This document shows, in pieces, positions 1 through 64,000 of a stretch of DNA of 64,000 nt; position 1 is the first letter of the stretch, and each line of letters opens with the position of its first letter. This DNA is from Pantanalinema sp. GBBB05. GTDB taxonomy: Bacteria; Cyanobacteriota; Cyanobacteriia; Leptolyngbyales; Leptolyngbyaceae. The notes below the pieces were generated by a model, which was not told where the DNA came from, made no database searches, and saw only the letters and a list, made by a program, of their open reading frames with translations. The position numbers and the translations under genes are program-made. The stretch lies in assembly GCF_016743235.1 (NCBI RefSeq), contig NZ_VRZD01000005.1, positions 175,622-239,621 on the forward strand, in the 5' to 3' direction.

Positions 1-675
1 TAGAATTTGTTGCCGCCGGGTCAACAGACGTCGCAGCACCCAGATGACTCCGCTAGCCGTCATTAGCCCTAGTAAGATATGTCCTGCTTGCATTAGCCGA
101 CTGCGGATTAATTCCGGCGAAGAAAACTGCTTCATCCGATTCATCTCAGTTTGCAGGATTTCTTGCCATTCCTTCGTTAACTCTGTCAGATTTTTACCGT
201 TATAGTCTGCGTCTTCATCAGTGACAGTAACCATTCTAATTGGACGAGAGAATTGATCCTCACTGATTTGGATAATGGGTCGATTATTTAAAGTGGCGAT
301 CGAAACGGTGGGAATCTTTTGTGCCTCCAGAATGCGATACAGAACGCGCCATAGCCGATCATTGATTTCGCGGACCCGAAGTTCGATCGGGATCTTGCCA
401 TCTGGAATTTTGTCCCGATTCCAGATAGTAGGGGACGTCACATCAAACAATTTCTGATCATCCAACGGAGATCGGACAGCAGCCGTTTCCAGTTCCCCAT
501 TCCGAGTCACATTTTCAGGTGGCCACATAGAGCTATCAGAGCCAATTGTTGATAAAGCTGGTAATTGGCTTTGAGCCAAGGGAACCCAACTCACACTCAA
601 CGTGCAGGTGAACACACTCAGCAGGATCAAACGAATCACAGTTTGACAGAGACGATGACGTGAAAGTCTATGCAT
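1..675 (-). CDS. Membrane protein, N-terminal part only (ORF runs off the window start); possibly a mechanosensitive-channel-family protein
   Basis: Manual translation of the minus strand from ATG at 675-673 gives MHRLSRHRLCQTVIRLILLSVFTCTLS... (signal/TM-like N-terminus) and stays open to position 1. It is absent from the ORF track because it has no stop in the window. The product guess is weak. Confidence 0.4.
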   Translation of the reverse strand, partial: MHRLSRHRLCQTVIRLILLSVFTCTLSVSWVPLAQSQLPALSTIGSDSSMWPPENVTRNGELETAAVRSPLDDQKLFDVTSPTIWNRDKIPDGKIPIELRVREINDRLWRVLYRILEAQKIPTVSIATLNNRPIIQISEDQFSRPIRMVTVTDEDADYNGKNLTELTKEWQEILQTEMNRMKQFSSPELIRSRLMQAGHILLGLMTASGVIWVLRRLLTRRQQIL

Positions 676-997
676 GAATTAACAAACAGATCAATGAGTG
701 CAACTGACATCACTTTACTGGAAAGGCATGAAAAATTGCTGCTTAGAGGTTATTGGTAGACGATCGCAGACCAAGCTGAAAGTCCGATTCACCCAAAAAT
801 TGCTTTATCATCCCATGAAAAACTTTTTACAGAGTTAAGTCTCAGGGCAATAACTATTTATATAGAAAGAGCGGAATTATTCAATTTGTATCTTTAACCT
901 AAAATAATTCTGCAAACGACCTTTCCCCTAATCGACAACGAGTATTCTGAAGCTATTCAATTCCGTCAACTCACACTTGTCGGTGTGAGATGGTGTC

Positions 998-2335
998 ATG
1001 CCGCTAATTTCCGCCAGTTGGCGATTTCTGATCAGCCGTTGGCAACGGTTGCAGCTGCTACGGAGTCTCAGTTTAGTGACGATCGCCGTTATTGCAGCCC
1101 TGATGACGATCGTGCCCGTTTGGTCGCAGCAACCCGTCACCCTCAAAATGCTGATGCCTGCTCCCGATGTACCCATCTGGAACAAGACGATGGTGGCAGA
1201 ATTTGAGCAGGCAAATCCTAAGATCAAACTCCAAATTATCGAAGGACCAAACTCGGTAGACATGGTGGAAAACATGTATACCACCTCGTTTATTTTGGGA
1301 GCGTCGCCTTACGACCTGATCAACATGGATATTGTCTGGACACCCAAGTTTGCTTCCGCTGGGTGGCTGATGGATTTAACCGATGAATTTCCTGCCGCTG
1401 AATTAGCCGCATTCTCGCCGGTGGCGGTAAATGGGGGGCGGTTTCAGGGACGCTTATATCGCCTGCCGATTCGATCGGATACTGGCATGATTTATTACCG
1501 CCGCGATCTGCTCCAGCAAGTTGGGCTACCGTTACCCAAAACCCTGGAAGACCTCGATCGCATCGCTAAAACGGTGCAAGCCCAAAAACTTGTGCGCTGG
1601 GGCTATGTCTGGCAGGGACGGCAGTACGAAGGGGAAGCTGCCATGTTTGTGGAGGTCATTCATGGGTTCGGCGGCTTTTGGGTTGATCCAAACACCTTAG
1701 AAGTGGGACTCGATCGACCAGAAGCGATTCAAGCCGTGAAGTTTCTGCTCAACACCATCCGGGATGGCATTTCCCCACCGGGAGTGACAACATATGTTGA
1801 GGAAGATACACGCCGCTTATTCCAGGCAGGGGACGCGATGTTTATGCGGAATTGGCCGTATGCCTGGCCACTATTAAACAGTGATACCTCCAAGGTCAAA
1901 GGCAAAGTTGGGATCATGCCGATGTTGGGGGCAACAGGCAAGGATAGTGGCTCGTGTCTGGGCGGTTGGGGTCTGGGAATTGTCAAAAATACGCGTCACA
2001 AAGCTGCCGCCCTCAAAGCTATTCGCTTTTTTAGCCAACCTCAGGTGCAAAAATCTTTTGTGCTGGATGCGGGGTTTGTGCCGGGAGTCCGGAGTTTATT
2101 TACCGATCGCGATGTCGTCACTCGTTATCCTTACTATCCCCAACTGGCAACATTAGTCGATAATGCAGTGTTACGTCCGCCAGTTGCTCAATATGCCCAG
2201 GTTTCTGATATTTTGCAACGGTATTTAAGCATGGCACTCACGAATCAAAAGTCGCCGGAAGAGGCGATGCAGGCGGCGGCGGCCGAAACTCGTCGCTTGC
2301 TAGCCAGTAGCCGTCGCGTTCAGGATGCCACATAA
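998..2335 (+). CDS. ABC transporter substrate-binding protein (extracellular solute-binding family 1, carbohydrate-type)
   Basis: 445 aa with an N-terminal hydrophobic anchor or signal. It is followed by two MalF/MalG-like permeases and a MalK-like ATPase in the same orientation, with overlapping or adjacent stops and starts. Confidence 0.8.
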   Translation: MPLISASWRFLISRWQRLQLLRSLSLVTIAVIAALMTIVPVWSQQPVTLKMLMPAPDVPIWNKTMVAEFEQANPKIKLQIIEGPNSVDMVENMYTTSFILGASPYDLINMDIVWTPKFASAGWLMDLTDEFPAAELAAFSPVAVNGGRFQGRLYRLPIRSDTGMIYYRRDLLQQVGLPLPKTLEDLDRIAKTVQAQKLVRWGYVWQGRQYEGEAAMFVEVIHGFGGFWVDPNTLEVGLDRPEAIQAVKFLLNTIRDGISPPGVTTYVEEDTRRLFQAGDAMFMRNWPYAWPLLNSDTSKVKGKVGIMPMLGATGKDSGSCLGGWGLGIVKNTRHKAAALKAIRFFSQPQVQKSFVLDAGFVPGVRSLFTDRDVVTRYPYYPQLATLVDNAVLRPPVAQYAQVSDILQRYLSMALTNQKSPEEAMQAAAAETRRLLASSRRVQDAT

Positions 2336-3266
2336 GATGACGCGACCTTCACCCCTGATCGACCCCATTCAAGCCCGCGATCGCCGGACAGGTTTATATT
2401 TAGTGTTACCTGCGGTTATCGTCTTACTGTTGGTCTTTGCCTATCCAATCGCCCAAGCCTTTTGGTTAGGACTATTTGCCAATAATTTAGGGACAGGATT
2501 GCAACCCGTCTTTATTGGGCTAGGCAATTACCTCCGCATTCTTGGTGATGGATTTTTCTGGCAAACGTTTGTTACCACCTTCCGCTTCACAATCATTTCG
2601 GTGCTGCTGGAATTGGTGATCGGTATGGGCATTGCGCTGGTGCTCAATCGCGCTTTTCAAGGACGAGGAGCGGTTCGAACGATCGCGATTCTGCCCTGGG
2701 CATTGCCAACAGCCTTGATTGCGATGGTATGGGCATGGATCTTTAACGACCAGTTTGGCATTGCGAATGACATTCTCTTACGACTGGGTTTAGTCTCGCG
2801 AGAAACTCTCATTAATTGGCTAGGGCAACCCTGGACAGCGAATCTGGCAATTATCGTCGCAGATGTTTGGAAAACGACCCCATTCATTAGTATTTTGCTA
2901 TTGGCTGGACTGCAATCCATTCCTGCCGACTTGTATGAAGCTCATGCCTTAGATGGTGGCACACCCTGGCAAGGATTTTGGCGAATTACCGTCCCATTGC
3001 TGCTGCCCCAAATTCTCATTGCTACCCTATTCCGATTTGCCCAAGCCTTCGGAGTGTATGACCTGATTCAGGTAATGACGGGCGGAGGACCCGGGGGAGC
3101 GACAGCCGTGGTCTCACTCTATATCTATGCTAACGCTATGCGGTATTTAGACTTTGGGTATGCGGCGGCGTTAATTGTGGTCACGTTTGTTCTATTGATT
3201 CTGGCTGTTGTGTTGTGCAATGCCTGGATTAATCGATCGCGCTCAAAAGCCTCTGGAGCCAGTTAA
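2325..3266 (+). CDS. ABC transporter permease (MalF/UgpA-like)
   Basis: 313 aa with multiple TM segments and an EAA-like loop region (...LYEAHALDGGTPWQGFWRITVP...). Its start overlaps the SBP stop. Confidence 0.85.
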   Translation: MPHKMTRPSPLIDPIQARDRRTGLYLVLPAVIVLLLVFAYPIAQAFWLGLFANNLGTGLQPVFIGLGNYLRILGDGFFWQTFVTTFRFTIISVLLELVIGMGIALVLNRAFQGRGAVRTIAILPWALPTALIAMVWAWIFNDQFGIANDILLRLGLVSRETLINWLGQPWTANLAIIVADVWKTTPFISILLLAGLQSIPADLYEAHALDGGTPWQGFWRITVPLLLPQILIATLFRFAQAFGVYDLIQVMTGGGPGGATAVVSLYIYANAMRYLDFGYAAALIVVTFVLLILAVVLCNAWINRSRSKASGAS

Positions 3267-3268
3267 TT

Positions 3269-4156
3269 ATGAGTCTTGGATCGAATGCTCGTCAGCCTCG
3301 TTCTCCCCATCCCGCTCCAACTCGATCGCTCACACTCACGAATATCCTGTTTGGGCTAGCAGTAGTAGCGATCGTCATCTTCTGTTTAGCTCCCGTATTA
3401 TGGCAAGTTTTGACCTCATTCAAACTGACTGAAGATATCATTGCCATTCCGAATATTTATTTCCCAACTCGATTTACGTTTGATCACTACATTCAACTAT
3501 TTCAACGCCAACCCTTTTGGCGTTATGTATTAAATAGCACCTTCGTTGCTGTCACTTCAACAATTACCTGTTTGGCGATCGGTGCCCCTGCTGCCTATGC
3601 TCTCGCACGACTTCATCCTCGAGGGAGCCATTGGATTCTAGCCGGTATTTTGCTAGTCACGCTCTTTCCCTACATTCTGTTGATTCAGGGGCTATTGCAA
3701 ATTGTTCAGGTTCTGCATCTAGCTAACAATTATTTAGCCCTAATTATTACGTACACAGCGATCAACCTACCCCTAACCATTCTGGTGATGCGGAGCTTCT
3801 TTGCCCAATTACCCAAGGATTTAGAAGATGCCGCTAGAGTCGATGGCTATACTACAGTACAAATGTTAATTCGAATTGTCCTGCCACTAACGTTACCTGC
3901 CTTAGTGACAACCGGAATTCTCACCTTTATTGCGTCGTGGAATGAATATATCTTTGCCCTGACGTTCATTACTGAAGACACAATGAAAACAATTCCTGTA
4001 GCAGCCGCCCAGATTAGTGGTAGTTCTACCTATGAAGCACCCTATGGACCCATTGCAGCCGCTACAGTAGTTGGCACAATTCCATTAATCCTATTGGTGT
4101 TAATCTTTCAACGTCAAATCATTCAAGGATTAACGGCTGGAGCTGTCAAAGGATAA
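3269..4156 (+). CDS. ABC transporter permease (MalG/UgpE-like)
   Basis: 295 aa multi-TM protein with the EAA motif region ...LEDAARVDGYTTVQMLIRIVLP...; it starts 3 nt after the previous stop. Confidence 0.85.
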   Translation: MSLGSNARQPRSPHPAPTRSLTLTNILFGLAVVAIVIFCLAPVLWQVLTSFKLTEDIIAIPNIYFPTRFTFDHYIQLFQRQPFWRYVLNSTFVAVTSTITCLAIGAPAAYALARLHPRGSHWILAGILLVTLFPYILLIQGLLQIVQVLHLANNYLALIITYTAINLPLTILVMRSFFAQLPKDLEDAARVDGYTTVQMLIRIVLPLTLPALVTTGILTFIASWNEYIFALTFITEDTMKTIPVAAAQISGSSTYEAPYGPIAAATVVGTIPLILLVLIFQRQIIQGLTAGAVKG

Positions 4157-4162
4157 TCAACT

Positions 4163-5245
4163 ATGTCAACGTTGCAATTGCGCCATCTGAATAAAACTTT
4201 TACCCCTAAAGTTGTTCCGGTCAAAGATGTCAGTTTAACCGTAGAAGATGGTGAAGTCCTGACCTTATTAGGACCTTCAGGCTGTGGCAAATCCACCGTC
4301 TTGCGGATGATTGCGGGATTAGAAACTCCGACGAGAGGACAAATTCTGATTGGCGATCGCGATGTCACCTTTACCCGTCCTGGCGATCGCAATGTAGCAA
4401 TGGTATTTCAAAGTTACGCATTGTATCCGCACCTGACGGTCTACGAAAATCTCTGTGCTGGACTGCGATTAAAAAAAGTCCCTCAATCAGAAATTGAGCA
4501 ACGGGTAGCAGAGGTATCGCGTATCCTGGGACTCGATCAGGGATTAATGACCCGTAAACCGGGACAATTATCGGGAGGACAACGGCAACGGGTGGCGGTG
4601 GGACGAGCCTTAGTCCGACGATCGGATGTCTTTCTGTTAGATGAGCCGCTCAGTAATCTAGATGCTTTGTTGCGGGAACGAGTTCGGGCAGACCTAAAGC
4701 AGATTTTCGCGGCGCAAAATACTCCAGTGGTGTATGTTACGCATGATCAAACTGAAGCAATGACGCTCTCGACGCAGGTAGCCGTTCTGAACAATGGTTA
4801 CGTGCAACAATTGGATACTCCAGAGCGGATTTACAATCAACCAGCCAACCAGTTTGTCGCCGGATTTGTCGGCAGTCCGCAAATGAACTTGTTGACTTTG
4901 CCCTGCCAAGGCAATCAAGCCCTGCTGGGTAACTTCAAACTTACCCTACCGGATTTACCGACCCTCCCAGCTCAAGTGGTGATGGGCATTCGTCCAGAGC
5001 ATGTGCAGTTAGCGACCGCCAATGATCCGAATCTAATTCGAGGTGAAGTTTTTCTGGTCGAAAATCTGGGTATGAATCATCTCATCAGTGTGAAAGTCCC
5101 AAATGCCAACGGGGAACCTGTGATTCTGCGATCGCTGCTCCCTCCCCATAGCCCATCCAGTTCTGAGTTATCTCTGACTTTACCGAGTAATGCAATTCAC
5201 TGGTTTGATCCGCAATCTGGTGATGCTTTAGTCAAACGCCCATAA
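4163..5245 (+). CDS. ABC transporter ATP-binding protein (MalK/UgpC-like, with C-terminal TOBE-like domain)
   Basis: Walker A GPSGCGKST, ABC signature LSGGQRQRVAVGRAL, Walker B FLLDEPLSNLD. Confidence 0.9.
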   Translation: MSTLQLRHLNKTFTPKVVPVKDVSLTVEDGEVLTLLGPSGCGKSTVLRMIAGLETPTRGQILIGDRDVTFTRPGDRNVAMVFQSYALYPHLTVYENLCAGLRLKKVPQSEIEQRVAEVSRILGLDQGLMTRKPGQLSGGQRQRVAVGRALVRRSDVFLLDEPLSNLDALLRERVRADLKQIFAAQNTPVVYVTHDQTEAMTLSTQVAVLNNGYVQQLDTPERIYNQPANQFVAGFVGSPQMNLLTLPCQGNQALLGNFKLTLPDLPTLPAQVVMGIRPEHVQLATANDPNLIRGEVFLVENLGMNHLISVKVPNANGEPVILRSLLPPHSPSSSELSLTLPSNAIHWFDPQSGDALVKRP

Positions 5246-5332
5246 ACCATAACGTCATGACAACATCAGCAAACAACGATCGAGTCAAACAATTTCGGAT
5301 GTGATGAATATGAACACTATCACGAAGATACT

Positions 5333-5935
5333 ATGGCAAATCAATCTACTTCGATCAATTCATTGATGTCATGGTTGGCTTGGGTGTTGTTGAATGGAAT
5401 TGCTGGGGCGATCGGTGTAGTTCCCCTGAGCGATGCATGGCTGAAAATTCCTGGCTCTGACAAGGAGCGATTCTTAGCTATCCTGATCTTTAGCTTGGTC
5501 ATTAGTGTCTGTCAGGGAGCATATTTGAGCGGTAAGATTTCTAGAGTTTTAGAGTGGATAGTTAGCACGTTTCTTGCCATCCCATTCGGTCTCTTGTTGT
5601 TCTATCTGGGAATAATTTTTCCCTCAATTTTTGATGCCGTATTCTATCGGGTGATTGTTCAGTTAACCGCCTTCCTAAGTATAGGATTTACGATCGGGCT
5701 AGCTCAATGGTATTTCGCCTTAAGACACAGACCCCAAGCCACTCGTAGCCAAGCCCGTCTATGGATTCTGATTAGTACTTTGGGATGGGCAGTGGGAGTG
5801 ATAGGAGGTGCGGTAGCGATTGCCCAGTCGTCCTCATCCAACGGGTTATGGGTGGCGGGAGGGGTGGCTCTGTCCTTATATGGAGCCATTACGGGAACTA
5901 CCTTAGCTCAACTGGTGCAGAAAAAAGTTAGCTGA
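5333..5935 (+). CDS. Hypothetical integral membrane protein
   Basis: 200 aa, about 6 predicted hydrophobic helices, no recognisable motif. Confidence 0.5.
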   Translation: MANQSTSINSLMSWLAWVLLNGIAGAIGVVPLSDAWLKIPGSDKERFLAILIFSLVISVCQGAYLSGKISRVLEWIVSTFLAIPFGLLLFYLGIIFPSIFDAVFYRVIVQLTAFLSIGFTIGLAQWYFALRHRPQATRSQARLWILISTLGWAVGVIGGAVAIAQSSSSNGLWVAGGVALSLYGAITGTTLAQLVQKKVS

Positions 5936-5974
5936 ATAGCGATGCAAAGCAGGAAATAGGATATTGGAGGCCTA

Positions 5975-6877
5975 ATGCCTAAACCCTCTAAACGGCTGAT
6001 CAAGATTACCGTTGGTATTTCACTATTTCTAGGGACAGGGTATTTGGGAATTTCTGCCTTTGCCGCTCATGTACTCTCAACTCCGCAGAAAATCTTTGAT
6101 CGCAATCAGAAAGCGATCTTCTCTCAATCTCCTCAGGATGTTCGCTTCTCCAGTGCAGATGGCATCCCGATCGCGGCATGGTTTCTGCCCGTTAAAGGGA
6201 GTGCTCAAGCGGTGATTCTGGTACATGGGATGCATTCCAGTCGCACCGCCGAACTAGATGGACATTTTGCTGAGTTAGGGGCAGCATTGCAGCAGCAAAA
6301 GCTGGCAGTGTTGATGATTGACCTCCGGGGGCACGGACAAAGTGGGGATGCTCGGTTTACATTTGGTTTGGCTGAACGTCAGGATGTCATTGCAGCCGTC
6401 AATTGGTTAAAGCACCAGGGATTTCAAGCTGGAAAAATCGGCGTTTTAGGAGTATCCATGGGAGCGGCAACCGCGATCGGAGCGACAGCCGATGATGCGG
6501 ATATTGGTGCTGTCGTAGCGGATAGCGGCTATGCGGAAGTTTATCCCGTGATGCAACGGAACTGGGCTAAAACATCAGGCTTACCCGATATCTTTCTCCC
6601 CACCACTATGATGTTTGGCAGCTGGTATACCGGGTACGATCTGACTTCGTCCAAGCCAGTGAATGAAGTGAAACGGATTTTTCCCCGATCGATCCTGATT
6701 ATTCATAGTGTGGCAGATCCGTTTACTCCTGTAGAACAAGCCCAGCAATTAACCCATGCCGCCCCTTCAGCCGAATATTGGCAGACTACAGCGCCAACTC
6801 ATGCTGGCAGTTATGCGATTAATCCCCAAGCTTATATGCGTCGAGTCACCACCTTTTTTCATCGCCACTTACAATAA
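5975..6877 (+). CDS. Alpha/beta-hydrolase fold protein with N-terminal membrane anchor
   Basis: Nucleophile elbow GVSMGAA (GxSxG); N-terminal hydrophobic segment. Confidence 0.7.
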   Translation: MPKPSKRLIKITVGISLFLGTGYLGISAFAAHVLSTPQKIFDRNQKAIFSQSPQDVRFSSADGIPIAAWFLPVKGSAQAVILVHGMHSSRTAELDGHFAELGAALQQQKLAVLMIDLRGHGQSGDARFTFGLAERQDVIAAVNWLKHQGFQAGKIGVLGVSMGAATAIGATADDADIGAVVADSGYAEVYPVMQRNWAKTSGLPDIFLPTTMMFGSWYTGYDLTSSKPVNEVKRIFPRSILIIHSVADPFTPVEQAQQLTHAAPSAEYWQTTAPTHAGSYAINPQAYMRRVTTFFHRHLQ

Positions 6878-7017
6878 TGCGATCGCATCACCCAATGATG
6901 AGTATGTTGTTATACCTTTCAGCCCGAACAGTAATCCTTAACTGGTCTGTGCAGGCACCATCAGAGCTGGCTACTCATCTCAAGCAAGAATGAAGACGGG
7001 TTGTCACATGTGTCAGC

Positions 7018-8502
7018 TCAGGGTTGATTTTTAACCTCCTCTGCCTCAGCGGGTGTGGCAACCGATGAAAAAATGATGCTCTTGGCGGCACCTGCTGCTT
7101 CTTTAATAAATAGCGGAGGAACGGCATCACGAGACATTTCCTCGATTTGCTGTTTCAGCTTTGCTACCCGCTCCGGTTGCTGATCGGCCAGGTTGGTCTG
7201 CTCGGAAGGGTCTTTTGCCAGGTTAAAGAGTTGCACCTGAGACGGTAGAATCGTTCGCCATACCAGTTTCCAATCGCCTTGCCGCAGTGCCGCCCGAAAC
7301 GGCTCGATCCCATAGACAATTTCATTGCGAATGGCAATCTTCCCGCCGATCAGCGCGGGCCAGACGTTTAATCCATCCACAGGTTTATTAGGATTAGATT
7401 TGGCACCAGCCAGACTGGTCAGGGTCGGATACCAATCGACAATGTGCATCGGTTGGTTCACTACAGAGCCAGGTTTGATGTACTTTGACCAGTTGGCCAG
7501 GGCTACCACCCGAGTACCCCCCTCAAAGAGGGAGGCTTTCCCGTCGCGGTAAGGTCCGTTATCAGCGGGAATTGTGCCGCCAGAAGTATCGACTTCTCCA
7601 GTTACCTTCGCCGATCGCGGACCACCATTGTCACTCTGAAACACAATTAGGGTATTGTCCCGCATCCCCCGTTTGTCTAGAGCGGCTAATACCTGTCCGA
7701 TCTGGTCATCCATTGCCGTAATCATCGCTGCGTAAGCCCGACGGTTGGGATCAGAGATGGACTTGTAGCGATCGAGATACTCCGGGGGCGCTTGATAGGG
7801 GGCATGAGGTGCGGTAAACGCCAGGTACAGAAACAGCGGCGTGTTGGGATCATGCGACTGAATCAGTTGAGCGGCATCTTGACCCAATAAAGAGGTAGCA
7901 TAGCCCTCTTCCTTAACGATCTGATTGTTGCGATACCAATCCACTGTTCCATGTGCCGAGTGCGTGAAGTAGTCGATCTCGCCCAGAATCGGTCCGTATT
8001 GATAATCAAATCCCCGTTGCCGCGGCCAGTATTTACGATCGGCATGACCCAGATGCCATTTACCGACGATCGCCGTCTTATAGCCCACTTCTTTTAAAGC
8101 CTGGGGCAACAACCACTCATCGGTGGCTAAACCATAAGTCCCCGCCGAGGGAATCACAGCCGTTTGCAAACCATACCGATGAGGATATCGTCCCGTCAGC
8201 AACGCCGCCCTTGACGGGGTACACATGGGATGGGCGTAATACTGTTCCAGCCGTGCTCCGGTTTGCGCTAGGCGATCGAGGTTGGGGGTTTTAATATCGG
8301 AACCGTGGAAGCCCACATCTTTCCAGCCCTGATCGTCTGACATGATGTAGAGGATATGGGGACGCACTGGCTTCGACTGAGCAACCGCGAATGGCATCCA
8401 GCTCCGGCTACCAAGCACCAGCACCAAAATCAGGGCAATGAACAGCCCCAAGCCTCTGATCATCCAGCGTTTTCCAGGCATTGCAGTCAGGAAGAATTTC
8501 AT
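7018..8502 (-). CDS. Arylsulfatase (type I sulfatase family), secreted
   Basis: Sulfatase signature CTPSRAALLTGR (C-x-P-x-R, formylglycine site), N-terminal signal-like segment, metal-binding DDQG region. Confidence 0.85.
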   Translation of the reverse strand: MKFFLTAMPGKRWMIRGLGLFIALILVLVLGSRSWMPFAVAQSKPVRPHILYIMSDDQGWKDVGFHGSDIKTPNLDRLAQTGARLEQYYAHPMCTPSRAALLTGRYPHRYGLQTAVIPSAGTYGLATDEWLLPQALKEVGYKTAIVGKWHLGHADRKYWPRQRGFDYQYGPILGEIDYFTHSAHGTVDWYRNNQIVKEEGYATSLLGQDAAQLIQSHDPNTPLFLYLAFTAPHAPYQAPPEYLDRYKSISDPNRRAYAAMITAMDDQIGQVLAALDKRGMRDNTLIVFQSDNGGPRSAKVTGEVDTSGGTIPADNGPYRDGKASLFEGGTRVVALANWSKYIKPGSVVNQPMHIVDWYPTLTSLAGAKSNPNKPVDGLNVWPALIGGKIAIRNEIVYGIEPFRAALRQGDWKLVWRTILPSQVQLFNLAKDPSEQTNLADQQPERVAKLKQQIEEMSRDAVPPLFIKEAAGAAKSIIFSSVATPAEAEEVKNQP

Positions 8503-8531
8503 GTGTACTCTCGATCGTCTCGAACAAACAA

Positions 8532-10262
8532 CTAAAACATCACGGTCATCCGCAGATTCGCAATCACATCGACCCCGTTGCTGGCATCCTGGTTGGGAGC
8601 GGTCAGCACGATCACACCCGGAGTCAGAGAAATGCGATCGTTAATCTGGTAGCGATAGAACCCTTCCAGGTGGAACGGAATATCCGTCTTAAACGACTTC
8701 GGGTTACCACCATCAAAGTCCGTCAGGTAGGGTTCAGCACCAATGACAAACCCGAGTAAGTTACCGCGCTTCCCTAAATCAGGAAACGCCAAGGTCAGGG
8801 CATAGTTGAGGATCGTGCCATCGCCATCGCCAATTAAGCGGGCATAGGTCGCCCCAAACCAACCACTGACGACAAACGCGGGACTAAATTGATAGGAAGC
8901 CTGCACCCCGTAAGAATTGGTAATCACCGGACTGGGATTAAACAAGGGACCAGGAGCCAGTCGAGTTTGTCCGGCTAAGGTATTGGCAACGGCTGTGCCC
9001 TCCAACGGCAGCCCATTGTAGTTAAACCCAAATCGCCCCGGTGCAAAGTAGGTATTTGTATAGGTGGCCGCCAGACTGAACCGCGCACTGGGATTCCAGG
9101 TGATTTGCCCAAAGGCTGTGTACCCACCATTGAATAAGCCACTGCCAGCATCCGGATTATTAGCGCCAAAGCCATCAGCGATATAAGCGCCTGAGAAAAT
9201 GAATTGCTTACCGAACTGCCAATTGATCCCGGCTCCCGCTCCCGCTGCGCCTAATGCATAAATGGCATTCCGTTGTCCGAATAACGAAATGGCTCCTGTT
9301 CCCATTCCCTTATCATCCAGGAGCGGATTGACGGTAGGAACTAAGGCAAACAAGGCAGTATTGCCACCGACGACAAACACTTGGGCAGTGGGGCTGATCG
9401 GAAAGACATATCCCGTCCCTAACATTTGCAGGCGATTGTCGGTGTTCCCACCAAAAGCCACATCCAGTGCCCCTTCCGCTGAATTGACAGGCAACCCTCC
9501 GGCAGTGGTACTCGGCAACCGGAAGCCCCCGATCGGAAATAGCGGCACGTTCCCAGCATAAAGCGAGACAAATAGTAGGTCGTACCCATTAAAACTGGTA
9601 TTGAAATTGAGATTCGCTCGGGCTTGGAACACGGCCTGATTTTTGCTACCCCCATCCGCACCAAAGATGTCGGCAACTGAGAAAATGGCATTGCCAGCTA
9701 ACTTGGTGGTAGTGGAGAACTGCTGCTTTTCCAACGTAGCGGTGCGGACTTCCAGCGTATCGACGCGCCCCTGCAGAGTTGCCAGTTCTACAGCAAACTC
9801 TTCTTGCAACCGTTGAACGACTACCAAATCTTCTTTTCTGACCAAGTCAGCCGTTGCTGCCGTAATCAGTTCCTGCACTTTGTCCAAACAGGCATTCAGA
9901 CCAGCCGCGAACTCATACCGAGTCAACGATCGATTACCGCGATAGGTGCGATCGGGATAACCAACAATGCAACCATACCGTTCAACTAATGACTGTAAGG
10001 CTTGAAATGCCCAATCAGTCGGTTTAACATCCGTGAGCTGAGACACAGATGTGACTTGCTCCATGCCATTAGCATCTGCATTTAAGGTCTGGAAATCGGT
10101 CAGAGGCTCCTCTAGATCAACCGATTGAGCTAGGGGATCAGACGAGGTGAACGTTTTGGTCTCCGCACTTAACTCGGAGGCTAAGGCTGGGGATACCGCG
10201 ATCGTGCTACCACCCAACACCATTAAGCTAATGCATAGTAAGTTCCAGTTTCGCATCCACAC
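8532..10262 (-). CDS. Outer-membrane porin with N-terminal SLH domain (cyanobacterial OprB-like carbohydrate-selective/iron-uptake porin family)
   Basis: Signal peptide ...AVSPALASE, SLH-like segment (TDVKPTDWAFQALQSLVERYGCIVGYPDRTYRGNRSLTRYEFAAGL), coiled-coil linker, then a long Gly/aromatic-rich beta-barrel-like region ending in F. It lies 30 nt upstream of the sulfatase gene on the same strand. Confidence 0.75.
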   Translation of the reverse strand: MWMRNWNLLCISLMVLGGSTIAVSPALASELSAETKTFTSSDPLAQSVDLEEPLTDFQTLNADANGMEQVTSVSQLTDVKPTDWAFQALQSLVERYGCIVGYPDRTYRGNRSLTRYEFAAGLNACLDKVQELITAATADLVRKEDLVVVQRLQEEFAVELATLQGRVDTLEVRTATLEKQQFSTTTKLAGNAIFSVADIFGADGGSKNQAVFQARANLNFNTSFNGYDLLFVSLYAGNVPLFPIGGFRLPSTTAGGLPVNSAEGALDVAFGGNTDNRLQMLGTGYVFPISPTAQVFVVGGNTALFALVPTVNPLLDDKGMGTGAISLFGQRNAIYALGAAGAGAGINWQFGKQFIFSGAYIADGFGANNPDAGSGLFNGGYTAFGQITWNPSARFSLAATYTNTYFAPGRFGFNYNGLPLEGTAVANTLAGQTRLAPGPLFNPSPVITNSYGVQASYQFSPAFVVSGWFGATYARLIGDGDGTILNYALTLAFPDLGKRGNLLGFVIGAEPYLTDFDGGNPKSFKTDIPFHLEGFYRYQINDRISLTPGVIVLTAPNQDASNGVDVIANLRMTVMF

Positions 10263-10472
10263 GTCTTGCCACTCCTCAATTCAGACATGGGGCTCTAGCT
10301 GAGTTCACTCAATTCAGAGAATTCCCCTCGGAGAAAGAATAGAGGCAAATTGAAAAAGTGAATATCCTAAAATCGCAAGTTTACAAAAGTGAGTGATCAA
10401 GGGTTGCTTACAAAAATTCAGCAAATAGTTAAAGATTGCTAATATCCTATATACAAGAATTAACTTCATCAG

Positions 10473-11471
10473 GTGATGCCTGTGGATTCTGCCAACGATT
10501 TGAGTTCACATCCTCTGAATAACCGCCCCCAAGGTAGCGTGATGTACCGCCGCTTTAGTGACATTGATGAGTTGGCAGCATTTATCCCTGAGGATGTTAG
10601 GCTGACTCAATTGGTCTGTCAGCCATTTGCTTGCACGTCAATGGCGCTGAATTTTGCCATCATTCGGTTCAACTTCAATCATGTCAATTGCCGATTGTAT
10701 GCCGTGGGAGATAAATGTCCAGGGTTTTTAACATTTACCTGTCTGATGCATGGGCAGGGAGAGCCTGTGGTTTCTAATCACCTGTGCATTACGGAAGATT
10801 ATCTGTGGGGATTCGATCCTAATCGGGGTGCAGATATGGTGTTTCCAGGGCACTCGACGCATTGTGCCGTTCATATCCGCGAAGATGTCTTTGTCGCGTG
10901 TGCTCAAGCGATGGATCGTCTCGATCTAAACGTGAAGTTTCTTGCACCAAACCATGTCTATATTCCCGAAACACTACCGTCTTTACGCGGCTACCTGCAT
11001 CAACTGTATGAACTGTTGCAGCAACAGTCGCCATTACTTGACAACCCAGACTTTCAGCAACTGATCTTGCGGGATTTTCTGCCTTTACTGATTACCGCGT
11101 TACCGGTGCAGCGAGAACCATTAAAGGTCTCTGTTAAGGCTTTTCGACGATCGCGCCTGGTCAAACAAGCCAATGATTATATGCAAGCGCATCTTGACCA
11201 ACCGCTGACGCTCACAGATTTATGCCAAGCTTTGGGTACCAGTAACCGGGCGCTCTGCTACGGATTTCAGGAAATTTTTGGTATGAGTCCCATGTCATAC
11301 TTAAAAACCCTACGGTTGCAAAGTGTTTATCGGGCATTGAAAACAGCTGACTCCAGCAACACAACTGTTACAGAAATTGCCTCTCAATTCGGCTTTTATC
11401 ACTTGAGCTACTTCGCCCGTGATTATAAACAGATGTTTGGCGAACTGCCCTCCCAGACCTTGAAGCGATAA
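10473..11471 (+). CDS. AraC family transcriptional regulator
   Basis: C-terminal AraC HTH pair (...LTDLCQALGTSNRALCYGFQEIFGMSPMSYLKTLRLQ... IASQFGFYHLSYFARDYKQMFGELP). Confidence 0.8.
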   Translation: MMPVDSANDLSSHPLNNRPQGSVMYRRFSDIDELAAFIPEDVRLTQLVCQPFACTSMALNFAIIRFNFNHVNCRLYAVGDKCPGFLTFTCLMHGQGEPVVSNHLCITEDYLWGFDPNRGADMVFPGHSTHCAVHIREDVFVACAQAMDRLDLNVKFLAPNHVYIPETLPSLRGYLHQLYELLQQQSPLLDNPDFQQLILRDFLPLLITALPVQREPLKVSVKAFRRSRLVKQANDYMQAHLDQPLTLTDLCQALGTSNRALCYGFQEIFGMSPMSYLKTLRLQSVYRALKTADSSNTTVTEIASQFGFYHLSYFARDYKQMFGELPSQTLKR

Positions 11472-11554
11472 CCCTGGCAATGATCGACCTTGCAGGTTGC
11501 TGCCGCCAACAGCGAAACTTAGGCTATAGTCAGTGGCAAGGGAGCAATATAACG

Positions 11555-12130
11555 ATGAATAAAGGCAGATTAGAAGCTTTCAGTGATGGTGTGATGGCGA
11601 TTATCATCACGATTATGGTGTTGGAATTAAAAGTGCCTCATGATACGACTTTCGCAGCACTGCAACCGTTAATTCCAGTGTTTCTCAGCTATGTCCTCAG
11701 TTTTGTTTATATTGGAATCTACTGGAATAATCATCATCACTTATTTCAAGCGGTGCAGCAGGTGAATGGTAAGGTCTTGTGGGCGAATCTGCATCTGCTG
11801 TTTTGGTTGTCACTCTTGCCCTTTGTAACGGGGTGGGCCGGAGAAAATAACTTTGCCACCGTGCCCGTTGCTTGTTACGGTGTTGTGTTGTTCTGTGCCG
11901 CGATCGCGTACTTCATTCTGACTCGGGTGTTAATCTCTCACCACGGTCAAGATTCCACGTTAGCGGTGGCATTAGGGTCAGACTTCAAAGGCAAAGTCTC
12001 TGTCGTCATTTATGCTCTAGCCATGCTGCTAGCTTTTGCAGTTCCGTGGTTAGCTTCCCTACTTTATGTTGCCGTTGCTGTTCTGTGGTTAATTCCCGAT
12101 CGGCGGATTGAGAGAGCCTTAACCTCATAA
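11555..12130 (+). CDS. DUF1211/TMEM175-like membrane protein (putative K+ channel family)
   Basis: Characteristic N-terminus MNKGRLEAFSDGVMAIIITIMVLEL... and a second RxxxFSDGV-like repeat half; about 6 TM. The ORF-track start at 11480 is probably upstream of the true ATG at 11555. Confidence 0.65.
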   Translation: MNKGRLEAFSDGVMAIIITIMVLELKVPHDTTFAALQPLIPVFLSYVLSFVYIGIYWNNHHHLFQAVQQVNGKVLWANLHLLFWLSLLPFVTGWAGENNFATVPVACYGVVLFCAAIAYFILTRVLISHHGQDSTLAVALGSDFKGKVSVVIYALAMLLAFAVPWLASLLYVAVAVLWLIPDRRIERALTS

Positions 12131-12557
12131 AAATGATAAAAAATCCAGTCAACCGGCTCATTCTACACTAAAGAAAAATTGAGTCACTGTCATCTGTTCA
12201 GTCATCGAGGTAATAGACGCCTAACTGGCTCTAACAATGGTGACTAGATTGAGCCAGTTGTCTGGAGTCCGATTTTTAACCTTGCCTGATCCAGCTAGAT
12301 AGACCATGGCGGCTAAATGGGGACTTAAACAGAATTGCCTCAGTTTGACTAAATAGCTCAACCATTTTTTATTAGAACTCATTTAAGACCTCTTTCCTTA
12401 GGGATAGGTAGAGCCTGCTTCAGAGATCTACGATCGTAAACATCGGATCAAAGATTCGGTAATCGGTTTAACTTCTCAGCTGAGAAAAACCGAGAAAAAG
12501 TTACGAACAAGAGTTTTTAGCTAGATCAAATTGTAAGCAAGGAATACGGAATTCTGC

Positions 12558-13250
12558 ATGTTTTTTCACAAAAAAGAAGCCATTCACGTTGTTAACGTCG
12601 ATGAAGCAAACCCACGTTTTGCTCAACTTTTGTTAGAGCAATTTGGTGGTGCAACTGGAGAGCTATCAGCCGCTTTGCAATATTGGGTACAGTCTTTCCA
12701 CGTTGAAGATGCAGGCATTCGGGATATGCTTCAGGATATTGCCATTGAAGAGTTTGGTCATTTGGAAATGGTAGGCAAAATGATTGAAGCCCATACCAAG
12801 AATGTGGATCAAACAGACGCCTTCAAAAGTAGCTTGTTTGCTGTGCGGGGTATGGGTCCCCATTTTCTCGATAGTCAAGGCAGCGCTTGGACAGCAAATT
12901 ACTTGAATGAAGGTGGCGATGTTGTTCGGGATTTAAGGGCGAATATTGCGGCTGAAGCTGGAGCGCGCCAAACTTATGAAGCATTAATTAAGTTGGTTCC
13001 TGATGAAGGCAGCAAAAAAACGTTAGTGCATCTGCTGACGCGAGAAATTTCTCACACCAAGATGTTTATGGAAGCACTGAACTCTCTAGGTAAGTTAGAT
13101 GATCCGTTCTTCGGCAATATTCAACCCGATGAAACGGTTGATCTGTACTATAACCTATCGTCTGATGGTGCTACGGATGAACGGGGTCCTTGGAACTCGG
13201 AACCAAATTTCCGTTACATTGCTGATCCTGTAAAAAATGTTCAATCCTAA
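12558..13250 (+). CDS. Manganese-containing catalase (ferritin-like superfamily)
   Basis: Typical Mn-catalase N-terminus MFFHKKE...NPRFAQLLLEQFGGATGELSAALQYWVQSFH and di-metal ligand motifs (EExGHLE, ...ExxH). Confidence 0.85.
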   Translation: MFFHKKEAIHVVNVDEANPRFAQLLLEQFGGATGELSAALQYWVQSFHVEDAGIRDMLQDIAIEEFGHLEMVGKMIEAHTKNVDQTDAFKSSLFAVRGMGPHFLDSQGSAWTANYLNEGGDVVRDLRANIAAEAGARQTYEALIKLVPDEGSKKTLVHLLTREISHTKMFMEALNSLGKLDDPFFGNIQPDETVDLYYNLSSDGATDERGPWNSEPNFRYIADPVKNVQS

Positions 13251-13298
13251 CAGTTACGCATAATGTTGCCAGCTTCATTGTTTGTGAGCTGAGTTTGT

Positions 13299-13338
13299 CA
13301 AAGTGGGGTGAGTTATCCGCCCCACTTTTAATGTTTTT
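13299..13338 (+). terminator. Rho-independent terminator-like hairpin downstream of the Mn-catalase gene
   Basis: CAAAGTGGGG-(11 nt loop)-CCCCACTTT followed by TAATGTTTTT. Confidence 0.5.
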
Positions 13339-14009
13339 CGGTTGAAGCTAAGTACATGGTTATCAATAAACATGGCTTTTCGTAGGATGGATTAGCAATA
13401 GCGTAACCCATGCTGTCAAAGGATGTGATGCGTTACGGCTACTTTTAATATTTTTCGATTGAAGCGAGTTGTTGGCGATCGTGTCTTATTGCCGAAAGTA
13501 ACCGCAGGCGAGAGTCAGCACGGCACCATTGCTGGCACGTTTGGCTACCAAGTCAGTATCATAGCTGCGATCGAGTTTTGCCTGATCACAGTCACCAATT
13601 CAGCCAGCAATAAATTTGCTTCAGTCAAGTAAAATTTAACAAAAGTTAGCTTTCCAACGTTCAGAGTAATAATTAACTCCCAGTTGGCTCTCATACTGGC
13701 TACCGTTAACGTGTTTATACTGAGTTACGGTTGCCAAATTCCAGCTAAATCAGATAATTTTGACGCATAAAAGTGTGCTTTTCCTATTGATAGCGCCAAG
13801 GGTGTTCATGCTTGTCTCTCTCGGGTTAAGGCTACCCTTGGCGAACCGATCAGTGAACGTTGAGTAGGTACCTGCGTCGGCATCACGTTCCGTAATGCGG
13901 CTTATAGCTAGCAATGGAATCGGCGACTGGCAAGTAATGAGCTAGGACAATGGTAATCCAATGATTAGACGGCTGTCATTCGAGCCTCGGATTTCTAGGA
14001 AAACAATCT

Positions 14010-15164
14010 ATGTTGAAGTGTGCCGTTGGTCACAGTAACGATCCTGATTCTCACACTGCGATCGCTGAGGTTTTAGAGCAGATTAGCACGACGTTAAACG
14101 GTGTCTCTCCCAATGCCGGGATTTTGTTCGCTGCGATCGATTTTGATCATCCATTGATTCTGCATCACATCATTGCCGCCTTTCCAGAGCTTCAGTTAAT
14201 CGGCGGCACTACCGATGGTGAAATGTCTTCAGTCTTAGGATTTGAACAGGATTCCCTCACCCTGATGGTATTTTGCTCTGATACCATCACGATTAGTGCT
14301 GGGATGGGACGAGGAGCGTCTAAAGATACCCTGGCAGCAGCCCAAACAGCCGTACAACAGGCGAGGGCTGCCCACCCAACAGCCATTCAATTCTGCATTA
14401 CCCTACCCGAAAGTTTGACAACTAGCGGTGTGATGATTTTGGAAAGCTTGCAGCAGACTTTAGGGGTACAAGTGCCCATCTTTGGTGGTCTGACTGCCGA
14501 TCAATCGAGGTCGCAGCAAACTTATCAGTTTTTTCACACGGAAGTCTGTAGCGATGCTGTGCCAATTCTTTTATTTTCTGGACCTGTACTGTTCTCCCAC
14601 GGGATTGCCAATGGCTGGGAACCGATCGGCAATGCTGGACGCGTGACTAAAGCCGAGAACCATATTGTTTACGAAATTGATGGTCAGCCTGCCCTCGCCT
14701 TTTACCATCGGTATTTGGGAGCGTTACCCCCCTCCTTTGAATATCCACTGGCTGTGTTTGATGGGGATAGCGATCGCTATTATATGCGGGCTCCCTCAGG
14801 CATCTACGATCCGATTGTCGGTAGTATTAATTTTTTTGGAGATGTTGCAGTGCAGTCTGTGGTGCAAATTACTGCGACTACCCATGAAGACATTCTCGCC
14901 GCCTCGCAAACGTCGATTCAGCAAGCTGCCGAGAGCTATCCAGGTCATGCTCCTGCCGCCGCGCTGTTTTTCTCCTGTGCAGGCAGACGGCAACTCCTAG
15001 GACATCGCACCCGCGAGGAATATGAGCTCGCCCAAAAATATCTGACTCAGACTCTACCCAGTTGTGGATTTTATACTTATGGCGAAATTGCCCCCTTACA
15101 ACAACATGGGTTGACTCATTTCCATAATGAAACTTTTATTACCTTACTTCTAGGAGCAGCATAG
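14010..15164 (+). CDS. FIST domain-containing sensory protein (FIST_N + FIST_C)
   Basis: FIST-type N-terminus MLKCAVGHSNDPDSHTAIAEVLEQ...; 384 aa; its stop TAG abuts the ATG of the downstream kinase. Confidence 0.75.
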   Translation: MLKCAVGHSNDPDSHTAIAEVLEQISTTLNGVSPNAGILFAAIDFDHPLILHHIIAAFPELQLIGGTTDGEMSSVLGFEQDSLTLMVFCSDTITISAGMGRGASKDTLAAAQTAVQQARAAHPTAIQFCITLPESLTTSGVMILESLQQTLGVQVPIFGGLTADQSRSQQTYQFFHTEVCSDAVPILLFSGPVLFSHGIANGWEPIGNAGRVTKAENHIVYEIDGQPALAFYHRYLGALPPSFEYPLAVFDGDSDRYYMRAPSGIYDPIVGSINFFGDVAVQSVVQITATTHEDILAASQTSIQQAAESYPGHAPAAALFFSCAGRRQLLGHRTREEYELAQKYLTQTLPSCGFYTYGEIAPLQQHGLTHFHNETFITLLLGAA

Positions 15165-16313
15165 ATGGTGTTGAATAAAGCGGACATGGTATCGGATGCG
15201 GCTGAGAGCGTCACCGAGCCAGGGGAGCGGCTGTCTGTTGAAACTGAGCTACAACAGCGAGTGCAGCAGTTAGAGAAGGAAAATCGGATTCTGCACAAAA
15301 AGCTGGCGAGATCGGAGGCAAACTGCCTGCAACTGGAAGAGACTACGCGAAAAAAAGAATCCCTGCTGCGACAAGTGATCCATGAGCTGAAAACCTCCCA
15401 AACCAATCTAGAACAGCAGAGTCGTGAGCTAGAGCAAGCCCTCAGTAATCTGAAGTCCACCCAAACTCAACTGATCCAAACTGAAAAGATGTCGAGTTTG
15501 GGGCAATTAGTGGCAGGGGTTGCTCATGAGATTAACAATCCCGTCAACTTTATTTACGGCAATCTGAGTCATGTGCAGGAGTATACTCAAAGCCTCATGC
15601 ATCTGATTCAGCTTTATCAACACGCGTATCCCCAGCCCACCCCTGATCTTGTCACCGCCTCAGAGCAACTCGATTTAGCGTTTGTCCAGGAAGATCTACC
15701 TAAAATCTTGGGTTCTATGAAAATCGGTGTCGATCGCATTCGCGAAATTATCCTGTCGCTACGCAACTTCTCGCGCCTGGATGAAGCCGAATTCAAAAGT
15801 GTGGACATTCATGCTGGCATTGAGAGTACCTTATTGATTTTGCAACATCGATTAAAAGCTCAACCTAAACGCCCGGCAATTCAAGTAGTGAAAAACTACG
15901 GGAACTTGCCTTTAGTGGAATGTTATCCAGGGCAACTGAATCAGGTGTTCATGAATATCTTGGCTAATGCGATCGATGCGCTGGAAGAACTGAGTCTGAA
16001 TCACTCCTATGAAACCTTGCAAGCGCAACCCGCCCAGATTCACATCACTACTTCAGTCATTGATGCAGATCGTGTCCAAATTGCGATCGCGGATAATGGG
16101 GCGGGGATTCCTGAAGATCTCTGCTCCAGTATTTTCAATCTCTTTTTCACCACAAAGCCAGTCGGTAAGGGCACTGGAATTGGGATGTCAATTAGCCATC
16201 AAATCATCACAGAAAAACATAGCGGTACACTAACCTGTGCTTCCAATCTGGGTGAAGGAACGGAGTTCTTAATTCAAATTCCAATTCACCAAACATCTGA
16301 TGAAGCTGCATAA
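15165..16313 (+). CDS. Cytoplasmic sensor histidine kinase (coiled-coil + HisKA + HATPase_c)
   Basis: Coiled-coil N-terminus, H-box VAGVAHEINNPVNFIYGN, N/G1/G2 boxes (NAIDA..., DNGAGIPE..., GTGIGMSISHQII). No TM segments. Confidence 0.85.
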   Translation: MVLNKADMVSDAAESVTEPGERLSVETELQQRVQQLEKENRILHKKLARSEANCLQLEETTRKKESLLRQVIHELKTSQTNLEQQSRELEQALSNLKSTQTQLIQTEKMSSLGQLVAGVAHEINNPVNFIYGNLSHVQEYTQSLMHLIQLYQHAYPQPTPDLVTASEQLDLAFVQEDLPKILGSMKIGVDRIREIILSLRNFSRLDEAEFKSVDIHAGIESTLLILQHRLKAQPKRPAIQVVKNYGNLPLVECYPGQLNQVFMNILANAIDALEELSLNHSYETLQAQPAQIHITTSVIDADRVQIAIADNGAGIPEDLCSSIFNLFFTTKPVGKGTGIGMSISHQIITEKHSGTLTCASNLGEGTEFLIQIPIHQTSDEAA

Positions 16314-16434
16314 TTTCGACTACTACGATCTGTCAGTCTACACTTGGCTTCTGCTCAGAATGTTGCCCTTTCAGAAGTAGTATCGATATGCACTCTGTCA
16401 GGGCAAGCATGATCAGCTAAGTATAGTTAGGGGA

Positions 16435-16890
16435 TTAGTTGGTAGTGACAGGCTGCTTTGCCTCTGTATAAAACCCATTAGTTGAAGTGCGTTGCGGCGG
16501 TTCGGCAGCTGGAACAGTTGACCCTGTTGACCGCTTTCGTTTTCGGGCTGACCCGCCTGCCTTGGTGTATTCCACACTAGTTCTGCCATATTTAGCGGCT
16601 ACACCCGTTAACATCCGTTCTGACATCGCTGATAGAGCGGCATCCATTTGATTGAGGCGTTGACGATATTCTTCAGCGTTGGATAGCAGAGTGTTATAAG
16701 CCTCTAAAGTGGCGCGGTTCTCTTCAATCAAGTTAGTATACGCAGCAACTGTCAAGCCTGACCCTAAATCTAGATTGATATCAAGCGACTTGAGCAGAGC
16801 TAACCGACGTTGAGCTTTGCTGAGAGCGCTAGAACCACGAGTTTGGAGAACCATAGTAAATGCCTTCCTAATGCGAATTTCCCTCAGCAT
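16435..16890 (-). CDS. Hypothetical protein
   Basis: 151-aa ORF, coiled-coil-like middle, basic C-terminal tail. No recognisable motif. Confidence 0.4.
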   Translation of the reverse strand: MLREIRIRKAFTMVLQTRGSSALSKAQRRLALLKSLDINLDLGSGLTVAAYTNLIEENRATLEAYNTLLSNAEEYRQRLNQMDAALSAMSERMLTGVAAKYGRTSVEYTKAGGSARKRKRSTGSTVPAAEPPQRTSTNGFYTEAKQPVTTN

Positions 16891-16977
16891 AGTAAAACCT
16901 GACTGATACAGAAATTCGTGATTCTATGGATCTTGTCATCCTTATTTCTTGCCTAACAGAAAATCACCGTATATTTA

Positions 16978-17235
16978 TTGAGCCATCACTCGATCTCCTT
17001 TGCGGCGATCGCGGACTACACTCAAGAGAGCAAAAATGCAGAATATTACCCTCGTACCTACTATCAACGAGGGCTAGCCTACGTAGCAAAAGGCGATCAG
17101 CAAAAAGCCATTCAGGATTTTGAGAAAGTCATTCAACTCACCCAAGAACCGGATTTTCCAAGATACACAACCAATCAAGGACTTCAACAGCAGGCCAAGG
17201 AACAACTTCAAAAACTGAGATCTGGAGTTCTGTGA
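16978..17235 (+). CDS. Short TPR-like protein (possibly a gene fragment)
   Basis: Contains a TPR-like stretch YYQRGLAYVAKGDQQKAIQDFEKVIQL; only 85 aa. Confidence 0.3.
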   Translation: MSHHSISFAAIADYTQESKNAEYYPRTYYQRGLAYVAKGDQQKAIQDFEKVIQLTQEPDFPRYTTNQGLQQQAKEQLQKLRSGVL

Positions 17236-17492
17236 TGGTTATTGGAGCCTCTTTGTCGTGTGGAGGTCAAGGTTCACCATCGCTACACACAACATTGAGA
17301 TCGCCTCTCTTCTCGAACTTTCTTCATGCGATCGCCTCCACGACAGCATCACGGAGAGTAGTCTAGATAACGTTCCCAATCAGCGGCGGCTAGTAACTTT
17401 TGCAGCACCACCCAGATCCTCATTCCGTCCGCTGCAAGGGGGTTGTTAGACCGTGCCTCACTGGTCGCTTCAACTGGGGTTCATCTTGATTA

Positions 17493-17915
17493 CTATCCAC
17501 CTTGCTTGGGGCAGATTTCAAATTCAGAACGAGCACGGAAGAAACAGACCTCAAACTCGAAAAAGAAATTAGCCTGTCCTAAAATCAAAGGCACATCGGT
17601 TGCTCGTGTCCAGGCAAATGCTAAATCCACCCTTGAGAATGAACTGACTTGAGCATCAACAACGACTGCGCGAGCTTCAAATCGAGCCAAGTTTCCTGCC
17701 AACACAACCGAGAGTGTCTCATTTTCCCAGATCAAACCCAGTTGTGTCCCCAACTCGTATGGCAAAACATTAACGCTTGCGCCTGTATCCAGTAAGCCTT
17801 CAGTGCTCAGGGATTGACCATCAAGGCTGAGCGTCAAAGGCAGGTATGGCATTCGATCAACCATGCCAAGGCTGCTGTCAATGATTTTGTAGGGAAATCT
17901 TTGAGTGTCAACCAT
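17493..17915 (-). CDS. Retropepsin-like (clan AA) aspartic protease domain protein
   Basis: Active-site motif LLDTGASVNVLPYELG (D-T/S-G-A) in a protein of about 140 aa. Confidence 0.6.
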   Translation of the reverse strand: MVDTQRFPYKIIDSSLGMVDRMPYLPLTLSLDGQSLSTEGLLDTGASVNVLPYELGTQLGLIWENETLSVVLAGNLARFEARAVVVDAQVSSFSRVDLAFAWTRATDVPLILGQANFFFEFEVCFFRARSEFEICPKQGG

Positions 17916-18126
17916 TCTTTTCTTGCTGCTTTGTCGCCAGAAGATTCATCAGGACATTAGCAGCCTCAGAACAGTTGTATGGCGACCAGACCGGATACTC
18001 TTGGTTTGCAACAAAGAAGTTTGCATCTTCTTCTTTGACCAGTTCTGTCGCAAGAAACTGCATCAGCCGAAGCTTGTCAATTTTTGGAAGCCCCTGGATT
18101 TGTGACATGAGTTCAGCCAATGGCAT
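17908..18126 (-). CDS. Small hypothetical protein, translationally coupled to the aspartic protease gene
   Basis: 72-aa ORF whose stop overlaps the protease ORF start by 8 nt. Confidence 0.4.
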   Translation of the reverse strand: MPLAELMSQIQGLPKIDKLRLMQFLATELVKEEDANFFVANQEYPVWSPYNCSEAANVLMNLLATKQQEKNG

Positions 18127-18209
18127 TTGAGAATCTCCTTTTCTGAGATTGAGTGAAAAGATTGGAGATGCTGGCTTGGCGCATGAAGGCGATCGCTACC
18201 ATCATCATT

Positions 18210-18431
18210 CTAATGAAGAAATGCCATATTGCGAATCCCGCGACTGAACCAGTAAAGACCTATTGGAACCATACCTACAAGTGATCCAATTACTCCTGGC
18301 ATTCCGCCTGGAATAGTCGAAGAAATCGCTGCGAAAAGCATTCCTCCAGTAAGAATCACAGAGCTAGCTATAAGATAAGCACTAGCCCGTACCACTTTTG
18401 CCAAGTCAGCATCCATTCTCTTATCACTCAC
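18210..18431 (-). CDS. Small hydrophobic (two-TM) protein, GTG start
   Basis: 73-aa ORF, Gly/Ala-rich hydrophobic. It is preceded by a roughly 49-nt leader element shared with the small ORF at 22051-22233. Confidence 0.35.
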   Translation of the reverse strand: MSDKRMDADLAKVVRASAYLIASSVILTGGMLFAAISSTIPGGMPGVIGSLVGMVPIGLYWFSRGIRNMAFLH

Positions 18432-18625
18432 GCGGTCTAACTCTTATTTAGACTGATCCTAACCTCTCTAATTTGGATAACTACCCTATTTTGGGCGATT
18501 AGGCAGATTTGAATCTAAAATAACACCCTGTTTGGGGGAGATAGGCTGAAGTTTATTTGCATAACTGTCCAGAATTGGCTCTTATCCAGATAGGAATCTG
18601 AATAACTACCCGAATTGGAGATGTA

Positions 18626-19009
18626 ATGCAGAGGAAGTTGTTCCTAAATCATCTGGGTTTGACTGCGATCGCTGCTCCTAAATCAGCAAACGGAGCTCCC
18701 GAAATAACAAATGGAGCTCCCGAAATAACAAATGGAGCTCTCGAAATAACAAATGGAGCTCCCAAAGTAACAAACGGAGCTCCCAAAGTAACAAACGGAG
18801 CTCCCGAAGTAACAAACGGAGCTCCCGAAGTAACAAATGGAGCTCCCAAAGTAACAAACGGAGCTCCCGAAGTAACAAATGGAGCTCCCAAAGTAATAAA
18901 TGGCGATCGCTCTAACGATCGTGATGCTGAGCGACCAACGCCGAAAAGGTGCTTGGGTCAAGAGGTGCAGCCTAAGCCTCAACGCCTTTCCGGTAACGAT
19001 CCGCTCTAG
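18626..19009 (+). CDS. Putative heptapeptide-repeat protein (NGAPEVT/NGAPKVT x10)
   Basis: In-frame ORF across the tandem repeat with GGAG 6 nt upstream of the ATG. Coding status is uncertain because other frames also stay open across the repeat. Confidence 0.35.
   Translation: MQRKLFLNHLGLTAIAAPKSANGAPEITNGAPEITNGALEITNGAPKVTNGAPKVTNGAPEVTNGAPEVTNGAPKVTNGAPEVTNGAPKVINGDRSNDRDAERPTPKRCLGQEVQPKPQRLSGNDPL
18688..18903. repeat. Perfectly phased 21-bp tandem repeat, 10 copies plus a partial unit (consensus AAAYGGAGCTCCCRAAGTAACA)
   Basis: Read directly from the sequence. Units differ only at a few positions (T/C, G/A, AA/GA), giving an NGAPE/K-V/I-T heptapeptide in the + frame. Confidence 0.9.
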
Positions 19010-19016
19010 CGAAGGC

Positions 19017-19787
19017 TTAAATCCCAATGCCGAGCATTTGAGGCAACAGTTCTTCGGCGCGCCCAAAATACTGCTCCTGAAACGCGGGGTTAGGCTGTTG
19101 CATCGGTTCTAGGTTCACGTAGACGGTCCTTGCTCCAGCATACTCCGCACTTCGCACATAGTTTGACGCCGGAGCTACCATACCCGAAGTTCCGACAGCA
19201 AGAAAAAGATCGCAGTCGCGCAGCGCACGTTTGACAGTCCAGCTTGGGAGTGCGGGCAACTCTTCGCCGAAGAGGACAATATCGGGGCGAAGTGCGCTAC
19301 CGCAAACAGGGCAAGTTGGAACAACGTCTTGGTGCAATTCCTCGTCGCGGAATGGGGTGAGTGTGCAGGAAAGGTTGCTGCACTTGGTGAACATAATGTT
19401 GCCGTGGATCTCGCAGACATTGCGGCTGCCGGCCATTTGGTGCAAGCCATCGATGTTCTGAGTGACAAGCAGAAACTCCTGGCTTGGAGAGATACTTGCT
19501 TCCCACTCAACTAACGCCCGGTGAGCAGCATTGGGTTGAGCTGCAAGGATAGGCTCGCGCATCGCACCAAATAGCCGCCAGGTGTCGGCTGGACGCTCCT
19601 GTAGGGTACGTACGTGCCCAAGTTGCTCAACGTCGTGCTCTTCCCACACACCGTTGGGTCCACGGTAGGGTCTCAAACCAGACGCCACGGATATTCCTGC
19701 GCCTGTGAGAACAACAACTCTGGAATACTGGGTGCGATCGATACGCATGATGACTCCTTGGGAGTGGAAAATCAGCCAAGAACACAA
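19017..19787 (-). CDS. cobB: NAD-dependent protein deacylase, Sir2 family (CobB-like)
   Basis: GAGISVASGLRPYRG NAD-binding motif, Zn-ribbon cysteines (CSNLSC...CPVCG), catalytic region QNIDGLH. The true start is probably ATG at 19748 (MRIDRTQYSRVVVLTGAGIS). Confidence 0.8.
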   Translation of the reverse strand: MCSWLIFHSQGVIMRIDRTQYSRVVVLTGAGISVASGLRPYRGPNGVWEEHDVEQLGHVRTLQERPADTWRLFGAMREPILAAQPNAAHRALVEWEASISPSQEFLLVTQNIDGLHQMAGSRNVCEIHGNIMFTKCSNLSCTLTPFRDEELHQDVVPTCPVCGSALRPDIVLFGEELPALPSWTVKRALRDCDLFLAVGTSGMVAPASNYVRSAEYAGARTVYVNLEPMQQPNPAFQEQYFGRAEELLPQMLGIGI

Positions 19788-19989
19788 GCGCTACAGGGTT
19801 AACTGAAACAGAGCTGCGAGCACCATTGCATTAGTTAAATCGGTTTGCAGCAAGCCTATCGCTGCTCGCTCCAAAACATTATTTATCTTGCCATTGTAGC
19901 TTGAGACTCCGAGAAAGTAATTCTCCCGAAGTCTCAAGCTGGCGATCGATGGCTGATGCCTCAGTCACCATGTCTTGAGCCAGCAATAA

Positions 19990-21993
19990 CTAGCCTGGGT
20001 TGGTGGGATTAAACGCAGACCAAGCTCTCCAAAAGTCTGGGTAGGTCATAGTTTGAGCACAATTCCAAATCAACTGATGACAGAGATCGGCGCGATCGGA
20101 CGGTGTCCAATCGGTTTCACATTCCAGACTATGGGAATTTTGTAGAGGTTCCTGACTACATTGAGCATCTCCGGTTGACCTCTTTGGTCGGAACACTAGG
20201 AGATGTTTGAGATGATAAACAATTGGCATTGCGAGTTCAACAAGAGCAGTTTGGTAGCATTCTGCCAACTCCTTAGACAACGACAAACTAATTGGCTTTG
20301 TTTGAAGAAGCGTAACCAAAGCGTTGAGTACAGTCTCATTAACACTACCCGATCGCAGCACCCTCAGGAAAGCTGAGTCGGAATCGGTTTTCTCCCACAC
20401 TTGAATCAGGGTTTCGATCGCTAACGGATGTTCGGGTATCAGTTTCACCAGACCAGCCGCCGCCGTTTGTCGCTCATATTCATTTTCACTAGTTTGGATA
20501 ATTTGCATCAGCTTTGGAGTCAGTGTTGTAATGATGCATGACTGGTGAAAACTCACTGGCTGGAAGTAGTCAATTATCGCTTCCAAGTTGTAAACCTGTT
20601 GGGTTGAGCGAACCAGATGCATCATGGCTGCGATTGTTCGATCATCTCTGGCATCCAGGTGAGTTAAACGGGCGATCGCTGCTGCGACATCGCTTTCTGG
20701 CTCAGCCGTTTCAATCAAGCGGACAAGAATCTCCCGTTCAACCTGATAATTTGGATCAATTGCCCTCAGCTGCATGAGTTCGCGTGACGGTCGAGGTTGA
20801 TATGCCGTTAGCAGGATCCGTCCCAACTGAAACAGAGCCGCGATCGCCATTGTGTGAGTTATATCAGTTCGCAGCAAGCCTACAGCGGCTCGTTCCACTA
20901 TTCCATTGATCCTGCCATTGGATCTTGAGACTTCGGGAAAGTAGGTCTCAAGCAGGCTTGTTAAGATAGCGATCGCCTGCTCATGCGCTGGGTCTAGCCA
21001 GATGATATTCATGGCTACAAAGCTTTGGGTTTCAGGCTCTTGCTGCTCGTGCAGCAGTTGAGTTAGAAACGGAACAACTTCTGGATGACCACTTGCCACG
21101 CTTCCCAGCACTCCCAGGCAACGGTGGATTAACCATTCTTCGTCTATCGATGGAATGAGTTGCTGCAAAGCTTCGATCACGTCCAGGTTGCCTTTTGCAA
21201 TGACCTCCAGGGTTTGAATGATTTCAAACATCAATACATTTTGCGTTCGCTGCTCGCTTAATTGCTGGAGAAGGATAGCGATCGCCAGTGGATTGCCAAC
21301 AGCTACCGTTCTCAAGTACAAGAATGCTGAGCTGAGTGTTCTTTGCTGGTCATATTTCCGGCAATCAACGGGAGTTTGAATCACCTTTAGCAAGGCTGGA
21401 ACAATCGCTGGGTGACCAGGTGCAACTCGGCTCAGGCATTCTGTGACATCTAGTAATTGCCGGGGGGATTGAACCCTCTGGATCAGGCATTCGAGCGCCG
21501 CGATCGCGCAATGGTTTCCCGGATCAAGCTGGCACAATTGTTCCGCTGCAACTCGCAGGATCAGGCGACTATCAGTAGTGCGCAGTAACCGCTCGAACTG
21601 AGCAATGACTCGATTACGATCGGTGTATTCCAAGGCTTTTCTGGCGGCTTTGCTTAATGCGGTTGGATACATTTTCCAATCCCGCTTGTCTTGCCGAAAA
21701 TAGGCATAACTCCAGAGCAACAGTTGACGGACGATCGCGTCTGCTTGAACGGACTCTTTAAAGTGAGTAATGGCAGCGGCGGCTAGAAAGTAAGCACGGT
21801 ATCGAAAGAAATCACCACAGGCATCTTCAAAATGCGTCAAGGCATAGAGCAGCGCTTCTTTCTGAGTAGGACTGACATCTTTAGAAGCAAACCATTCCAG
21901 AATTTTAGGCTTCCATTCAGGTTCAAAGATGTGGTAAACGCTGTTGTTTAGATTGCGGGGAATGTGACGAAAGAAACGATTCCAATCATGCAT
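19990..21993 (-). CDS. HEAT-repeat (PBS-lyase HEAT-like repeat) protein
   Basis: 667 aa with recurrent GHPxxVPxLxxLL helical repeats (e.g. ASGHPEVVPFLTQLL, APGHPAIVPALLKVI, AVGNPLAIAILLQQL). Confidence 0.6.
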   Translation of the reverse strand: MHDWNRFFRHIPRNLNNSVYHIFEPEWKPKILEWFASKDVSPTQKEALLYALTHFEDACGDFFRYRAYFLAAAAITHFKESVQADAIVRQLLLWSYAYFRQDKRDWKMYPTALSKAARKALEYTDRNRVIAQFERLLRTTDSRLILRVAAEQLCQLDPGNHCAIAALECLIQRVQSPRQLLDVTECLSRVAPGHPAIVPALLKVIQTPVDCRKYDQQRTLSSAFLYLRTVAVGNPLAIAILLQQLSEQRTQNVLMFEIIQTLEVIAKGNLDVIEALQQLIPSIDEEWLIHRCLGVLGSVASGHPEVVPFLTQLLHEQQEPETQSFVAMNIIWLDPAHEQAIAILTSLLETYFPEVSRSNGRINGIVERAAVGLLRTDITHTMAIAALFQLGRILLTAYQPRPSRELMQLRAIDPNYQVEREILVRLIETAEPESDVAAAIARLTHLDARDDRTIAAMMHLVRSTQQVYNLEAIIDYFQPVSFHQSCIITTLTPKLMQIIQTSENEYERQTAAAGLVKLIPEHPLAIETLIQVWEKTDSDSAFLRVLRSGSVNETVLNALVTLLQTKPISLSLSKELAECYQTALVELAMPIVYHLKHLLVFRPKRSTGDAQCSQEPLQNSHSLECETDWTPSDRADLCHQLIWNCAQTMTYPDFWRAWSAFNPTNPG

Positions 21994-22050
21994 TGCCTCC
22001 TTTCCACTACGACGGTGGATGATAAAGGGCTTGCTCTATGTCCAAGATGA

Positions 22051-22233
22051 CTACTCTTTCAGTTTCGCTTGCAGTTCAGACTTAGCAAACTCAGCAAGTC
22101 TCTGTTTATCAGTGTCCGGTTCTATCATGTCCTCCATCATCGAATAGATGTCTGAGAGGGAATAGAATCCAGACCAAACCCATGTCCGGATCGCATTTGC
22201 TATATACTCTTCGCCTCGATTCATCTCTCCCAT
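22051..22233 (-). CDS. Small hypothetical acidic protein
   Basis: 60-aa ORF preceded by the same roughly 49-nt leader element found upstream of 18210-18431. Confidence 0.3.
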   Translation of the reverse strand: MGEMNRGEEYIANAIRTWVWSGFYSLSDIYSMMEDMIEPDTDKQRLAEFAKSELQAKLKE

Positions 22234-22326
22234 TGCTTGTCACATATAACTCTTACCTAGATTGATCTTAGCCTCTCTAATCTGGTAGCCACCCGAACGG
22301 TTGATTATACAAAGTTAGTTGTCACA

Positions 22327-22926
22327 CTAATTTATGCGGCTAAACATTGTTCTCATCTTGAAGTGGTCATAACGGAGTGGTTTCCAGTTTTGCTCCTCAG
22401 CAGTCCATTCCCAAGATGGAAAATGCCCTATTGGGGCTGTTATGTCAAAAATCATCTTTGCTGGTGGGATAAGATAATCCCGTCGGTCTCGCCAACCTAC
22501 CTGCTGAGTAAACTCTCTGTACTGTTCGATCAAAGCATCAACTTCATAGGGAGTCTTTGGTTTAGGTAAAGATTGCCAAATTTTCTGCTGAATGCCCCAT
22601 CCAAACTTACCTTGACTATACTCACCCCAAAGGTTGTCGATCAGTTTTATATCTTTGCAGTCAATCCTTGCTAAGTCATCTAAGTTATAGAGTTTTGATT
22701 CTGGCACAATTCGCCCAATAGTTCGCTGAAAAAAGTTCTTCTTTGTCGCTAACACAATAACTATTGCTCGTGTTTTCTCATCAGCACTTTTCCAATCTTT
22801 AGCTTTAAGAACCTTCTCCAAACCCTGAAAATCAGCTTCTTCAGGAGGCAGATTCCACAAGGCGATGAGACTGATAAAGACAACAGATGGAACAAACCAC
22901 ATCCAAACTAACCGCTTATTCCACAT
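22327..22926 (-). CDS. GUN4 domain-containing protein with N-terminal transmembrane anchor
   Basis: GUN4-type core LARIDCKDIKLIDNLWGEYSQGKFGWGIQQKIW; N-terminal hydrophobic helix LVWMWFVPSVVFISLIALWNL. Confidence 0.65.
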   Translation of the reverse strand: MWNKRLVWMWFVPSVVFISLIALWNLPPEEADFQGLEKVLKAKDWKSADEKTRAIVIVLATKKNFFQRTIGRIVPESKLYNLDDLARIDCKDIKLIDNLWGEYSQGKFGWGIQQKIWQSLPKPKTPYEVDALIEQYREFTQQVGWRDRRDYLIPPAKMIFDITAPIGHFPSWEWTAEEQNWKPLRYDHFKMRTMFSRIN

Positions 22927-23094
22927 ACAAAATGTACTATCACTACCGGAAGATTAAGCAGCCAACTATCGCGTTCGGCAGATGCAAGCAGTATAAACGT
23001 AGCACCAAGAACTTTACTCATTCTGTTGCAACGTGCTTGTTAGATCGATAAATGCCAGCTTTTATAGAACATCACTACTGCACCATTGCTATTC

Positions 23095-23715
23095 TTACCG
23101 ATCGAGAGAAAATGCCCATACCATAAAACAAACAGAAACTACTAATCCTGCTACAACCAGCAATCGACCTTTGGGCGATCGGGCTGAGTTCCGCACACTC
23201 AATACCAGGCTGATCGATAAGGGCATCAACACACCAAGCTCAATTAGGAGGTTTCGGTAGAGAAAGTAATTACTCAACTGGATGCGTCCGGCACTCGGTA
23301 GCAATCCAAACGGTAGCTTAAACACCTGAAGGCTAAATGGATAGAGCAATGGCAGGGGAAACACGCCGGTCAGCAGATCGAGCAGCAGATGGGACAGACC
23401 GACCAAAACGACCTGCAAGCTTTGTAGTTTATAGCTGCTTCCACGTTTACCCAGTAACCACAGCCCTAGCATCGTGCAACCAGGGAGTAAGAGTACCCCT
23501 AGCAAGGAATGTGTGATTCTCAGGATTTGATTAGCGGGTTGCAGTCTCAATCCGGGAATGAGGTAATCAATATCCGGGATGGAGGCAATCACTAGCAGCC
23601 AAAGGAGCCATTTCCAATCAAGCGGGTGACTCTGCTGGGAATGCTCAGATTGGAACGGCTGAGTTGCGGCATAGGTTGTCAACCCTGCCAAAGTATGACC
23701 AATAAACGATGACAT
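23095..23715 (-). CDS. Membrane-bound metal-dependent hydrolase-like protein (YdjM/DUF457-like)
   Basis: Starts MSSFIGHTLAGL..., has multiple TM helices and a DIDYL motif. Family assignment is by resemblance only. Confidence 0.45.
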   Translation of the reverse strand: MSSFIGHTLAGLTTYAATQPFQSEHSQQSHPLDWKWLLWLLVIASIPDIDYLIPGLRLQPANQILRITHSLLGVLLLPGCTMLGLWLLGKRGSSYKLQSLQVVLVGLSHLLLDLLTGVFPLPLLYPFSLQVFKLPFGLLPSAGRIQLSNYFLYRNLLIELGVLMPLSISLVLSVRNSARSPKGRLLVVAGLVVSVCFMVWAFSLDR

Positions 23716-23929
23716 TTAAGCTCTTCCTGCGTCAGACTTCCACCTACAACTTCATCCAATGACATTACATCAACCCACCTCAACCGTACTCACACGTAGG
23801 TTAAAGCTATCACAATACCATCAACTGCCGCAGACAACTCTCGGACTCACTTTCTATATTTGACGGCATATACAGCCTTTTTCAGGCAAGTGAGGTGCGA
23901 GGTAGAGTAGTGAAAATGTCATTAACAAA

Positions 23930-24316
23930 TTGCCTATCATGAAGGCTTACTCGCCCGACCTGCGTCAGAAAATTGTAGACCGCTATGGGGAGGGCAACAT
24001 CTCCCAACGCGAACTCGCCCGCCAGTTTCGAGTCGCAGCCAGTTTTGTCCAAACGCTGCTCAAACGGTATCGAGAGACTGGAAAGGTTGGGGCAAAAGTT
24101 CGTACCCAACAAACGCCCACGAAGCTGAATGCCGAGCAGTTGAGCGTCCTCGAACAATTAGTCGAGGTCCAAAACGATGCCACCCTCAAGGAACTGCGGG
24201 ACCGCCTAGAGGAAAAGACGGGGGTGAGCGTCAGTTGCACGACGATCCATCGGATGCTCGTCAAGTTGAACATGAGCGTCAAAAAAAACGTTTCACGCCA
24301 GCGAAAAGGACACTGA
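23930..24316 (+). CDS. IS630-family transposase, N-terminal HTH part (orfA)
   Basis: Paired HTH motifs typical of IS630 (...SQRELARQFRVAASFVQTLLKRY...; ...LKELRDRLEEKTGVSVSCTTIHRML). The ORF ends shortly after an A8 run at 24282-24289. Confidence 0.8.
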   Translation: MPIMKAYSPDLRQKIVDRYGEGNISQRELARQFRVAASFVQTLLKRYRETGKVGAKVRTQQTPTKLNAEQLSVLEQLVEVQNDATLKELRDRLEEKTGVSVSCTTIHRMLVKLNMSVKKNVSRQRKGH

Positions 24317-24320
24317 ACGA

Positions 24321-24884
24321 GTGCAACAGCAGCGGGTCGAGTTTTGGCAATTGGTGCAGGGGATTTTAGCCAAGGACTTAATCTTCATCGACGAGGCAGG
24401 GGTAAATTTGGCAATGGTGCGCTTGATGGCACGATCCCCCAAAGGACAACGGGCACACGGGAAACGTCCGCACAAACGGGGTAAAAACGTCTCCATGATT
24501 GGGGCAATCGGACTTGAAGGGGTGATTGCTCAATTGCCTCTGCTTGGTGCAATCGATGGGCTACTGTTTGAAGCCTTCATCGCCCAAAAGCTGGTGCCGA
24601 AGTTGTGGAAGGGCGCTTGTGTCATTCTGGATAACTGCTCAATTCACAAGGGAGACACCGTGATTGAATTAATTCAAAAAGCAGGCGCAACGGTCATTTT
24701 CCTACCGCCTTATTCCCCGGAATTCTCCCCCATTGAAAACTGTTGGTCAAAAATCAAAAATTTGTTGCGTTCTTTGAGTGCGAGAACTTATCCAGAGTTA
24801 GTCAAAGCGATTGAGCAAGCGTTTGCTCAAGTCTCACCTAATGATCTGCAAGGTTGGTTCACGCATTGCTGTTACTGTACCTGA
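24321..24884 (+). CDS. IS630-family transposase, C-terminal DDE catalytic part (orfB), in the +1 frame relative to orfA
   Basis: DDE-region motifs IFIDEAGVNLAMVR, ...ILDNCSIHKG..., ...FLPPYSPEFSPIENCW.... Frame 0 versus frame 2 for orfA. Confidence 0.8.
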   Translation: MQQQRVEFWQLVQGILAKDLIFIDEAGVNLAMVRLMARSPKGQRAHGKRPHKRGKNVSMIGAIGLEGVIAQLPLLGAIDGLLFEAFIAQKLVPKLWKGACVILDNCSIHKGDTVIELIQKAGATVIFLPPYSPEFSPIENCWSKIKNLLRSLSARTYPELVKAIEQAFAQVSPNDLQGWFTHCCYCT

Positions 24885-25504
24885 TTAGATCGAAAAAGGC
24901 TGTATGCTGAGCTTGGCAACCATGCATCTTGACTGATAAACAAGCTATTTAGAAATACCTTTGGATTCTTAATGGCATCCTCTGATACGGATTGAAGGGT
25001 GCTACGAAATAGGAATTGATAGCCTTTATCATCAGTTGTATTGATATCCCAAGGTATGCCATAATCAGTTTCCTCTGGGAGGCTCTCTGCTGCTCCATAA
25101 TGAAATTCGATCCAGTCTGGTCGATAGTCAATTCCAAAAGAGTATGTCTCAACCACTTCGCCATTTATAAAAAGTCTATAAACTTGCCACGCAGACACCT
25201 TTTCATATTCAAAGTATATGCAATTTGTATTTAAGCTTGTGGAAATAGCTTGGGGCATTTCCTGCTTGCAAACCTCGTACTCAAAAAGTGTCCATGAATG
25301 ATTTACATATTGCCAAAGCAGAATCTGGTTACTATTAATATTTTCATAATTTCTATATATGTCTTCTGTTAGCGGCTTCTGTAGCAATGTTGACAAGGTA
25401 TTACGAACATTAGTGATCTCAGCTTTTACTAATATAAAAGCACAAGAAGCGGGATGATAATCAAGCTCAAAGCCGCGTTTGTGACTGATAGAAGATACTT
25501 CCAT
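24872..25504 (-). CDS. Hypothetical protein (low-GC)
   Basis: 210-aa ORF, AT-rich codon usage distinct from its neighbours, no recognisable motif. Confidence 0.45.
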   Translation of the reverse strand: MEVSSISHKRGFELDYHPASCAFILVKAEITNVRNTLSTLLQKPLTEDIYRNYENINSNQILLWQYVNHSWTLFEYEVCKQEMPQAISTSLNTNCIYFEYEKVSAWQVYRLFINGEVVETYSFGIDYRPDWIEFHYGAAESLPEETDYGIPWDINTTDDKGYQFLFRSTLQSVSEDAIKNPKVFLNSLFISQDAWLPSSAYSLFRSNQVQ

Positions 25505-25701
25505 AGCTCAACTATTTCAGATCAATAGGATTAAGTTACTGCCATCTATCGTCCCTGTTTATCTGCCGCAGGCACTTTTCCAGATATTGCCTCCTGACCT
25601 TACTACTATAATTCGCTGTACGTTGCCCAAATTACTGGTGCAGTATAACGGTTGCGGTTAGCGATCGCAAATAGCCTCCAACTTAGCATCAGCGTTTGCC
25701 T

Positions 25702-26154
25702 TCAATCCGTTGTACCACAGTTGCTAGAACTCGCACCAATACATTCTCCATCTCCAGAATCATTGTGCCAATGAATCCAAGGGGCAGGCTGATGATGAAC
25801 GACAAAATACTCTAGAACCGCCAAAATTTCTGAGACAGAGATAGCCCAAGCCATAGGAAATTCATCTCTCTGTCCATTGCAAAGGTAATACTCTTGCACG
25901 GTATCTTCAGACCCGCTATATGCTGGATTGCGACTGGAAAACCCAACATCACCGTTATAGCGTAGATAGAATAGACAACCCGTATTGCCATTTAATAAGG
26001 CACTCATGTATTGGCTATCTTGATCGCTCTCATCATCATTGCTCTCATCGTCCCAAAATCCTGGAATTTCTTCCTCGGCTAAGTTGATATCCAAATAGCG
26101 AGGTCTATCCAAACCAAATATTGCTCGCAGTTCTTCAACAGTAAACCAACTCAT
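25702..26154 (-). CDS. Hypothetical acidic protein
   Basis: 150-aa ORF; no motif recognised. Confidence 0.45.
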   Translation of the reverse strand: MSWFTVEELRAIFGLDRPRYLDINLAEEEIPGFWDDESNDDESDQDSQYMSALLNGNTGCLFYLRYNGDVGFSSRNPAYSGSEDTVQEYYLCNGQRDEFPMAWAISVSEILAVLEYFVVHHQPAPWIHWHNDSGDGECIGASSSNCGTTD

Positions 26155-26285
26155 AAATTCAGCTCAGGTTCTCCTAAACTAAAATGTCATCAACTGTCTA
26201 TTCCCGACTACTTATTACTCTAACGGTTCTACTCACCGGACATAGATAAGTTTTGTCCCTTACTCACAGATAAACTTGATGCCGG

Positions 26286-27047
26286 TTAGCCCAGTGTGCT
26301 GATGGGTTCAGAAGCCTCGTAAATGACATCCGATCGCATCGCATATTTTACCCCCCGCCGGACGAGACAGCCCTCATGACGGATTTTGTGCTGAAAGATC
26401 ACGGCGGCTCCACACTTTGGGATGATAGTCTGCTCAATCTGCTCCTGGAATCGGGTCTCTCCACCGTCAAAGTCGTCGTTGAAGTAAACAAGGACGGTGT
26501 ATAAAGTAACTCGGTTTTCACTCGGACGATACCAATGATCCATATGTGGCGCAAACCGCTGACCAAAACGATAGCGATACAATCTGAGGCGATCGTTGAG
26601 ACCGACTAACCTCAGCCTGTCAATCTGCTCTGGCAGATGAGGACGCAGACGACAGAATAATTCTGCGGCAATAACTGGATCGTCCTTGATCACGCGATCT
26701 TGATCTCGGTAAAGTGGATTATTTGTGGCGAGGGTCGGGGATGACTGCTCAATCAAATCGATAAAGTCGCGGCACTCTACCTCTGTGTAAACGTTGTCCA
26801 CCGACCAAAGTAATGGCTCCGTTTCAAAGCGCATGGGGATTTTAATCGGCATACCAGTATGAGAGTTCCTTTGAAAAAGGTGGGCTACCCCCCGTTCATC
26901 CACCGTAGACATCCTTTCAGATTTACCGATCGCCCTAATTCGGACGGTACGCAACGGGCTTGTTAGGCTATGTCTGATTAAACCCTTAGTCTTTCCACCC
27001 CTGCAACCACCATTTCCAAGTTTCAATACTCTGCTGCTGTTGCTCAC
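26286..27047 (-). CDS. 2OG-Fe(II) oxygenase, prolyl-4-hydroxylase-like
   Basis: HxD...H facial triad candidates (FAPHMDHW ... IRHEG) and the Arg-containing C-terminal strand RRGVKYAMRSD. Confidence 0.7.
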   Translation of the reverse strand: MSNSSRVLKLGNGGCRGGKTKGLIRHSLTSPLRTVRIRAIGKSERMSTVDERGVAHLFQRNSHTGMPIKIPMRFETEPLLWSVDNVYTEVECRDFIDLIEQSSPTLATNNPLYRDQDRVIKDDPVIAAELFCRLRPHLPEQIDRLRLVGLNDRLRLYRYRFGQRFAPHMDHWYRPSENRVTLYTVLVYFNDDFDGGETRFQEQIEQTIIPKCGAAVIFQHKIRHEGCLVRRGVKYAMRSDVIYEASEPISTLG

Positions 27048-27420
27048 AAGCCACTTCTGTTTTCAGCTTTTCAAGGATTTCCAGAACGACTGGCTTGCCG
27101 TACTGCCGAGCAAAGTAGCAAGGAACCTCCTCAATGCTCAGGTTATAACACTTCAATAAATTTCGAATTGCCTGAGTTGGTTTAAGGGGGCAAGTTGGCT
27201 GAAGTGCAAGGAGCAATCTTCCAGCAAATTCTTGGTCGGCAAACCTGGTTGCCGGTCGATCTGCATTAGTCAAAATGGTATAGAGAATCTCGAAAACTTC
27301 TGCACTGTCTAGCTTTTGCAGTACTGACTCAACTTGACTGTACTGTTGTAAGTTGAACCGTCCATAGTGATCAACTGACCAATATATTTTCTGAATCACC
27401 CGCGCTTTGTTCCAAACCAT
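26986..27420 (-). CDS. Hypothetical protein
   Basis: 144-aa ORF overlapping the start region of the oxygenase gene; no motif recognised. Confidence 0.4.
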   Translation of the reverse strand: MVWNKARVIQKIYWSVDHYGRFNLQQYSQVESVLQKLDSAEVFEILYTILTNADRPATRFADQEFAGRLLLALQPTCPLKPTQAIRNLLKCYNLSIEEVPCYFARQYGKPVVLEILEKLKTEVACEQQQQSIETWKWWLQGWKD

Positions 27421-27479
27421 CGCGATGAAACCTGATACGCCTGATTTTATTTTCCCTGCCCCACGCTGTCATGATTCAT

Positions 27480-28415
27480 CTAAACCCCCTGTAAAAATTG
27501 ATCAACGCGTTGCTGCCAGTGTTCTTGATCAACCGTAACGAGCAAACTATGACCCGTGTTAGGGAAAATGGCTAGTTCTTTAGAACCTGGTAAATTTTGA
27601 AAGATTTGGTTGATCTCCGCTACAGTAGTCCACTGGTCACGTTTGCCATGCAATAACAAAGCAGGACATTGAACTTGCTTAGCATAGGTGACTGGATTAT
27701 GCATAAATCCATTGAATCTATGCTGAATACCTCCCCAAAAGACAAGCATTTCAGCGATCGGAAACGTTGGCAGCCTAATTGCCCTTAATCGACTTCTAAC
27801 GGCATCTAAAAGTCTTGCAAAGGGAAGTTCAAGAATCACGGCATCGGGGTTAACTTTTTCATGGGCTACTGCTTTGAGAATCGCTGCACTTCCCATTGAC
27901 ACACCATAGAGAATCAATGGACGCTGAAAACTCGAACGTTGAGCATAGTTCATTGTCAGAGCAACGTCTTTAGCTTCCCGTACACCTAGAGTTGTCGTAT
28001 TACCGCTGGAGCCTCCTACACCTCGGAAATCAATCAGCAAGGCGTCGTAGCCCAAACGATGAAACACTGCGGTTGGGGCTAGAAGCTGTTTAGCTTTACT
28101 ACCTCCATTACCAGGAAATAGCAAGACAGTACCACTAGATACGGAACGCTGAGCAGGAATGAACCAGGTCTCTAGCCATTCGTTTTGATTAATGGAGATC
28201 CGTTGGGTGACATATTCAAGCCCAACATCACTGGGACGCCTGGAATTGGTAGGTCTAGGAAGCCCTAGCCCTATATGACCAGGGGCACTAAAGTGTGTTA
28301 GGGCATAAGCACCAGCGTAGGACAAAGCATTAAGAGCCAAAAAAACAACCAATATAATCTGGAAAAATCGCTTTCTGCGTTTTCTTCCCAGTTTGAAAAA
28401 CTTCAATAGCTGCAT
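27480..28415 (-). CDS. Alpha/beta-hydrolase with N-terminal membrane anchor
   Basis: GxSxG elbow GVSMGSA; N-terminal hydrophobic helix after a Lys/Arg-rich start. Confidence 0.7.
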   Translation of the reverse strand: MQLLKFFKLGRKRRKRFFQIILVVFLALNALSYAGAYALTHFSAPGHIGLGLPRPTNSRRPSDVGLEYVTQRISINQNEWLETWFIPAQRSVSSGTVLLFPGNGGSKAKQLLAPTAVFHRLGYDALLIDFRGVGGSSGNTTTLGVREAKDVALTMNYAQRSSFQRPLILYGVSMGSAAILKAVAHEKVNPDAVILELPFARLLDAVRSRLRAIRLPTFPIAEMLVFWGGIQHRFNGFMHNPVTYAKQVQCPALLLHGKRDQWTTVAEINQIFQNLPGSKELAIFPNTGHSLLVTVDQEHWQQRVDQFLQGV

Positions 28416-28669
28416 TCACACGACTCCTACTGCCCTAGTCAAACTACTAGTACGAGCTTAAACACAACTGCCCCACCTCCACCCTAGCAATAACGCTTAA
28501 CTAGCGATATGAACTGCCCCCAATATTCTTTAACAGGGAATTTTAGAACTGCTATCTCCTACCAAGAATTTGCGGTATATCGATCGCAGTCAGCAGTCAC
28601 CAAAACCATCGTCATGCACTAAGAGTTTGAGTCAAGCTGCTCCAACCCAGTTGTCAGACGGCTAGCGAA

Positions 28670-29227
28670 TTAAGACTCATACCATCTCAGCCCATCCGGC
28701 AACTTTGCTGAACAATACTCAAGATGCAGCACCCGCCGATGCCCTGGATCTATAGCGGCTGAAGATGAATGCAGTAATAATGGACGCATGATCATCGCTC
28801 CACCCCTCTCTATTCTGCATGTTACGCTATTTCTCTTTGCTTTCCAAGCTTGCATCTCTTCAGCCAACAAACGCCCTGCCTTGTGTGAGCCAGGAATGAC
28901 TTGCAAGGCGCCATTTAACTCACCTGTATCATCCAAATGGATTCTGATGGTCAGCATGTTCTCCAAGATGGCGATCGGTGGCTGCACATGGACGATACCT
29001 GCTTTCACCGACCAGGGATGATAACCCTCCACCTCAATCCGCTCACGAACAGCGATAGTTAGATCCTGATGCCATGCTACTTTCCAATTTGCTGCCGCTG
29101 TCTTGTCGAAGAAGATGCCACGTACAACTCGCGCTTCCCCGCCAAGAATAGGCTCGATTAAAAGGCGTATATTAGACCAAGCTCGAAATCTATTTAATGA
29201 TTTGTAAATTACGGCGTACGTTTCCAA
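28670..29227 (-). CDS. Phytanoyl-CoA dioxygenase (PhyH)-like protein, apparently N-terminally short
   Basis: WHQDLTIA (HxD) and GALQVIPGSHK motifs typical of PhyH-family 2OG oxygenases. The HxD lies only about 50 aa from the start, so the gene may be truncated or its start mis-assigned. Confidence 0.55.
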   Translation of the reverse strand: METYAVIYKSLNRFRAWSNIRLLIEPILGGEARVVRGIFFDKTAAANWKVAWHQDLTIAVRERIEVEGYHPWSVKAGIVHVQPPIAILENMLTIRIHLDDTGELNGALQVIPGSHKAGRLLAEEMQAWKAKRNSVTCRIERGGAMIMRPLLLHSSSAAIDPGHRRVLHLEYCSAKLPDGLRWYES

Positions 29228-29757
29228 CTCTTACCACCGTCAGAACTAGTAAATAAGTCCGGCGGTTCGGTGTGAATATACGCATAGCTCTCCCAAGCGT
29301 GAAGTACTAGACTATCCCCTGAAAGAGAAAAACGTTGGTCCATGTAATTTTTTGGTTCAGGTAGTTTTTTAGAGAGTTGAATAGGATCTACAAAAACTTT
29401 ACCTCCGTCAGAACTGTAAAACTCATTTCCGATTAAGACCTGTTGACCCATTTGCTGTAGTTCTTTACATCTTCCTTCGCACTCTCCACCTCCGTTTCCT
29501 TTACTTTCAGCAAGAGTTACAGGCAATCCTCCCGCAAAACTCATCCTTACAAGGCGTAAATCACACGCCCAATGGTAGTCTATCCATCCTGCTTGGTAAG
29601 GTCCACTTCGTACTACTCGTAGGTGAGTACCCGATGATAACTTGTAGTCACAGTGACTATTCAATGCTCCACTTGCAAAGGTTATACTAACCCCGTAGCA
29701 CAGAATCACTAGGAAAGTAAATAAAGCAAAACGCTTCCGAACACGCATTGCACTCAT
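29209..29757 (-). CDS. Secreted protein with two BNR/Asp-box repeats
   Basis: Signal-peptide-like N-terminus; two S-x-D-G-G-K-x-(F/W) Asp-box-like repeats (YSSDGGKVFV, TSSDGGKSWK). Confidence 0.5.
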   Translation of the reverse strand: MSAMRVRKRFALFTFLVILCYGVSITFASGALNSHCDYKLSSGTHLRVVRSGPYQAGWIDYHWACDLRLVRMSFAGGLPVTLAESKGNGGGECEGRCKELQQMGQQVLIGNEFYSSDGGKVFVDPIQLSKKLPEPKNYMDQRFSLSGDSLVLHAWESYAYIHTEPPDLFTSSDGGKSWKRTP

Positions 29758-29978
29758 ATAATTCCTTACCCACCTACAAGTAGTAGTCTAACGATCGCAC
29801 TCACCGAACTCAGACACCTCTGATTAGACCATCATATTCAAAGTTCGATGCATTGCGGTTATTATGGCTGTCCGCTGCATGGGATTGGTTAGGCAACAAT
29901 GCAAGTACCACTGTACTGTCAGTTCGACCGTAAAAGCTGATGACGGCAGCGTAGTTTAAGGCAACTGGTCTCAAGGAG

Positions 29979-30512
29979 ATGCCTGTGAATAGAGTTGCAG
30001 TATTTGGTAATGCTGGCGGCGGGAAGTCTACACTCAGCAACCGTTTAGCCAAAATAACTGGGTTGCCGATCGTGGCTTTAGACCTGGTGAAGTATCAACC
30101 GGGCGGGGCAGAAGTGCCCTACGCAGAATATAAAGCGCTGCATGATCAACTCCTCCAGCAAGAGCAATGGATCATCGATGGCTATGGTTCATTAGATACG
30201 GTATGGGAACGACTGGAGATGGCAGACACTTTAATTTATTTAGATATGCCAGTGCTCCAACACTATTGGTGGGTAACGAAGCGCTTCTTTAGAGGCTTCC
30301 TAGTGCCCCCAGACAATTGGCCCGAAAATAGCCCACTCTTGAAGAGTACGCTGCTCAGTTATTACACGGTTTGGTTGTGCCATCAAAAGCTCACACCAAA
30401 ATATCGAGAGTATGTGCATCAAGCGCAGGCAAACAAGCGAGTGTATCATCTTCGATCGCCACAACAGGTGCAAGAGTTCTACCAAATTGTTGAACTAGAA
30501 CTCGCAAAATAA
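29979..30512 (+). CDS. P-loop NTPase (adenylate-kinase-like, 'topology modulation protein' family)
   Basis: Walker A VFGNAGGGKSTL at the extreme N-terminus; 177 aa. Confidence 0.65.
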   Translation: MPVNRVAVFGNAGGGKSTLSNRLAKITGLPIVALDLVKYQPGGAEVPYAEYKALHDQLLQQEQWIIDGYGSLDTVWERLEMADTLIYLDMPVLQHYWWVTKRFFRGFLVPPDNWPENSPLLKSTLLSYYTVWLCHQKLTPKYREYVHQAQANKRVYHLRSPQQVQEFYQIVELELAK

Positions 30513-30594
30513 AGATGATTTGTAGGACTCAAACAGGATAAAAGAGCGATATACCGTCCTAAATCCCCACAAGGTTTATCTGTCAGATCAGATT

Positions 30595-30849
30595 TTGGGA
30601 AACTTTATGCAAATCACGATCGACTTACCGCCCGACCTTGAGCAAGACTTGATCCGTCAAGCAGCTCAGTCTAACCTTCCACTTCAAACCTTAATTTTGC
30701 AAGCCCTACGCCAGTTAATCCAATCAAAATCTGGTTCTTCTTGCCAGTGGTCGGAGGTGATTCTGTCCTATGAAGGAAGTCCTGACTTTCCGGCATTTGA
30801 GTCCTATCGGGATGAACTTCTACCGCCCCGTGAGCCGGAGCTATTTTGA
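30595..30849 (+). CDS. Small antitoxin-like protein (putative VapB-type partner)
   Basis: 84-aa ORF whose stop overlaps (ATGA-type, 4 nt) the start of a PIN-toxin-like reading frame. Confidence 0.4.
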   Translation: MGNFMQITIDLPPDLEQDLIRQAAQSNLPLQTLILQALRQLIQSKSGSSCQWSEVILSYEGSPDFPAFESYRDELLPPREPELF

Positions 30850-30895
30850 TGCGCTATCTGCTCGATACCTGCGTTATCAGCTTACGCACGAGGTA
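30848..30895 (+). pseudogene. Remnant of a PIN-domain (VapC-like) toxin gene, truncated after 15 codons
   Basis: Translates MRYLLDTCVISLRTR*, matching the canonical VapC N-terminus M-x-(Y/F)-LLDTNV(I/L)S, then terminates. Confidence 0.4.
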
Positions 30896-30990
30896 ATCTG
30901 CCGGATAAGATTGTGAGGAAAACCATATATTCCCAGCTAACAACCGCGTACACCAAATTGACTGAGATGCTTTTTACTATGTCCTGAGCA

Positions 30991-31314
30991 ATGAAATTCT
31001 TAGTTGATGCTGTTGATGGATCTGCAAGAATAGTGGGAAGAAACGGCAGCGAGAACATTCCTGTCGGTTCTACATTTACAAAGATCACGAAAACTCAAGT
31101 TGATAGTCAGATTCCTCAGCTAATATCTACTGATTTGGGTGTTGTTGCAAGGATTAAGTTGACCTTGAAGCAGGTTGAGTTCTATGGCAGAAGCATAGAT
31201 GTAGTTCCAGGTGGTCATTCAGCCGGTTTACTGGTTGATGGAGATGGTATGAGTATCCTGAATTCTGTACTAGAGAAGCGAGGACACAGAGAACATATTT
31301 TTATAGAAGTTTAG
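30991..31314 (+). CDS. Hypothetical protein
   Basis: 107-aa ORF, low-GC; no motif recognised. Confidence 0.35.
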   Translation: MKFLVDAVDGSARIVGRNGSENIPVGSTFTKITKTQVDSQIPQLISTDLGVVARIKLTLKQVEFYGRSIDVVPGGHSAGLLVDGDGMSILNSVLEKRGHREHIFIEV

Positions 31315-31413
31315 TCATTCAAGAGCATAAGCGCGCATGAATGAGCACACTCAGCGGTAATATCCAGCTAACCCTGCTTTGGAGCGTTGCTCATGGCTTA
31401 AACATCAGACGAT

Positions 31414-32859
31414 TTATTCTGTTTCCTGGTCAGCCTTGGGACGAGCAAATGCTTCCTGCGTTAAGTTCGATAGTCCAGCCAGAAAGCCCAAGAGCGGATT
31501 AAATAGCCCCTCTTGAGCATCAGAGGTAATAATCGTGGTGCGCTGTTCTTGGGGGGCGGGTAGATGTTGAGCAATCTGAGGTAATTGGGCGATCAACTGT
31601 GCCTGGATATGTCGATCGGACAGCTCATTCTCAATCTGACGTTGCTTGCGATCGAGATCAAGTTGGCGATCGCGCTGTACTATCTCTGCCTGATGCTGCA
31701 ATTCAGTCACTTCCAGTCTGGCAGACACTTCAGCCCGCGTTTTCTCAGCCTGAATAGCATCTAATTGAATTTGTTGCTGTACCTGCTCCATTTCGGCAGT
31801 GATACGTTGTTTTTCCAACTCCAACTCTTGCAGCACCAACTCTAATCGCGCCTGGTTCCGTGCCTGAGCCGTGCGGTTCTGTTCTGCCAAGATCTGACGC
31901 TCCGCTTCCTGTTCCACCTGATTGCGACGTAATTTTTCGGACTGTTCGCGATCGTAGGCAATGCGGGTTTGCTCTGCTTGAAGTTGGCTAATTTCACTCG
32001 CCACATTCAGTTCACCCCGCTCCCGACTGAAGCGATTCTCTAGCTCGCGAGCATTAATCTCCTGATCACTTTCCAATTGAGCCAGCCGCGCCAGTTTTTC
32101 CCGTTCTGCCCGAAACGGAGCCTGTAAGTTGTGCCATAACTGAGTGGAACTGACGATCGCTTCCTTAATCTGAACAGTAACGATTTTCAGCCCCAACCCC
32201 TCCGACTGGGTCTGGCTCCCCTCCTCTCCCCTACTACCCTCCGCTACAGTTTGCAGCCGATGGGTTAGTTCCTCAATAATCGGCTGTTTGTCACTTAACA
32301 CTTCATCAATGCTGAGAGTGGCCACTTTGTCTTTAATGGCGGCTTCCGCCTGCTCCCGCAATTGCAAGTTGACAATCCCCATCGGGTCTTCCAAATCAGA
32401 AAAGTCGAGTTTCCAGTACGCTGTTTCGATATCATCAATAATCCACTGCACATACGCTTGCACAACTAATCCCTGCCGTTCAATACAAATGCAGTTCGCA
32501 TTGATCAAAATCGTTTGTACAGCCGCCGGAATCACCAGAAATGCGTCAGTCAGCGGATTGAAGCGAAAGGAAATGCCTTTCCCCATGTGTAACGGGTTAC
32601 GATGGCCGCGACGGGTATGCACCGTGTAGACATTGGGTGGCACAATCACACTTTTCCAGATCCAGAATCCTGTGATGCGATAATCGATCGCTCGACTTGC
32701 CGGCGGCGATACGGCTCCCGCAGGTGCTTGGGCAGCGGGGGCACTGCGAGCCCGGTTACTGAGTTTACGATCGACTTCCGCCTTTTCTTGTAGGACTTGT
32801 TGCAGGTAAGTATTTTCTCCCGGTTGTTTACTCATGGCTATTTTTGTCAACTGAGACAA
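31414..32859 (-). CDS. Flotillin-like SPFH/band-7 domain protein with long coiled-coil
   Basis: SPFH-like N-terminal region followed by an extended Glu/Gln/Arg/Leu-rich coiled coil (...EAERQILAEQNRTAQARNQARLELVLQELELEKQRITAEMEQVQQQIQLDAIQAEKTRAE...). Confidence 0.75.
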   Translation of the reverse strand: MSQLTKIAMSKQPGENTYLQQVLQEKAEVDRKLSNRARSAPAAQAPAGAVSPPASRAIDYRITGFWIWKSVIVPPNVYTVHTRRGHRNPLHMGKGISFRFNPLTDAFLVIPAAVQTILINANCICIERQGLVVQAYVQWIIDDIETAYWKLDFSDLEDPMGIVNLQLREQAEAAIKDKVATLSIDEVLSDKQPIIEELTHRLQTVAEGSRGEEGSQTQSEGLGLKIVTVQIKEAIVSSTQLWHNLQAPFRAEREKLARLAQLESDQEINARELENRFSRERGELNVASEISQLQAEQTRIAYDREQSEKLRRNQVEQEAERQILAEQNRTAQARNQARLELVLQELELEKQRITAEMEQVQQQIQLDAIQAEKTRAEVSARLEVTELQHQAEIVQRDRQLDLDRKQRQIENELSDRHIQAQLIAQLPQIAQHLPAPQEQRTTIITSDAQEGLFNPLLGFLAGLSNLTQEAFARPKADQETE

Positions 32860-33053
32860 AAACTAGAGGACACCTCAATTAGTAGCCTATTGAGACGATA
32901 AACAACGGTTTTACAAACTTTTCTACACACGAGCGGAATAGCGAGCAAACCACATCAGCTCGACTTAGGTAGGAACTCAGGCATCTCCGCTGCGGCAGCA
33001 AGCCACAGTGCCCGATTCCGATAGCGGCGTGGCAGCATAGCAACCAATAGACC

Positions 33054-34745
33054 CTAAGTTGCCTGGTTGCCTGCCACCACCATTAAAATTGTCTCGATTA
33101 ACTTCGTTGGTTCCATTGGTTTTGGCAGATGCTCTTGAAACCCAGCGGCAAAGGCTTGTTGCTGATCAGCCGCACTTGCATAGGCGGTTAACGCGATCGC
33201 GGGAATTTGGCTGGTTTGGGTCACTTGCCGAATTTTCTGCATCAGCAGATAGCCATCCATTTCAGACATCCCAATATCACTAATCAAAACATCCGGTGTA
33301 GACCGTGACAGAGCATCGATCGCGGCAGCAGCTGATGGAACTGTAGTCACTGTAGCACCATACATTTCTAACGTAAAAGCAATCAACTCACGATTATCCG
33401 CATCATCTTCTACGACTAGGGCATGGATATTTTGTAGCCTGGTATGGATAGTTAAAGCCGGATCCGGCTGAGCCAGCTTGAGAGCACTGTCGGTCAGTGG
33501 CAACCTAACAGTAAAAGTAGCTCCATGTCCTTCACCCAGACTATCTGCCTGAATGCTACCACCATGCAAATCCACAATTTGTTTGGCGATCGCTAGCCCT
33601 AAGCCTAATCCACCAAAGATTCTAGTTGTCGTGCGATCTGCTTGGCGGAAGTGATCAAAGAGATGAGGCAGGAAATCAGCCGCGATTCCCTTACCAGTAT
33701 CCATCACCTGAAGTTGAGCCAAGCCATCCACATAATCCAGTTGAATGGTAATTTGACCAGCGTGAGGGGTGAATTTTATGGCATTTGAGAGCAAATTCCA
33801 AATGACTTGTTGAAGGCGATTAGCATCTCCTAAAATTTGTCGGGGTGTGTTATCTAACCGCGTTTTAATGTGTAGGGCTTTCAGTTTGGCTGAAGCTTCA
33901 ACGGTTTCTAGGGCTTCTTCAATAATGGGAATCAGGTGAACTGGTGCTGGAGTGAGAACTAGTTTATTTCTGAGAATCCGAGAAACATCCAGCAAATCAT
34001 CAATCATTCGAGTCTGCAACTTGGCATTGCGCTCGATCGCTTCTAAAGCCTGCCGTGTGGTGGTAGCATCAAGCTCACGCGAGAGCATCAACTTTGCCCA
34101 GCCTAAAATTGGATTTAATGGCGATCGCAGTTCATGGGAAAGCACGGCTAGAAATTGATCCTTCAGTTGGTTGGCTCTTTCTGCGGCTTCCCTAGCCGCT
34201 TGAGTTTCAATTCTCAGTTCCCGTTCCCGCCGCGTACTGAGAATTTTTTCCGTTGTTTCGTGAATGGCAATAAAGATACCACCAATCGTGCCTGACTCTT
34301 CCCAAACGGGTGTGTAGGAGAAAGTGAAATAGCATTCCTCCGGATAACCATTACGCTCTAAAACCAAAAGCTGATCTTCCGACCAGGAGGCAATTCCAGT
34401 GGTCATCACCTGATTGAGCAGAGGACCAGCAAAATCCCACACTTCTCGCCAACAATCCTCTCCCCGCTGTCCCAAAGCCGTAGGATGTTTGTCACCCGCG
34501 ATCGGAATGTAAGCATCGTTATAAAACTGGATATACTCCTTGCCCCACAAAATCTGCATCGGGAACTTAGAGGACAGCAAAATTTGCAGGATCAGCTGAA
34601 GACTGCACGACCAGGTGTCAATAGCCCCAATCGCGGTACTGGACCAGTCAAACGATTGGATGCGATCGCCCATTTCCCCGCCATTGGCAAAGAGATGTTT
34701 TAGAACCTTCTTGGCGATTCGGTCTGTTACTTGTTCTTTCATCAA
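33054..34745 (-). CDS. Hybrid sensor histidine kinase (PAS-like sensor + HisKA + HATPase_c + C-terminal REC receiver)
   Basis: H-box LAVLSHELRSPLNPILGWAKLM, HATPase boxes (NAIKFT, DTGKGIAADF, GGLGLGLAIAKQ), receiver domain with phosphoacceptor region ALVVEDDADNRELI...DVLISDIGMSEMDG. Confidence 0.85.
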   Translation of the reverse strand: MMKEQVTDRIAKKVLKHLFANGGEMGDRIQSFDWSSTAIGAIDTWSCSLQLILQILLSSKFPMQILWGKEYIQFYNDAYIPIAGDKHPTALGQRGEDCWREVWDFAGPLLNQVMTTGIASWSEDQLLVLERNGYPEECYFTFSYTPVWEESGTIGGIFIAIHETTEKILSTRRERELRIETQAAREAAERANQLKDQFLAVLSHELRSPLNPILGWAKLMLSRELDATTTRQALEAIERNAKLQTRMIDDLLDVSRILRNKLVLTPAPVHLIPIIEEALETVEASAKLKALHIKTRLDNTPRQILGDANRLQQVIWNLLSNAIKFTPHAGQITIQLDYVDGLAQLQVMDTGKGIAADFLPHLFDHFRQADRTTTRIFGGLGLGLAIAKQIVDLHGGSIQADSLGEGHGATFTVRLPLTDSALKLAQPDPALTIHTRLQNIHALVVEDDADNRELIAFTLEMYGATVTTVPSAAAAIDALSRSTPDVLISDIGMSEMDGYLLMQKIRQVTQTSQIPAIALTAYASAADQQQAFAAGFQEHLPKPMEPTKLIETILMVVAGNQAT

Positions 34746-35477
34746 ATCATGAGCAATAAATAGCCCGCAGGTTAGAGAAGCAGCTCAGCCACTAGAAAAC
34801 ATTATAAATCTCTTCTCAGGAGAATTCAATTTGCACTGTCATCTACCTGAAGGAGGAGATTTTTGTTCTAAGCACAATTTATTTCTATTGACGTCACTGT
34901 CTTGAGTCAAACTAGCTGGCAACCCTCCAGGTTGGCTAGGGATCTAGAACTGCCATATCAAACTGACCATGAATTTTTCAGGCAGCCTCTAAACAAGCAT
35001 CGCTATATCAATACAATTAGTTAAACCGTTGCTAAGTTTTAAATTTTATTGTGTGCAATTACAAAGACTAGCCAGCGCAATTCATTCTAATTTTATTTGT
35101 TTATAGGAATATGTTGATCAACAAAGTATTTATGCTCATTAAATGCTTAATTTCTAGAAAGTAATCTATACAGATGAGTTGTTGCCAACGGGCAATTAAT
35201 TGACTCGCCTTAAAGTAATCACAGGATACTAATTATTTCCTGGCTGTAGACTTACATAGAATTAAAACTGAGCTAGCTATCGCACCGGATGATCCAAATT
35301 CAACTCAATTCACTGAATAGTAAACAGAAGATCCGAAGGAATTGGACCCACATCAGGCTGGTTACGTGAGGTAGCAGCGTTAAACTCTGCAACCCAGTAA
35401 GTTTCATCTGAAGCGGCACTCCAGCCATTGATCAAATTGCGATTCACTGCACTTAAACCCAGGAGAAAATCTAATTT

Positions 35478-35876
35478 ATGTCAGATACAACGATCATTTT
35501 GGCGATCGCCGCCGGAGCCGTTCCTGGCGCCATCTCGCGCTATAAGATCACAGAATGGACCAAAGCCAAACTTGGCGCGAATTTTCCCCATGGCACATTC
35601 TGGATTAATGTGACCGGATGTTTGGCAATGGGGTTCTTTTTCACCCTCTCAACAGAGATTACAGGCTACCCCAAGGAACTGGATTTACTGATTAGAACTG
35701 GGTTTTTAGGCTCCTACACCACATTTTCTACTTACGGCTTCGATACGTTGACGCTCTGGCGCAGCAACCAACAGCCAGCGACCGTCTTTTACTGGGCAGG
35801 CAGTGCAATTTTGGGATTAGGTGCTGTGTTTTTGGGAGTCGCGATCGCAAAGCTATTGGTCAGTGCACCAGGTTGA
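35478..35876 (+). CDS. crcB: Fluoride ion channel CrcB/Fluc (paralog 1)
   Basis: About 130-aa 4-TM protein with Fluc hallmarks (GAISRY..., GTFWINVTGC, GFLGSYTTFSTY). Confidence 0.85.
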   Translation: MSDTTIILAIAAGAVPGAISRYKITEWTKAKLGANFPHGTFWINVTGCLAMGFFFTLSTEITGYPKELDLLIRTGFLGSYTTFSTYGFDTLTLWRSNQQPATVFYWAGSAILGLGAVFLGVAIAKLLVSAPG

Positions 35877-35914
35877 GAGTTTGACAAACCCAACTTAATC
35901 GAATCAACTATGAG

Positions 35915-36319
35915 GTGAAAGCAATGCAGTTCTTGGTAGGTCGTCCGGTTTTAGCTATCGCGATCGGAGCCACTTTTGGGGCGCTTAGTCGCTTTTATAT
36001 CACTGAATTTGCTAAATTAATCGTTGGTGAGAATTTTGGGTATTACGGCACATTTTTCATTAATATATCGGGTTGTTTTCTCATTGCGTATATCTTAACT
36101 CTAGCGATCGAAAATATTCGCCATATCTCGCCCGAACTTCGGCTCATGACCACAACGGGCTTTTGTGGCGCATATACAACCTTTTCTACCTATGGTCTAG
36201 AATCCAAAGAGTTCTCAGATCAAGGAGATATCACAACATTTTTAATTTACTGGCTCGGTAGTGCGGTGATTGGCATGATTGGTGTACAACTTGGTGTTTT
36301 CTTAGCCAGAACCAAGTAA
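35915..36319 (+). CDS. crcB: Fluoride ion channel CrcB/Fluc (paralog 2)
   Basis: Second Fluc paralog (GALSRFYI..., GTFFINISGC, GFCGAYTTFSTY) 39 nt downstream of the first. Confidence 0.85.
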   Translation: MKAMQFLVGRPVLAIAIGATFGALSRFYITEFAKLIVGENFGYYGTFFINISGCFLIAYILTLAIENIRHISPELRLMTTTGFCGAYTTFSTYGLESKEFSDQGDITTFLIYWLGSAVIGMIGVQLGVFLARTK

Positions 36320-36562
36320 ATATCGGGTCGCTAGAGAGAGAAGTGACTGATGACGCTACCGCTGTGAGCAAATCAGTGGTCAGCATAACCAGCCATCTGC
36401 CTCCCAGCACGATCAGGCATCCGGCTAGAGACTATCGTCGTCAGTTTGCCCAATCAACGTACCAGGTCACCTGTAGCAATCCTGATGGATTTATTACCCT
36501 AACATTGCGACTGACAAACTATAGTTGTTCGGGTACTTTCTACAAGCTACAAGTCAGCTTTG

Positions 36563-39106
36563 CTAAAACTGTAATGAGAATGAACCAATTACAGTCAGTG
36601 GTTCTCCTGGTTGGATGCCACTATCACTCCCAGTCACCGATCGGATGTAATTCGTGTTGCCAATATTACGGATGTTGACTGCAAAGCGGTAGTTATCGCG
36701 GCGATAAAAGATCGCGGCATTACCAATCAAATAATCACCGACCTGAAAGCTATTTGCCAAATCCCCATAGCGATTGCTCACATACTCAAATCCAGCTCCA
36801 AACCCTAACCCCTTTAAGCTACCCTGCTGAATTTCATAGGTTGTCCACAAACTGGCTTTATGTTTTGGAATCCCGAAAAACTCATTATCAATGACAGTTT
36901 CATCTGTATCCTCTGTAACGTTGGCATCAATGTAAGCATACGAGGTAATGATTTTCCAACCGGGTAATATTTCCCCAGCAATATCTAGTTCAATGCCCTG
37001 ACTCTTTTGCTCGCCCACCGCGATCGAAAAAAGCGGATTATCTGGATCAGTCGCCCCAACATTTTTCTTAGTAATGTTAAAGTACGTCAAGGTTGCCAAC
37101 AGTCGTTGGTCAAATAGTTCGGTTTTAACTCCCACCTCAAATCCTTCGCCCTCTTCTGGTTCAAGCACAGAACCACTGGCAGTGAGAGCCGTACTGGGCT
37201 TAAAGGATTGGGAGTAGTTGGCAAACAAAGTTAACTCGGGGATCGGACGATACAGCAAGCCAACACGTGGAGTTAGAGCATCATTGGTTTGTTCAGATTC
37301 ACTTTCATCCGTGAACGCCGTTGCAATATTCGTCACTTTTTGTGTCACTGTGTCGTAGCGCAATCCGGCAACCAGAATCAAATTATCGAGGAGGTAAATC
37401 TGATCTTGGAGGTAGATGCCAAGACGATTCGCTGTAGTGCGGTTGTCACCGAAGGGGGGTAAATCCGCCCGATCGGGTTTGGGAATCAGATCGTAATTTG
37501 GATTAAAGATATTCAGCGGAGTCGGATTGCCAAAGAAAGTTGTAATCCTGGAGTCACTATGGTTCAGATCAATCCCGGCTGTGAGGGTATGTCTGACTGA
37601 TCCAGTAGAGAATTTGCCAACAACATTCGTAAAGAGTGAATAAGAACGATCGGTTCCATCCTGATCCGCATAAAAGCGAATAATGTTATCACCAATAACG
37701 CGAAATGGCAGAGCGATAACGTTGTAATTGTAGTCATAGCTGATATAACGGAAGCTGTTACGAATTTTCCAGTCATCACTAAATCGATGTTCAAAGTTAT
37801 AGCCTGTACTCAAATAGTTCGTTGTCACTGAGTCATCAGGATGATTGGCAACAAACTCTCGTGACACAGGCGCTACACCATCTCCATAGCGAGTCAGCCC
37901 AAAATCCGCAGCACTTTGCTGGCGAATATATTCTAGATTGAAGGTAATATCGGTGCGATCGCCGATTTTCCAAGTTAGCGCTGGAGCCAGTAAGAGGCGA
38001 TTTGTGTCAGAATCAAAATCCCGAAAGGGTTTTTCATGCTGGAATAGTAAGTTTAAGCGATAGAGTAGATCGCCATTGTCCGTTAAAGGACCGGTCACAT
38101 CCAACCGAGGTCGGAGCAACTCCCGATTACCAAGCTGGAATTCTGCTTCCCGAAACGGTTCAGCCAATGGTTGCTTAGAGACTAGATTAATCACACCCCC
38201 TGGCTCAATTTGCCCATACAAAATTGAAGCGGGTCCCTTCAACACCTCAATCTGTTGCAGATTAGCAAGTTCGGGGATCCCCTGAAAGTTGCCATAGAGC
38301 CGATAGCCATCTCTTAGCACGGGTGCACCACTACTCACTTGGTTGCCAAACCCTCGGATACTAAAGGCAGCTTCACGTCCTCCATTCGTTCCTGTCGAAG
38401 ACACACCACTAATATTGGTCAGGGCATCTTCCAGCCGAATTGCCTGCTGATCTCGCAGAACTTCCTGGGGGACAACTTGCACGGAAAAGGGAGTTTCGAG
38501 AATGGGGGTGTCGGTTCCAGTTGCCGTTGAAGCATTGGGAACACGGTATTGACTGGGACGATCGCCCGTGACAATCACTTCCTCTTCCGCTGCTTCTGCA
38601 TCTTCTGGCAGCGTAGCCGTCGGGCTAAGTTGAGATTGCACTACCACCGTTGGAAACTCTGTTTCGCCAGTCACACGAATTTCTAAACGGTTGTTACCAC
38701 TCTGCGTGACAGTAACGGATTGAATCCCTGGAGCAGGAGCAGTTAGCTGAAATTCCTGACGATCGGGCAAGGCTAAGACCGCATTAGCAATTTCAGCAAT
38801 GAATGTCTTGGCTTCACGGCGGGTCGCTTCGGGTTGCAAGATGATATCCTGGTCAGTTTCCAGAATGATTTGAATCCCGCCCTCCGTGGAATTCACACGG
38901 ACACCTGTTACCTGAACGATCGCGGCTGGCTCAGTCTGTGCCAAGAGATCGGCAGCTTGAGTCCGAGGTTGCTCCCGCTCGGTCAACTGAATACCTTGAG
39001 CAGGCTGGTTCGAGAGTCGTTCCTCCTGGGCATCACTGATACCACTGGCACATAAAGCGATCGTTCCTGCTAATCCTACAGCAGTAGCGAGTTGATAACG
39101 TTTCAT
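36563..39106 (-). CDS. TonB-dependent outer-membrane receptor (siderophore-type) with N-terminal extension
   Basis: Signal peptide MKRYQLATAVGLAGTIALCASG; an extra N-terminal beta-rich domain of about 150 aa; plug domain (...VIVTGDR..., ...IEVLKGPASILYGQIEPGGVINLVSK); 22-strand barrel ending in the terminal F (...GSFSLQF). The true start is taken at ATG 39106 rather than the ORF-track start at 39169. Confidence 0.85.
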   Translation of the reverse strand: MKRYQLATAVGLAGTIALCASGISDAQEERLSNQPAQGIQLTEREQPRTQAADLLAQTEPAAIVQVTGVRVNSTEGGIQIILETDQDIILQPEATRREAKTFIAEIANAVLALPDRQEFQLTAPAPGIQSVTVTQSGNNRLEIRVTGETEFPTVVVQSQLSPTATLPEDAEAAEEEVIVTGDRPSQYRVPNASTATGTDTPILETPFSVQVVPQEVLRDQQAIRLEDALTNISGVSSTGTNGGREAAFSIRGFGNQVSSGAPVLRDGYRLYGNFQGIPELANLQQIEVLKGPASILYGQIEPGGVINLVSKQPLAEPFREAEFQLGNRELLRPRLDVTGPLTDNGDLLYRLNLLFQHEKPFRDFDSDTNRLLLAPALTWKIGDRTDITFNLEYIRQQSAADFGLTRYGDGVAPVSREFVANHPDDSVTTNYLSTGYNFEHRFSDDWKIRNSFRYISYDYNYNVIALPFRVIGDNIIRFYADQDGTDRSYSLFTNVVGKFSTGSVRHTLTAGIDLNHSDSRITTFFGNPTPLNIFNPNYDLIPKPDRADLPPFGDNRTTANRLGIYLQDQIYLLDNLILVAGLRYDTVTQKVTNIATAFTDESESEQTNDALTPRVGLLYRPIPELTLFANYSQSFKPSTALTASGSVLEPEEGEGFEVGVKTELFDQRLLATLTYFNITKKNVGATDPDNPLFSIAVGEQKSQGIELDIAGEILPGWKIITSYAYIDANVTEDTDETVIDNEFFGIPKHKASLWTTYEIQQGSLKGLGFGAGFEYVSNRYGDLANSFQVGDYLIGNAAIFYRRDNYRFAVNIRNIGNTNYIRSVTGSDSGIQPGEPLTVIGSFSLQF

Positions 39107-39274
39107 CCCATTCCTCACACAAAATTTAGTCGAATTTGGAAAAGCTTCTATCAGTAATGCAACAAGCACTTCAGTTCAGTCGCAATCTACAGACGTGTTA
39201 TTTCAGCAATACCAACTGAACTTGGCAAAGCTGTTATATCTAATTGCTTTCGACAACTCAAATATTGATCAGTT

Positions 39275-39679
39275 TTACAGTTGTTGTTGAATCCACTGCC
39301 GAGCTGCTGCGCAAGTTATAAACGCCTGACCGGGACAACCAAAAATTGCCGTGATTGTTTTAGCACTACTTCTCTGGCGGTCTGGTGGAATTTCCGGTAG
39401 ATCAATCACTAAGGCTAAACCAACACAGAATTGGCTAATTGCAGCTTTGTGCTGTTTTGCCCACTGCATCGTCAATCGATGGACCGCAGCAATCTGATCA
39501 GGATCGGGTTGACTAGACTCGGGGGCATAAGATTGATGCACAATCACTCCAAACTGATGCTTTTGAGCCAGCCAATGAGCGAACCGAGCTAAATAGGTTT
39601 TGGTATCCGCTAAAGTTGCCACCTGGTCAAATTGAATTGAGACGATCGGATAGGTTTCCTCATGGATCGTAAGCATCAC
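39275..39679 (-). CDS. Hypothetical protein
   Basis: 134-aa ORF between the MFS and receptor genes on the same strand; no motif recognised. Confidence 0.4.
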   Translation of the reverse strand: MMLTIHEETYPIVSIQFDQVATLADTKTYLARFAHWLAQKHQFGVIVHQSYAPESSQPDPDQIAAVHRLTMQWAKQHKAAISQFCVGLALVIDLPEIPPDRQRSSAKTITAIFGCPGQAFITCAAARQWIQQQL

Positions 39680-39687
39680 TCGTCATC

Positions 39688-40947
39688 CTAAAGCAGATTC
39701 ACAGTCGAAGAATTAGACAGATAGGAACTGCCTAAATAGCGGGCAATTAACACAACACAAATGCTCATAATCATGGCACTGAGCACAAAAACACCTCGAT
39801 ACCCTAGACCACTTGCCAAAACTCCACTGATGGCAGCAGCAGGTAAACTTCCCATCGTGTTTAAGGAAGCTTGAATGGCATAGTCAGTAGCCGCAGTCTC
39901 TGGATAACTCTTATCCATCATGATGGTAAATGCTGTAGTCACCACCATCCCCAATGAACACGATGTGACTCCCACAATGCTGTACAACACAGATAATTGG
40001 GTCAATCCCAAGGTCGGTACGGCGTAAGTCAACATGCCGATCGCGGAAAGACTACTGGCAATCAGCAGCGTTCGTTGCCGACCTAAAGGTGGAATGAGCA
40101 AGCCAGCCGCGAGCGAACCAAAAATAGTCGAACAGGTTCCCACAATGCCCAGCAACCAACCCACCTCTGCTAAGGACAGTCCCAAATCAATCAGTAATGG
40201 TCGAAACATGGTGATAGAGAGACTATAACCAAAGTTATATAGCAGCAGAATACATAGCCAAACCTTCATGCCAGGGCGTTGGCAGAAGTGCAGGAAAATT
40301 GTGAAATAGTTACGGAGACGATCGCGGATGTTGGCAGAACGATCGTAGGAGTGGTTAACGACAACTTTGGGTTTTTCTTGATGCAATAGCACCGGTATGA
40401 GTGCTACCAGCATTAATCCAGCTAAGGTGAGTAAACTCCCTCTCCAACCCCAACGACTCAGCAATATCAGCATGCCACCGCCGCCGATCATACTCCCTAA
40501 TGAACCACCGACGCTTTGCACAGCGTTACCCAAGCCCCGTTCCTGAGGTTCCAGTAATCCTAAAGCTAAGGCATCTGTAGCAATATCCTGACTGGCACAG
40601 CCGATCGCGATTATCAGCATGCCCATCAGCACGATCGGCAACTGGGTGCTGACACTCAGCAGACTACACAGGGCAGTGACCATCGCGACTACGGATTGCA
40701 GCAAAATAATCCAAAACCGATAGTGTCCCAGAACGGTGAAGCTATAGCGATCGATCAGAGGTGACCAGAGAAACTTGAGCGTGATTGGCAGAACAACCAG
40801 CGGCAATAGCCCAATCGCCGTCAATGACAAGCCTTCTTGACGTAAGACCACCGGCAAAGCCTGATACAAAAATAGAAACGGCATAGATTGTGAGAGGTAC
40901 AAACTGCCGAGTAATCCCAACTTGTTGAAACGCCGAGCCTGAATCAC
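39688..40947 (-). CDS. MFS transporter
   Basis: About 12 TM helices, MFS-type loop motifs (GLLIPPLGRQRTLL; ...DRYSFTVLGHYRFW...). Confidence 0.75.
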   Translation of the reverse strand: MIQARRFNKLGLLGSLYLSQSMPFLFLYQALPVVLRQEGLSLTAIGLLPLVVLPITLKFLWSPLIDRYSFTVLGHYRFWIILLQSVVAMVTALCSLLSVSTQLPIVLMGMLIIAIGCASQDIATDALALGLLEPQERGLGNAVQSVGGSLGSMIGGGGMLILLSRWGWRGSLLTLAGLMLVALIPVLLHQEKPKVVVNHSYDRSANIRDRLRNYFTIFLHFCQRPGMKVWLCILLLYNFGYSLSITMFRPLLIDLGLSLAEVGWLLGIVGTCSTIFGSLAAGLLIPPLGRQRTLLIASSLSAIGMLTYAVPTLGLTQLSVLYSIVGVTSCSLGMVVTTAFTIMMDKSYPETAATDYAIQASLNTMGSLPAAAISGVLASGLGYRGVFVLSAMIMSICVVLIARYLGSSYLSNSSTVNLL

Positions 40948-41102
40948 AACGCTAACCTAAATGAATATTGACCCTTACAGGCAACTGGAACCCAATTCTG
41001 TCTTCTTGTCGCCCAATAGCTGCGAATAATTCTTAATTAGATTAGCGTGATGCTGACGTACCTGCACGACAAGCATGTTCTTGAAACGGAATCTTTGGTT
41101 GT

Positions 41103-42215
41103 TCAAACGGAATTTTTCCGCCGTTGCATCAGGTACTCATGCGGTCCCACCCCGAATTGTTTGCGAAATGCGGTATAGAACGAGCTACGGCTGGTATAGC
41201 CCACAGCGGCTGCCACCTGCTTAATTGCCATATCACTCGTTTCTAAGAGTTGCTGCGCCTGTTGCATGCGATCGTGATACAGGCATTCAAATGCTGTCAT
41301 ACCAAATACCTGCCGAAAACCACGCTTCAAGGTGCAATCATTGAGTCCAACCTGGCGGGCTAAAGCTATGAGTGAGGGCGGCTGCTTTAGTTGCTGACGC
41401 AGGATTTCTCGGGCTTGATAGATTTTTTTAGTATCCTCTGCTGATAATATTTTGGCTGAAGCTAGTGGCTGGTTCTGAGCGGCAATTTGCTCCAATCGAA
41501 GAGTAATTAGCTCTAAAGCCTTGCTTTCTAGATACAGTTGCCGAGATATACCTTGATAAGGACAATCGAGCAGTTGATTGAGAATGTTCTGCATGGCAAC
41601 AGTACTTCTGCCGCTGAGAACTGGCTCAAATTCCAGCCAAAGTTCAGCCTCGCCATCTGCTTCAGGCATTGGCTCCGAGCTAGATAACCTAGACAGCTCT
41701 GAATCATGTAGCATTGGCAGAGTCGCTCCTTGTCGATGCAGCAGAGAATTGTCCAAACCACTGCACTCAAGCGGCTCAAAATAACGTTTTGCCAGTTGCC
41801 GCAGGTTGGGGGAAAGCTGTTCCAATAATCCAGAGAAGTAAGATTCTAGCCGGGGAGTCGTCACAAACACTTCGACCCACAGGTGGCGCTGTCCAGACGG
41901 CAACTGGAGCCGTTTGCGATCGCCCAAATGCAGCATAGTTAAATTGCTGCCAGAATTATTTCCAACCAAGCAAAATTCAAACTCCAGAGAAGGACGAAAT
42001 AAAGCCACGTTTTGCTCGATTGCTTGGGTCAGTTCACAATCGACAATCACCAGTGATAAGCCACGGCTTAATTCAATTTCTCGTACAAACCCCTGCCCCA
42101 TAGCCACTGGAATCTGCCAAATTCGATCGCTAAGATCGGCGTGGAATAGCGGCAAGCCTACAGAAGTACTGGGCGTAAATAATTCATTCATCTGATGCAG
42201 AAACAGCGCTGTCAT
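41103..42215 (-). CDS. AraC-family transcriptional regulator with N-terminal effector domain (YbtA/PchR-like architecture)
   Basis: C-terminal dual HTH (...LIALARQVGLNDCTLKRGFRQVFGMTAFECL...VAAAVGYTSRSSFYTAFRKQFGVGPHEYL). It is divergently transcribed from the biosynthetic genes. Confidence 0.8.
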   Translation of the reverse strand: MTALFLHQMNELFTPSTSVGLPLFHADLSDRIWQIPVAMGQGFVREIELSRGLSLVIVDCELTQAIEQNVALFRPSLEFEFCLVGNNSGSNLTMLHLGDRKRLQLPSGQRHLWVEVFVTTPRLESYFSGLLEQLSPNLRQLAKRYFEPLECSGLDNSLLHRQGATLPMLHDSELSRLSSSEPMPEADGEAELWLEFEPVLSGRSTVAMQNILNQLLDCPYQGISRQLYLESKALELITLRLEQIAAQNQPLASAKILSAEDTKKIYQAREILRQQLKQPPSLIALARQVGLNDCTLKRGFRQVFGMTAFECLYHDRMQQAQQLLETSDMAIKQVAAAVGYTSRSSFYTAFRKQFGVGPHEYLMQRRKNSV

Positions 42216-42276
42216 AGCCGAAATTTATCGCTGGCTCGCTTGCCAAAATTGAAGTTAATGTCATAAGCTCTTTGTA

Positions 42277-42303
42277 GATTATCAGAAATTATTCTCAATA
42301 AAT
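42277..42303. promoter_or_regulatory. Candidate Fur-box-like AT-rich hexamer array in the divergent AraC / ACP promoter region
   Basis: GATTATCAGAAATTATTCTCAATAAAT contains GATTAT / ATTATC-like hexamers reminiscent of (GATAAT)n Fur sites. The match to consensus is weak. Confidence 0.2.
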
Positions 42304-42450
42304 AGAGCGATTGAGGTTAGCAACGCGATCGCCATGCTGCTAGACCTGGGACAGTTGCCGTCGATCGCGCTATAGAAGCACCCGCGATCGGCCATGCTGC
42401 CGTCCATAGAGTGATGAGTTTTGGTGCTGAAGATTTGCCTAAGTGACTAG

Positions 42451-42720
42451 ATGGGAGGAAATGAAGTGAATCGTTTAACCACGATGGAGACGCTGACAGC
42501 GATTCTGATTGATTTAGGGATTCCAGCCACAGCCCTCCAGGAAGACACCTTACTGCATGGACATTTAGGTTTGGATTCTGTGGAAACTGTCAAGCTGGCT
42601 CTGGAACTAAAACGGAGGCTAGACATCGACATGCCCTTGGGCACTCGTAATGACATGTCATTAGCCGAGATTTGTCAACGGGTAGAAGTAGCTCTATCCA
42701 CTCAATCCTCCGGCTGTTGA
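42451..42720 (+). CDS. Stand-alone acyl/aryl carrier protein
   Basis: About 85-aa acidic protein with the phosphopantetheine-attachment motif GLDSVETVKLALEL. Confidence 0.7.
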   Translation: MGGNEVNRLTTMETLTAILIDLGIPATALQEDTLLHGHLGLDSVETVKLALELKRRLDIDMPLGTRNDMSLAEICQRVEVALSTQSSGC

Positions 42721-42734
42721 AGGGAATTTAGAGA

Positions 42735-44318
42735 TTGCCAAAGGAAATTAGCATGGACAGTATTTCTGCACAGTTGCCAGATCACTTTAACGTGGCAGCT
42801 TATTTTCTCGAAAGGAACCTGGCACCGCAACGGGGCGATCGCATTGCCTACTATTATCGAGATCAGTCCTATACCTACACGCAAGTCTCTAGTTGGGTCA
42901 AGCGCACGGCTCACCTACTCGCTGAGTTGGGATTAGAGCGAGAAAATCGTCTGGCGATTCTGTTACCCGATACCCCCGAGTTTGTCTTTACTTTCTGGGG
43001 AGCGATCTGGTCAGGCAATATACCCGTTCCGATTAATACAACTTGCTCTCTGGAAGATATTCAGTATATTTTGCAAGACTGTCGCGCTAAAGTTTTGGTG
43101 ACGACTCAGGCATGGCTAGAGACCTTGTCGCCCATCCAATCCCCGTTTCTCCAGGAAACTCTTTTAATCGACGGGGAACAACCCCTAATCCCATTGTTAG
43201 CCCAACAGCAGGAGCGAGTGGCTTGGGCAGAAACGCATCCAGAAGAACCAGCTTTTTGGCTATATACCTCTGGCAGTACCGGACGACCGAAAGGAGCAAT
43301 TCACCTGCATCAAAGTATGGTGGTCTGTGCAGAACAGTATGGGAAAGCCGTGCTCAACTTACAGGCGGATGACATCCTTTATTCTGTAGCTAAAATGCCT
43401 TTTGCCTACGGGTTAGGCAACACGTTGTATTTTCCCATGGCAGTAGGTGCTGCTGCTGTTCTCTCTGATGCCGCCAATGTATTTGACATCATTGCGGATA
43501 TACAAACCTATCAACCTACAGTCTTCTTTGGCATTCCAGGAATCTATGCTGGCATGCTCTCGGTACAGGAGATTGCCCCACTCAATCCTACTACTTTGCG
43601 GTTATGTGTATCCGCTGCCGAACAACTGCCGAAAACAATTTGGCAGAAGTGGCAACAACAATATGGCATCGAAATTTGTGAGGGTATTGGCACAACTGAA
43701 TTACTGCACATTTTTCTATCAAATCGTCCAGGAGAATGTTGCCCAGGCAGTTCTGGTCGTCCCGTTCCTGGGTATGACGTTGCGGTACTCGATGCTGAGG
43801 GAAACCCCGTTCCGCCCGGTGAAATAGGTGTGCTAGAAGTGCGAGGGGAAAGTTTGATGCTAGGGTACTGGAACCGGTTGTCAGCCACCCGTCAAGCGTT
43901 GTGTGGCACAGCAATGCGGACTGGAGACAAGTATGTCAAAGATCCGGATGGCTATTTTTGGTTCATGGGACGCAATGACGACTGCTTTAAGGTAAATGGG
44001 ATGTGGGTGTCTCCATTTGAAGTAGAGGATGTTTTGCTGCAACATGAAAGCATTCTTGATGTAGCAGTTCTTCCAAGCACGGACAGTGGGGAAACCCTGA
44101 CACAAATAGTGGCTTATATCAGCCTTAAACTAGAATTTGTGCCCTCTACAGATTTAGAGCAACAAATTCGTCAACTCGCAAAGTTACAGTTACCGCACTT
44201 TAAAGCACCAAGTCGCATTCATTTTCTTCCCGCCCTACCACGTACCTCGACGGGCAAAATTCATCGTCAAGCATTACTGCACCAACGGGATCGTGATCCC
44301 GCCAGTGTTGAAATTTGA
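42735..44318 (+). CDS. Aryl-acid--CoA/ACP ligase of the benzoate-CoA ligase family (ANL superfamily)
   Basis: AMP-binding motif LYTSGSTGRPKG, the BCL-family hallmark AKMPFAYGLGN, and the C-terminal lysine region PRTSTGKIHR. Confidence 0.8.
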   Translation: MPKEISMDSISAQLPDHFNVAAYFLERNLAPQRGDRIAYYYRDQSYTYTQVSSWVKRTAHLLAELGLERENRLAILLPDTPEFVFTFWGAIWSGNIPVPINTTCSLEDIQYILQDCRAKVLVTTQAWLETLSPIQSPFLQETLLIDGEQPLIPLLAQQQERVAWAETHPEEPAFWLYTSGSTGRPKGAIHLHQSMVVCAEQYGKAVLNLQADDILYSVAKMPFAYGLGNTLYFPMAVGAAAVLSDAANVFDIIADIQTYQPTVFFGIPGIYAGMLSVQEIAPLNPTTLRLCVSAAEQLPKTIWQKWQQQYGIEICEGIGTTELLHIFLSNRPGECCPGSSGRPVPGYDVAVLDAEGNPVPPGEIGVLEVRGESLMLGYWNRLSATRQALCGTAMRTGDKYVKDPDGYFWFMGRNDDCFKVNGMWVSPFEVEDVLLQHESILDVAVLPSTDSGETLTQIVAYISLKLEFVPSTDLEQQIRQLAKLQLPHFKAPSRIHFLPALPRTSTGKIHRQALLHQRDRDPASVEI

Positions 44319-45664
44319 GTTTCTTTACGCAGGTATTTCCAATGTATCCAATTGCTACTGCCCCGATCGTTTATCACGAGTTATTCGTTCCAGTTCAGAA
44401 AGACCCGCAGTCCGTTTTACAGAATTTGCTAGAGATGGGATTGTTTTCGAGCTACATCCTGTATCACGGTGAGCAGGAGACCCGGATTGCTGGCAATGCT
44501 CTAGGTCGCATTACGGTGAGTACAGAAGCCATACAGGTTAATTGTCTGGGGGAAAGTCAGACTTACCCGATCGCAGATCCACTGCAACAGGTGGAGTCCG
44601 CCTTAGGATCGCTCCCGATTGAAGACTGGACTGCCTACGGTTACGTCAGCTTTGATCTGGCTCGCTTTTACTATCCCTATACTAAAGCGATGCCACACCC
44701 CCTCCTACATCTGTTTATCCCCGAAACTGAGCTACATATCACAGCGAAAGGAATGCGGATTAGAAGTGTGAAGTCACTACCCAAAATTCTGGAAGCCCTA
44801 TCGATAGAACGCCCCTGCCGCGCCTATACCGCTACCCCACCAGTCGTAGATTTTAGTGATCGTGACAACTATCAAACTCAAGTCAGTCAACTGATTCAGG
44901 CAATTCAAGCGGGACATTTACATAAAGCAATCCTATCTCGTTCCGTCACCCTGCAAGGTGAAATGGATGTGCTAGGAACCTACTGTTTAGGAGCGAGTAG
45001 TAATCCAGCCGTACGATCGTATTGTTTTCAGTTGGATGATTTATCTGCGGTTGGGTTTAGTCCCGAAATTTTAATGACTGTAGATGCCGATCGCGGTGTG
45101 ATTACTAATCCTCTCGCTGGAACTCGTCCACGCTCAGATAACCCTGAGCAAGACCAACAATGGCATCATGAGTTGTTTACGGATGCGAAAGAGGTGAAAG
45201 AACATGCCCTCTCGATTTGGCTCGCTCAAGCAGAGATGTCTTCATTTTGTGTACCTGACACCGTTCGCGTGTTTGATTTTATGCAGGTGAAACCCTACCG
45301 ATGCGTACAGCACTTGTCATCGCGGGTCGGTGGAGAGTTACAAGCTGGAAAAACCCTCTGGGATGCCCTGAAAGTTTTACTACCTGGGATTACAGTATCT
45401 GGAATTGACAAACAGCAAGCATTAGCCTGGATCGATCGCTTAGAAGCTACGCCCAGAGGTATCTATGCCGGGGGCATCGGCTGGATTAATCACCAGGGAA
45501 TTGCCGATTTTGCGATCGCGATTCGTTCTGTCTATCAATATGGTGATGCTATCCATTTCAATGCCGGAGCTGGAATTGTAGCGGAATCCGTACCAGAAAA
45601 CGAGTATCTGGAGTCTGTAAACAAAATGAATACAATGTTGACAAATTTAGTGTTAAAGCCGTAA
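44315..45664 (+). CDS. Chorismate-utilising enzyme (MST family), salicylate-synthase/isochorismate-synthase-like
   Basis: C-terminal chorismate-binding signature (...LAGTRPRS..., ...RGIYAGGIGWINHQGIADFAIAIRS..., ...AGAGIVAESVPENEYLES). At 449 aa its size matches MbtI/Irp9-type salicylate synthases. No amidotransferase partner gene is adjacent. Confidence 0.7.
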   Translation: MSFFTQVFPMYPIATAPIVYHELFVPVQKDPQSVLQNLLEMGLFSSYILYHGEQETRIAGNALGRITVSTEAIQVNCLGESQTYPIADPLQQVESALGSLPIEDWTAYGYVSFDLARFYYPYTKAMPHPLLHLFIPETELHITAKGMRIRSVKSLPKILEALSIERPCRAYTATPPVVDFSDRDNYQTQVSQLIQAIQAGHLHKAILSRSVTLQGEMDVLGTYCLGASSNPAVRSYCFQLDDLSAVGFSPEILMTVDADRGVITNPLAGTRPRSDNPEQDQQWHHELFTDAKEVKEHALSIWLAQAEMSSFCVPDTVRVFDFMQVKPYRCVQHLSSRVGGELQAGKTLWDALKVLLPGITVSGIDKQQALAWIDRLEATPRGIYAGGIGWINHQGIADFAIAIRSVYQYGDAIHFNAGAGIVAESVPENEYLESVNKMNTMLTNLVLKP

Positions 45665-45708
45665 TTCTGAGAGATGTAGTCGTGAATATCAGTCCTTAAT
45701 TGCCTGAT

Positions 45709-45741
45709 ATGCTGTAGAAATGATAGTTATTTCTACAGCAT
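45709..45741. terminator. Bidirectional terminator hairpin between convergent genes (13-bp perfect stem)
   Basis: ATGCTGTAGAAAT-GATAGTT-ATTTCTACAGCAT followed by a T-rich tract; it sits between the + strand gene ending 45664 and the - strand gene ending 45835. Confidence 0.5.
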
Positions 45742-45834
45742 ATTTCTAGTTTGCATCTTGTCTTGAATCCAGTCGCCCCTAGTAGTCCCCTAAACCACTG
45801 ATCTAGGGGACTTTGAACTGTTCAGCCCATTAGA

Positions 45835-47127
45835 TTATTCGCGATCGTGATCCGGTAGTAAATCTTCAGCCTGACGCAGTACAGGGATCATATATCCCCC
45901 TACCCCAATCAGAATCATACTCATGGCAGCCAGGATTACTAGTACAGCAATGCCAGCCCCCATATCCGTCCCCAGCCAAGGTGCCCAGAGTGAAGAGAAC
46001 CATCCACCCGAATTCATCATCGGTGCAAAAACGCGATCGACTAATGGTCCAGCCAGCAAGCTCGCCATAGCTCCCACAATTAAACCCAGCGTATGGGCTG
46101 TCGCTAACACTCGTCCTTGAACTGCTACCGGAACCTTGGCATACCAGATGGCATAGCTGGAACTAAATGCCAGGGGAATATGGAATGCCGAGAAAAACTG
46201 CGCTCCCATCCAAATCCAAGGAATGCGACCTAATCCTAATAAGAGATCACCCATACCTGCACCAATAAATCCCAATAACATGCCATTCATACGCCGATGG
46301 AAACCACCCAAAATACTTAAACTGGTAGCACCAACTACACCGCCTACCCCTGCTGCAATCACAACAGTGCTGAGCACTTGAGCGTTCCCATCAGTGCGGG
46401 CAAGAATGAGCGGTTGGGATAAGGTTTCACTCAGTTGGTGAGTAAACAGAAATAAGCAAAAAATTAGCGTCATTGCCAGCAGACTAGGTCTGGCTAAGAT
46501 GTAATTTAGCCCCCAGAATAGTTGCTGCCAAATTGACTTGCCATTGATTTGTTCTGCTTCCGCATGATCGGGTTGGGGAATTTTGACTAGTAATACGCTG
46601 GTCATACCGATCGCAAACGTTATTAGATCAATCAACAGAATCCCCATTAATCCGATCGTGGGGTAAAGGCTACCCACTAAAGCAGGAGCAAGAATCGCGG
46701 AACTGTAGTCCACTACAGCACGCATACTACTCACGCGGGTATACTGCTGCTTTGACACCATTAAAGGAATCGAGGCAATATACGCCAGTCCTTGAATATG
46801 CCCAAAACAACCATAGGCAATAGCTAATCCATAGAGATGCCAGAGCTGTAGATGGGCGGTGAAGTAAAGCCCACCGATCGCTATCGTACAGAGCGCTACA
46901 CTGGCATCACTAAAAATCATTAAGAATTTGCGATTGCAGCGATCGATCACTAATCCAGAAAAGATACCAATTAAAATCTGTGGTAACTGAAAAAAGAAAC
47001 TTAGGAGGGCGATCGCAGTCGTCTCCTGGGTCAATTGCCAAATCCAGATGGTCAGTGCAAATTGAGTCATTGTGGTACCAATAGCAGATGCCATCTGACC
47101 ACTCCAGAGAATTGTGAAAGTTCGCAC
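45835..47127 (-). CDS. MFS transporter (putative product exporter, EntS/YbtX-like placement)
   Basis: 430 aa, about 12 TM. It is embedded within the biosynthetic genes. Confidence 0.75.
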   Translation of the reverse strand: MRTFTILWSGQMASAIGTTMTQFALTIWIWQLTQETTAIALLSFFFQLPQILIGIFSGLVIDRCNRKFLMIFSDASVALCTIAIGGLYFTAHLQLWHLYGLAIAYGCFGHIQGLAYIASIPLMVSKQQYTRVSSMRAVVDYSSAILAPALVGSLYPTIGLMGILLIDLITFAIGMTSVLLVKIPQPDHAEAEQINGKSIWQQLFWGLNYILARPSLLAMTLIFCLFLFTHQLSETLSQPLILARTDGNAQVLSTVVIAAGVGGVVGATSLSILGGFHRRMNGMLLGFIGAGMGDLLLGLGRIPWIWMGAQFFSAFHIPLAFSSSYAIWYAKVPVAVQGRVLATAHTLGLIVGAMASLLAGPLVDRVFAPMMNSGGWFSSLWAPWLGTDMGAGIAVLVILAAMSMILIGVGGYMIPVLRQAEDLLPDHDRE

Positions 47128-47426
47128 AGTAAATTTTAGAGAATGATGAAGATAGAACAGGAGATCAACACAACATTACTCTTGTCAGAACAATATTGGT
47201 CAACCATCAAACTGAGCTGCCATGATTGCTCTATGACATTGCCATTGCACTCACACTGTCATCTACAGCGCTAGTTCAATCATTGCTGGATTATTGCAAG
47301 CCATTTGCACTAATTTACTCTGAGTTGGTGATGATTTCTCACAAAATTTCTATGATTTTGACTTGTGTATGCCAAAACGTCTGTGGTAGTGTTGAACAGT
47401 CAGCTTCTTGAGAATATTATGCAAGA

Positions 47427-49034
47427 GTGCAATCGGTACTACTAGAGTGCCCACTCAAGAAGAATTTAAGTTTTAACCTATCTGCCATGCTCACACAGTC
47501 AGTTGGTATTCGCTCACTGGCAGTCAGTTTTCCCAGTACTATCCGACCAAATCAGTATTGGTTAGACCAATTTCCCGACTTGTTTGTTGCCAGTGAACAA
47601 CGACAAGCCCGACAACATCAATCGCTAACAGTTCAACCTGCACAGACCAGATTTGAACAAGCTGGCATTGATCTCTGGTTACAGGAAGTTACCCCATACC
47701 TCGCCGACCCATTTCGCGGGAGTGTGGAACGTCGGGTGCTGCTCCCTCATGAGTCATCGCTAATGCTGGAGTGCCAAGCAGCTCAGGAAGCTCTCCAGGC
47801 AGCAGAGCTGTCACCGGATCAGATTGATCTGGCGATCGTGACCTCTCTATTTCCCGATGCCGTGGGTCCTGGTTCAGCCGCTGACTTTGCTCGGGCATTG
47901 GGCTTATCTTGCCCCGCTTGGAGTTTGGAATCTACTTGTAGCAGTGCATTGGTCGCTTTACAAACAGCCCAAGCATTCGTGCAACACGGAACTTATCGCA
48001 CCGTTTTAATTGTTGTTTCACACGTTGGTTCTCGAGCTGTCAATGAGGCTGATACCCTGTCGTGGTCCTTAGGCGATGGGGCAGGAGCCTGGATCGTTAG
48101 TCATGTTCCTGCCGATCGGGGCATTCTCAGTACACATATCATGCCAACTACCGCTACTTGTGGTGCTTATGTCCATGAGCTGGTGATTGATCAGTCGGGT
48201 GCACCTCGGATCCAAACTCGCACTGGTGATCAAGCAAGTCGGTTAGCTGAGACAGCAGTAGATACTGTTCGCCAATGCTGTCAGGCAGCTGTGCAAGCGG
48301 CAGGGGTTAGCCTCGATCAAATTGCCTGCTTTGCCATCAATACTCCGACCGCCTGGTATGCCAGCGTCTGTGCCAAGGCGTTAGGAATTGATCCGGCACG
48401 AATCATGAATCTCTACCCGGTATATGCCAACATTGGTCCAGTATTTCCCATGGCAAATCTGCATCATGCCGCCACAACAGGACAACTGCAAGCCCATGAT
48501 CTGGTGCTGGTATACACTAATGGTGCAGCCGCAACCGCAGCCGCAACAGTGATGCGGTGGGGAAAGGTGGCTTTGGGAACATCTCCTACCCAATCATGCC
48601 AGCGATCGCCACAGCCTAGGGAATTATCTAGAGCAGCCCCGATCTCTAGCCTGAATGAACTCGAAAAAGAAGAGGTAGGACTAACAGATCTACGATCGCA
48701 ATTGCTGGCAGCTCTTCCCCGCGATCGCCACTCTATTCTGGAAGCTGCTTTGCTGGAATGGTTGGCACAGGCACGGCAACTTGAGCCAGCTCAACTTAAC
48801 AGCCAATCCCTATTAACCACAGTATTGGATTCTTTAATGGCAATCGTTCTGCGTCATCGGCTCGAAACAGAGTTGCAGATACCAGTACCAATGGAGGCAT
48901 TTTTTGGTGAGCAGACGATCGCAGATCTAATTAATTTTTTACTTCAACAACTGATGATCTCAGAATTAGTTGAGACAAATGCGATCGTCTTAAATTCCAG
49001 CCATTCGGTAGAACGAGAGATCTTCAGTTTATAA
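47427..49034 (+). CDS. KAS III (FabH)-like enzyme fused to a C-terminal carrier-protein (ACP/PCP-like) domain
   Basis: FabH-like fold with nucleophile elbow LESTCSSALVAL and Asn motif YANIGP. A C-terminal extension of about 100 aa carries the phosphopantetheine motif VLDSLMAIVLRHRLETEL. Confidence 0.65.
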   Translation: MQSVLLECPLKKNLSFNLSAMLTQSVGIRSLAVSFPSTIRPNQYWLDQFPDLFVASEQRQARQHQSLTVQPAQTRFEQAGIDLWLQEVTPYLADPFRGSVERRVLLPHESSLMLECQAAQEALQAAELSPDQIDLAIVTSLFPDAVGPGSAADFARALGLSCPAWSLESTCSSALVALQTAQAFVQHGTYRTVLIVVSHVGSRAVNEADTLSWSLGDGAGAWIVSHVPADRGILSTHIMPTTATCGAYVHELVIDQSGAPRIQTRTGDQASRLAETAVDTVRQCCQAAVQAAGVSLDQIACFAINTPTAWYASVCAKALGIDPARIMNLYPVYANIGPVFPMANLHHAATTGQLQAHDLVLVYTNGAAATAAATVMRWGKVALGTSPTQSCQRSPQPRELSRAAPISSLNELEKEEVGLTDLRSQLLAALPRDRHSILEAALLEWLAQARQLEPAQLNSQSLLTTVLDSLMAIVLRHRLETELQIPVPMEAFFGEQTIADLINFLLQQLMISELVETNAIVLNSSHSVEREIFSL

Positions 49035-49200
49035 ATTAGCGATCGCACTAGGTCATAGACTCAAGCATTGTAGCGACTAATTTACCTGTCAGAGAAGCTC
49101 GAAAGACTCGAAAGCATATCCCAAAAGCGGAGCTGTAACTTCAGTGATCTAATTTCACCATCAATCCGAACAATGACATTGAGCCCATCAAGCCATCGTA

Positions 49201-52200
49201 TTGAGTTTGTATATGGACTTACACTCACTCCTAATTTCACTTGCCCAACAGGGAATTAAATTAGCCCTAGAGGATGACTCTCTCCAGGTTGATGCTCCTA
49301 AAGGAGCTTTAACACCTGAACTACGAGACCTACTGAGACAACAAAAGACTGAGATTTTGACCCTGTTACGACAACACCGTGTTAGCAATTTAGTCACTGA
49401 TTTACCCATAATTGTTCCCGATCTAGAGTCCCGATTTGAGCCATTTCCGCTGACTGATATGCAGCATGCTTTTTGGATTGGGCGTAGTGGCATCTTGGAA
49501 CTGGGTCATGTTTCTAATCATGGTTATTACGAAATTGAAGGGAAACACTTAGATCTGGAGCGACTAAACTCTACTCTGCAACAATTGATTGCTCGCCATG
49601 ACATGCTCCGGGCCGTTGTGTTACCCGATGGACGGCAACAAATTTTGTCAGACGTGCCACCTTACCAAATCAAGGTGGTAGATTTGCGGGAGGTTTCCCC
49701 CGCAACAGTGGACTCCCAACTAGCAGAAATCCGGCAGGAAATGTCCCATCAGGTTTTACCTGCCGATCGCTATCCCTTGTTTGAATTCCGCGCCACGCAG
49801 TTAGCTGGAGATCGGGTTCGTTTGCATATCAGTTACGATCTGCTGGTATTTGATGCCTGGAGTTTGTTCCGCTTGTTTGAAGAGTGGTTTCAACTGTATC
49901 AACATCCCGATCGCGATTTACCACCGTTAGAACTCTCTTTTCGGGATTATGTCCTGGCAGAGCAATCTCTCCCTCAGACTCAGCTTTATCAGCGATCGCA
50001 GGAGTACTGGCTCAACCGAATTGACAGCCTACCCCCTGCTCCAGATCTCCCCTTAGCCCAAAATCCCCAACAACTACAACATCACCAATGTCGTCGCTAT
50101 GACGGACGGATGGCACCTGATGTTTGGCAAGCACTGAAGCAAAAAGCAACGAATGCTGGGCTAACTCCATCCGGGCTATTACTCGCAGCTTTTGCCGAAG
50201 TGATTACCCTGTGGAGCCAGAATCCCCAGTTCACATTGAATCTGGCGCTGTTTAATCGCTTACCGATGCATCCCCAGGTGAATCAGATTTTGGGTGACTT
50301 TACCTCTGTCACCTTGTTAGCCGTAGACAACTCCCCGTATGAACCGTTCCGCGATCGGGCATTACGCATTCAGCAGCAACTCTGGCAAGATCTGGAACAC
50401 CGTTACTTCAGTGGGGTGCGAGTCACCCGCGAGTTAACTCGACGCCAAGGAAATGTTCCCAATGCCATGCCCGTGATTTTCACCAGTACTTTAGGCTTTG
50501 CTGGAATTGGGCAGGAAACTTTAACGTTTAGTCATTTTGGCGAACTCGTTTACGGTATTAGCCAAGCTTCTCAAGCCTGGATGGATATCCAAGTTTGGGA
50601 AGAGAAAGACACATTAACCTTCAATTGGGATGTGGTTGAAGACCTGTTCCCAGAAGGTTTAGTTGCCGATATGTTTGATAGCTATTGCCGATTGCTGAGC
50701 CAACTTGCCACCTCGGATGCTAGTTGGGTAGAACACAACCCTGCACGATTACCACCTGCTCAGCTCGCTCAACGTCAGGTGGTCAATGCCACTGATGCTC
50801 CCATCCCAGACACGTTGTTACACGAATTATTTTTAGCACAGGTTCAACAATGTCCCAACCACCCAGCCATCATCACGTCACAACAAACCCTGACGTATCA
50901 AACAGTATGCGATCGAGCGTGTCAGGTGGGGCATCGCCTGCGCCGGTTAGGGATAACGCCGAATCATCTAGTTGCTGTAGTCATGGACAAGGGCTGGGAA
51001 CAGGTTGTTGCCGGGCTGGGAATTCTGATCGCCGGTGCGGCCTATGTGCCAATCGCGCCGGATCTACCGCCAGAACGGTTCCAGTATTTACTGAACCAGA
51101 GTGAAGTTCAGCTCGTTCTCACTCAATCCTGGCTGGATCAAACGTTGCCATGGCTAGAGCATATACCGCGATTGTGTGTAGACGGTTCAGATTTTGCGAC
51201 TGAGCCTCAAACCCTACTGGAGTCAGTGCAAACTCCAGACGATCTAGCGTATGTCATCTATACATCTGGTTCCACCGGATTACCCAAAGGTGTGATGATT
51301 ACTCACCGCAATGTTGCCAATGTGGTGATTTACACGAATCAACGCTTCCAAGTGAGTTCCCACGATCGCGCTTTAGCCTTGACCGCCTTAAATCATGATT
51401 TGTCAGTTTATGACATGTTTGGGTTACTCAGTGCCGGAGGCGCGATCGTCATACCGGATGCCTGTTTAGTCAAAAATCCACAACATTGGACGAAACTGAT
51501 CCAGCAACACCAGGTCACGATCTGGAACTCAGTGCCAGCGATGATGGAAATGTGGATCAATACCGTGCTAGCAGATCGTCTACATGATCGCTCAGAAGCG
51601 GCATTTTCCAGTTTGCGCTTGGCAATTTTGGGTGGCGATTGGTTACCCGTGTCTCTCCCCGATCGCCTGCGAGCCTTAGTCCCCAAGATTCAATTACTCA
51701 GCATTGGGGGACCGACGGAAACGACAATTTGGAATATTGGCTATGAGGTCAGTGACGTTGATCCGAGCTGGAAAAGTATTCCCTACGGTCAGCCGATGGC
51801 AAATGCCAAATATTTCATTTTGAATCATGCCTTGGCAGACTGTCCAGTTTGGGTTCCCGGTCAAATGTACTGTGCTGGTGTGCAGTTAGCTCAGGGGTAC
51901 TGGCAAGATCCTGAAAAAACGAATGCCAGCTTTATTATCCATCCTGACACAGGGGAACGGCTTTACCGAACGGGCGATCGCGGGCGCTATTTGCCCAATG
52001 GCATGATTGAGTTTTTAGGGCGAGTTGATTTCCAAATTAAGTTGCGGGGTCATCGCATTGAAGCAGGAGAAATTGAAGCCACGTTAGTGCAGCATCCAAT
52101 GGTGAAAGCGGTGGTGATTAAGGTGATTGGAGTCCATCAGCATGCCCAACTCATCGCTTATGTCGTACCACAAGCCGCAACCTTGCCAACAGTGGCAGAA

Positions 52201-52695
52201 CTCAGTCAATTCCTCAGCCGTAAACTGCCAGCCTACATGGTACCAGAGCGGTTTCTGTTTCTGGAAGCATTACCACTATCAGCTAACGGCAAAGTCGATC
52301 GACAGGCACTTCCTACAGAGGATATCCAGTTGCAAACCCGCCCAGTGGTCCATACAGCCCCTCAAACTGAGATCGAGCAAACGATCGCAACAGTATTTCA
52401 AGAGGTGTTAGGCATGGCAACCGTCAGCGTGACTGATAACTTCTTTGAGTTAGGGGCAAACTCGTTGTTGATGACACTCGTCTACCGCCAGTTAGGCGCC
52501 ATATTGCCCGAGGAAATGCGATCGATTGCCCTAGTTGATTTATTTCGGTATCCAACGGTCAGAACGTTAGCCCAACAGTTGACTCAAGTGGCACAGAGCC
52601 ACGATTCAGAGCCACAACTAATTGAGACTACCCAGAAATTGAGTCAGGGCAAACATCGGCTCAAACAACGCTTCGAGAAATCAAGACTGGCTTAG
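49201..52695 (+). CDS. NRPS module: heterocyclisation (Cy) - adenylation (Cys-type) - PCP
   Basis: Cy motifs FPLTDMQHAFWIGR, RHDMLRAVVLPDGRQQIL, DLLVFDAWS (DxxxxDxxS), TPSGLLLAAFAEVITLWS, LGDFTS, PVIFTSTLG, QAWMDIQVWEE. A-domain LAYVIYTSGSTGLPKGV, NHDLSVYD (Stachelhaus D-L-..-Y as in Cys codes), GGPTETTIWN, YRTGDRGRY. PCP FFELGANSLL. Confidence 0.9.
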   Translation: MSLYMDLHSLLISLAQQGIKLALEDDSLQVDAPKGALTPELRDLLRQQKTEILTLLRQHRVSNLVTDLPIIVPDLESRFEPFPLTDMQHAFWIGRSGILELGHVSNHGYYEIEGKHLDLERLNSTLQQLIARHDMLRAVVLPDGRQQILSDVPPYQIKVVDLREVSPATVDSQLAEIRQEMSHQVLPADRYPLFEFRATQLAGDRVRLHISYDLLVFDAWSLFRLFEEWFQLYQHPDRDLPPLELSFRDYVLAEQSLPQTQLYQRSQEYWLNRIDSLPPAPDLPLAQNPQQLQHHQCRRYDGRMAPDVWQALKQKATNAGLTPSGLLLAAFAEVITLWSQNPQFTLNLALFNRLPMHPQVNQILGDFTSVTLLAVDNSPYEPFRDRALRIQQQLWQDLEHRYFSGVRVTRELTRRQGNVPNAMPVIFTSTLGFAGIGQETLTFSHFGELVYGISQASQAWMDIQVWEEKDTLTFNWDVVEDLFPEGLVADMFDSYCRLLSQLATSDASWVEHNPARLPPAQLAQRQVVNATDAPIPDTLLHELFLAQVQQCPNHPAIITSQQTLTYQTVCDRACQVGHRLRRLGITPNHLVAVVMDKGWEQVVAGLGILIAGAAYVPIAPDLPPERFQYLLNQSEVQLVLTQSWLDQTLPWLEHIPRLCVDGSDFATEPQTLLESVQTPDDLAYVIYTSGSTGLPKGVMITHRNVANVVIYTNQRFQVSSHDRALALTALNHDLSVYDMFGLLSAGGAIVIPDACLVKNPQHWTKLIQQHQVTIWNSVPAMMEMWINTVLADRLHDRSEAAFSSLRLAILGGDWLPVSLPDRLRALVPKIQLLSIGGPTETTIWNIGYEVSDVDPSWKSIPYGQPMANAKYFILNHALADCPVWVPGQMYCAGVQLAQGYWQDPEKTNASFIIHPDTGERLYRTGDRGRYLPNGMIEFLGRVDFQIKLRGHRIEAGEIEATLVQHPMVKAVVIKVIGVHQHAQLIAYVVPQAATLPTVAELSQFLSRKLPAYMVPERFLFLEALPLSANGKVDRQALPTEDIQLQTRPVVHTAPQTEIEQTIATVFQEVLGMATVSVTDNFFELGANSLLMTLVYRQLGAILPEEMRSIALVDLFRYPTVRTLAQQLTQVAQSHDSEPQLIETTQKLSQGKHRLKQRFEKSRLA

Positions 52696-52712
52696 TAAGG
52701 AATGAACATAAC

Positions 52713-55700
52713 GTGAGTACAAATCAAACGGGTTTGGAAATTGCGATCGTTGGTTTAGCAGGACGATTTCCAGGTGGAGCAAGTATTGATGATTTTTGGC
52801 ACAATCTCAAAACAGGCGTAGAGTTAGTTACACCCTTTGCAGCCCAACAGTCGGTTGCCGAGGAGGATGCCAAGGATTGCCACCGCTCCCAGCCGATCGT
52901 CAGAGCAGGCGCAGTATTGCAGAATGTCGATCAATTTGATGCCGCGTTCTTCGGCTTCAATCCAGGCGAGGCAGCCGCTTTAGATCCCCAACATCGGTTG
53001 TTTTTAGAATGTGCTTGGGAAGCGCTAGAAACGGCTGGATACAGTTCAGAAACACCAGACCGTCCGATCGGGGTGTTTGCAGGAGTCGGGATGGGGACTT
53101 ACTTACTGTATAACCTCAGCCCCAACCCTGGTTTGATCGAATCACGGGGCTTCCTCCCGACCGTAGTTGGAGTCGATAAAGATTATCTACCAACCCGAGT
53201 TTCCTATAAATTAAACCTCACAGGACCGAGTGTGAGCGTGGGCACAGCTTGCTCCAGTTCCTTAGTCGCTGTGCATCTAGCTTGCCAGAGTTTGCTGAGT
53301 GGAGAATGCGATCTGGCATTAGCAGCAGGTGTTGCTGTCAAAGTCCCACAAGATGGACACACGTTATCGCCAGACGAGATTGTTTCTCCAGACGGACATT
53401 GTCGGGCATTTGATGCCAACGCGAATGGCACTGTAGGGGGTAACGGCATTGGCGTAGTAGTACTCAAGCGCTTGGAGGATGCGATCGCCGATCGTGACCA
53501 CATTTATGCTGTGATTAAAGGGTCTGCAATCAATAACGATGGCGCCATGAAGGTCAGCTATACAGCCCCCAGCCAGGAGGGACAAGCCAAAGTTATTCGA
53601 GCAGCTCATCTGATGGCAGACGTTGAACCGGAAACGATTACTTACCTGGAAACTCACGGCACTGGCACCGCTTTGGGTGATCCGATCGAAGTTGCTGCCA
53701 TGACCCAAGCCTTTCGGATGGCAACGGATCGAACTGGCTTTTGTGCGATCGGCTCGGTCAAAACCAATGTGGGGCATTTAGATGCAGCGGCGGGAATTAC
53801 AGGCTTAATTAAAACGGTACTGGCACTTTACTATCGCCAAATCCCTCCCAGCATTAACTTTGAGACGCCTAACACCCAAATCGATTTTGCCAATAGTCCG
53901 TTTTATGTCAATGCTCAACTGAGGGATTGGCACACGCAGGGCATGCCCCGACGAGCAGGAGTCAGTTCCTTTGGCTTTGGCGGCACTAACGTTCATCTTG
54001 TGCTGGAAGAAGCTCCAGTGGGCGTTGCAGAGGATACCATCCCCCCCCAACAACGCCCCTATCAGTTGCTGACACTATCGGCAAAAACCCCAACCGCGTT
54101 GGCGCAAGCAACGGTTAATCTCCACGATCGCCTGCAGCAATCCCCTGAACTGGATCTCGCTGATGTTGCCTACACGCTTCAAGTCGGACGATGGGAATTG
54201 CCCTATCGCCGGATTGTGGTTGCCCAAACATTGGACGATGCCGTGCAACGCTTAGCAGGCGCTCAGTCGCTTCCTGTGGACACAGCACACCCTCACAGCA
54301 TTGATCCACCAGTGATTTTCATGTTTCCGGGTCAGGGTTCCCAAGCGGTCAATATGGCACGGCAACTGTATGAGCACGAACCAACTTTTCGAGCCGAGTG
54401 CGATCGCTGCTTTGCGCTACTACAAACTAAACACAATTTAGATTTACGCGCCGTACTATATCCCGATCGTGCTGATGATAGCCAGCCACTAACCCAGACA
54501 GCGATCGCTCAACCAGCATTGTTTGTCGTCGAATACGCCCTAGCAAAACTCTGGATGGCCTGGGGAGTACAACCGCGATCGTTGATTGGGCACAGCATTG
54601 GTGAATATGTCGCTGCTTGTCTGGCAGGTGTCTTTACCCTTGAGGATGCCTTAAGCTTAGTGACTGTACGTGCCCAATTGATGCAGCAACAGCCACCTGG
54701 AGCCATGCTCGCGGTCCATTTATCGGCTGATGCTGTGCAGCCATTTTTATCTGACAGTCTTTCCCTGGCGGCTAACAACAGCCCTAACCTCTGTGTTATT
54801 TCTGGGGCAACAGCCGCGATCGCGCAACTGGAAGATCAGTTAACAGCCCAGGGGATTGATTGTCGGCGATTACACACCTCCCATGCGTTTCATTCCCCCA
54901 TGATGGCAGCCGTCATCGAACCATTGGTTCAATACTTACACGATATTCGGCTACATCCACCCCAAATCCCGATCATTTCTAATCTCACAGGCAAATGGTT
55001 AACGATCGAGGAAGCCACTGATCCACATTATTGGGCACAGCATTTACGTCAGACAGTCCAGTTTGCTCCAGGCATCGCTGAATTGTTGTTGCAAGCAGAC
55101 GCGATCTTCCTAGAAGTGGGACCAGGGCGGACTCTGGCAACGCTAGCCAAACACCAAGCCAGCGATCGCGTTATCCTCACCTCGTTGTCACACCACCAAG
55201 AAGCAGTGGAGGATGGGCAATCCTTACTACACACTCTGGGACGGCTGTGGTTAAGTGGCGTTCCCATTCACTGGGCGAACTTCTATACCCATCAATCCCG
55301 CCACCGGGTGCCATTGCCGACTTATCCATTTGAACGTCAGCGTTATTGGATTGATCCGCCTCAGTCCTCCCCAATCACCACTACTACACTCTCTAAACGT
55401 CCGGATATTGCTGATTGGTTCTATAGTCCCTCCTGGAAACGATCTGCTTTACCGCCGATCGCGGTCAGTGATTCCACCCGTTGTTGGGTCGTTTTTGTCG
55501 ATCGGAGTGGGTTGGCTACGGCTCTGATCCAACGGCTTCAGCACCAGGGAGATCGGGCGATTCAGGTTCAAGCGGGGGAGGAATTTAGTCAATCCCACCC
55601 AGATGGTTACACAATTAATCCTAGTGATCGCTCCCATTATGATGCTCTGATTCAAGCCATCCTTGCCTCTGAGCCAACTCCAATTCTGGCTCACTTATGG

Positions 55701-57332
55701 ACAGTCGATCAGGATCTTACCTTCACTACTACTCAAGCCCTTGGTTTTTACAGTTTGCTCTACTTAGCGCAAGCACTAGGGCAACAGTCGCTTGCTCATC
55801 CGCTTCATATCAATGTGATTTCTAGCCACAGCCAAGAGATTACTGGTGAAGAAATTTGCCCCGAAAAAGCCACAGTCTTAGGAGCTTGCAAAGTTATTCC
55901 TCAGGAATATGCAACGCTCTCTTGCAGTTTAATTGATGTCGTTATTCCTGACACAGAGCTATCTACTAATGAGACACTGGTTGAGCAACTTATTCACGAA
56001 ATGCTAATCCAGTCTACTCAACCCTCTGATCCAGTGATTGCCTATCGAGGTCGTTATCGTTGGTTGCCGATTTATGAACCCATGCGTCTGGAAGCAGTAC
56101 ATCAGCCCGATCCCTTACGATCGCAGGGCGTATATTTGATTACGGGTGGTTTAGGAGGAATTGGACTCACCATTGCTGAGTATTTGGCAAACACAGTACA
56201 AGCCAAACTTGTTCTAGTGAGCCGTTCAGCGTTGCCACCTCGAAGTGAGTGGGAAGCATGGTTAGCCACTCATCCAGAGTCAGATGCCACCACAGTAAAG
56301 CTGCAAACAATTCAAGGGTTAGAAGCACTCGGTTCAGAGGTATTAATTCTGAAGGCTGATGTGGCAGATCAGCAACAAATGCAAACGGCGATCGAGCAAA
56401 CTCAGCAAAGCTTTGGGCAACTTCATGGCATCTTTCATACGGCTGGTGTACCAGGAAATGGGATTATTCAGCTTAAAACACCTGCAATGGTAGAAGCTGT
56501 TATGGCAGCTAAAGTCCAGGGTACGCTGGTTCTGCATCACGTTTGTCAGAATCTCCCGCTGGATTTTCTGGTACTATTCTCCTCTCATAGCGCGATTTTG
56601 GGTGGTATGGGGCAGGTAGACTACTGTGCCGCCAATAATTTTCTTGATGCATTGGCTGGCTCGCAAATGGCTCAACAACATTACCGGACGATTGCCATCA
56701 ACTGGGATATCTGGCAAGAGATTGGCATGGGTGCAGATCTGACTCAATTACCCGATCGCTTACGACAGGAGCGGTTAGAGAGCCTCAAAACTGGCATTTC
56801 ACCTCAGGAAGGCGTAGAAGCACTGCACCGAATTTTGCATAGTGGATGCAATCAAGTTGTTGTTTCCACCAGAGATTGGCAAGGTGTGCTGCAGCAAGCC
56901 CAGCAACGAACGACCGTCGCAGTAGAGCAAAACTCAATCAATTCACCATCCCTACCATCCAGTTCAACGGAACATTCGCGATCGCTCCAATCCACAACCT
57001 ATATCGCGCCTAGCAATGAGATTGAGCAACGAATAGCGGCGCTCTGGCAAGAACAACTGGGGATTGCCGCTATAGGTGTCCATGACAACTTCTTTGAACT
57101 AGGAGGACACTCGTTGCTAGCGGTGCGGATCATATCGCGATTACGAGAACTATATCCAGTTGAGCTATCACTCCGGGTGTTGCTGTCTGAAGCTCCTACA
57201 GTGGCAGGTTTAGCCCAAGTAATTGCCAAGCAACTTTCCCAACTAGATGATATCGATGAACTCGCGAGAATTCTCGCAGAGATTGAACAGTTGTCTCCAG
57301 AGGCAGTGCAAGCCCAATTAGCTCAAAATTGA
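52713..57332 (+). CDS. Type I PKS module: KS - AT (malonyl-type) - KR - ACP
   Basis: KS GTACSSSLVAVHLA, ETHGTGTALGDPIE, NVGHLDAAAG. AT GHSIGEYVAACLAG with the HAFH specificity motif. KR Rossmann ITGGLGGIGL with catalytic S/Y/N region (SSHSAILGGMGQVDYCAANNF). ACP FFELGGHSLLAVRI. No DH, ER or MT motifs were seen. Confidence 0.9.
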   Translation: MSTNQTGLEIAIVGLAGRFPGGASIDDFWHNLKTGVELVTPFAAQQSVAEEDAKDCHRSQPIVRAGAVLQNVDQFDAAFFGFNPGEAAALDPQHRLFLECAWEALETAGYSSETPDRPIGVFAGVGMGTYLLYNLSPNPGLIESRGFLPTVVGVDKDYLPTRVSYKLNLTGPSVSVGTACSSSLVAVHLACQSLLSGECDLALAAGVAVKVPQDGHTLSPDEIVSPDGHCRAFDANANGTVGGNGIGVVVLKRLEDAIADRDHIYAVIKGSAINNDGAMKVSYTAPSQEGQAKVIRAAHLMADVEPETITYLETHGTGTALGDPIEVAAMTQAFRMATDRTGFCAIGSVKTNVGHLDAAAGITGLIKTVLALYYRQIPPSINFETPNTQIDFANSPFYVNAQLRDWHTQGMPRRAGVSSFGFGGTNVHLVLEEAPVGVAEDTIPPQQRPYQLLTLSAKTPTALAQATVNLHDRLQQSPELDLADVAYTLQVGRWELPYRRIVVAQTLDDAVQRLAGAQSLPVDTAHPHSIDPPVIFMFPGQGSQAVNMARQLYEHEPTFRAECDRCFALLQTKHNLDLRAVLYPDRADDSQPLTQTAIAQPALFVVEYALAKLWMAWGVQPRSLIGHSIGEYVAACLAGVFTLEDALSLVTVRAQLMQQQPPGAMLAVHLSADAVQPFLSDSLSLAANNSPNLCVISGATAAIAQLEDQLTAQGIDCRRLHTSHAFHSPMMAAVIEPLVQYLHDIRLHPPQIPIISNLTGKWLTIEEATDPHYWAQHLRQTVQFAPGIAELLLQADAIFLEVGPGRTLATLAKHQASDRVILTSLSHHQEAVEDGQSLLHTLGRLWLSGVPIHWANFYTHQSRHRVPLPTYPFERQRYWIDPPQSSPITTTTLSKRPDIADWFYSPSWKRSALPPIAVSDSTRCWVVFVDRSGLATALIQRLQHQGDRAIQVQAGEEFSQSHPDGYTINPSDRSHYDALIQAILASEPTPILAHLWTVDQDLTFTTTQALGFYSLLYLAQALGQQSLAHPLHINVISSHSQEITGEEICPEKATVLGACKVIPQEYATLSCSLIDVVIPDTELSTNETLVEQLIHEMLIQSTQPSDPVIAYRGRYRWLPIYEPMRLEAVHQPDPLRSQGVYLITGGLGGIGLTIAEYLANTVQAKLVLVSRSALPPRSEWEAWLATHPESDATTVKLQTIQGLEALGSEVLILKADVADQQQMQTAIEQTQQSFGQLHGIFHTAGVPGNGIIQLKTPAMVEAVMAAKVQGTLVLHHVCQNLPLDFLVLFSSHSAILGGMGQVDYCAANNFLDALAGSQMAQQHYRTIAINWDIWQEIGMGADLTQLPDRLRQERLESLKTGISPQEGVEALHRILHSGCNQVVVSTRDWQGVLQQAQQRTTVAVEQNSINSPSLPSSSTEHSRSLQSTTYIAPSNEIEQRIAALWQEQLGIAAIGVHDNFFELGGHSLLAVRIISRLRELYPVELSLRVLLSEAPTVAGLAQVIAKQLSQLDDIDELARILAEIEQLSPEAVQAQLAQN

Positions 57333-57404
57333 AGACCGCGTTCTACATCTCGTTTTGCCATTATCTCCCCATTTTTCCACAATCAGCAATCGGAGACTCA
57401 CTGA

Positions 57405-58475
57405 ATGAAATTCAGTCTATTCTATTTTTCTGGTGATGGTTCTACAACTGATCACAACAAGTACCGCCTATTAATCGAAGGGGCTAAGTTTGCCGATCGT
57501 CACGGGTTTGCCGGAGTTTGGATTCCTGAACGACATTTTGACGCTTTTGGCGGACTTTATCCCAATCCTGCTGTGGCTGGAGCCGCGATCGCGATGCTCA
57601 CGGAGCATATCCAAATCCGTTCTGGCAGTGTGGTGATGCCTCTACAACATCCATTGCGAGTGGCTGAAGAATGGGCAATGGTGGATAACCTATCGCAAGG
57701 TCGGGTCAGTCTTTCGTTTGCTCCAGGCTGGCATCCTCATGACTTTGTTCTGTATCCCGAAAATTACGCCAACAAAAAAGATATTATGTGGCGCGATATC
57801 CAAGTGGTGCAGCGACTCTGGCAGGGTGAGGCGATCGAGCTGACGGGAGGAAATGGCAAATTAGCCCAGATTCGGACGTTTCCGAGACCCTTGCAAACCC
57901 GCCTCCCCATTTGGATTACCGCTCTCTCAGACGATACCTTTGTGGAAGCAGGCAGAATTGGCGCACATATCCTGACGTCACCGCTGTATCAAAGTGTGGA
58001 TGAGATTTTTCGAAAAATCACCTTATATCGTCGATCGCGGGCACAGCATGGTCATGATCCCCAAAGCGGTCAGGTGGCATTGATGATTCATACCTTCCTG
58101 GGCAGTGATATCCAGGTTGTGAAAGCCCAGGTCAAATCACCCTTCAAAAATTATCTGAAAACTCATTTTGATTTAGTCGTCAAATCAGCAGGGGATCTAC
58201 GATTTTCGATCGATCCTCATACGCTCACACCTCAAGACCTGGATGATTTATTAGAGTTCAGTTTTGAGACTTACTTCAATGGCAAAGTACTGATGGGCAC
58301 TCCCGATCATTGCCAAACACTGATCAGCTATTTTCAACAAGCTGGAGTGAATGAAATTGCCGCTTTGATTGACTTTGGGATTGAATTCGATGATGTGATG
58401 GCAAGTTTAAATTTGCTGAAAGACATGAATCGCGATTCCCATCAAACTCGATCTTTACAAGCTTCCTGTTCTTGA
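57405..58475 (+). CDS. Luciferase-like monooxygenase (LLM) family flavin-dependent oxidoreductase
   Basis: Typical LLM N-terminus MKFSLFYFSGDG...RLLIEGAKFADRHGFAGVWIPERHF. Confidence 0.8.
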   Translation: MKFSLFYFSGDGSTTDHNKYRLLIEGAKFADRHGFAGVWIPERHFDAFGGLYPNPAVAGAAIAMLTEHIQIRSGSVVMPLQHPLRVAEEWAMVDNLSQGRVSLSFAPGWHPHDFVLYPENYANKKDIMWRDIQVVQRLWQGEAIELTGGNGKLAQIRTFPRPLQTRLPIWITALSDDTFVEAGRIGAHILTSPLYQSVDEIFRKITLYRRSRAQHGHDPQSGQVALMIHTFLGSDIQVVKAQVKSPFKNYLKTHFDLVVKSAGDLRFSIDPHTLTPQDLDDLLEFSFETYFNGKVLMGTPDHCQTLISYFQQAGVNEIAALIDFGIEFDDVMASLNLLKDMNRDSHQTRSLQASCS

Positions 58476-58491
58476 TTTCTGAAATTTAGCA

Positions 58492-61400
58492 ATGCACAAC
58501 CTATCTGAACGAATTGCCGCTCTGACCCCGGAGCAACAAGCCTTATTGCAACAGCGAGTTACCCAAAAGGCATCGCCAGTATCCCATACCTGGGTCATTC
58601 CAAAACGTCCAGCTACATCCACTCATCTACCAGTCTCATTTGCGCAACAGCGGATGTGGTTTCAAGATCAGTTGGGTCGTAACAGTGCTGTTTCTAACAA
58701 TATTACAATTTCATTGCAAATTTCAGGTGCTCTGCAGGTGAGTGCTTTAGAACAAAGTTTGAAAGCAATTCTGCAACGCCATGAAGTTCTGCGTACCACC
58801 TTGCATGTTGTCGCGGGTGAACTGACACAAGTGATTAATGCGATCGACGACTGGCAACTCGCGATCGTCGATCTACAAACGCTAACCAAAGCTCAACAGG
58901 CGGCTGAGGTTCAGCAATTGGCAACAGAACAGGCGTGTCAGCCCTTCAACTTAGAAACGGATAAATTATTGCGGCTCACCCTACTAAAACTGCATGCCAC
59001 TGAACATACCCTGCTCTTGGTTCTGCATCACAGCGCTGGCGATGCCTGGTCGATCGGAATTTTTTTCCGAGAACTAAGTGCGTTGTATGCCGCATTTGCA
59101 GCGGGTCAACCGTTGCCTTTAGCTCCATTACCTATTCAATACGCTGATTTTACGGTGTGGCAGCGGCAAACGTTACAAGGTGATCTGCTGGCAACGGATC
59201 TGGCGTATTGGCAGCAAAAATTGAACCAGTCACCGGATTTATTACGTCTCCCCAGCGATCACCCTCGTCCGGCGATGCAGTCGTTTACGGGAAAAACCCT
59301 CTCCTTTCTGCTACCCAAACCGCTGACTGAGTCACTCAAGGCATTGTCGCAACAAGCCGAAGCGACATTATTTATGACACTGCTAGCCGCCTTACAAACG
59401 TTACTCTTCCGATATACCAATCAGGACGATATTTTAGTCGGTACACCGATCGCGAATCGACAGCAACCTGAAATTGAACCATTAATTGGATGTTTTATTA
59501 ATACGTTGGTATTGCGCACTCACTTATCAGGCAATCCTAGTTTTCAAACTCTACTACAACAGGTACGCACTACAGTTCTGGAAGCCTTAGCCCATCAAAC
59601 GCTACCGTTTGAAAAATTAGTAGATGAGTTACAGGTCGCTCGGAATTTAACTTACGCGCCGCTATTCCAGGTCATGCTGGTGCTGCAAAATGCCTTTTCA
59701 GTACAAAATATTGAACTACCAGGATTACAGGTAGAGCACGAACGGATTGACAATTACACCGCTCAATTTGATCTCACCTTTCATCTGGTTGAGTCAAATC
59801 ACGGCTTAATTGGCAAGCTGGAATACAATACTGATTTATTTGATCAATCGACGATCGAGCGGTTGATCGGACATTTCCAGACTTTATTAACTAGCATCGT
59901 CGCTCATCCTGATCAACGTCTGGCTGAACTAGCGCTTTTAACGCCAGCAGAACAACTTCAGTTATCCAGCTGGCAGCAAATTACGACCCATGACTCCGCC
60001 CCAAGCTGTATTCATCACCTATTTGAGGCACAAGTTCAGAAAACACCCGCCGCGATTGCTGTGGTGCAGGGAGATCAGCAAATTACCTATCAAGAACTCG
60101 ATCGCTGTGCCAATCAATTAGCTCACTACCTCCAGAGAATTGGCGTTCAGCCAGAGTCGTTAGTGGGTCTCTGTGTCGATCGCTCCATTGCCATGATCAT
60201 TGGACTATTGGGCATTCTGAAAGCGGGCGGGGCATATGTCCCTCTTGATCCGAGCTATCCCACCCAGCGTCTGGAGTTAATTCTGACCGATGCTCAGGTG
60301 TCTGTCCTGTTAACTCAGCAATCCCTTGCGGCTCAACTACCTGAACTGACTACCCCAACGGTTTGTCTTGATACCGATTGGTCACAGATTGCCCTGGAAC
60401 GGTCTGAGTCCGTTGCATCTCCAGTTCATCCCCATCACCTGGCATACATTATTTATACCTCTGGTTCCACTGGCAAACCGAAGGGGGTAATGATCGAACA
60501 CCAGTCGCTCGTCAACTTGACTGAAGCGGCTCTGGCTGAATACGGTGTGTGTGTTAGCGATCGAGTTTTACAATTTGCCTCAATTAGTTTTGATGCCGCA
60601 GCGGAAGAAATCTTTCCCTGTTTAGCACAAGGGGCAACGCTGGTATTGCGAACTGATCCAATGCTCAGTTCAATGGCAATGTTTTTACAAGCGTGTGCTG
60701 ACTGGCAACTAACAGTTCTAGATTTACCAACCGCCTTTTGGCATCAACTCGTAACTGAAATGGTAACCCAGAATTTAGAGTTACCCAATTCTGTGCGGTT
60801 AGTGATTCTGGGTGGTGAAAAGGCTTTGTTCGATCGCTTACTCCTCTGGCAACAACGGGTAGATGCCTCTGTGCGCTTGGTGAATAGTTATGGTCCGACT
60901 GAAGCAACGATCGTCACAACTACGATGGATTTATCGCAACTGCCACCCACGGTATGGACTGAACAATTCGTTCCCATTGGTAAACCCATTCAAAATGCCA
61001 GTATTTATGTGCTGGATGCCAATTTACAACCTGTGCCGATTGGCATTCCAGGCGAACTCTATATTGGTGGTGCTGGGGTTGCCCGAGGATACCTGAACCG
61101 CCCCGACCTCACAGCAATGACATTTATTCCCAATCCGTTTCATCCCCAAACCGGAGCACGACTCTATAAAACCGGCGATCGCGGGCGCTATCGAGCCGAT
61201 GGTAGCCTGGAATTTCTGGGACGGATCGATGATCAGGTGAAAATCCGTGGCTTTCGGATTGAATTGGGCGAAATTGAGGCACTGCTAGCTCAACATCTTG
61301 CTATACAGGAATGTGTGGTGATCGCTCACGAAGAGGTGACTGGCGATCAGCGCCTGATTGCCTATGTTGTGCCTACTCCCGGCGACAAACTGACTCAACC

Positions 61401-63189
61401 ACAACTGCGGCAGTTCCTCGAACCGCGACTACCAAAATATATGCTGCCAACGGCATTTGTCATCCTGCCAGCCCTGCCACTTAATGCTAATGGTAAGGTC
61501 GATCGCCAGCGATTACCGGCTCCAGAGTTAACCCGATCGGAGGTTACAGCCCCTTTCATTGCACCCAGAACGCCTACAGAAGCAGAGGTTGCCCAAACGT
61601 TTGCTGAGGTTTTAAATCTGGAGTCCGTAGGGATAGAAGATGATTTCTTTGAGTTAGGCGGGCATTCCTTACTCGCAACCAAGTTATTAGCCCGGTTGCT
61701 TGCCGTGTTTCCAGTCACACTCTCGATCGTGGATCTGTTTCAATTACCCACAGTAGCTGGTTTAGCAACTCGAATCGACCAACAGCTTCTGCAAGCGTCA
61801 TTCGCCATTGAGAAAACGGTCATTCACTCGTCTTTGCGGCGTATGGCTAGAACACCAGCGACACCAATTCCTCTCTCGTTTTCGCAGCAATACATTTGGC
61901 GGATCCATGAAGCGAGTCAAACAGGAACAACACTGAATAGCTCGATCGTGGTGCGGATTACGCGATCGCTAACTCCAACAGTCATGGAACAAAGCTGGAA
62001 TGAGTTAGTACGTCGTCACGAAATTTTGCGTACCGTCTTCAAGCTAGTCGATGGGCAACCAATGCAATTTGTTTTACCAACGTTGCACCTGCCCCTGATT
62101 TATGCCGATCTGCAATCCTACCCCCTGGCAGAACGTGAATCCATCGCCTTTAACCAGGCGATCGCACTCGCCCAACGCCCCTTTGATCTGACCACGGCTC
62201 CATTGCTACGCCCAGCATTGTGGCAACTCTCGTCTCAAGAATATTGGTTATTGATTACCATGCATCACCTCATCACTGATGGTTGGTCATTTGGTCTGTT
62301 ATTACAGGAGTTAGATACTCTCATCCAAGCCTTTTCTCAAGAGCAACCTTCTCCCCTCCCCGAGGTAGCTCTGCAATACGCAGACTTTGCGATGTGGCAG
62401 CAGCAGGAATATGACGCCGCAACGATCGCCCAGCAACTTCACTATTGGCAACACAAGCTCACCAGTGAATCCCAACAATCCGCCACCTCCTTTCTGGCTC
62501 AACCTGTGTCTAGTCAGCAAGCTGCCCATTATTTCACCCAACTATCAGACAACCTTGCCAGTCGGGTCGAGTTCTTGAGTCGGACATTAGGAGTCACCAG
62601 TTTTGCAGTTTTACTAGCTGCCCTCAAACTGGCGCTGGCAGCATGGAGTGGACAGCAAGACATCTGGATTGTCACCACAGTCGGTAATCGGACAATCCCT
62701 GGCACAGAACATATGCTGGGCTGTTTCATTAATGATGTGATTTTGCGATCGCACTTACTACCCGAACAGACCGCAACTACATTGATCCAACGCTTACAGG
62801 GCGACATCCAGGAGGCAATTGACCATAAGGATGTCCCTTTAGATCAGGTGATTCAGCACACCCAAGATTTATGCCCCTACAAGCTGATGGCAAGCATTAC
62901 CATTACATCATCGACTCAAAACATAGCCCAAACACCTGGTTGGGAAGTGGTTGAGGTGCAGACCAAACAGCAGCAGTTACATGACATGACATCCGAGTTA
63001 TTTACTAATGATATCCCACTCGAAATTTATGTTGAAGTATCGACCTCGATCGGAGTGATTGTGAATTACAGCACCCAACTGTTGACCACAGAAATGGTCG
63101 ATCGGTTATTTACACTCTACCAGAACATCCTCACCGCTCTCTTGGCTCGCCCTGCAAGTCAGTTGAATGAACTCTTGCACCTGACATGA
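58492..63189 (+). CDS. NRPS module: C - A - PCP - terminal C domain (no TE)
   Basis: C1 HHSAGDAWS, A domain LAYIIYTSGSTGKPKGV / FDAAAEE / NSYGPTEATIVTT / YKTGDRGRY / GRIDDQVKIRGFRIELGEIE, PCP FFELGGHSLLATKL, second condensation-type domain HHLITDGWS. The ORF ends without a GxSxG thioesterase. Confidence 0.9.
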   Translation: MHNLSERIAALTPEQQALLQQRVTQKASPVSHTWVIPKRPATSTHLPVSFAQQRMWFQDQLGRNSAVSNNITISLQISGALQVSALEQSLKAILQRHEVLRTTLHVVAGELTQVINAIDDWQLAIVDLQTLTKAQQAAEVQQLATEQACQPFNLETDKLLRLTLLKLHATEHTLLLVLHHSAGDAWSIGIFFRELSALYAAFAAGQPLPLAPLPIQYADFTVWQRQTLQGDLLATDLAYWQQKLNQSPDLLRLPSDHPRPAMQSFTGKTLSFLLPKPLTESLKALSQQAEATLFMTLLAALQTLLFRYTNQDDILVGTPIANRQQPEIEPLIGCFINTLVLRTHLSGNPSFQTLLQQVRTTVLEALAHQTLPFEKLVDELQVARNLTYAPLFQVMLVLQNAFSVQNIELPGLQVEHERIDNYTAQFDLTFHLVESNHGLIGKLEYNTDLFDQSTIERLIGHFQTLLTSIVAHPDQRLAELALLTPAEQLQLSSWQQITTHDSAPSCIHHLFEAQVQKTPAAIAVVQGDQQITYQELDRCANQLAHYLQRIGVQPESLVGLCVDRSIAMIIGLLGILKAGGAYVPLDPSYPTQRLELILTDAQVSVLLTQQSLAAQLPELTTPTVCLDTDWSQIALERSESVASPVHPHHLAYIIYTSGSTGKPKGVMIEHQSLVNLTEAALAEYGVCVSDRVLQFASISFDAAAEEIFPCLAQGATLVLRTDPMLSSMAMFLQACADWQLTVLDLPTAFWHQLVTEMVTQNLELPNSVRLVILGGEKALFDRLLLWQQRVDASVRLVNSYGPTEATIVTTTMDLSQLPPTVWTEQFVPIGKPIQNASIYVLDANLQPVPIGIPGELYIGGAGVARGYLNRPDLTAMTFIPNPFHPQTGARLYKTGDRGRYRADGSLEFLGRIDDQVKIRGFRIELGEIEALLAQHLAIQECVVIAHEEVTGDQRLIAYVVPTPGDKLTQPQLRQFLEPRLPKYMLPTAFVILPALPLNANGKVDRQRLPAPELTRSEVTAPFIAPRTPTEAEVAQTFAEVLNLESVGIEDDFFELGGHSLLATKLLARLLAVFPVTLSIVDLFQLPTVAGLATRIDQQLLQASFAIEKTVIHSSLRRMARTPATPIPLSFSQQYIWRIHEASQTGTTLNSSIVVRITRSLTPTVMEQSWNELVRRHEILRTVFKLVDGQPMQFVLPTLHLPLIYADLQSYPLAERESIAFNQAIALAQRPFDLTTAPLLRPALWQLSSQEYWLLITMHHLITDGWSFGLLLQELDTLIQAFSQEQPSPLPEVALQYADFAMWQQQEYDAATIAQQLHYWQHKLTSESQQSATSFLAQPVSSQQAAHYFTQLSDNLASRVEFLSRTLGVTSFAVLLAALKLALAAWSGQQDIWIVTTVGNRTIPGTEHMLGCFINDVILRSHLLPEQTATTLIQRLQGDIQEAIDHKDVPLDQVIQHTQDLCPYKLMASITITSSTQNIAQTPGWEVVEVQTKQQQLHDMTSELFTNDIPLEIYVEVSTSIGVIVNYSTQLLTTEMVDRLFTLYQNILTALLARPASQLNELLHLT

Positions 63190-63273
63190 ACATCCTTGTT
63201 CTGTGAGGTTATAGACTAGGTCCAACCACCTTCGTTGTTAATCGTTGTCTGAGGAGAACTGGTTTGGAGCTGT

Positions 63274-63762
63274 ATGGGATTCCGATTTAGAGACTACACG
63301 ACTTGTCTATCTGAGTTTGAGTCAACCATCTGGGTGCTGTGCCCCCGTTGTCAGCATCCCGTGCTCTCTCGTTGTCTGGATGAACGGCTGACTTGGCGCA
63401 TTGCCTGCCCTCACTGTAGCTATACCCGGACAGCCTCCCGAGCCGCTAAACGACAACAACCGATGCCGTGGTGGAAAGGAACCTGGTGGACAGCATATCG
63501 CCAATCGGGTGGTGCGATCGACCCGCTATTCGGACTGCCCCTGTGGTTACAAGTCCCCTGCTGTGGACAAGTCTTATGGGTCTATAACGCAGCCCATCTG
63601 GACTTTCTGGAAACGTATGTTAGTGCCATGATTCGGGAACGCCAGGGCAGTAAAGGTAATCATCATGGGATTGCTGTTCGCTTACCCCGCTGGATGAAGC
63701 TAGCCCACCATCGTACCGCGATTCTTAAGGGTATCCAACAGTTACGGGAGCGATTGCATTAG
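63274..63762 (+). CDS. Hypothetical Cys-rich (zinc-ribbon-like) protein
   Basis: CPRCQHP...CPHCSY and CCGQ motifs; 162 aa; immediately downstream of the NRPS. Confidence 0.4.
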   Translation: MGFRFRDYTTCLSEFESTIWVLCPRCQHPVLSRCLDERLTWRIACPHCSYTRTASRAAKRQQPMPWWKGTWWTAYRQSGGAIDPLFGLPLWLQVPCCGQVLWVYNAAHLDFLETYVSAMIRERQGSKGNHHGIAVRLPRWMKLAHHRTAILKGIQQLRERLH

Positions 63763-64000
63763 AGGTCAGGCAAAGCTGGCGGGTGAACGTTAGGGCGCTT
63801 GGAGCAAGAGTTGGCGACCCTGGCGGGTAGAGAGACAAACGGCTAGAGAGTATGCCAAGGTGCAGAAGATATTAGACTTGTCCGGGAATTTACAGCCCAT
63901 GCTGTGTCCCGCTTTGAGCATGATTGCACTCAAAGGAAACTCAACGACAGAATGCGGCTTGGGAATAGTTTCTGTTAGTTTAGTCCCAAACCATAGCGTT

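Follow-up and report, generated by a model that had tools for sequence, protein, structure and literature searches.

Organisation of the locus

The window analysed here is the whole 64-kb stretch of the Pantanalinema sp. GBBB05 contig, and it contains a short tandem array situated in spacer DNA, all neighbouring genes of which are encoded on the minus strand. These neighbours comprise a SIR2-family gene, a gene for a NACHT-C/HEAT protein, a small membrane ORF and a PDC-M52 pair. On the right of the array lies sir2 (19017-19748, minus strand), encoding a SIR2-family NAD-dependent deacylase, which is convergent with a 127-codon ORF running across the array on the plus strand (18626-19009). On the left, a conserved repeat element (18441-18632, plus strand) separates the array from an unannotated 73-codon ORF (18210-18431, minus strand; 68 codons from the ATG at 18416), which has hydrophobic segments and starts at the left edge of that element, and from a two-gene module (17493-18126, minus strand) encoding a 72-aa protein and a 140-aa retropepsin-like protein, the PADLOC candidate system PDC-M52 A/B. 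An NRPS/PKS cluster is also located in the window, about 28 kb from the array.

The region is accessory, as the first-pass annotation had described it. Copies of the PDC-M52 module with 88-91% identity occur amid different neighbours in further cyanobacterial contigs, which indicates that the module is mobile. The array does not belong to this module, as homology to the other copies ends at 18139-18142; the locus contigs used for comparison were retrieved only via the aspartyl protease and the 72-aa gene. GC content is 41-45% left of the array and jumps to 55% at its right end, with 55-56% in the segment carrying sir2. The nearest Sir2 homologues are 73-80% identical and reside in GC-rich non-cyanobacterial contigs, the contexts of the two closest (77-78% identical) being GC-rich contigs of non-cyanobacterial appearance, and in the three contexts that were read both the array and a gene order shared with the window are absent. 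Judged from these comparisons, sir2 was apparently acquired horizontally.

Anatomy of the array

Using Tandem Repeats Finder, a lone array was detected at 18687-18903 (period 21, 10.3 copies, 92% matches, no indels, score 336), with no second array of comparable strength within the 64-kb window. It consists of ten 21-bp units arranged head-to-tail at 18689-18898, with the consensus AACGGAGCTCCCGAAGTAACA (the unit can also be written as AAYGGARCTCCCRAARTAACA). A degenerate 21-nt pattern allowing for up to three mismatches gave ten matches, all within 18689-18898 and at an exact spacing of 21 nt, against a mean of 0.01 matches in 100 shuffled controls. Five columns vary among the ten units, exclusively by transitions (C/T, C/T, G/A, A/G and C/T). 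The initial description of ten phased 21-bp repeats that read NGAP(E/K)(V/I)T and differ by transitions only was thus accurate, as was the statement that this is not a CRISPR array, since successive units start 21 nt apart, which is their own length, and no unique spacers come between them.

Each unit is composed of a GC-rich half, bearing the 8-bp palindrome GGAGCTCC (GGAGCTCT in unit 3), beside an A-rich half. Adjacent units are the most alike, the mean difference between units rising from 1.56 at lag 1 to 3-4 at lags 7-9, which fits the expectation from stepwise slippage or unequal exchange. Directly to the left, at 18668-18688, we identified a degenerate proto-unit, ATCGCTGCTCCTAAATCAGCA, identical to unit 1 at 13 of 21 positions and forming a 77% copy in register (repeat family D1); by its sequence it is likely the seed from which the array expanded. 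The array is bracketed by two copies of the HIP1 palindrome GCGATCGC, one at 18665-18672, ending 16 nt left of the array, and the other at 18903-18910, 5 nt beyond the right end of the last unit and also falling within a terminator-like hairpin on the minus strand (18921->18904). HIP1 occurs 49 times in the 64-kb window, the GC content of which is 47.7%, and this marks the DNA as cyanobacterial. Searches against Rfam (at the gathering threshold and at E <= 1) and for tRNAs returned no informative result.

A related strain is represented by Logan contig L121 (SRR34289846), which is 98.3% identical to positions 13409-18740 of the window and ends inside the array. The two differ by about 2% left of 16957 and at two positions in the 1754 nt of 16958-18711, against four differences in the first 54 nt of the array. 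One L121 change (G to A) lies inside the palindrome and converts GGAGCTCC to GGAACTCC, which in the frame of the ORF replaces Ala with Thr. This comparison supports a much faster turnover of the array than of its flanks, in agreement with the recent expansion or rapid turnover proposed at first reading.

Conserved element left of the array

The conserved element begins with the leader TAACTCTTATTTAGAC..., followed by four imperfect-palindrome units of ~41 nt, which start at 18470, 18512, 18555 and 18595 and have the form CTGnATAAC-nACCC-N5-GGG-n-GTTATnCAG. Alignment across loci delimited an element of ~200 nt in which the leader TAACTCTTATTTAGACTGATCC precedes four to six tandem ~41-nt units. 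It was found in four other loci, i.e. in Kovacikia and in three metagenome loci detected by the leader pattern, while a partial second copy is present in the window at ~22246-22300; the 21-bp array is absent from the other loci carrying the element. In a sensitive DNA search of plasmids, Kovacikia minuta pA matched 18437-18629 at 81% identity, up to the ATG of the ORF. Homology of the element stops at TTATGCAG, and downstream of it the window shares nothing with the other loci. As for the ~41-nt units themselves, folding does not support stable hairpins in single-stranded DNA (z-scores about 0, with -2.7 for one unit). A derivation of the array from these units (2 x 21) was rejected on comparison by eye, as there is no likeness beyond CCCGAA.

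At locus L138 the element is located between a bona fide integron integrase gene (TIGR02249, 462.8 bits against a cut-off of 265) and a divergent gene, and in Kovacikia it is followed by a 22-residue remnant of the IntI N-terminus. No intI was detected in the window by tblastn with the L138 IntI, and no clear attC sites were found by a simple inverted-repeat scan. An attC candidate at 17393-17449 (minus strand; GTCTAAC...GTTAC) folds no better than shuffled sequences, and the left edge of the element on the minus strand reads G|TTAGAC. Based on homology, the left flank would be a remnant of an integron attI/promoter-like region devoid of its integrase gene, and it is plausible that the plus strand is transcribed from the former integrase promoter region. 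Integron platforms are organised as intI, attI and cassettes (Cury et al. 2016, PMC4889954). The flanking element is homologous to the region by intI in L138; the window itself is without intI. To our knowledge, tandem ~41-nt palindromic units are not among the described features of attI.

The open reading frame across the array

The ORF comprises 21 codons before the array, 70 within it and 36 after it. Its units read NGAP(E/K)(V/I)T, with NGALEIT and NGAPKVI as the exceptions, and the tryptic peptides expected of the product, if it is made, are VTNGAPK, VTNGAPEVTNGAPK and SANGAPEITNGAPEITNGALEITNGAPK. The first-pass annotation had noted a 127-aa ORF with GGAG 6 nt before its ATG; both the ORF and the motif are present, GGAG occupying 18617-18620, and the spacer to the ATG at 18626 is 5 nt.

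Among the alternatives to a non-coding repeat, the one that fares best, unlikely as we consider it, is that of a real and very young orphan gene. When the integrase gene was lost, its promoter region, GGAG and ATG would have stayed behind and would now drive a chimeric 127-aa product, in which a short hydrophobic N-terminus is followed by ten heptads and by a basic tail derived from the 3' flank of sir2. Such a product is predicted to be intrinsically disordered and would possibly be secreted, its length following the copy number of the array. The idea draws on the GGAG 5 nt before the ATG, on the position of the start at the right edge of an element which in L138 adjoins the integrase gene, on the mildly hydrophobic N-terminus MQRKLFLNHLGLTAIAA and on a repeat period divisible by 3. 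Furthermore, in the related strain a gene caller reported a partial ORF of 39 codons at the end of the Logan contig, and callers disagree on the ORF. AlphaFold2 modelling of the product gave a pLDDT of 53 and a pTM of 0.11, with secondary structure absent, a predicted disorder that would suit a linker made of repeats. For disordered proteins of this sort, neither homologues nor fold predictions nor strong purifying selection are to be expected.

The start context, however, has another origin. The last ~41-nt unit of the conserved element supplies both the GGAG (from its GGG... part) and the ATG (from its ...GTTATGCAG arm), and counterparts of the ORF start are present in Kovacikia (GGAGGTGTTATGCAC), L138 (GGGTGTTATGCAG) and L136 (GGGATGTTATGTAG). 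The same ATG opens a frame of 18 codons in Kovacikia and in L136 is directly followed by TAG. Because the GGAG and the ATG lie inside a conserved non-coding element, they are no evidence for a gene at this position. Moreover, no sigma-70-like promoter was found on the plus strand upstream of the ORF, the stop codon of which lies 7 nt from that of the convergent sir2, with no terminator found.

Records and homology searches likewise count against a gene. The NCBI annotation has no CDS between the 72-aa gene (MBL1174783) and SIR2 (MBL1174784), as follows from the consecutive accessions, the RefSeq accessions being likewise consecutive, and the 127-aa product is absent from protein records in which every neighbour tested is present. 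A word-indexed search with the product among 5.8 billion proteins gave zero matches. An exhaustive phmmer search of 1.84 billion representatives gave 3182 repeat-driven matches and no true homologue; the matches that were read align only to residues ~16-97, i.e. the repeat part, and represent either heptad-repeat proteins of no relation or reading frames that cross other minisatellites (VEGAPRD, SGGPEVC, TDGAPQL, TNGAEKR). Pfam hits remained below the gathering threshold (DUF5974, 17.7 bits with a cut-off of 38.5; MopE, 17.6 bits with a cut-off of 27), and PADLOC and NCBIfam gave nothing informative for the ORF.

Codon usage was assessed with a log-likelihood score for which 25 long ORFs of the window served as the training set. 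Outside the repeat the ORF has 57 codons, and these scored 0.005 per codon, compared with 0.256 +/- 0.095 for chunks of real genes of equal length, 0.85% of which scored lower, and with -0.12 +/- 0.15 for off-frame chunks. The test has little power for young or foreign genes, as even the genuine sir2 reaches only 0.034. Within the repeat, all four Ile residues are encoded by ATA, the rarest Ile codon (RSCU 0.13). When the related strain is included, six sites of the unit are variable, one of which is synonymous in the frame of the ORF; codon positions 1 and 2 are hit, and the replacements are E/K, I/V, P/L, T/I and A/T, so the variation is mostly non-synonymous and includes the charge-swapping E/K as well as the Ala to Thr change of the related strain.

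The openness of the frame is explained by the repeat itself. The unit, being 3 x 7 nt long, has no stop codon in five of the six frames, which produces long open frames on both strands. Measured from stop to stop, the frame of the ORF spans 135 codons and one on the minus strand 141; since the latter is just as open, the length of the ORF carries no information. Neither homologues beyond the repeat nor coding-like codons nor an excess of synonymous changes, as expected of a conserved protein gene, were found. The ORF is a chimera that spans the compositional junction, and it is most likely not a gene; we judge it an incidental product of the repeat. Thus, of the two options left by the first-pass annotation, a heptapeptide-repeat protein or a non-coding satellite, the satellite is favoured and the protein has little support. 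Its suggestion of phase-variable (on/off) expression does not hold, as 21 is a multiple of 3, so that a change in copy number keeps the frame, and there are no promoter hexamers flanking the array.

Palindromes of the array

The hexamer GAGCTC is strongly depleted outside the array, where the 64 kb contain a single copy against 9.9 (Markov) to 14.1 (base composition) expected, and it occurs about once in ~80 kb of related cyanobacterial loci. In addition, neighbouring palindromes are able to form pairs (the folds have z-scores of -8.3 and -6.7 in the case of RNA, and of -3.1 for three units as single-stranded DNA). The ten GAGCTC copies are an oddity that fits a recent expansion which selection has not yet removed; they might also be retained in the array for a function at the DNA level.

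The latter would make the array a cis-acting DNA element, in which ten GGAGCTCC palindromes, placed exactly two helical turns apart and alternating with A-rich halves, would offer sites on one face of intrinsically bent DNA to a dimeric protein, e.g. an iteron/centromere-like or nucleoid-associated protein, a regulator or a SacI-type modification/restriction enzyme. We regard this as very improbable. The 8-bp palindrome is indeed phased at exactly 21 bp, GAGCTC is otherwise almost purged from the window and related loci, and the array adjoins a second array of palindromic units, those of ~41 nt. However, no rep, par or regulator gene is adjacent, and the palindrome mutates both between close strains (GGAGCTCC to GGAACTCC) and within the array (GGAGCTCT in unit 3). 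Furthermore, there is no second copy of the array in the window or in the other loci with the flanking element, a similarity search with the array DNA against plasmids and phages yielded nothing, and the specific unit pattern had no match in JGI metagenomes or viral contigs.

Comparison with known repeat families

Bacterial minisatellites, or VNTR loci, are tandem repeats of ~10-100 bp used for MLVA typing, and copy-number polymorphism is the defining property of a VNTR. The array resembles them in its near-identical head-to-tail units, in its intergenic location and in a divergence between close strains that is faster than that of the flanks, and it has the high-identity unit of 10-100 bp in head-to-tail order by which a minisatellite is recognised. 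It differs from the class in that its unit contains a strongly avoided 8-bp palindrome.

The first-pass annotation had also pointed to catalogues of cyanobacterial STR (heptanucleotide) sequences. Cyanobacterial STRR are short tandemly repeated repetitive heptanucleotide sequences, and the array is like them in being tandem, non-coding and cyanobacterial, with 21 equal to 3 x 7. This link was not sustained, as the array has no 7-nt sub-period, 21 being the sole period given by Tandem Repeats Finder, and the heptamers AACGGAG, CTCCCGA and AGTAACA are unrelated. True heptamer arrays are present in Kovacikia (GAAGGCA x5) and in L136 (TTTTGAG x10.7), and they look quite different.

Plasmid iterons and the centromeres of type Ib and II partition systems are direct repeats of ~10-22 bp phased with the DNA helix. 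The array likewise has about ten direct repeats, and it is phased, at a spacing of two helical turns. Unlike these systems, it has no adjacent rep or par gene, and its core is not conserved between close strains.

Non-genic 21-bp arrays of a similar style do exist in filamentous cyanobacteria. We scanned the genome collection with the pattern GGAGCTCC-N13-GGAGCTCC-N13-GGAGCTCC, a general pattern that also matched unrelated 21-bp or heptad repeats in many phyla. Among the matches listed, Oscillatoria princeps RMCB-10 has 21-bp arrays at five or more dispersed sites (GATGGAGCTCCGAGCTCGAAC), an uncultured Oscillatoria at least three arrays of 21-bp period and Hormoscilla at least one, with the unit TATGGAGCTCCCGGAATCATT, which is identical to the unit of the window at 16 of 21 positions. 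These arrays, of 3-14 copies, share with ours the period of 21, one GGAGCTCC per unit and the origin from filamentous cyanobacteria; they lie mostly outside long ORFs and at unrelated loci, and some of their units contain stop codons in some frames. The Oscillatoria unit shares 3 of the 13 bases outside the core with the unit of the window, the core itself being shared through the search pattern (ascertainment), and arrays of the Oscillatoria type are multi-copy per genome, whereas the array studied here is single within 64 kb. We therefore claim no homology between them. Literature searches for minisatellites and 21-bp repeats of cyanobacteria yielded no specific report. Among the known families considered, the generic minisatellite class is the only one into which the array fits.

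Interpretation

That an assembly error created the array, or its number of copies, seems to us highly improbable. The window derives from a short-read MAG, on which the count of ten copies rests, tandem repeats are often mis-assembled, and the k-mer-based Logan contig breaks inside the array. However, two assemblies, made independently and from different samples, share the left junction and the first 2.5 units, so that the array cannot be an error peculiar to one of them, and the substitutions that distinguish the units allow them to be ordered. Hardly credible, finally, is a multi-core RiPP precursor from which ten heptapeptide cores behind a leader peptide are cut out and modified, since beyond the formal layout of a leader plus short cores and the NRPS/PKS cluster about 28 kb off, the cores abut without linkers or recognition sequences, no protease, cyclase, radical-SAM, YcaO or ATP-grasp gene is among the neighbours tested (about 10.5-25.5 kb), and protein searches found a homologous precursor nowhere.

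We favour, with a probability of roughly 65%, the interpretation of the array as a lineage-specific, hypervariable (VNTR-type) non-coding minisatellite at a rearrangement junction, across which the ORF is incidental. It stands on the anatomy of the array and its rapid turnover, on the missing annotation and the lack of homologues, on a codon score resembling that of non-coding sequence and on the derivation of the start context; from these we infer an expansion by slippage and the absence of a function. Replication slippage or unequal recombination would have multiplied a seed of ~21 nt, situated between two HIP1 palindromes, into head-to-tail copies. Since the GGAGCTCC core is self-complementary, neighbouring units could pair as hairpins in single-stranded DNA and thereby favour slippage. 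The expansion would have taken place in spacer DNA at a junction, with the putative integron remnant on the left and the presumably acquired GC-rich sir2 on the right, and the plus-strand ORF would begin by chance at the ATG of the conserved flanking element.

Against this non-coding interpretation we counted the Shine-Dalgarno-like GGAG with an ATG where the integrase promoter region would be, the partial ORF call on the Logan contig, the mildly hydrophobic N-terminus, the weakness of the codon test, and the retention of ten copies of a GAGCTC that is avoided elsewhere. That the locus is either a gene caught at birth from orphaned integrase signals or a binding array for a SacI-type or other dimeric protein appears to us, taking the two together, rather improbable.

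Significance

As a minisatellite, the array itself would be of little consequence, one more of its kind in bacteria and at most a strain-typing marker for Pantanalinema. It does call for caution, as tandem repeats with a period of 3n create convincing but spurious ORFs. Moreover, the flank shows that both a Shine-Dalgarno-like motif and a start codon can come from a conserved element that is non-coding, which bears on claims of de novo genes and on annotation. If the locus were instead a gene at its birth, it would encode a strain-variable, disordered small protein with a 70-residue NGAP(E/K)(V/I)T domain behind an orphaned integrase promoter. The integron-associated element is a more promising lead than the array: the tandem set of ~41-nt imperfect palindromes beside integron integrase genes in Leptolyngbyaceae may represent an undescribed attI/promoter architecture of cyanobacterial integrons.

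An integron-like element and a candidate defence module

A conserved element of ~200-300 nt, comprising a leader (TAACTCTTATTTAGAC) and 4-6 tandem imperfect-palindrome units of ~41 nt, is common to Pantanalinema, Kovacikia minuta pA and three metagenome-collection contigs (L136, L137 and L138). It is positioned at 18441-18632 of the window, with a partial copy at 22246-22300, at 5001-5270 of the Kovacikia contig, at 3826-4100 of L136, in L137 and at 9795-10030 (minus strand) of L138. In the latter contig the element is flanked on one side by an integron integrase gene (TIGR02249) and on the other by a divergent gene, and an 83-bp tandem repeat (8390-8617) is situated shortly downstream of intI; the Kovacikia copy is adjoined by an intI remnant. 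The minus strand at the left edge of the element reads G|TTAGAC. The element may represent an attI/promoter region of integrons in Leptolyngbyaceae, with a tandem-palindrome architecture that is not known to have been described.

Nearby, a gene pair encoding 72 aa and 140 aa (retropepsin-like) at 17493-18126 on the minus strand matches components A and B of the PADLOC candidate defence system PDC-M52 (E-values 9e-12 and 4e-55). Since other cyanobacterial contigs carry the pair at 88-91% DNA identity among entirely different neighbours, the two genes form a mobile module that may be an integron cassette. The identical 72-aa sequence is likewise listed under a Planktothrix MAG, and close relatives (at least 90% identity) occur in Microcoleus and Nostoc. 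Downstream of the module, at 17393-17449 (minus strand), lies an attC-like candidate of ~60 nt, in which GTCTAAC (fitting RYYYAAC) and GTTAC enclose a CTTGCAGC / GCTGCAAG stem; its folding energy was not better than that of shuffled sequences. The PDC-M52 module, a 73-aa ORF and the integron-like element are all contained in the block 16958-18711, which differs from a contig of a related strain (SRR34289846) at 2 of 1754 nt. Because the same strains are ~2% apart immediately to the left, the comparison suggests that the block was recently exchanged or swept.

Accessory and biosynthetic genes

To the right, the sir2 gene occupies an island of 55-56% GC (18900-19800) against a background of 41-48%. 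Its nearest homologues share 73-80% identity and include GC-rich, non-cyanobacterial-looking contigs, two further matches of 65-66% identity are named Thermoanaerobaculia, and its codon score is low (0.034; real genes 0.256 +/- 0.095). The gene was probably acquired horizontally. A 667-aa HEAT-repeat protein with a NACHT C-terminal Cys/His (NCC-H) domain (19990-21993, minus strand), a GUN4-like protein with an additional match to the C-terminal portion of PADLOC model PD-T4-6 (22327-22926, minus strand) and an IS630-family transposase divided between separate HTH and DDE ORFs (23930-24884, plus strand) mark what is, by predicted gene content, an accessory region rich in conflict systems. Further along, a hybrid NRPS/PKS cluster (47427-63189, plus strand) encodes a KAS III-like protein with an ACP domain, a C-A-T module with a TubC-type docking domain, a KS-AT-KR-ACP module, a luciferase-like monooxygenase and a C-A-T-C module (two condensation-domain matches), and continues towards the end of the window; a TonB-dependent receptor is encoded near it (36563-39169, minus strand).

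Tandem arrays in other genomes and palindrome avoidance

The genome scan, whose pattern itself imposed the palindrome core and the 21-bp spacing, yielded among the matches listed dispersed 21-bp arrays in Oscillatoria princeps RMCB-10 (L001, L062, L091, L093, L109) and an uncultured Oscillatoria (L008, L025, L105). Their unit, GATGGAGCTCCGAGCTCGAAC, is present in 8-14 copies with two GAGCTC sites per unit, at no fewer than five loci with unrelated flanks and mostly outside long ORFs, which looks like a genome-wide minisatellite family. Also among the matches listed, arrays of 21-bp period around the 12-bp palindrome TTGGGAGCTCCCAA recur across numerous contigs from Bacteroidales MAGs that appear to be related, namely Odoribacteraceae MAG Cc175_bin13 (L014, L024, L032, L034, L038, L070, L071, L092, L097, L103, L112) and Tannerella, Proteiniphilum and Prevotellaceae MAGs. 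Their frequent position at contig ends suggests that this repeat family is abundant and interrupts assembly. True heptanucleotide arrays occur in Kovacikia (GAAGGCA x5, L135 5481-5517) and in L136 (TTTTGAG x10.7, 12966-13043).

The SacI site, GAGCTC, is subject to strong avoidance: outside the array of ten 21-bp units (18689-18898) it occurs once in the 64 kb versus 9.9-14.1 expected, and about once in ~80 kb of related cyanobacterial loci (L122-L138). Other GC-rich hexamer palindromes (GTCGAC, CCGCGG, CTCGAG and GGGCCC) are likewise avoided, which may point to restriction systems, whether present or past.

Follow-up and report, generated by a model that had tools for sequence, protein, structure and literature searches.

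The biosynthetic locus of Pantanalinema sp. GBBB05 raises the question of whether it encodes a new type of metallophore pathway or a member of a known one. It lies in a window of 64,000 nucleotides, the whole stretch of DNA that was analysed. A preliminary description had listed the parts of an aryl-thiazoline siderophore pathway here and had called the pathway distinct and probably undescribed. Searches with Pfam and NCBIfam recovered 12 of the 12 genes and domains on that list, each where it had been placed, and the siderophore- or metallophore-type logic held up, with a salicylate synthase, a Cy/Cys module, a PKS module, a TonB-dependent receptor, MFS proteins and an AraC regulator all present. 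We regard the cluster as intact and predict that it encodes a small metal-chelating salicylate-thiazoline compound. At a probability of roughly 0.7, given jointly for this placement and for the whole mechanism proposed below, it would fall among the salicylate-capped, thiazoline-bearing NRPS-PKS metallophores of cyanobacteria, a family in which its relatives are the clusters of fatuamide, leptochelin and lusichelin and the candidate cluster of anachelin. The likeness to these clusters was judged by the gene tables of the respective papers; in the mechanism, the domain calls are read from the sequence, and we infer all functions, substrates and products. The features are as follows.

36563-39169, minus strand: TonB-dependent siderophore receptor, AMIN + Plug + beta-barrel (PF00593, PF07715, PF11741)
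39275-39679, minus strand: small conserved protein of 134 aa with a STAS/SpoIIAA-like fold, between receptor and MFS
39688-40947, minus strand: MFS permease, AmpG or RhtX-FptX type (PF07690)
41103-42215, minus strand: AraC-family regulator, divergent from the ACP operon (PF12833 and PF00165, residues 285-362)
42451-42720, plus strand: free-standing carrier protein (ACP; PF00550, E=1.2e-5, Ser in motif GLDSV)
42735-44318, plus strand: benzoate-CoA-ligase-family aryl acid ligase (TIGR02262, 497 bits, cut-off 375)
44315-45664, plus strand: salicylate synthase, MbtI/Irp9 type, chorismate-binding (top model TIGR03494 at 322.7 bits, just under the curated cut-off of 325.2)
45706-45744, no strand: hairpin with an 18-bp stem between the convergent salicylate synthase and MFS genes (terminator-like scan and sequence)
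45835-47127, minus strand: second MFS, EntS/Mef type, H+ antiporter family (PF07690, PF05977)
47427-49034, plus strand: KASIII-like domain fused to a carrier domain (PF08545, PF08541, PF00550)
49201-52695, plus strand: NRPS module TubC_N-Cy-A-PCP (Pfam)
49222-49374, plus strand: TubC_N docking domain (Pfam)
49447-50712, plus strand: Cy domain (Pfam; motif DLLVFDAWS at residue 213)
50836-52293, plus strand: A domain, Cys-like code DLYNIGIIWK (Pfam)
52378-52578, plus strand: PCP of the Cy module (Pfam)
52713-57332, plus strand: PKS module KS-AT-KR-ACP (Pfam)
52737-53864, plus strand: KS (Pfam; module motifs TACSS, HGTGT)
54315-55142, plus strand: AT, malonyl type (Pfam; GHSIG, HAFH)
56127-56720, plus strand: KR (Pfam; GGLGGIG and the KR Ser/Tyr/Asn)
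57027-57224, plus strand: ACP of the PKS module (Pfam)
57405-58475, plus strand: discrete luciferase-like flavin monooxygenase (LLM), MupA/Atu3671 family, PuwE-Ox homologue (TIGR04020)
58492-63189, plus strand: last NRPS, C-A-PCP-C (Pfam)
58621-59964, plus strand: first C of the last NRPS (Pfam; motif HHSAGDA)
60022-61497, plus strand: A domain, basic-residue code DAEDIGSIVK (Pfam)
61585-61776, plus strand: PCP of the last NRPS (Pfam)
about 61864-63186, plus strand: terminal C (SFSQQYIW, RHEILRTVF, HHLITDGWS; motifs C1, C2, C4 and C5)

The pathway would start from chorismate, which the MbtI/Irp9-type enzyme is predicted to convert to salicylate. Among solved structures, MbtI and Irp9 (1e-62 to 1e-57) rank ahead of TrpE (1e-45), and the motifs HKAILSR and SPE, which presumably hold the catalytic Lys and Glu as in MbtI, are kept and align with the MbtI homologue 8qij. 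The benzoate-CoA-ligase-type enzyme, whose closest solved relatives are the anthranilate-CoA ligase 4wv3 (2.6e-111) and the benzoate-CoA ligases 2v7b and 4eat, is predicted to activate salicylate and transfer it either to the free ACP or to CoA. Orthologues of this ACP are 63-66% identical and 76 aa long, so its start may be Met12. The KASIII-like domain would then act as an acyltransferase, taking the salicyl group onto its Cys and passing it to its own fused carrier, whose presumed docking partner is the TubC_N domain of the protein that follows.

From there, the Cy-A-PCP module is predicted to build a 2-hydroxyphenyl-thiazoline, with Cys specificity suggested by an A-domain code that reads DLYNIGLIWK in relatives. 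The PKS module would add a C2 unit and reduce it to a beta-hydroxyl; its AT is of malonyl type by the motifs GHSIG and HAFH, and its KR has neither the LDD nor the Trp of the stereochemistry motifs, so that the sequence gives no stereochemistry readout. The discrete LLM would place a hydroxyl on the alpha carbon of this unit while it is bound to the ACP, and C-A-PCP would add a basic, Lys-like amino acid. In the light of published specificity codes, we take the code of this last A domain to be probably of Lys type, and a text search for it gave no matches; it occurs in three orthologues (kept in the loci L081 and L083) and reads DTEDIGSVVK in L002 and, Orn-like, DVGELVSIDK in L001, which points to a basic residue of Lys/Orn type. 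The terminal C domain would release the chain, most likely by attack of the residue's own side-chain amine to give a lactam, or alternatively by transfer to a free amine. The predicted product is thus named as salicyl-thiazoline-(2,3-dihydroxy)propanoyl-Lys, freed as lactam or amide. The aryl-thiazoline metallophore type proposed in the preliminary description is retained here; its product lacked the LLM alpha-hydroxylation and the Lys/Orn-type residue, and its thiazole option finds no thiazole-forming oxidase in the cluster.

Two steps of this scheme can be read in another way. The start of the KASIII-carrier protein is probably Met21 (position 47487), and in a family alignment with FabH as reference all 121 of 121 members keep Cys112 and Asn274 and carry Asn at His244 and Thr at Asn247; the carrier Ser is conserved in 121 of 121 as well. 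Because this Cys-Asn-Asn triad is invariant, the domain is without the decarboxylation His, and the triad His of KASIII enzymes is needed for malonyl decarboxylation. With Cys-Asn-Asn instead of Cys-His-Asn, the domain is probably an aryl-transfer shuttle and not a condensing enzyme. It is highly improbable that it condenses salicyl-CoA with malonyl on its own carrier, as a true PqsD- or FabH-like enzyme would, and delivers a salicyl-acetyl (aryl beta-keto) unit to the Cy domain. The FabH-like fold, the active-site Cys, the presence of PqsD among the solved relatives of the domain and a partner ligase whose nearest relatives are aryl-CoA ligases, an anthranilate-CoA ligase among them, would fit such a role, but the family-wide substitutions argue against it, as does a carrier that has no accompanying malonyl-loading AT. 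So do the published compounds, whose clusters both carry a KASIII gene: fatuamide is described as having a condensed thiazoline-salicylate unit, with no extra C2 unit despite FatG in the cluster (PMC11877528), and the anachelin model places Sal directly before the Ser-derived Atha unit, with no C2 between. The LLM, which scores 474.6 bits with TIGR04020 (cut-off 244), might likewise act on the amino-acid unit, by alpha-hydroxylation or by N-oxygenation of a Lys/Orn side chain to a hydroxamate, or on the thiazoline. Its gene lies directly upstream of the last NRPS; a hydroxamate would be a strong added iron ligand, and Pfam and NCBIfam reveal no separate N-hydroxylase gene; and TIGR04020-family domains hydroxylate PCP-bound glycine in myxothiazol, MtaG-type domains performing alpha-hydroxylation of the amino-acid unit. 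We consider this unlikely, since in a set of 80 LLM loci the KS..KR module keeps recurring upstream, whereas the codes of the downstream A domains differ widely (Ser, Asn, Gly, Lys/Orn-like). Moreover, the closest solved homologue is the monooxygenase domain of PuwE (PDB 6KET, E=1.1e-105), which lies between PKS and NRPS modules and is credited with 2-hydroxylation of the PKS-derived unit (PMC4219810). The LLM of Pantanalinema probably alpha-hydroxylates the ACP-bound polyketide unit.

The end of the assembly line and its relation to published clusters bear on whether the pathway is complete and whether it is new. The terminal domain reads as a true C domain rather than an E domain, in agreement with the preliminary description, and its orthologues (75% and 61% identity) keep HHxxxDG. 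It has the complete motif set of a typical elongation C, its closest solved relatives are elongation C domains, and the window of 64,000 bases has no TE; an incomplete locus, whose terminal C hands the chain to an A-PCP or NRPS elsewhere, or what is left of a longer, fatuamide-like cluster in decay, would account for this. Such incompleteness is nevertheless highly improbable. The core through C-A-PCP-C is common to P. rosaneae, Chroogloeocystis and GCA_002939305, with unrelated downstream genes in each, and the same core occurs in P. rosaneae, Chroococcidiopsis and Chroogloeocystis, again with unrelated genes downstream; in four genomes from two orders the core is exactly this one and breaks off at the same C, in flanks that differ and are unrelated. 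In L001 and L002, a chain-terminating reductase replaces the C at that position. All catalytic motifs are intact, the cluster proteins are 60-89% conserved, and a truly decayed copy, that of Pseudanabaena (L084), looks different. The preliminary description had allowed for continuation past the window; with three related genomes stopping at the same C-A-PCP-C and two having a reductase instead, the terminal C domain marks the end of the cluster, as judged from these comparisons. The last ORF of the range first assigned to it (63274-63762), a Cys-rich hypothetical protein conserved in none of the related clusters, is probably outside. Loading and termination differ from those of pyochelin and yersiniabactin by the free ACP, the benzoate-CoA-ligase-type enzyme, the KASIII-carrier fusion and the terminal C, and the absences noted earlier are confirmed: there is no YbtE/DhbE-type ligase or embedded ArCP, and domain searches found no MT, DH, TE, thiazolinyl reductase or MbtH anywhere in the 64-kb window. 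These real differences in the domain calls, together with a literature that describes no product for the short Pantanalinema-type subfamily as far as could be found, are what favours a distinct, undescribed pathway type defined by non-canonical loading and C-domain termination. We nonetheless find that reading very doubtful, and for the loading logic published clusters already contradict it. The loading cassette (free ACP, benzoate-CoA-ligase-type enzyme, salicylate synthase, KASIII-carrier and docked Cy-A(Cys)-PCP) has, by the gene tables, the same composition as those of fatuamide and anachelin. The anachelin candidate cluster (2014) was drawn with it, its 'CoAL' corresponding to the aryl ligase and its 'KACP' to the KASIII-carrier. 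In the fatuamide cluster (2025) the cassette comprises FatB, FatD, FatE, FatG and FatH, where FatB matches the free ACP, FatD the ligase and FatG the KASIII-carrier, and that cluster also ends in KS-AT-KR-PCP followed by C-A-P-C (PMC11877528). Elements recur in leptochelin, which has a salicylate cassette with benzoate-CoA ligase and a KASIII gene listed in the cluster neighbourhood (PMC11240249). In Fischerella, the cassette precedes a different assembly line, and a protein database search gives at least 690 homologues for the KASIII-carrier fusion, every named one among the 120 matches listed being cyanobacterial.

The flanking genes suggest how the compound may be handled. The receptor exceeds TIGR01783 (426 bits, cut-off 223), has orthologues in P. 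rosaneae (82% identity) and GCA_002939305 (49%), and is predicted to be the outer-membrane importer of the metal complex; together with the AmpG/RhtX-FptX-type MFS, the predicted inner-membrane importer (TIGR00901 218 bits, TIGR02718 for RhtX/FptX siderophore transporters 177 bits, both below cut-off), it would re-import that complex. The second MFS, with 140 bits for TIGR00900 and 51 for EntS (both below cut-off), keeps its position in L085 and L086 and is the predicted exporter; the hairpin before it is likely a bidirectional terminator. The 134-aa protein has no Pfam or NCBIfam match of its own; it has 64 representative homologues, with a SpoIIAA-like Pfam family matched by 15 of 46 aligned ones, and a syntenic counterpart in P. 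rosaneae (76% identity). Its AF2 model (pLDDT 95) has SLC26 STAS, SpoIIAA, RsbS and DUF3478 as top folds, all weak (E 0.01-0.05, TM about 0.5). The AraC protein (65% identity to its P. rosaneae orthologue) may control the divergent operons. The preliminary description had given it an effector domain; the C-terminal HTH stands as its only recognised domain, the N-terminal region of about 250 aa matches no Pfam or NCBIfam family, and no specific NCBIfam equivalog was found. A promoter scan found no shared motif.

The metal that the compound serves can be read in two ways. Phenolate-thiazoline groups are well known as ligands of Fe(III), the receptor passes a model of TonB-dependent siderophore receptors, and the orthologous cluster of GCA_002939305 adds a periplasmic siderophore-binding protein, all of which argue for iron. 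It is possible, if the less favoured option, that iron is not its main target and that it is instead a metallophore or detoxifier for copper or zinc, or else a cytotoxin, in line with the cyanobacterial relatives already characterised. Copper tolerance has been linked to leptochelin (PMC11240249), lusichelins bind copper and their production reportedly does not respond to iron limitation, and a sequence scan found no Fur-box-like site scoring 14/19 or better. The starting machinery is the one that anachelin, fatuamide and other cyanobacterial metallophores commonly use, and it does not make this pathway a new kind; as far as we found, what Pantanalinema would add to the literature is the product and the short subfamily, the loading machinery having already been described.

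We propose that the hybrid NRPS-PKS locus extending from window position 36563 to 63189 represents a conserved, short subfamily of clusters that makes an undescribed metallophore, a 2-hydroxyphenyl-thiazoline-(2,3-dihydroxy)propanoyl-Lys/Orn compound in lactam, amide or reduced form. Its assembly would depend on a Cys-Asn-Asn KASIII-carrier fusion, serving as an aryl-transfer gatekeeper between two carriers, and on a PuwE-type luciferase-like monooxygenase (LLM) acting on an ACP-bound beta-hydroxyacyl unit. We give this reading as a whole a probability of about 0.45, a little under even odds. The subfamily comprises two Pantanalinema species and Chroococcidiopsis/Chroogloeocystis, together with reductase-ended variants in Chlorogloeopsis and Baaleninema; it spans at least two orders and is among the shortest versions of its assembly logic. 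ORF listing combined with Pfam and NCBIfam searches recovered every gene and domain of the preliminary description where it had been placed:

36563-39169, minus strand: TonB-dependent siderophore receptor, AMIN domain at the N terminus (Pfam and NCBIfam)
39275-39679, minus strand: 134-aa ORF, between the receptor and an MFS importer
After the 134-aa ORF: MFS permease, top models AmpG and RhtX/FptX
Next after this permease: AraC-family regulator
Divergent from the AraC gene: free ACP, benzoate-CoA ligase (BCL)-family enzyme and chorismate-binding enzyme
Convergent with the chorismate-enzyme gene: EntS/Mef-like MFS
Single long operon: KASIII-carrier fusion (47427-49034), TubC_N-Cy-A-PCP, KS-AT-KR-ACP, LLM (57405-58475) and C-A-PCP-C (to 63189)

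Motif inspection supports the prediction that the catalytic domains are active. The Cy domain carries DLLVFDAWS (DxxxxDxxS in a Condensation domain), the KS keeps TACSS and HGTGT, the AT has the malonyl-type motifs GHSIG and HAFH, the KR retains its NADPH motif and Ser/Tyr/Asn residues, both C domains contain HHxxxD(G/A), and no carrier domain lacks its serine. By Pfam and motifs, the first NRPS module consists of an N-terminal TubC_N dock followed by Cy (Condensation), A and PCP. No methyltransferase, dehydratase, thioesterase, thiazolinyl reductase or PPTase was found in any ORF of the 64-kb window, and a six-frame motif scan of the window returned no match for MbtH. The tRNA and Rfam scans of the window were also without matches, no Rfam family, the fluoride riboswitch included, reaching its gathering score.

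The predicted starter is salicylate. The chorismate enzyme is best described by the salicylate synthase (SalS) model TIGR03494, which it matches with 322.7 bits, just short of the curated cut-off of 325.2; among solved structures, MbtI and Irp9 come first (1e-62 to 1e-57), compared with 1e-45 for TrpE. Its HKAILSR and SPE motifs align with the MbtI homologue 8qij; as in MbtI, we take them to provide the Lys that activates water and the Glu that acts as general acid. The sole free ligase in the window is nearest to aryl-CoA ligases, namely the anthranilate-CoA ligase 4wv3 and benzoate-CoA ligases. An anthranilate starter would fit the best solved relative of this ligase, but we rejected it on the clear preference of the chorismate enzyme for salicylate synthases over TrpE and on its retained HKAILSR Lys motif; the 2-hydroxyphenyl group of related characterised products also opposes it. 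The window contains neither a DhbE/YbtE/PchD-type aryl-AMP ligase nor an NRPS-embedded ArCP, and the preliminary description was right to call both missing, the ligase being of the BCL family and the Cy module opening with a docking domain.

The same description had seen novelty in the replacement of YbtE/DhbE and ArCP by a free ACP, a BCL ligase and a KASIII-carrier. This holds as an account of the genes but not as a claim of novelty, because the cassette is already published for the fatuamide (fat) and anachelin clusters. Likeness to the fat, anachelin and leptochelin (lec) proteins was judged by the gene tables and domain strings of the papers. On this basis, the window SalS gene and the adjoining genes for the BCL-family enzyme and free carrier protein match FatB/FatD/FatE and SalS/CoAL. 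In fat, from Leptolyngbya sp., FatB is an ACP, FatD a BCL-family enzyme, FatE a salicylate synthase, FatG a KASIII of 1524 nt (~507 aa) and FatH a Cy-A(Cys)-P protein; as in the window, the line closes with KS-AT-KR-PCP (FatP) and C-A-P-C (FatQ), and a TonB receptor and MFS lie nearby (PMC11877528). For the release of fatuamide, two alternative routes were proposed, one by the additional C domain and one by FatA, a type II thioesterase (PMC11877528). Only fat has seven extra modules between FatH and FatP (three reducing PKS, two Phe NRPS and two KR-type PKS), a type II thioesterase, a PPTase, a TauD dioxygenase and Gly as last residue, with no LLM mentioned (PMC11877528), whereas the window has, by comparison with that gene table, a single PKS module, an LLM encoded as a separate protein and a last residue predicted to be of Lys/Orn type. 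For the lec cluster, a benzoate-CoA ligase is described as part of the salicylate cassette, and a KASIII gene is listed among the cluster neighbours (PMC11240249).

The anachelin candidate of Anabaena cylindrica PCC 7122 shares with the window a KACP (KSIII-ACP), SalS, a salicyl CoA/PCP ligase, Cy-A-T, KS-AT-KR-ACP and a siderophore receptor; it differs in having serine as the Cy amino acid, two PKS modules that build Atha, three more amino acids, a Dmaq chromophore pathway and a reductase (PMC4247773). The window cluster is far shorter and is predicted to form a thiazoline. Its predicted architecture shows every tested feature of the published cyanobacterial salicylate-capped azoline NRPS-PKS metallophores of the anachelin candidate/fatuamide/leptochelin type. 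The KASIII-carrier gene lies directly 5' of the Cy module, an order repeated in loci L085, L086 and L087 of other genomes. A search with the fusion protein gave at least 690 homologues (E ≤ 1e-10), of which the best 120 show 49-73% identity; among these, all that bear an organism name are cyanobacterial. In L087 (Fischerella, GCA_002870675, 4628-21213), a block of SalS, KASIII-carrier and docked Cy-A-PCP, accompanied by a PPTase and a tryptophan-halogenase-type flavin halogenase, stands ahead of another, quite unlike assembly line with a Cy-methyltransferase module; this would be a halogenated pyochelin/yersiniabactin-like variant. Because the cassette is found in published clusters and also before this differing assembly line, we regard it as a reusable cyanobacterial 'salicyl-azoline starter'.

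None of the papers on fatuamide, leptochelin and lusichelin assigns a role to the KASIII-carrier. The window protein was aligned together with 120 of its homologues against FabH of E. coli, the key motifs of which agree with HMMER alignments to solved FabH structures. The nucleophilic Cys and the carrier-domain Ser are invariant in all 121 sequences, as is Asn274, while His244 is replaced by Asn and Asn247 by Thr in 121 of 121. The Cys-His-Asn triad of condensing KASIII enzymes (FabH/PqsD) is therefore absent from the window protein and all 120 homologues, with Cys-Asn-Asn in its place. In FabH-type enzymes, His244 and Asn274 drive malonyl decarboxylation, and the invariant replacement of His244 argues for a conserved, non-condensing KASIII function. 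Fatuamide is described with a condensed thiazoline-salicylate unit although FatG is present (PMC11877528), and in the model for anachelin nothing stands between Sal and the Atha unit derived from Ser, although a KASIII gene is present (PMC4247773).

The most economical model would make the KASIII-carrier an acyl shuttle. The ligase would activate salicylate and load it onto the free ACP or CoA; the salicyl group would then move to the Cys of the KASIII domain and from there to the fused carrier, whose C-terminal tail presumably docks onto the TubC_N of the Cy module. The shuttle model does not account for the need for two carriers. Transfer of this kind is proposed here on the pattern of ChlB3/ChlB6 (chlorothricin), CerJ and PtmR, in which a FabH fold moves aryl or acyl groups between thiols or to an acceptor without Claisen condensation; ChlB3 passes a salicylate-type acyl group from carrier to carrier. 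Unlike the window protein, these four enzymes are not known to have a carrier domain fused to them, and the resemblance of the window protein to ChlB3/ChlB6 is a presumed one.

The canonical Cys code is DLYNLSLIWK. The A domain of the Cy module reads DLYNIGIIWK in the window (DLYNIGLIWK in orthologues) and agrees with it at 7 of 10 positions, the three others being conservative changes; by this code, the domain is predicted to activate Cys. The LLM, encoded between the PKS and the NRPS, belongs to the MupA/Atu3671 family (TIGR04020, 474.6 bits against a cut-off of 244.45), and no other solved structure comes nearly as close to it as PuwE (6KET, E=1.1e-105); 6KET, 362 residues long and matched over its full length, is presumably the PuwE monooxygenase domain. 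That domain is credited with the 2-hydroxyl of a PKS-derived acyl unit (PMC4219810), and alpha-hydroxyls have also been linked to LLM domains in the clusters for microginin and palmerolide. PuwE (puwainaphycin) and the window LLM both lie between PKS and NRPS modules; the PuwE domain, however, sits inside a KS-AT-ACP-aminotransferase-Ox-C-A-PCP protein and has a beta-amino fatty acyl substrate, whereas the window LLM is a separate protein with a predicted beta-hydroxy acyl substrate (PMC4219810).

Among the 80 LLM-anchored loci listed, a KS...KR module immediately upstream recurs, and it is present in all the closest loci with enough upstream sequence; the code of the A domain after the LLM varies between Ser-, Asn-, Gly- and Lys/Orn-like. 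Since the upstream module recurs and the next codes vary, the LLM substrate is likely to be the ACP-bound polyketide unit rather than an amino acid, which points to a predicted hydroxylation giving a 2,3-dihydroxy unit. Close LLM homologues (47-60% identity) also occur beside PKS/NRPS genes in Acidobacteriota, Gemmatimonadota, Myxococcota, Chloroflexota and other groups (L005-L080), often behind a KS..KR module and with Ser, Asn or Gly codes in the A domain that comes next, and 'PKS-KR then LLM' seems to be a widespread cassette unit.

Where the cluster ends was judged by comparison with orthologous clusters of other genomes. Pantanalinema rosaneae CENA516 carries the full set from receptor to C-A-PCP-C in unchanged order at 65-89% amino-acid identity, and GCA_002939305 (annotated Chroococcid...) and a Chroogloeocystis siderophila contig carry the ACP, ligase, SalS, MFS, KASIII-carrier, Cy-A-PCP, PKS, LLM and C-A-PCP-C at 60-82% identity. 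The genes 3' of the last NRPS are unrelated between genomes: one genome has Lin0512-family and DnaJ/WD40 proteins there, a second has an RND efflux pump, and the window has a Cys-rich ORF that is not conserved. In Chlorogloeopsis sp. ULAP02 (L001, 14461-15846), the core ends in a stand-alone thioester reductase with its own TubC_N dock, and in Baaleninema simplex PCC 7105 (L002, 11239-15786) a thioester reductase is fused in place of the terminal C. The terminal C itself shows 75% and 61% identity between orthologues, with its catalytic motif kept. Because orthologous clusters stop at C-A-PCP-C with differing, unrelated downstream genes, or carry a reductase instead, this is the predicted last module, and its C domain the predicted off-loading device of the Pantanalinema/Chroococcidiopsis form. 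The earlier concern that the cluster might run past the window is thereby allayed.

Several observations concern the borders and copies of the cluster. The Cys-rich ORF just 3' of the last NRPS (63274-63762, plus strand) encodes 162 aa with a zinc-ribbon-like CPRC...CPHC pattern; it has no family match and no counterpart in any related cluster, and for these reasons probably lies outside the pathway. The left edge is formed by two tandem CrcB (fluoride channel) genes (35478-36319, plus strand) and a hybrid histidine kinase gene. Compared with the window, L001 and L002 amount to a natural swap of C and R release domains inside one cluster family. In Pseudanabaena sp. BC1403 (L084, 11290-14447), the last NRPS has shrunk to a 782-aa C...PCP protein with no recognisable AMP-binding core, and an OFeT_1 (iron permease-like) gene lies between it and the LLM; the arrangement suggests a copy of the cluster that is decaying or has been rearranged.

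The last A domain has the code DAEDIGSIVK in the window and two orthologues and DTEDIGSVVK in Baaleninema, whereas in Chlorogloeopsis it has switched to DVGELVSIDK, close to the classical Orn code. Codes of the form D-x-E-D-x-G-[ST]-[IV]-V-K are Lys-type, and the acidic residues at 239 and 278 point to a basic substrate. A literature text search for the A-domain code strings gave no match, so the Lys assignment is provisional. The motifs SFSQQYIW, RHEILRTVF, HHLITDGWS and YADFAMW mark the terminal domain as a genuine condensation domain. We considered and rejected an E domain, as the C1, C2 and C3 motifs of C domains are present and E-domain motifs are absent. Its best solved relatives are generic elongation C domains, and a homologue search, which returned mostly fragments, resolved no dedicated release clade.

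The predicted product is salicyl-thiazoline-CH(OH)-CH(OH)-CO-NH-Lys, in which the ring would stay a thiazoline because no thiazole-forming oxidase is present. Given a diamino acid as last residue, the terminal C most plausibly supports attack by the side-chain amine of the last residue, giving a lactam; lactam release has reportedly been proposed likewise for mycobactin. Transfer to a free amine, as in anguibactin/vibriobactin, is a possible alternative, and no amine-forming gene is found in the cluster. The reductase-ended relatives would instead yield an amino-aldehyde, imine or alcohol, as in myxochelin. Computed [M+H]+ values are 412.1537 for the linear form and 394.1431 for the lactam, or 396.1588 and 378.1482 without the 2-hydroxyl. 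Mycobactin (MbtE/F) and myxochelin (MxcG) are both aryl-capped and Lys-ended, the former released as a lactam by a C-like domain and the latter by a terminal reductase. The window family shows both endings, with homology only at the generic level of NRPS domains, and the window, unlike mycobactin, has no lysine N-hydroxylase.

In the pyochelin and yersiniabactin pathways, salicylate is made from chorismate, a Cy domain and a Cys-activating A domain form the hydroxyphenyl-thiazoline, and an AraC regulator, a TonB receptor and an FptX-like MFS are present; yersiniabactin adds a malonyl-extending PKS with KR. The window has in common with them salicylate synthesis, predicted here by an Irp9/MbtI route, the Cy (DxxxxD) and Cys A module and the KR-PKS; it also encodes a TonB receptor, an AraC-family protein and an MFS with a likeness to RhtX/FptX below cut-off, which may be counterparts of theirs. 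It lacks their YbtE/PchD-type ligase, ArCP, second and third Cys modules, MT, thiazolinyl reductase and TE, no PchG/Irp3 thiazolinyl reductase or thioesterase release domain being found in any window ORF. Its additions to their logic are the proposed KASIII-carrier shuttle, the LLM, a last residue predicted to be basic and a C domain at the end of the line. Judged by its domains, the cluster is predicted to function like an aryl-thiazoline siderophore pathway, yet without the ligase/ArCP, reductase and TE features of pyochelin and yersiniabactin.

The receptor passes the TonB-dependent siderophore model TIGR01783; the MFS beside it resembles RhtX/FptX/AmpG-type importers and the other MFS EntS-type exporters, both below cut-off. 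The AraC protein gave no PchR- or YbtA-specific match in NCBIfam. Compared with the E. coli Fur consensus, no 19-mer of the window reached 14/19, and nine 13/19 matches were scattered, none in a cluster promoter; the four promoter regions had one 14-mer in common, where chance alone would give 2.2. The cluster promoter regions hold no convincing Fur box or shared motif. The cyanobacterial relatives that have been characterised bind copper in addition to iron, and iron limitation is reported to bring no response in the production of lusichelin, which makes 'metallophore' a safer word than 'siderophore'. At 45706-45744, where the SalS and MFS genes converge, lies a long, near-perfect hairpin with an 18-pair stem and a 3-nt loop, which probably terminates transcription in both directions. 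The 134-aa ORF is kept in P. rosaneae and has no family match of its own. Its family has 64 representatives, and 15 of the 46 aligned members match Pfam SpoIIAA-like; the AF2 model (pLDDT 95) shows a STAS/SpoIIAA-like fold, with weak fold matches, and near-invariant residues include Trp129, Cys85 and Cys115.

Two further loci of the window lie apart from the cluster. At 19017-21993 (minus strand), a SIR2-family protein is encoded beside a 667-aa HEAT-repeat protein with a NACHT C-terminal Cys/His domain, a pair reminiscent of anti-phage defence gene pairs. At 28670-29757 (minus strand), there are two overlapping ORFs of 185 and 182 aa; because the downstream one matches only positions 74-212 of the PhyH profile, its C-terminal part, they may be a frameshifted or split dioxygenase gene.

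In the literature searched, three salicyl-thiazoline families are described from cyanobacteria (leptochelins, fatuamide and lusichelins), in addition to anachelin, cyanochelins, schizokinen and synechobactins. Within the literature searched, the product of the subfamily and the biochemistry of two of its enzymes are undescribed. Our understanding of siderophore biosynthesis is unchanged by these findings, and a specialist would call the cluster an expected orphan. Few cyanobacterial metallophores are known, and a short, conserved cluster is tractable for finding a new small chelator. It also suits tests of on-line alpha-hydroxylation by a stand-alone PuwE-type LLM, and the working out of what the widespread KASIII-carrier, with its invariant Cys-Asn-Asn, does.

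Follow-up and report, generated by a model that had tools for sequence, protein, structure and literature searches.

Which acid starts the hybrid NRPS/PKS assembly line encoded at this locus, and how does that acid reach the first NRPS module? An earlier note on this DNA had described an unusual aryl-starter cassette at 42451–45664, made up of a free carrier protein, a ligase of the benzoate-CoA ligase (BCL) family and a chorismate-utilising MST enzyme, with salicylate as the favoured product. Within the window (the whole stretch of 64,000 nucleotides analysed here) the three plus-strand ORFs were confirmed at these coordinates, and HMM E-values of 1e-72 to 1e-149 for these assignments are far beyond chance. 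We read the region as the part of a siderophore-type (metallophore) hybrid NRPS/PKS cluster that provides its salicylate starter unit, in a Pantanalinema-related cyanobacterium, and give this reading, including the four-step route proposed below, a probability of about three in four. All three parts of the cassette as first described stand, but the description was incomplete, as it missed a fourth member, a KASIII-like–ACP fusion at 47487–49034 (Table 1).

Table 1. Features of the predicted salicylate-primed cluster, with positions in the window.
Feature	Position	Strand	Basis
TonB-dependent outer-membrane receptor (AMIN, Plug, barrel)	36563..39169	-	PF00593, PF07715, PF11741
Conserved 134-aa protein, between receptor and MFS genes	39275..39679	-	without family match
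MFS transporter	39688..40947	-	PF07690
AraC-family regulator, divergent from cassette	41103..42215	-	PF12833, PF00165
Stand-alone acyl/aryl carrier protein	42451..42720	+	PF00550, probable start GTG 42466 (84 aa)
BCL-family adenylating enzyme, read as salicylate:ACP ligase	42753..44318	+	TIGR02262, gloSCL orthology
Bifunctional salicylate synthase, MbtI/Irp9 type	44342..45664	+	TIGR03494 best model, active-site residues
MFS transporter within cassette, likely siderophore export (predicted)	45835..47127	-	PF07690, PF05977
KASIII-like domain + ACP fusion	47487..49034	+	PF08545, PF08541, PF00550; longest ORF from 47427
First NRPS module, TubC_N-Cy-A-PCP	49213..52695	+	PF18563, PF00668, PF00501, PF00550
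Type I PKS module, KS-AT-KR-ACP	52713..57332	+	Pfam
MupA/Atu3671-family luciferase-like monooxygenase	57405..58475	+	TIGR04020, 474.6 bits
NRPS module, C-A-PCP-C	58492..63189	+	Pfam, two condensation-domain stretches; HHLITDG at residue 1258

The identity of the acid turns on the MST enzyme. Its longest ORF (449 aa, PF00425 at E 1e-72) begins at TTG 44315, and the 4-base stop/start overlap with the ligase that had been reported exists only with this start; in a syntenic relative the MST gene is called 23 nt past the ligase stop (440 aa), which corresponds to ATG 44342 here, so that the overlap is probably an artefact of choosing the longest ORF. Of the NCBIfam models, TIGR03494 (salicylate synthase) ranks first: its 322.7 bits fall 2.4 bits short of the cut-off (325.15) but lie 69 bits ahead of TrpE (253 bits), with isochorismate synthase at 173 bits. 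Among solved structures the best relatives are MbtI and Irp9, matched over nearly the full length at 1e-57 to 1e-62, while matches to TrpE (1e-45) and EntC (1e-14) are weaker. All 17 named catalytic, metal and substrate residues of MbtI (K205, I207, E252, L268, G270, T271, E294, E297, H334, T361, Y385, R405, G419, G421, E431, E434 and K438; list and roles from PMC8008425) are kept in a gap-free HMMER alignment to MbtI (2g5f). These include the Glu general acid (MbtI E252, Irp9 E240; GFSPE), four Glu as Mg2+ ligands (E294, E297, E431, E434) and identical substrate contacts at G270, T271, H334, Y385, R405, G419, G421 and K438. The earlier note had proposed the general base, Lys or Gln, as the residue to inspect: TrpE has Gln at this position, and the enzyme here has the Lys of MbtI (K205) and Irp9 (K193), within hlhKAILSR. 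At the position of the nucleophilic Lys of PabB (PIKGT) it has Ala (PLAGT).

Could the enzyme nonetheless stop at isochorismate, or act as an anthranilate or ADC synthase that uses ammonia, with some other acid as the starter? The narrow miss of TIGR03494, with TrpE models next in rank, speaks for it, but the Lys general base, the Ala at the PabB Lys position and the retention of every MbtI active-site residue speak against it, as does the lack of a partner gene in the window, and we consider it very improbable. In particular, anthranilate/ADC synthase component I was rejected on the Lys, on the Ala in PLAGT and on TrpE and PabB scores far under their cut-offs. The reported absence of an adjacent amidotransferase or isochorismate-pyruvate lyase (IPL) gene holds for the window: Pfam finds no GATase or chorismate-mutase-like (IPL) domain in window ORFs of at least 150 aa or in any cluster gene, intergenic gaps within the cluster are at most 300 nt and leave no room for either gene, and a relaxed tblastn search with an unverified PchB sequence gave no match. 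The enzyme is 65% identical to gloJ of the salicylate-primed, thermorubin-type glo cluster and 58% to the Leptothoe enzyme, and a SalS homolog is present in 75 of the 80 best loci; in four of the five loci lacking it, less than 4 kb of sequence follows the ligase gene, and the fifth (L065) has a full flank. The salicylate synthase reading of the earlier note is upheld, and release of salicylate from chorismate is predicted, with indirect support from orthologs in clusters for salicylate-bearing products.

The carrier protein (PF00550, E 1.2e-5) contains GLDSVETV, as had been noted, with the Ser as phosphopantetheine attachment site, but the reported length of 85 aa does not hold: the longest ORF encodes 89 aa and the probable gene 84 aa, the start at GTG 42466 being probable because an 84-aa gene is called in a 94%-identical syntenic relative. 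The ligase follows, its longest ORF (42735–44318) opening at TTG 42735 and its probable start, with AAGGA ahead, at ATG 42753 (521 aa). Its assignment to the BCL family proved sound, as the quoted motifs FWLYTSGSTGRPKG and SVAKMPFAYGLGN are present and the protein scores 497.3 bits against TIGR02262 ('benzoate-CoA ligase family'; curated cut-off 375.25). It also has YTSGSTGRPKG and the C-terminal catalytic Lys (K502, TGKIHR), both invariant across 21 relatives. An aryl acid adenylating enzyme of the EntE/DhbE/YbtE type, which had already been argued against, was rejected: EntE/DhbE-type models are absent among the 25 best NCBIfam families, and DhbE, EntE and BasE chains among the 60 best PDB matches.

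That this ligase charges the stand-alone carrier directly is suggested by its 69% identity to P0058, which we equate with gloE/gloSCL of Gloeocapsa PCC 7428 since the gene order of its locus (L082) matches Table S1 of PMC11744666; the carrier is 46% identical to gloACP. In that paper, gloSCL loads salicylate onto its cognate holo-gloACP in vitro, with salicyl-ACP detected by LC-MS, in a reaction composed only of holo-ACP, gloSCL, salicylate, MgCl2 and ATP and thus without CoA, and the authors still name the enzyme a CoA ligase (PMC11744666). The proposal of a BCL-type aryl:ACP ligase acting on a free carrier is supported by this pair. In contrast, the label 'unusual' holds only against enterobacterial and mycobacterial systems: relatives of the ligase are encoded in 208 species genomes, an ACP homolog lies directly upstream in all 80 best loci, and the arrangement is standard in cyanobacteria. 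The activation of salicylate in cyanobacteria by a BCL-family ACP ligase, and not by a YbtE/MbtA-type enzyme, is confirmed.

The additional member of the cassette, the KASIII-like–ACP fusion, is not a typical FabH. It scores 112 and 107.6 bits against FabH models with cut-offs of 249 and 292, respectively; across the family all 54 sequences retain the catalytic Cys and 52 of 52 the equivalent of FabH Asn274, while the FabH His244 position holds Asn in 52 of 53, and on these grounds a FabH/KASIII condensing enzyme was rejected. The gene occurs in 53 of the 80 best loci, always immediately upstream of a docking-domain Cy-A-T NRPS, whether or not a halogenase gene intervenes, and even in A. marina (pREB1), where the ACP, PPTase, ligase and SalS genes lie 50 kb off in the same cluster, it adjoins the first NRPS. 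In some loci, among them that of the producer of leptochelins with halogenated salicylate, a flavin halogenase gene separates the KASIII-ACP gene from that of the Cy module. The protein ends in a tail (EREIFSL here) conserved among relatives as ...EREKLSL. The literature searched assigns the KASIII-ACP protein no role.

We propose that salicylate enters the assembly line in four steps. Complete active-site conservation and orthology suggest that the MbtI/Irp9-type enzyme would convert chorismate, via isochorismate, to salicylate and pyruvate in a single Mg2+-dependent active site. The BCL-family ligase would then adenylate salicylate and, bypassing CoA, thioesterify it onto the phosphopantetheine of the free holo-ACP encoded next to it, as demonstrated for the orthologous gloSCL/gloACP pair. 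The KASIII-like domain, without the His on which decarboxylative condensation depends, may next take the salicyl group on its conserved Cys and pass it to its own C-terminal ACP domain; from its sequence and position, we infer that KASIII-ACP is the link by which salicyl on the free ACP reaches the assembly line. Finally, its tail is predicted to bind TubC_N, a docking domain of beta-hairpin type, on the Cy-A-PCP module, which would condense salicyl with Cys and cyclise the product to a hydroxyphenyl-thiazoline, before the PKS module and the further NRPS module extend the chain; domain order and the structures of fatuamide, leptochelin and anachelin point to this last step. In the first NRPS module, DLLVFDAWS represents the Cy motif and HDLSVYD an A4 motif of Cys-like type, and the A domain is probably Cys-specific.

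Other modes of delivery can be envisaged. The ligase might release free salicyl-CoA, from which the KASIII-like domain would load a carrier, much as PqsA and PqsD work with anthraniloyl-CoA, so that the free ACP would not be the direct acceptor. The closest solved structures of the ligase, AuaEII (4wv3, 376 bits) and benzoate-CoA ligase (2v7b, 369 bits), are indeed true CoA ligases, PqsD (3h76) is among the PDB matches of the KASIII domain, and in the priming of aurachin, as Pistorius and colleagues are said to have reported in 2011, the transfer of the aryl group from CoA to the ACP falls to a second enzyme. We nevertheless regard such a CoA route as distinctly unlikely, given the CoA-free loading by gloSCL, the constant pairing of ACP and ligase genes, which extends to 13 type II PKS loci without a KASIII gene in the fetched flanks, and the 50 kb between the KASIII and ligase genes in A. 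marina. It is also conceivable, though unlikely, that the free salicyl-ACP is itself the donor to the Cy domain and that KASIII-ACP serves for proofreading, re-loading stalled carriers or supplying some other unit. In other siderophore systems, C or Cy domains receive the aryl group straight from a stand-alone aryl carrier protein, for example VibB of vibriobactin. Published schemes agree with this in so far as the fatuamide paper draws FatB as the carrier and leaves FatG unassigned. Against it stand the invariable position of KASIII-ACP beside the docking-domain Cy module and its conserved tail, a type of terminus that pairs with beta-hairpin docking domains, whereas no such tie to the NRPS exists for the free ACP; nor is there another unit for KASIII-ACP to supply, as salicylate is joined directly to the heterocycle in the products. 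That in fatuamide, leptochelin and anachelin salicylate sits directly on the thiazoline or oxazoline also makes it hardly credible that the KASIII domain works as a genuine PqsD/FabH-type condensing enzyme and extends salicyl with malonate before hand-over: both the N- and C-terminal ACP_syn_III domains of Pfam, the Cys and the Asn274 equivalent are retained, but the triad His is replaced by Asn in nearly the whole family and scores fall far under the FabH cut-offs.

Relay through the KASIII-like domain remains our preferred reading. We go further in suggesting that the Cys-Asn-Asn KASIII-ACP could be an undescribed NRPS loading adaptor, which would re-park the aryl group from a BCL-charged free carrier on its own ACP, offer a platform for on-carrier tailoring (e.g. 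by the flavin halogenase of some clusters) and deliver it to the Cy module through the tail and TubC_N; we hold the odds on this to be even. If true, a portable 'salicyl-ACP supply' cassette, common to type II PKSs, would have been made NRPS-compatible. Settling the role of KASIII-ACP would help in equipping NRPS/PKS lines with aryl starters or halogenated salicylates by engineering, and would allow software to annotate the starter units of cyanobacterial clusters better.

The cassette has already been published for other cyanobacteria and biochemically tested in one. In the glo cluster of Gloeocapsa sp. PCC 7428 (type II PKS, thermorubin-like; compare TheJ/TheO of Laceyella sacchari), gloACP, gloSCL and gloJ stand in the same order, but a PPTase gene lies between the ACP and ligase genes, the flanks contain no KASIII-ACP or NRPS, and salicyl-ACP primes a KS-CLF type II PKS, whereas the cassette here would feed an NRPS/PKS line via KASIII-ACP. 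The clusters for fatuamide (FatB, FatD, FatE, FatG, FatH), leptochelin (lec) and anachelin, all salicylate-capped thiazoline/oxazoline metallophores, have the same four components, from the ACP and BCL-family ligase to the salicylate synthase and KASIII(-ACP), ahead of a Cy-A-T module, and likewise carry AraC, TonB-dependent receptor and MFS genes; the same cassette is found in the leptochelin producer Leptothoe EHU-05/26/07-4, whose proteins are 51–66% identical to those here, and in Anabaena cylindrica (L029). Downstream modules differ from those clusters, and the cassette here lacks PPTase and halogenase genes.

More distant systems share the chemistry or single parts. Yersiniabactin, mycobactin and pyochelin (Irp9/MbtI or PchA+PchB, with YbtE/MbtA/PchD) likewise proceed from chorismate to salicylate, salicyl-AMP, salicyl-S-carrier and Cy heterocyclisation with Cys, and the salicylate synthase here belongs to the MbtI/Irp9 family; their ligases, however, are of the EntE/DhbE/YbtE family and not BCL, and in HMWP2, MbtB and PchE the carrier is an N-terminal ArCP domain of the NRPS instead of a free-standing protein with an extra KASIII-like–ACP. 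Aryl acids are also activated by BCL-family enzymes, and delivered in two steps to a carrier or KASIII Cys, in the AuaEII/AuaE/AuaB (aurachin) and PqsA/PqsD systems, but via aryl-CoA, which the ortholog of our ligase bypasses, and PqsD condenses, whereas the KASIII domain here lacks the catalytic His. ChlB3, ChlB6, CerJ and AfcL resemble that domain in the FabH fold, their active-site Cys shuttling acyl or aryl groups from one carrier or acceptor to another without condensation; ChlB3, for instance, moves 6-methylsalicyl between ACPs. Membership in the ChlB3/CerJ/AfcL type was rejected and the likeness is one of working principle only, judged by the Cys/His/Asp triad described for AfcL-type KASIII-like acyltransferases (PMC12186527), in place of which the protein here has Cys/Asn/Asn, fused to its own ACP and docking tail.

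With its AraC regulator, two MFS pumps and a TonB-dependent receptor, the region has the full make-up of a siderophore locus, the receptor likely serving ferri-siderophore uptake, and the genes predict one more salicylate-capped metallophore cluster, in a Pantanalinema-like cyanobacterium. A search of the window gave no gene for a phosphopantetheinyl transferase, although in about three-quarters of the related loci the gap between ACP and ligase genes is wide enough to hold one. The AraC gene has the same arrangement in the Leptothoe and A. marina clusters, and the MFS gene within the cassette is conserved in L001 and L085. The 134-aa protein, which has no Pfam or NCBIfam match, is conserved in L001, L005–L009 and L085.

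The stretch from 42451 to 45664 contains three ORFs, all in the same direction, for a small carrier protein (ACP), an adenylating enzyme (the ligase) and an MST-family chorismate-binding enzyme. The ORFs and sequence motifs described for this stretch in the earlier note are borne out by our ORF and Pfam results, with only small corrections to the starts. Specifically, the longest ORFs overstate two starts: gene calls in a fully syntenic, 94%-identical contig give 84, 521 and 440 aa for the three genes and place the start of the third 23 nt past the ligase stop, and the corresponding window starts are a GTG and two ATG codons (see table). The stop/start overlap reported between the last two genes needs a TTG at 44315 as start and is probably not real, as ATG 44342 matches the relative's call. 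The nearest sequence to the window's ligase is a 94%-identical Logan contig, followed by Pantanalinema rosaneae CENA516, whose locus (L001) is syntenic, at 84-86%, and an exact-sequence look-up with this ligase returned no identical record. These genes are the opening of a siderophore-type hybrid cluster, and the window adds another example of a cassette type already known from other cyanobacteria: it was drawn in 2014 as T, CoAL, SalS and 'KACP' in the anachelin cluster of Anabaena cylindrica (PMC4247773), and later descriptions cover the leptochelins (2024, PMC11240249), whose producer Leptothoe EHU-05/26/07-4 we confirmed to carry it, and fatuamide (2025).

Features in the window (window coordinates) and in related loci (coordinates of the fetched locus, or of the record for pREB1)
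Feature	Location	Strand	Details
HEAT-repeat protein	19990-21993	-	667 aa
DDE_3 transposase fragment	24321-24884	+	187 aa
Tandem small membrane-protein ORFs	35478-35876 and 35915-36319	+	
134-aa ORF	39275-39679	-	between TonB-dependent receptor and MFS gene
AraC regulator, MFS transporter, conserved 134-aa protein, TonB-dependent receptor		opposite to cassette	upstream of cassette
ACP	start GTG 42466		first ORF; longest form 89 aa; PF00550; GLDSVETV
Ligase	start ATG 42753		second ORF; AAGGA in front of start; PF00501 + PF13193; FWLYTSGSTGRPKG and SVAKMPFAYGLGN
MST enzyme	44342-45664		third ORF, start ATG; longest form 449 aa; PF00425, E 1e-72
Second MFS gene		opposite to cassette	downstream of cassette
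KASIII-like-ACP fusion	47487-49034		downstream of cassette
TubC_N-Cy-A-PCP NRPS module, then KS-AT-KR-ACP PKS module, then MupA-type luciferase-like monooxygenase			after the fusion
C-A-PCP-C NRPS			last gene assigned to cluster
162-aa ORF	63274-63762	+	immediately 3' of last NRPS
Halogenase, L054	16684-18351		
Halogenase, L042	14518-16176		
Halogenase, L081	18018-19666		called as two pieces, 244 and 343 aa
Halogenase, L025, L043, L049, L056, L059, L061, L062			
Type II PKS set, L067	6632-16570		
Type II PKS set, L023, L026, L036, L044, L057, L058, L060, L063, L066, L068, L069, L071, L082			
Acaryochloris marina pREB1 (L083/L084)	196655-251394		KASIII-ACP + first NRPS at 196.6-201.8 kb; ACP-PPTase-ligase-SalS at 247.7-251.4 kb

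The interpretation of the third gene as a salicylate synthase (SalS) is supported. Of the NCBIfam models, TIGR03494, the salicylate synthase equivalog, ranks first (322.7 bits, 2.4 bits below its cut-off), followed by archaeal-type TrpE (253 bits) and isochorismate synthase (173 bits), and the top solved relatives are MbtI and Irp9 (1e-57 to 1e-62), with alignments that run to the C-terminus, starting near residue 40 for MbtI and near residue 90 for Irp9; TrpE chains match at 1e-45 in the C-terminal domain only, and EntC at 1e-14. The general base and acid, proposed earlier as the residues to inspect, are the expected Lys and Glu: in a gap-free alignment to Mycobacterium tuberculosis MbtI, with residues as named in the MbtI structural literature, the enzyme is identical at K205 (base) and E252 (acid), at the Mg2+ ligands E294, E297, E431 and E434, and at I207, L268, G270, T271, H334, T361, Y385, R405, G419, G421 and K438. 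The position of K205 is Gln in TrpE, and PabB has a Lys in its PIKGT motif; the window enzyme reads PLAGT at that motif, without the PabB Lys, and therefore its nucleophile should be water and the enzyme not one of the aminating MST enzymes. As had been noted for the vicinity of the cassette, no glutamine amidotransferase or chorismate-mutase-like lyase is found among the window genes, and a tblastn search for isochorismate-pyruvate lyase with an approximate PchB sequence as query found nothing.

The ligase was correctly assigned to the benzoate-CoA-ligase family, not the EntE/DhbE type: it passes the family model (497 bits versus a cut-off of 375), its top structures are the AuaEII anthranilate-CoA ligase and benzoate-CoA ligases, and no EntE/DhbE-type model or structure is among its best matches. 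The accompanying guess of an aryl:ACP-ligase mechanism has already been backed by experiment on an ortholog from Gloeocapsa PCC 7428, since gloSCL, given salicylate, Mg2+ and ATP in a CoA-free mixture, converts holo-gloACP to salicyl-gloACP, which then primed the KS-CLF of the type II PKS of this strain (PMC11744666), and since the window's ligase is 69% identical to gloE (gloSCL), its SalS 65% to gloJ and its ACP 46% to gloC (gloACP). We equate our ligase relative P0058 with gloSCL because the gene order of its locus (L082) matches Table S1 of PMC11744666 gene by gene.

The three genes stand as a cassette, but its extent was understated, as in NRPS contexts a fourth member, the KASIII-like domain fused to an ACP (KASIII-ACP), belongs to it. 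This protein falls far below FabH cut-offs. The equivalent of FabH Cys112 is invariant across 54 family members and Asn274 is kept in 52/52, while the His244 position is Asn in 52 of 53 sequences, an assignment backed by mafft, by pairwise phmmer and by the match lines of HMMER hits on FabH structures. In the window the Cys is residue 171 of the 535-aa ORF, or 151 in the 515-aa form. Judged from these alignments, the KASIII domain has lost the His responsible for malonyl decarboxylation, which speaks against condensation and fits Cys-mediated acyl transfer. A conserved tail of (E)EREKLSL type closes the fusion and reads EREIFSL in the window, and the protein after the fusion starts with a TubC_N beta-hairpin docking domain; docking domains of this type bind the partner upstream through short peptides at its C-terminus. 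KASIII-ACP adjoins the first NRPS module even where the ligase is distant (A. marina pREB1), and in about ten loci a flavin-dependent halogenase (PF04820, ~555 aa) lies between KASIII-ACP and the Cy-A-T module. Among these loci is that of the leptochelin producer, and leptochelins carry bromo- or chloro-salicylate (PMC11240249); the position of the halogenase suggests halogenation of carrier-bound salicylate. From the missing His, the kept Cys, the C-terminal tail, its TubC_N partner, the NRPS adjacency and the halogenase insertion, we infer that KASIII-ACP may be a salicyl hand-off adaptor to the NRPS, in which salicyl would move from the free ACP to the KASIII Cys and on to the fused ACP, on which it could undergo tailoring before the Cy domain receives it. 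A literature search found no paper giving KASIII-ACP a role in salicylate transfer, which is weak evidence as subscription papers were under-covered.

The ligase family is common in cyanobacteria: with each species represented by one genome, 208 of the genomes scanned have a relative. The best 80 ligase loci, searched with the window's proteins by tblastn over 10-kb flanks, are all cyanobacterial (59-84% identity): the ACP lies directly 5' of the ligase in every one, SalS occurs in 75 (in four of the five exceptions the DNA past the ligase is shorter than 4 kb; the fifth, L065, has a full flank), and KASIII-ACP occurs in 53, with a Cy NRPS module also seen in 47 of those. In 13 others KASIII-ACP is replaced by a type II PKS set (KS, CLF, ACP, PPTase, ligase, cupin, CMD, two cyclases, SalS and thioesterase). 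Their flanks show neither KASIII-ACP nor an NRPS, and the architecture, of the Gloeocapsa glo / thermorubin-like kind, is spread over Pleurocapsales, Chroococcidiopsidales and Leptolyngbya-like genomes. The remaining 14 loci are bounded by contig ends or the 10-kb flank. A third architecture, lacking both KASIII and type II PKS, was considered for these and dropped: several end at contig edges, and it is also countered by A. marina pREB1, where 50 kb separate ACP-PPTase-ligase-SalS from the KASIII-ACP and first NRPS genes upstream, all in one cluster, a distance that no such flank covers. This large NRPS/PKS cluster, on a plasmid typed conjugative by MOB-suite, has the supply genes at its opposite end and transposase genes in the stretch between, and this distance indicates that supply cassette and adaptor are separable.

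The start codons of ACP and ligase are at least 620 nt apart in 58 of the 80 related loci, and a PPTase gene occupies the space in all four cases checked (L067, L081, L082 and A. marina). No PPTase lies between the two genes in the window or its closest relatives, and none was detected among the window ORFs scanned. The 134-aa and 162-aa ORFs were considered as the missing PPTase and rejected, neither having a PPTase-type Pfam match even at E up to 1. The former has no Pfam or NCBIfam match and occupies the same position in P. rosaneae CENA516 (L001), L005-L009 and L085, at 42-75% identity; the latter has sub-threshold zinc-ribbon or RING-like Pfam matches only, and the search of the 80 loci gave no homolog of it.

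The Cy motif DLLVFDAWS and the Cys-like A4 motif HDLSVYD in the Cy-A-PCP module suggest a putative hydroxyphenyl-thiazoline, as in fatuamide, which would be followed by a malonate-derived, ketoreduced unit and one further amino acid; the cluster may continue beyond the window end. The remainder of the window holds housekeeping, signalling and transposase genes unrelated to the cluster. An Rfam scan of the entire window at gathering thresholds gave no matches, and thus no fluoride riboswitch; in the 94%-identical relative, the genes corresponding to the tandem membrane-protein ORFs have the fluoride-channel domain PF02537 (CRCB). In its left half, which is unrelated to the cluster, the window also has the DDE_3 transposase fragment and the HEAT-repeat protein, which bears a NACHT C-terminal Cys/His motif.
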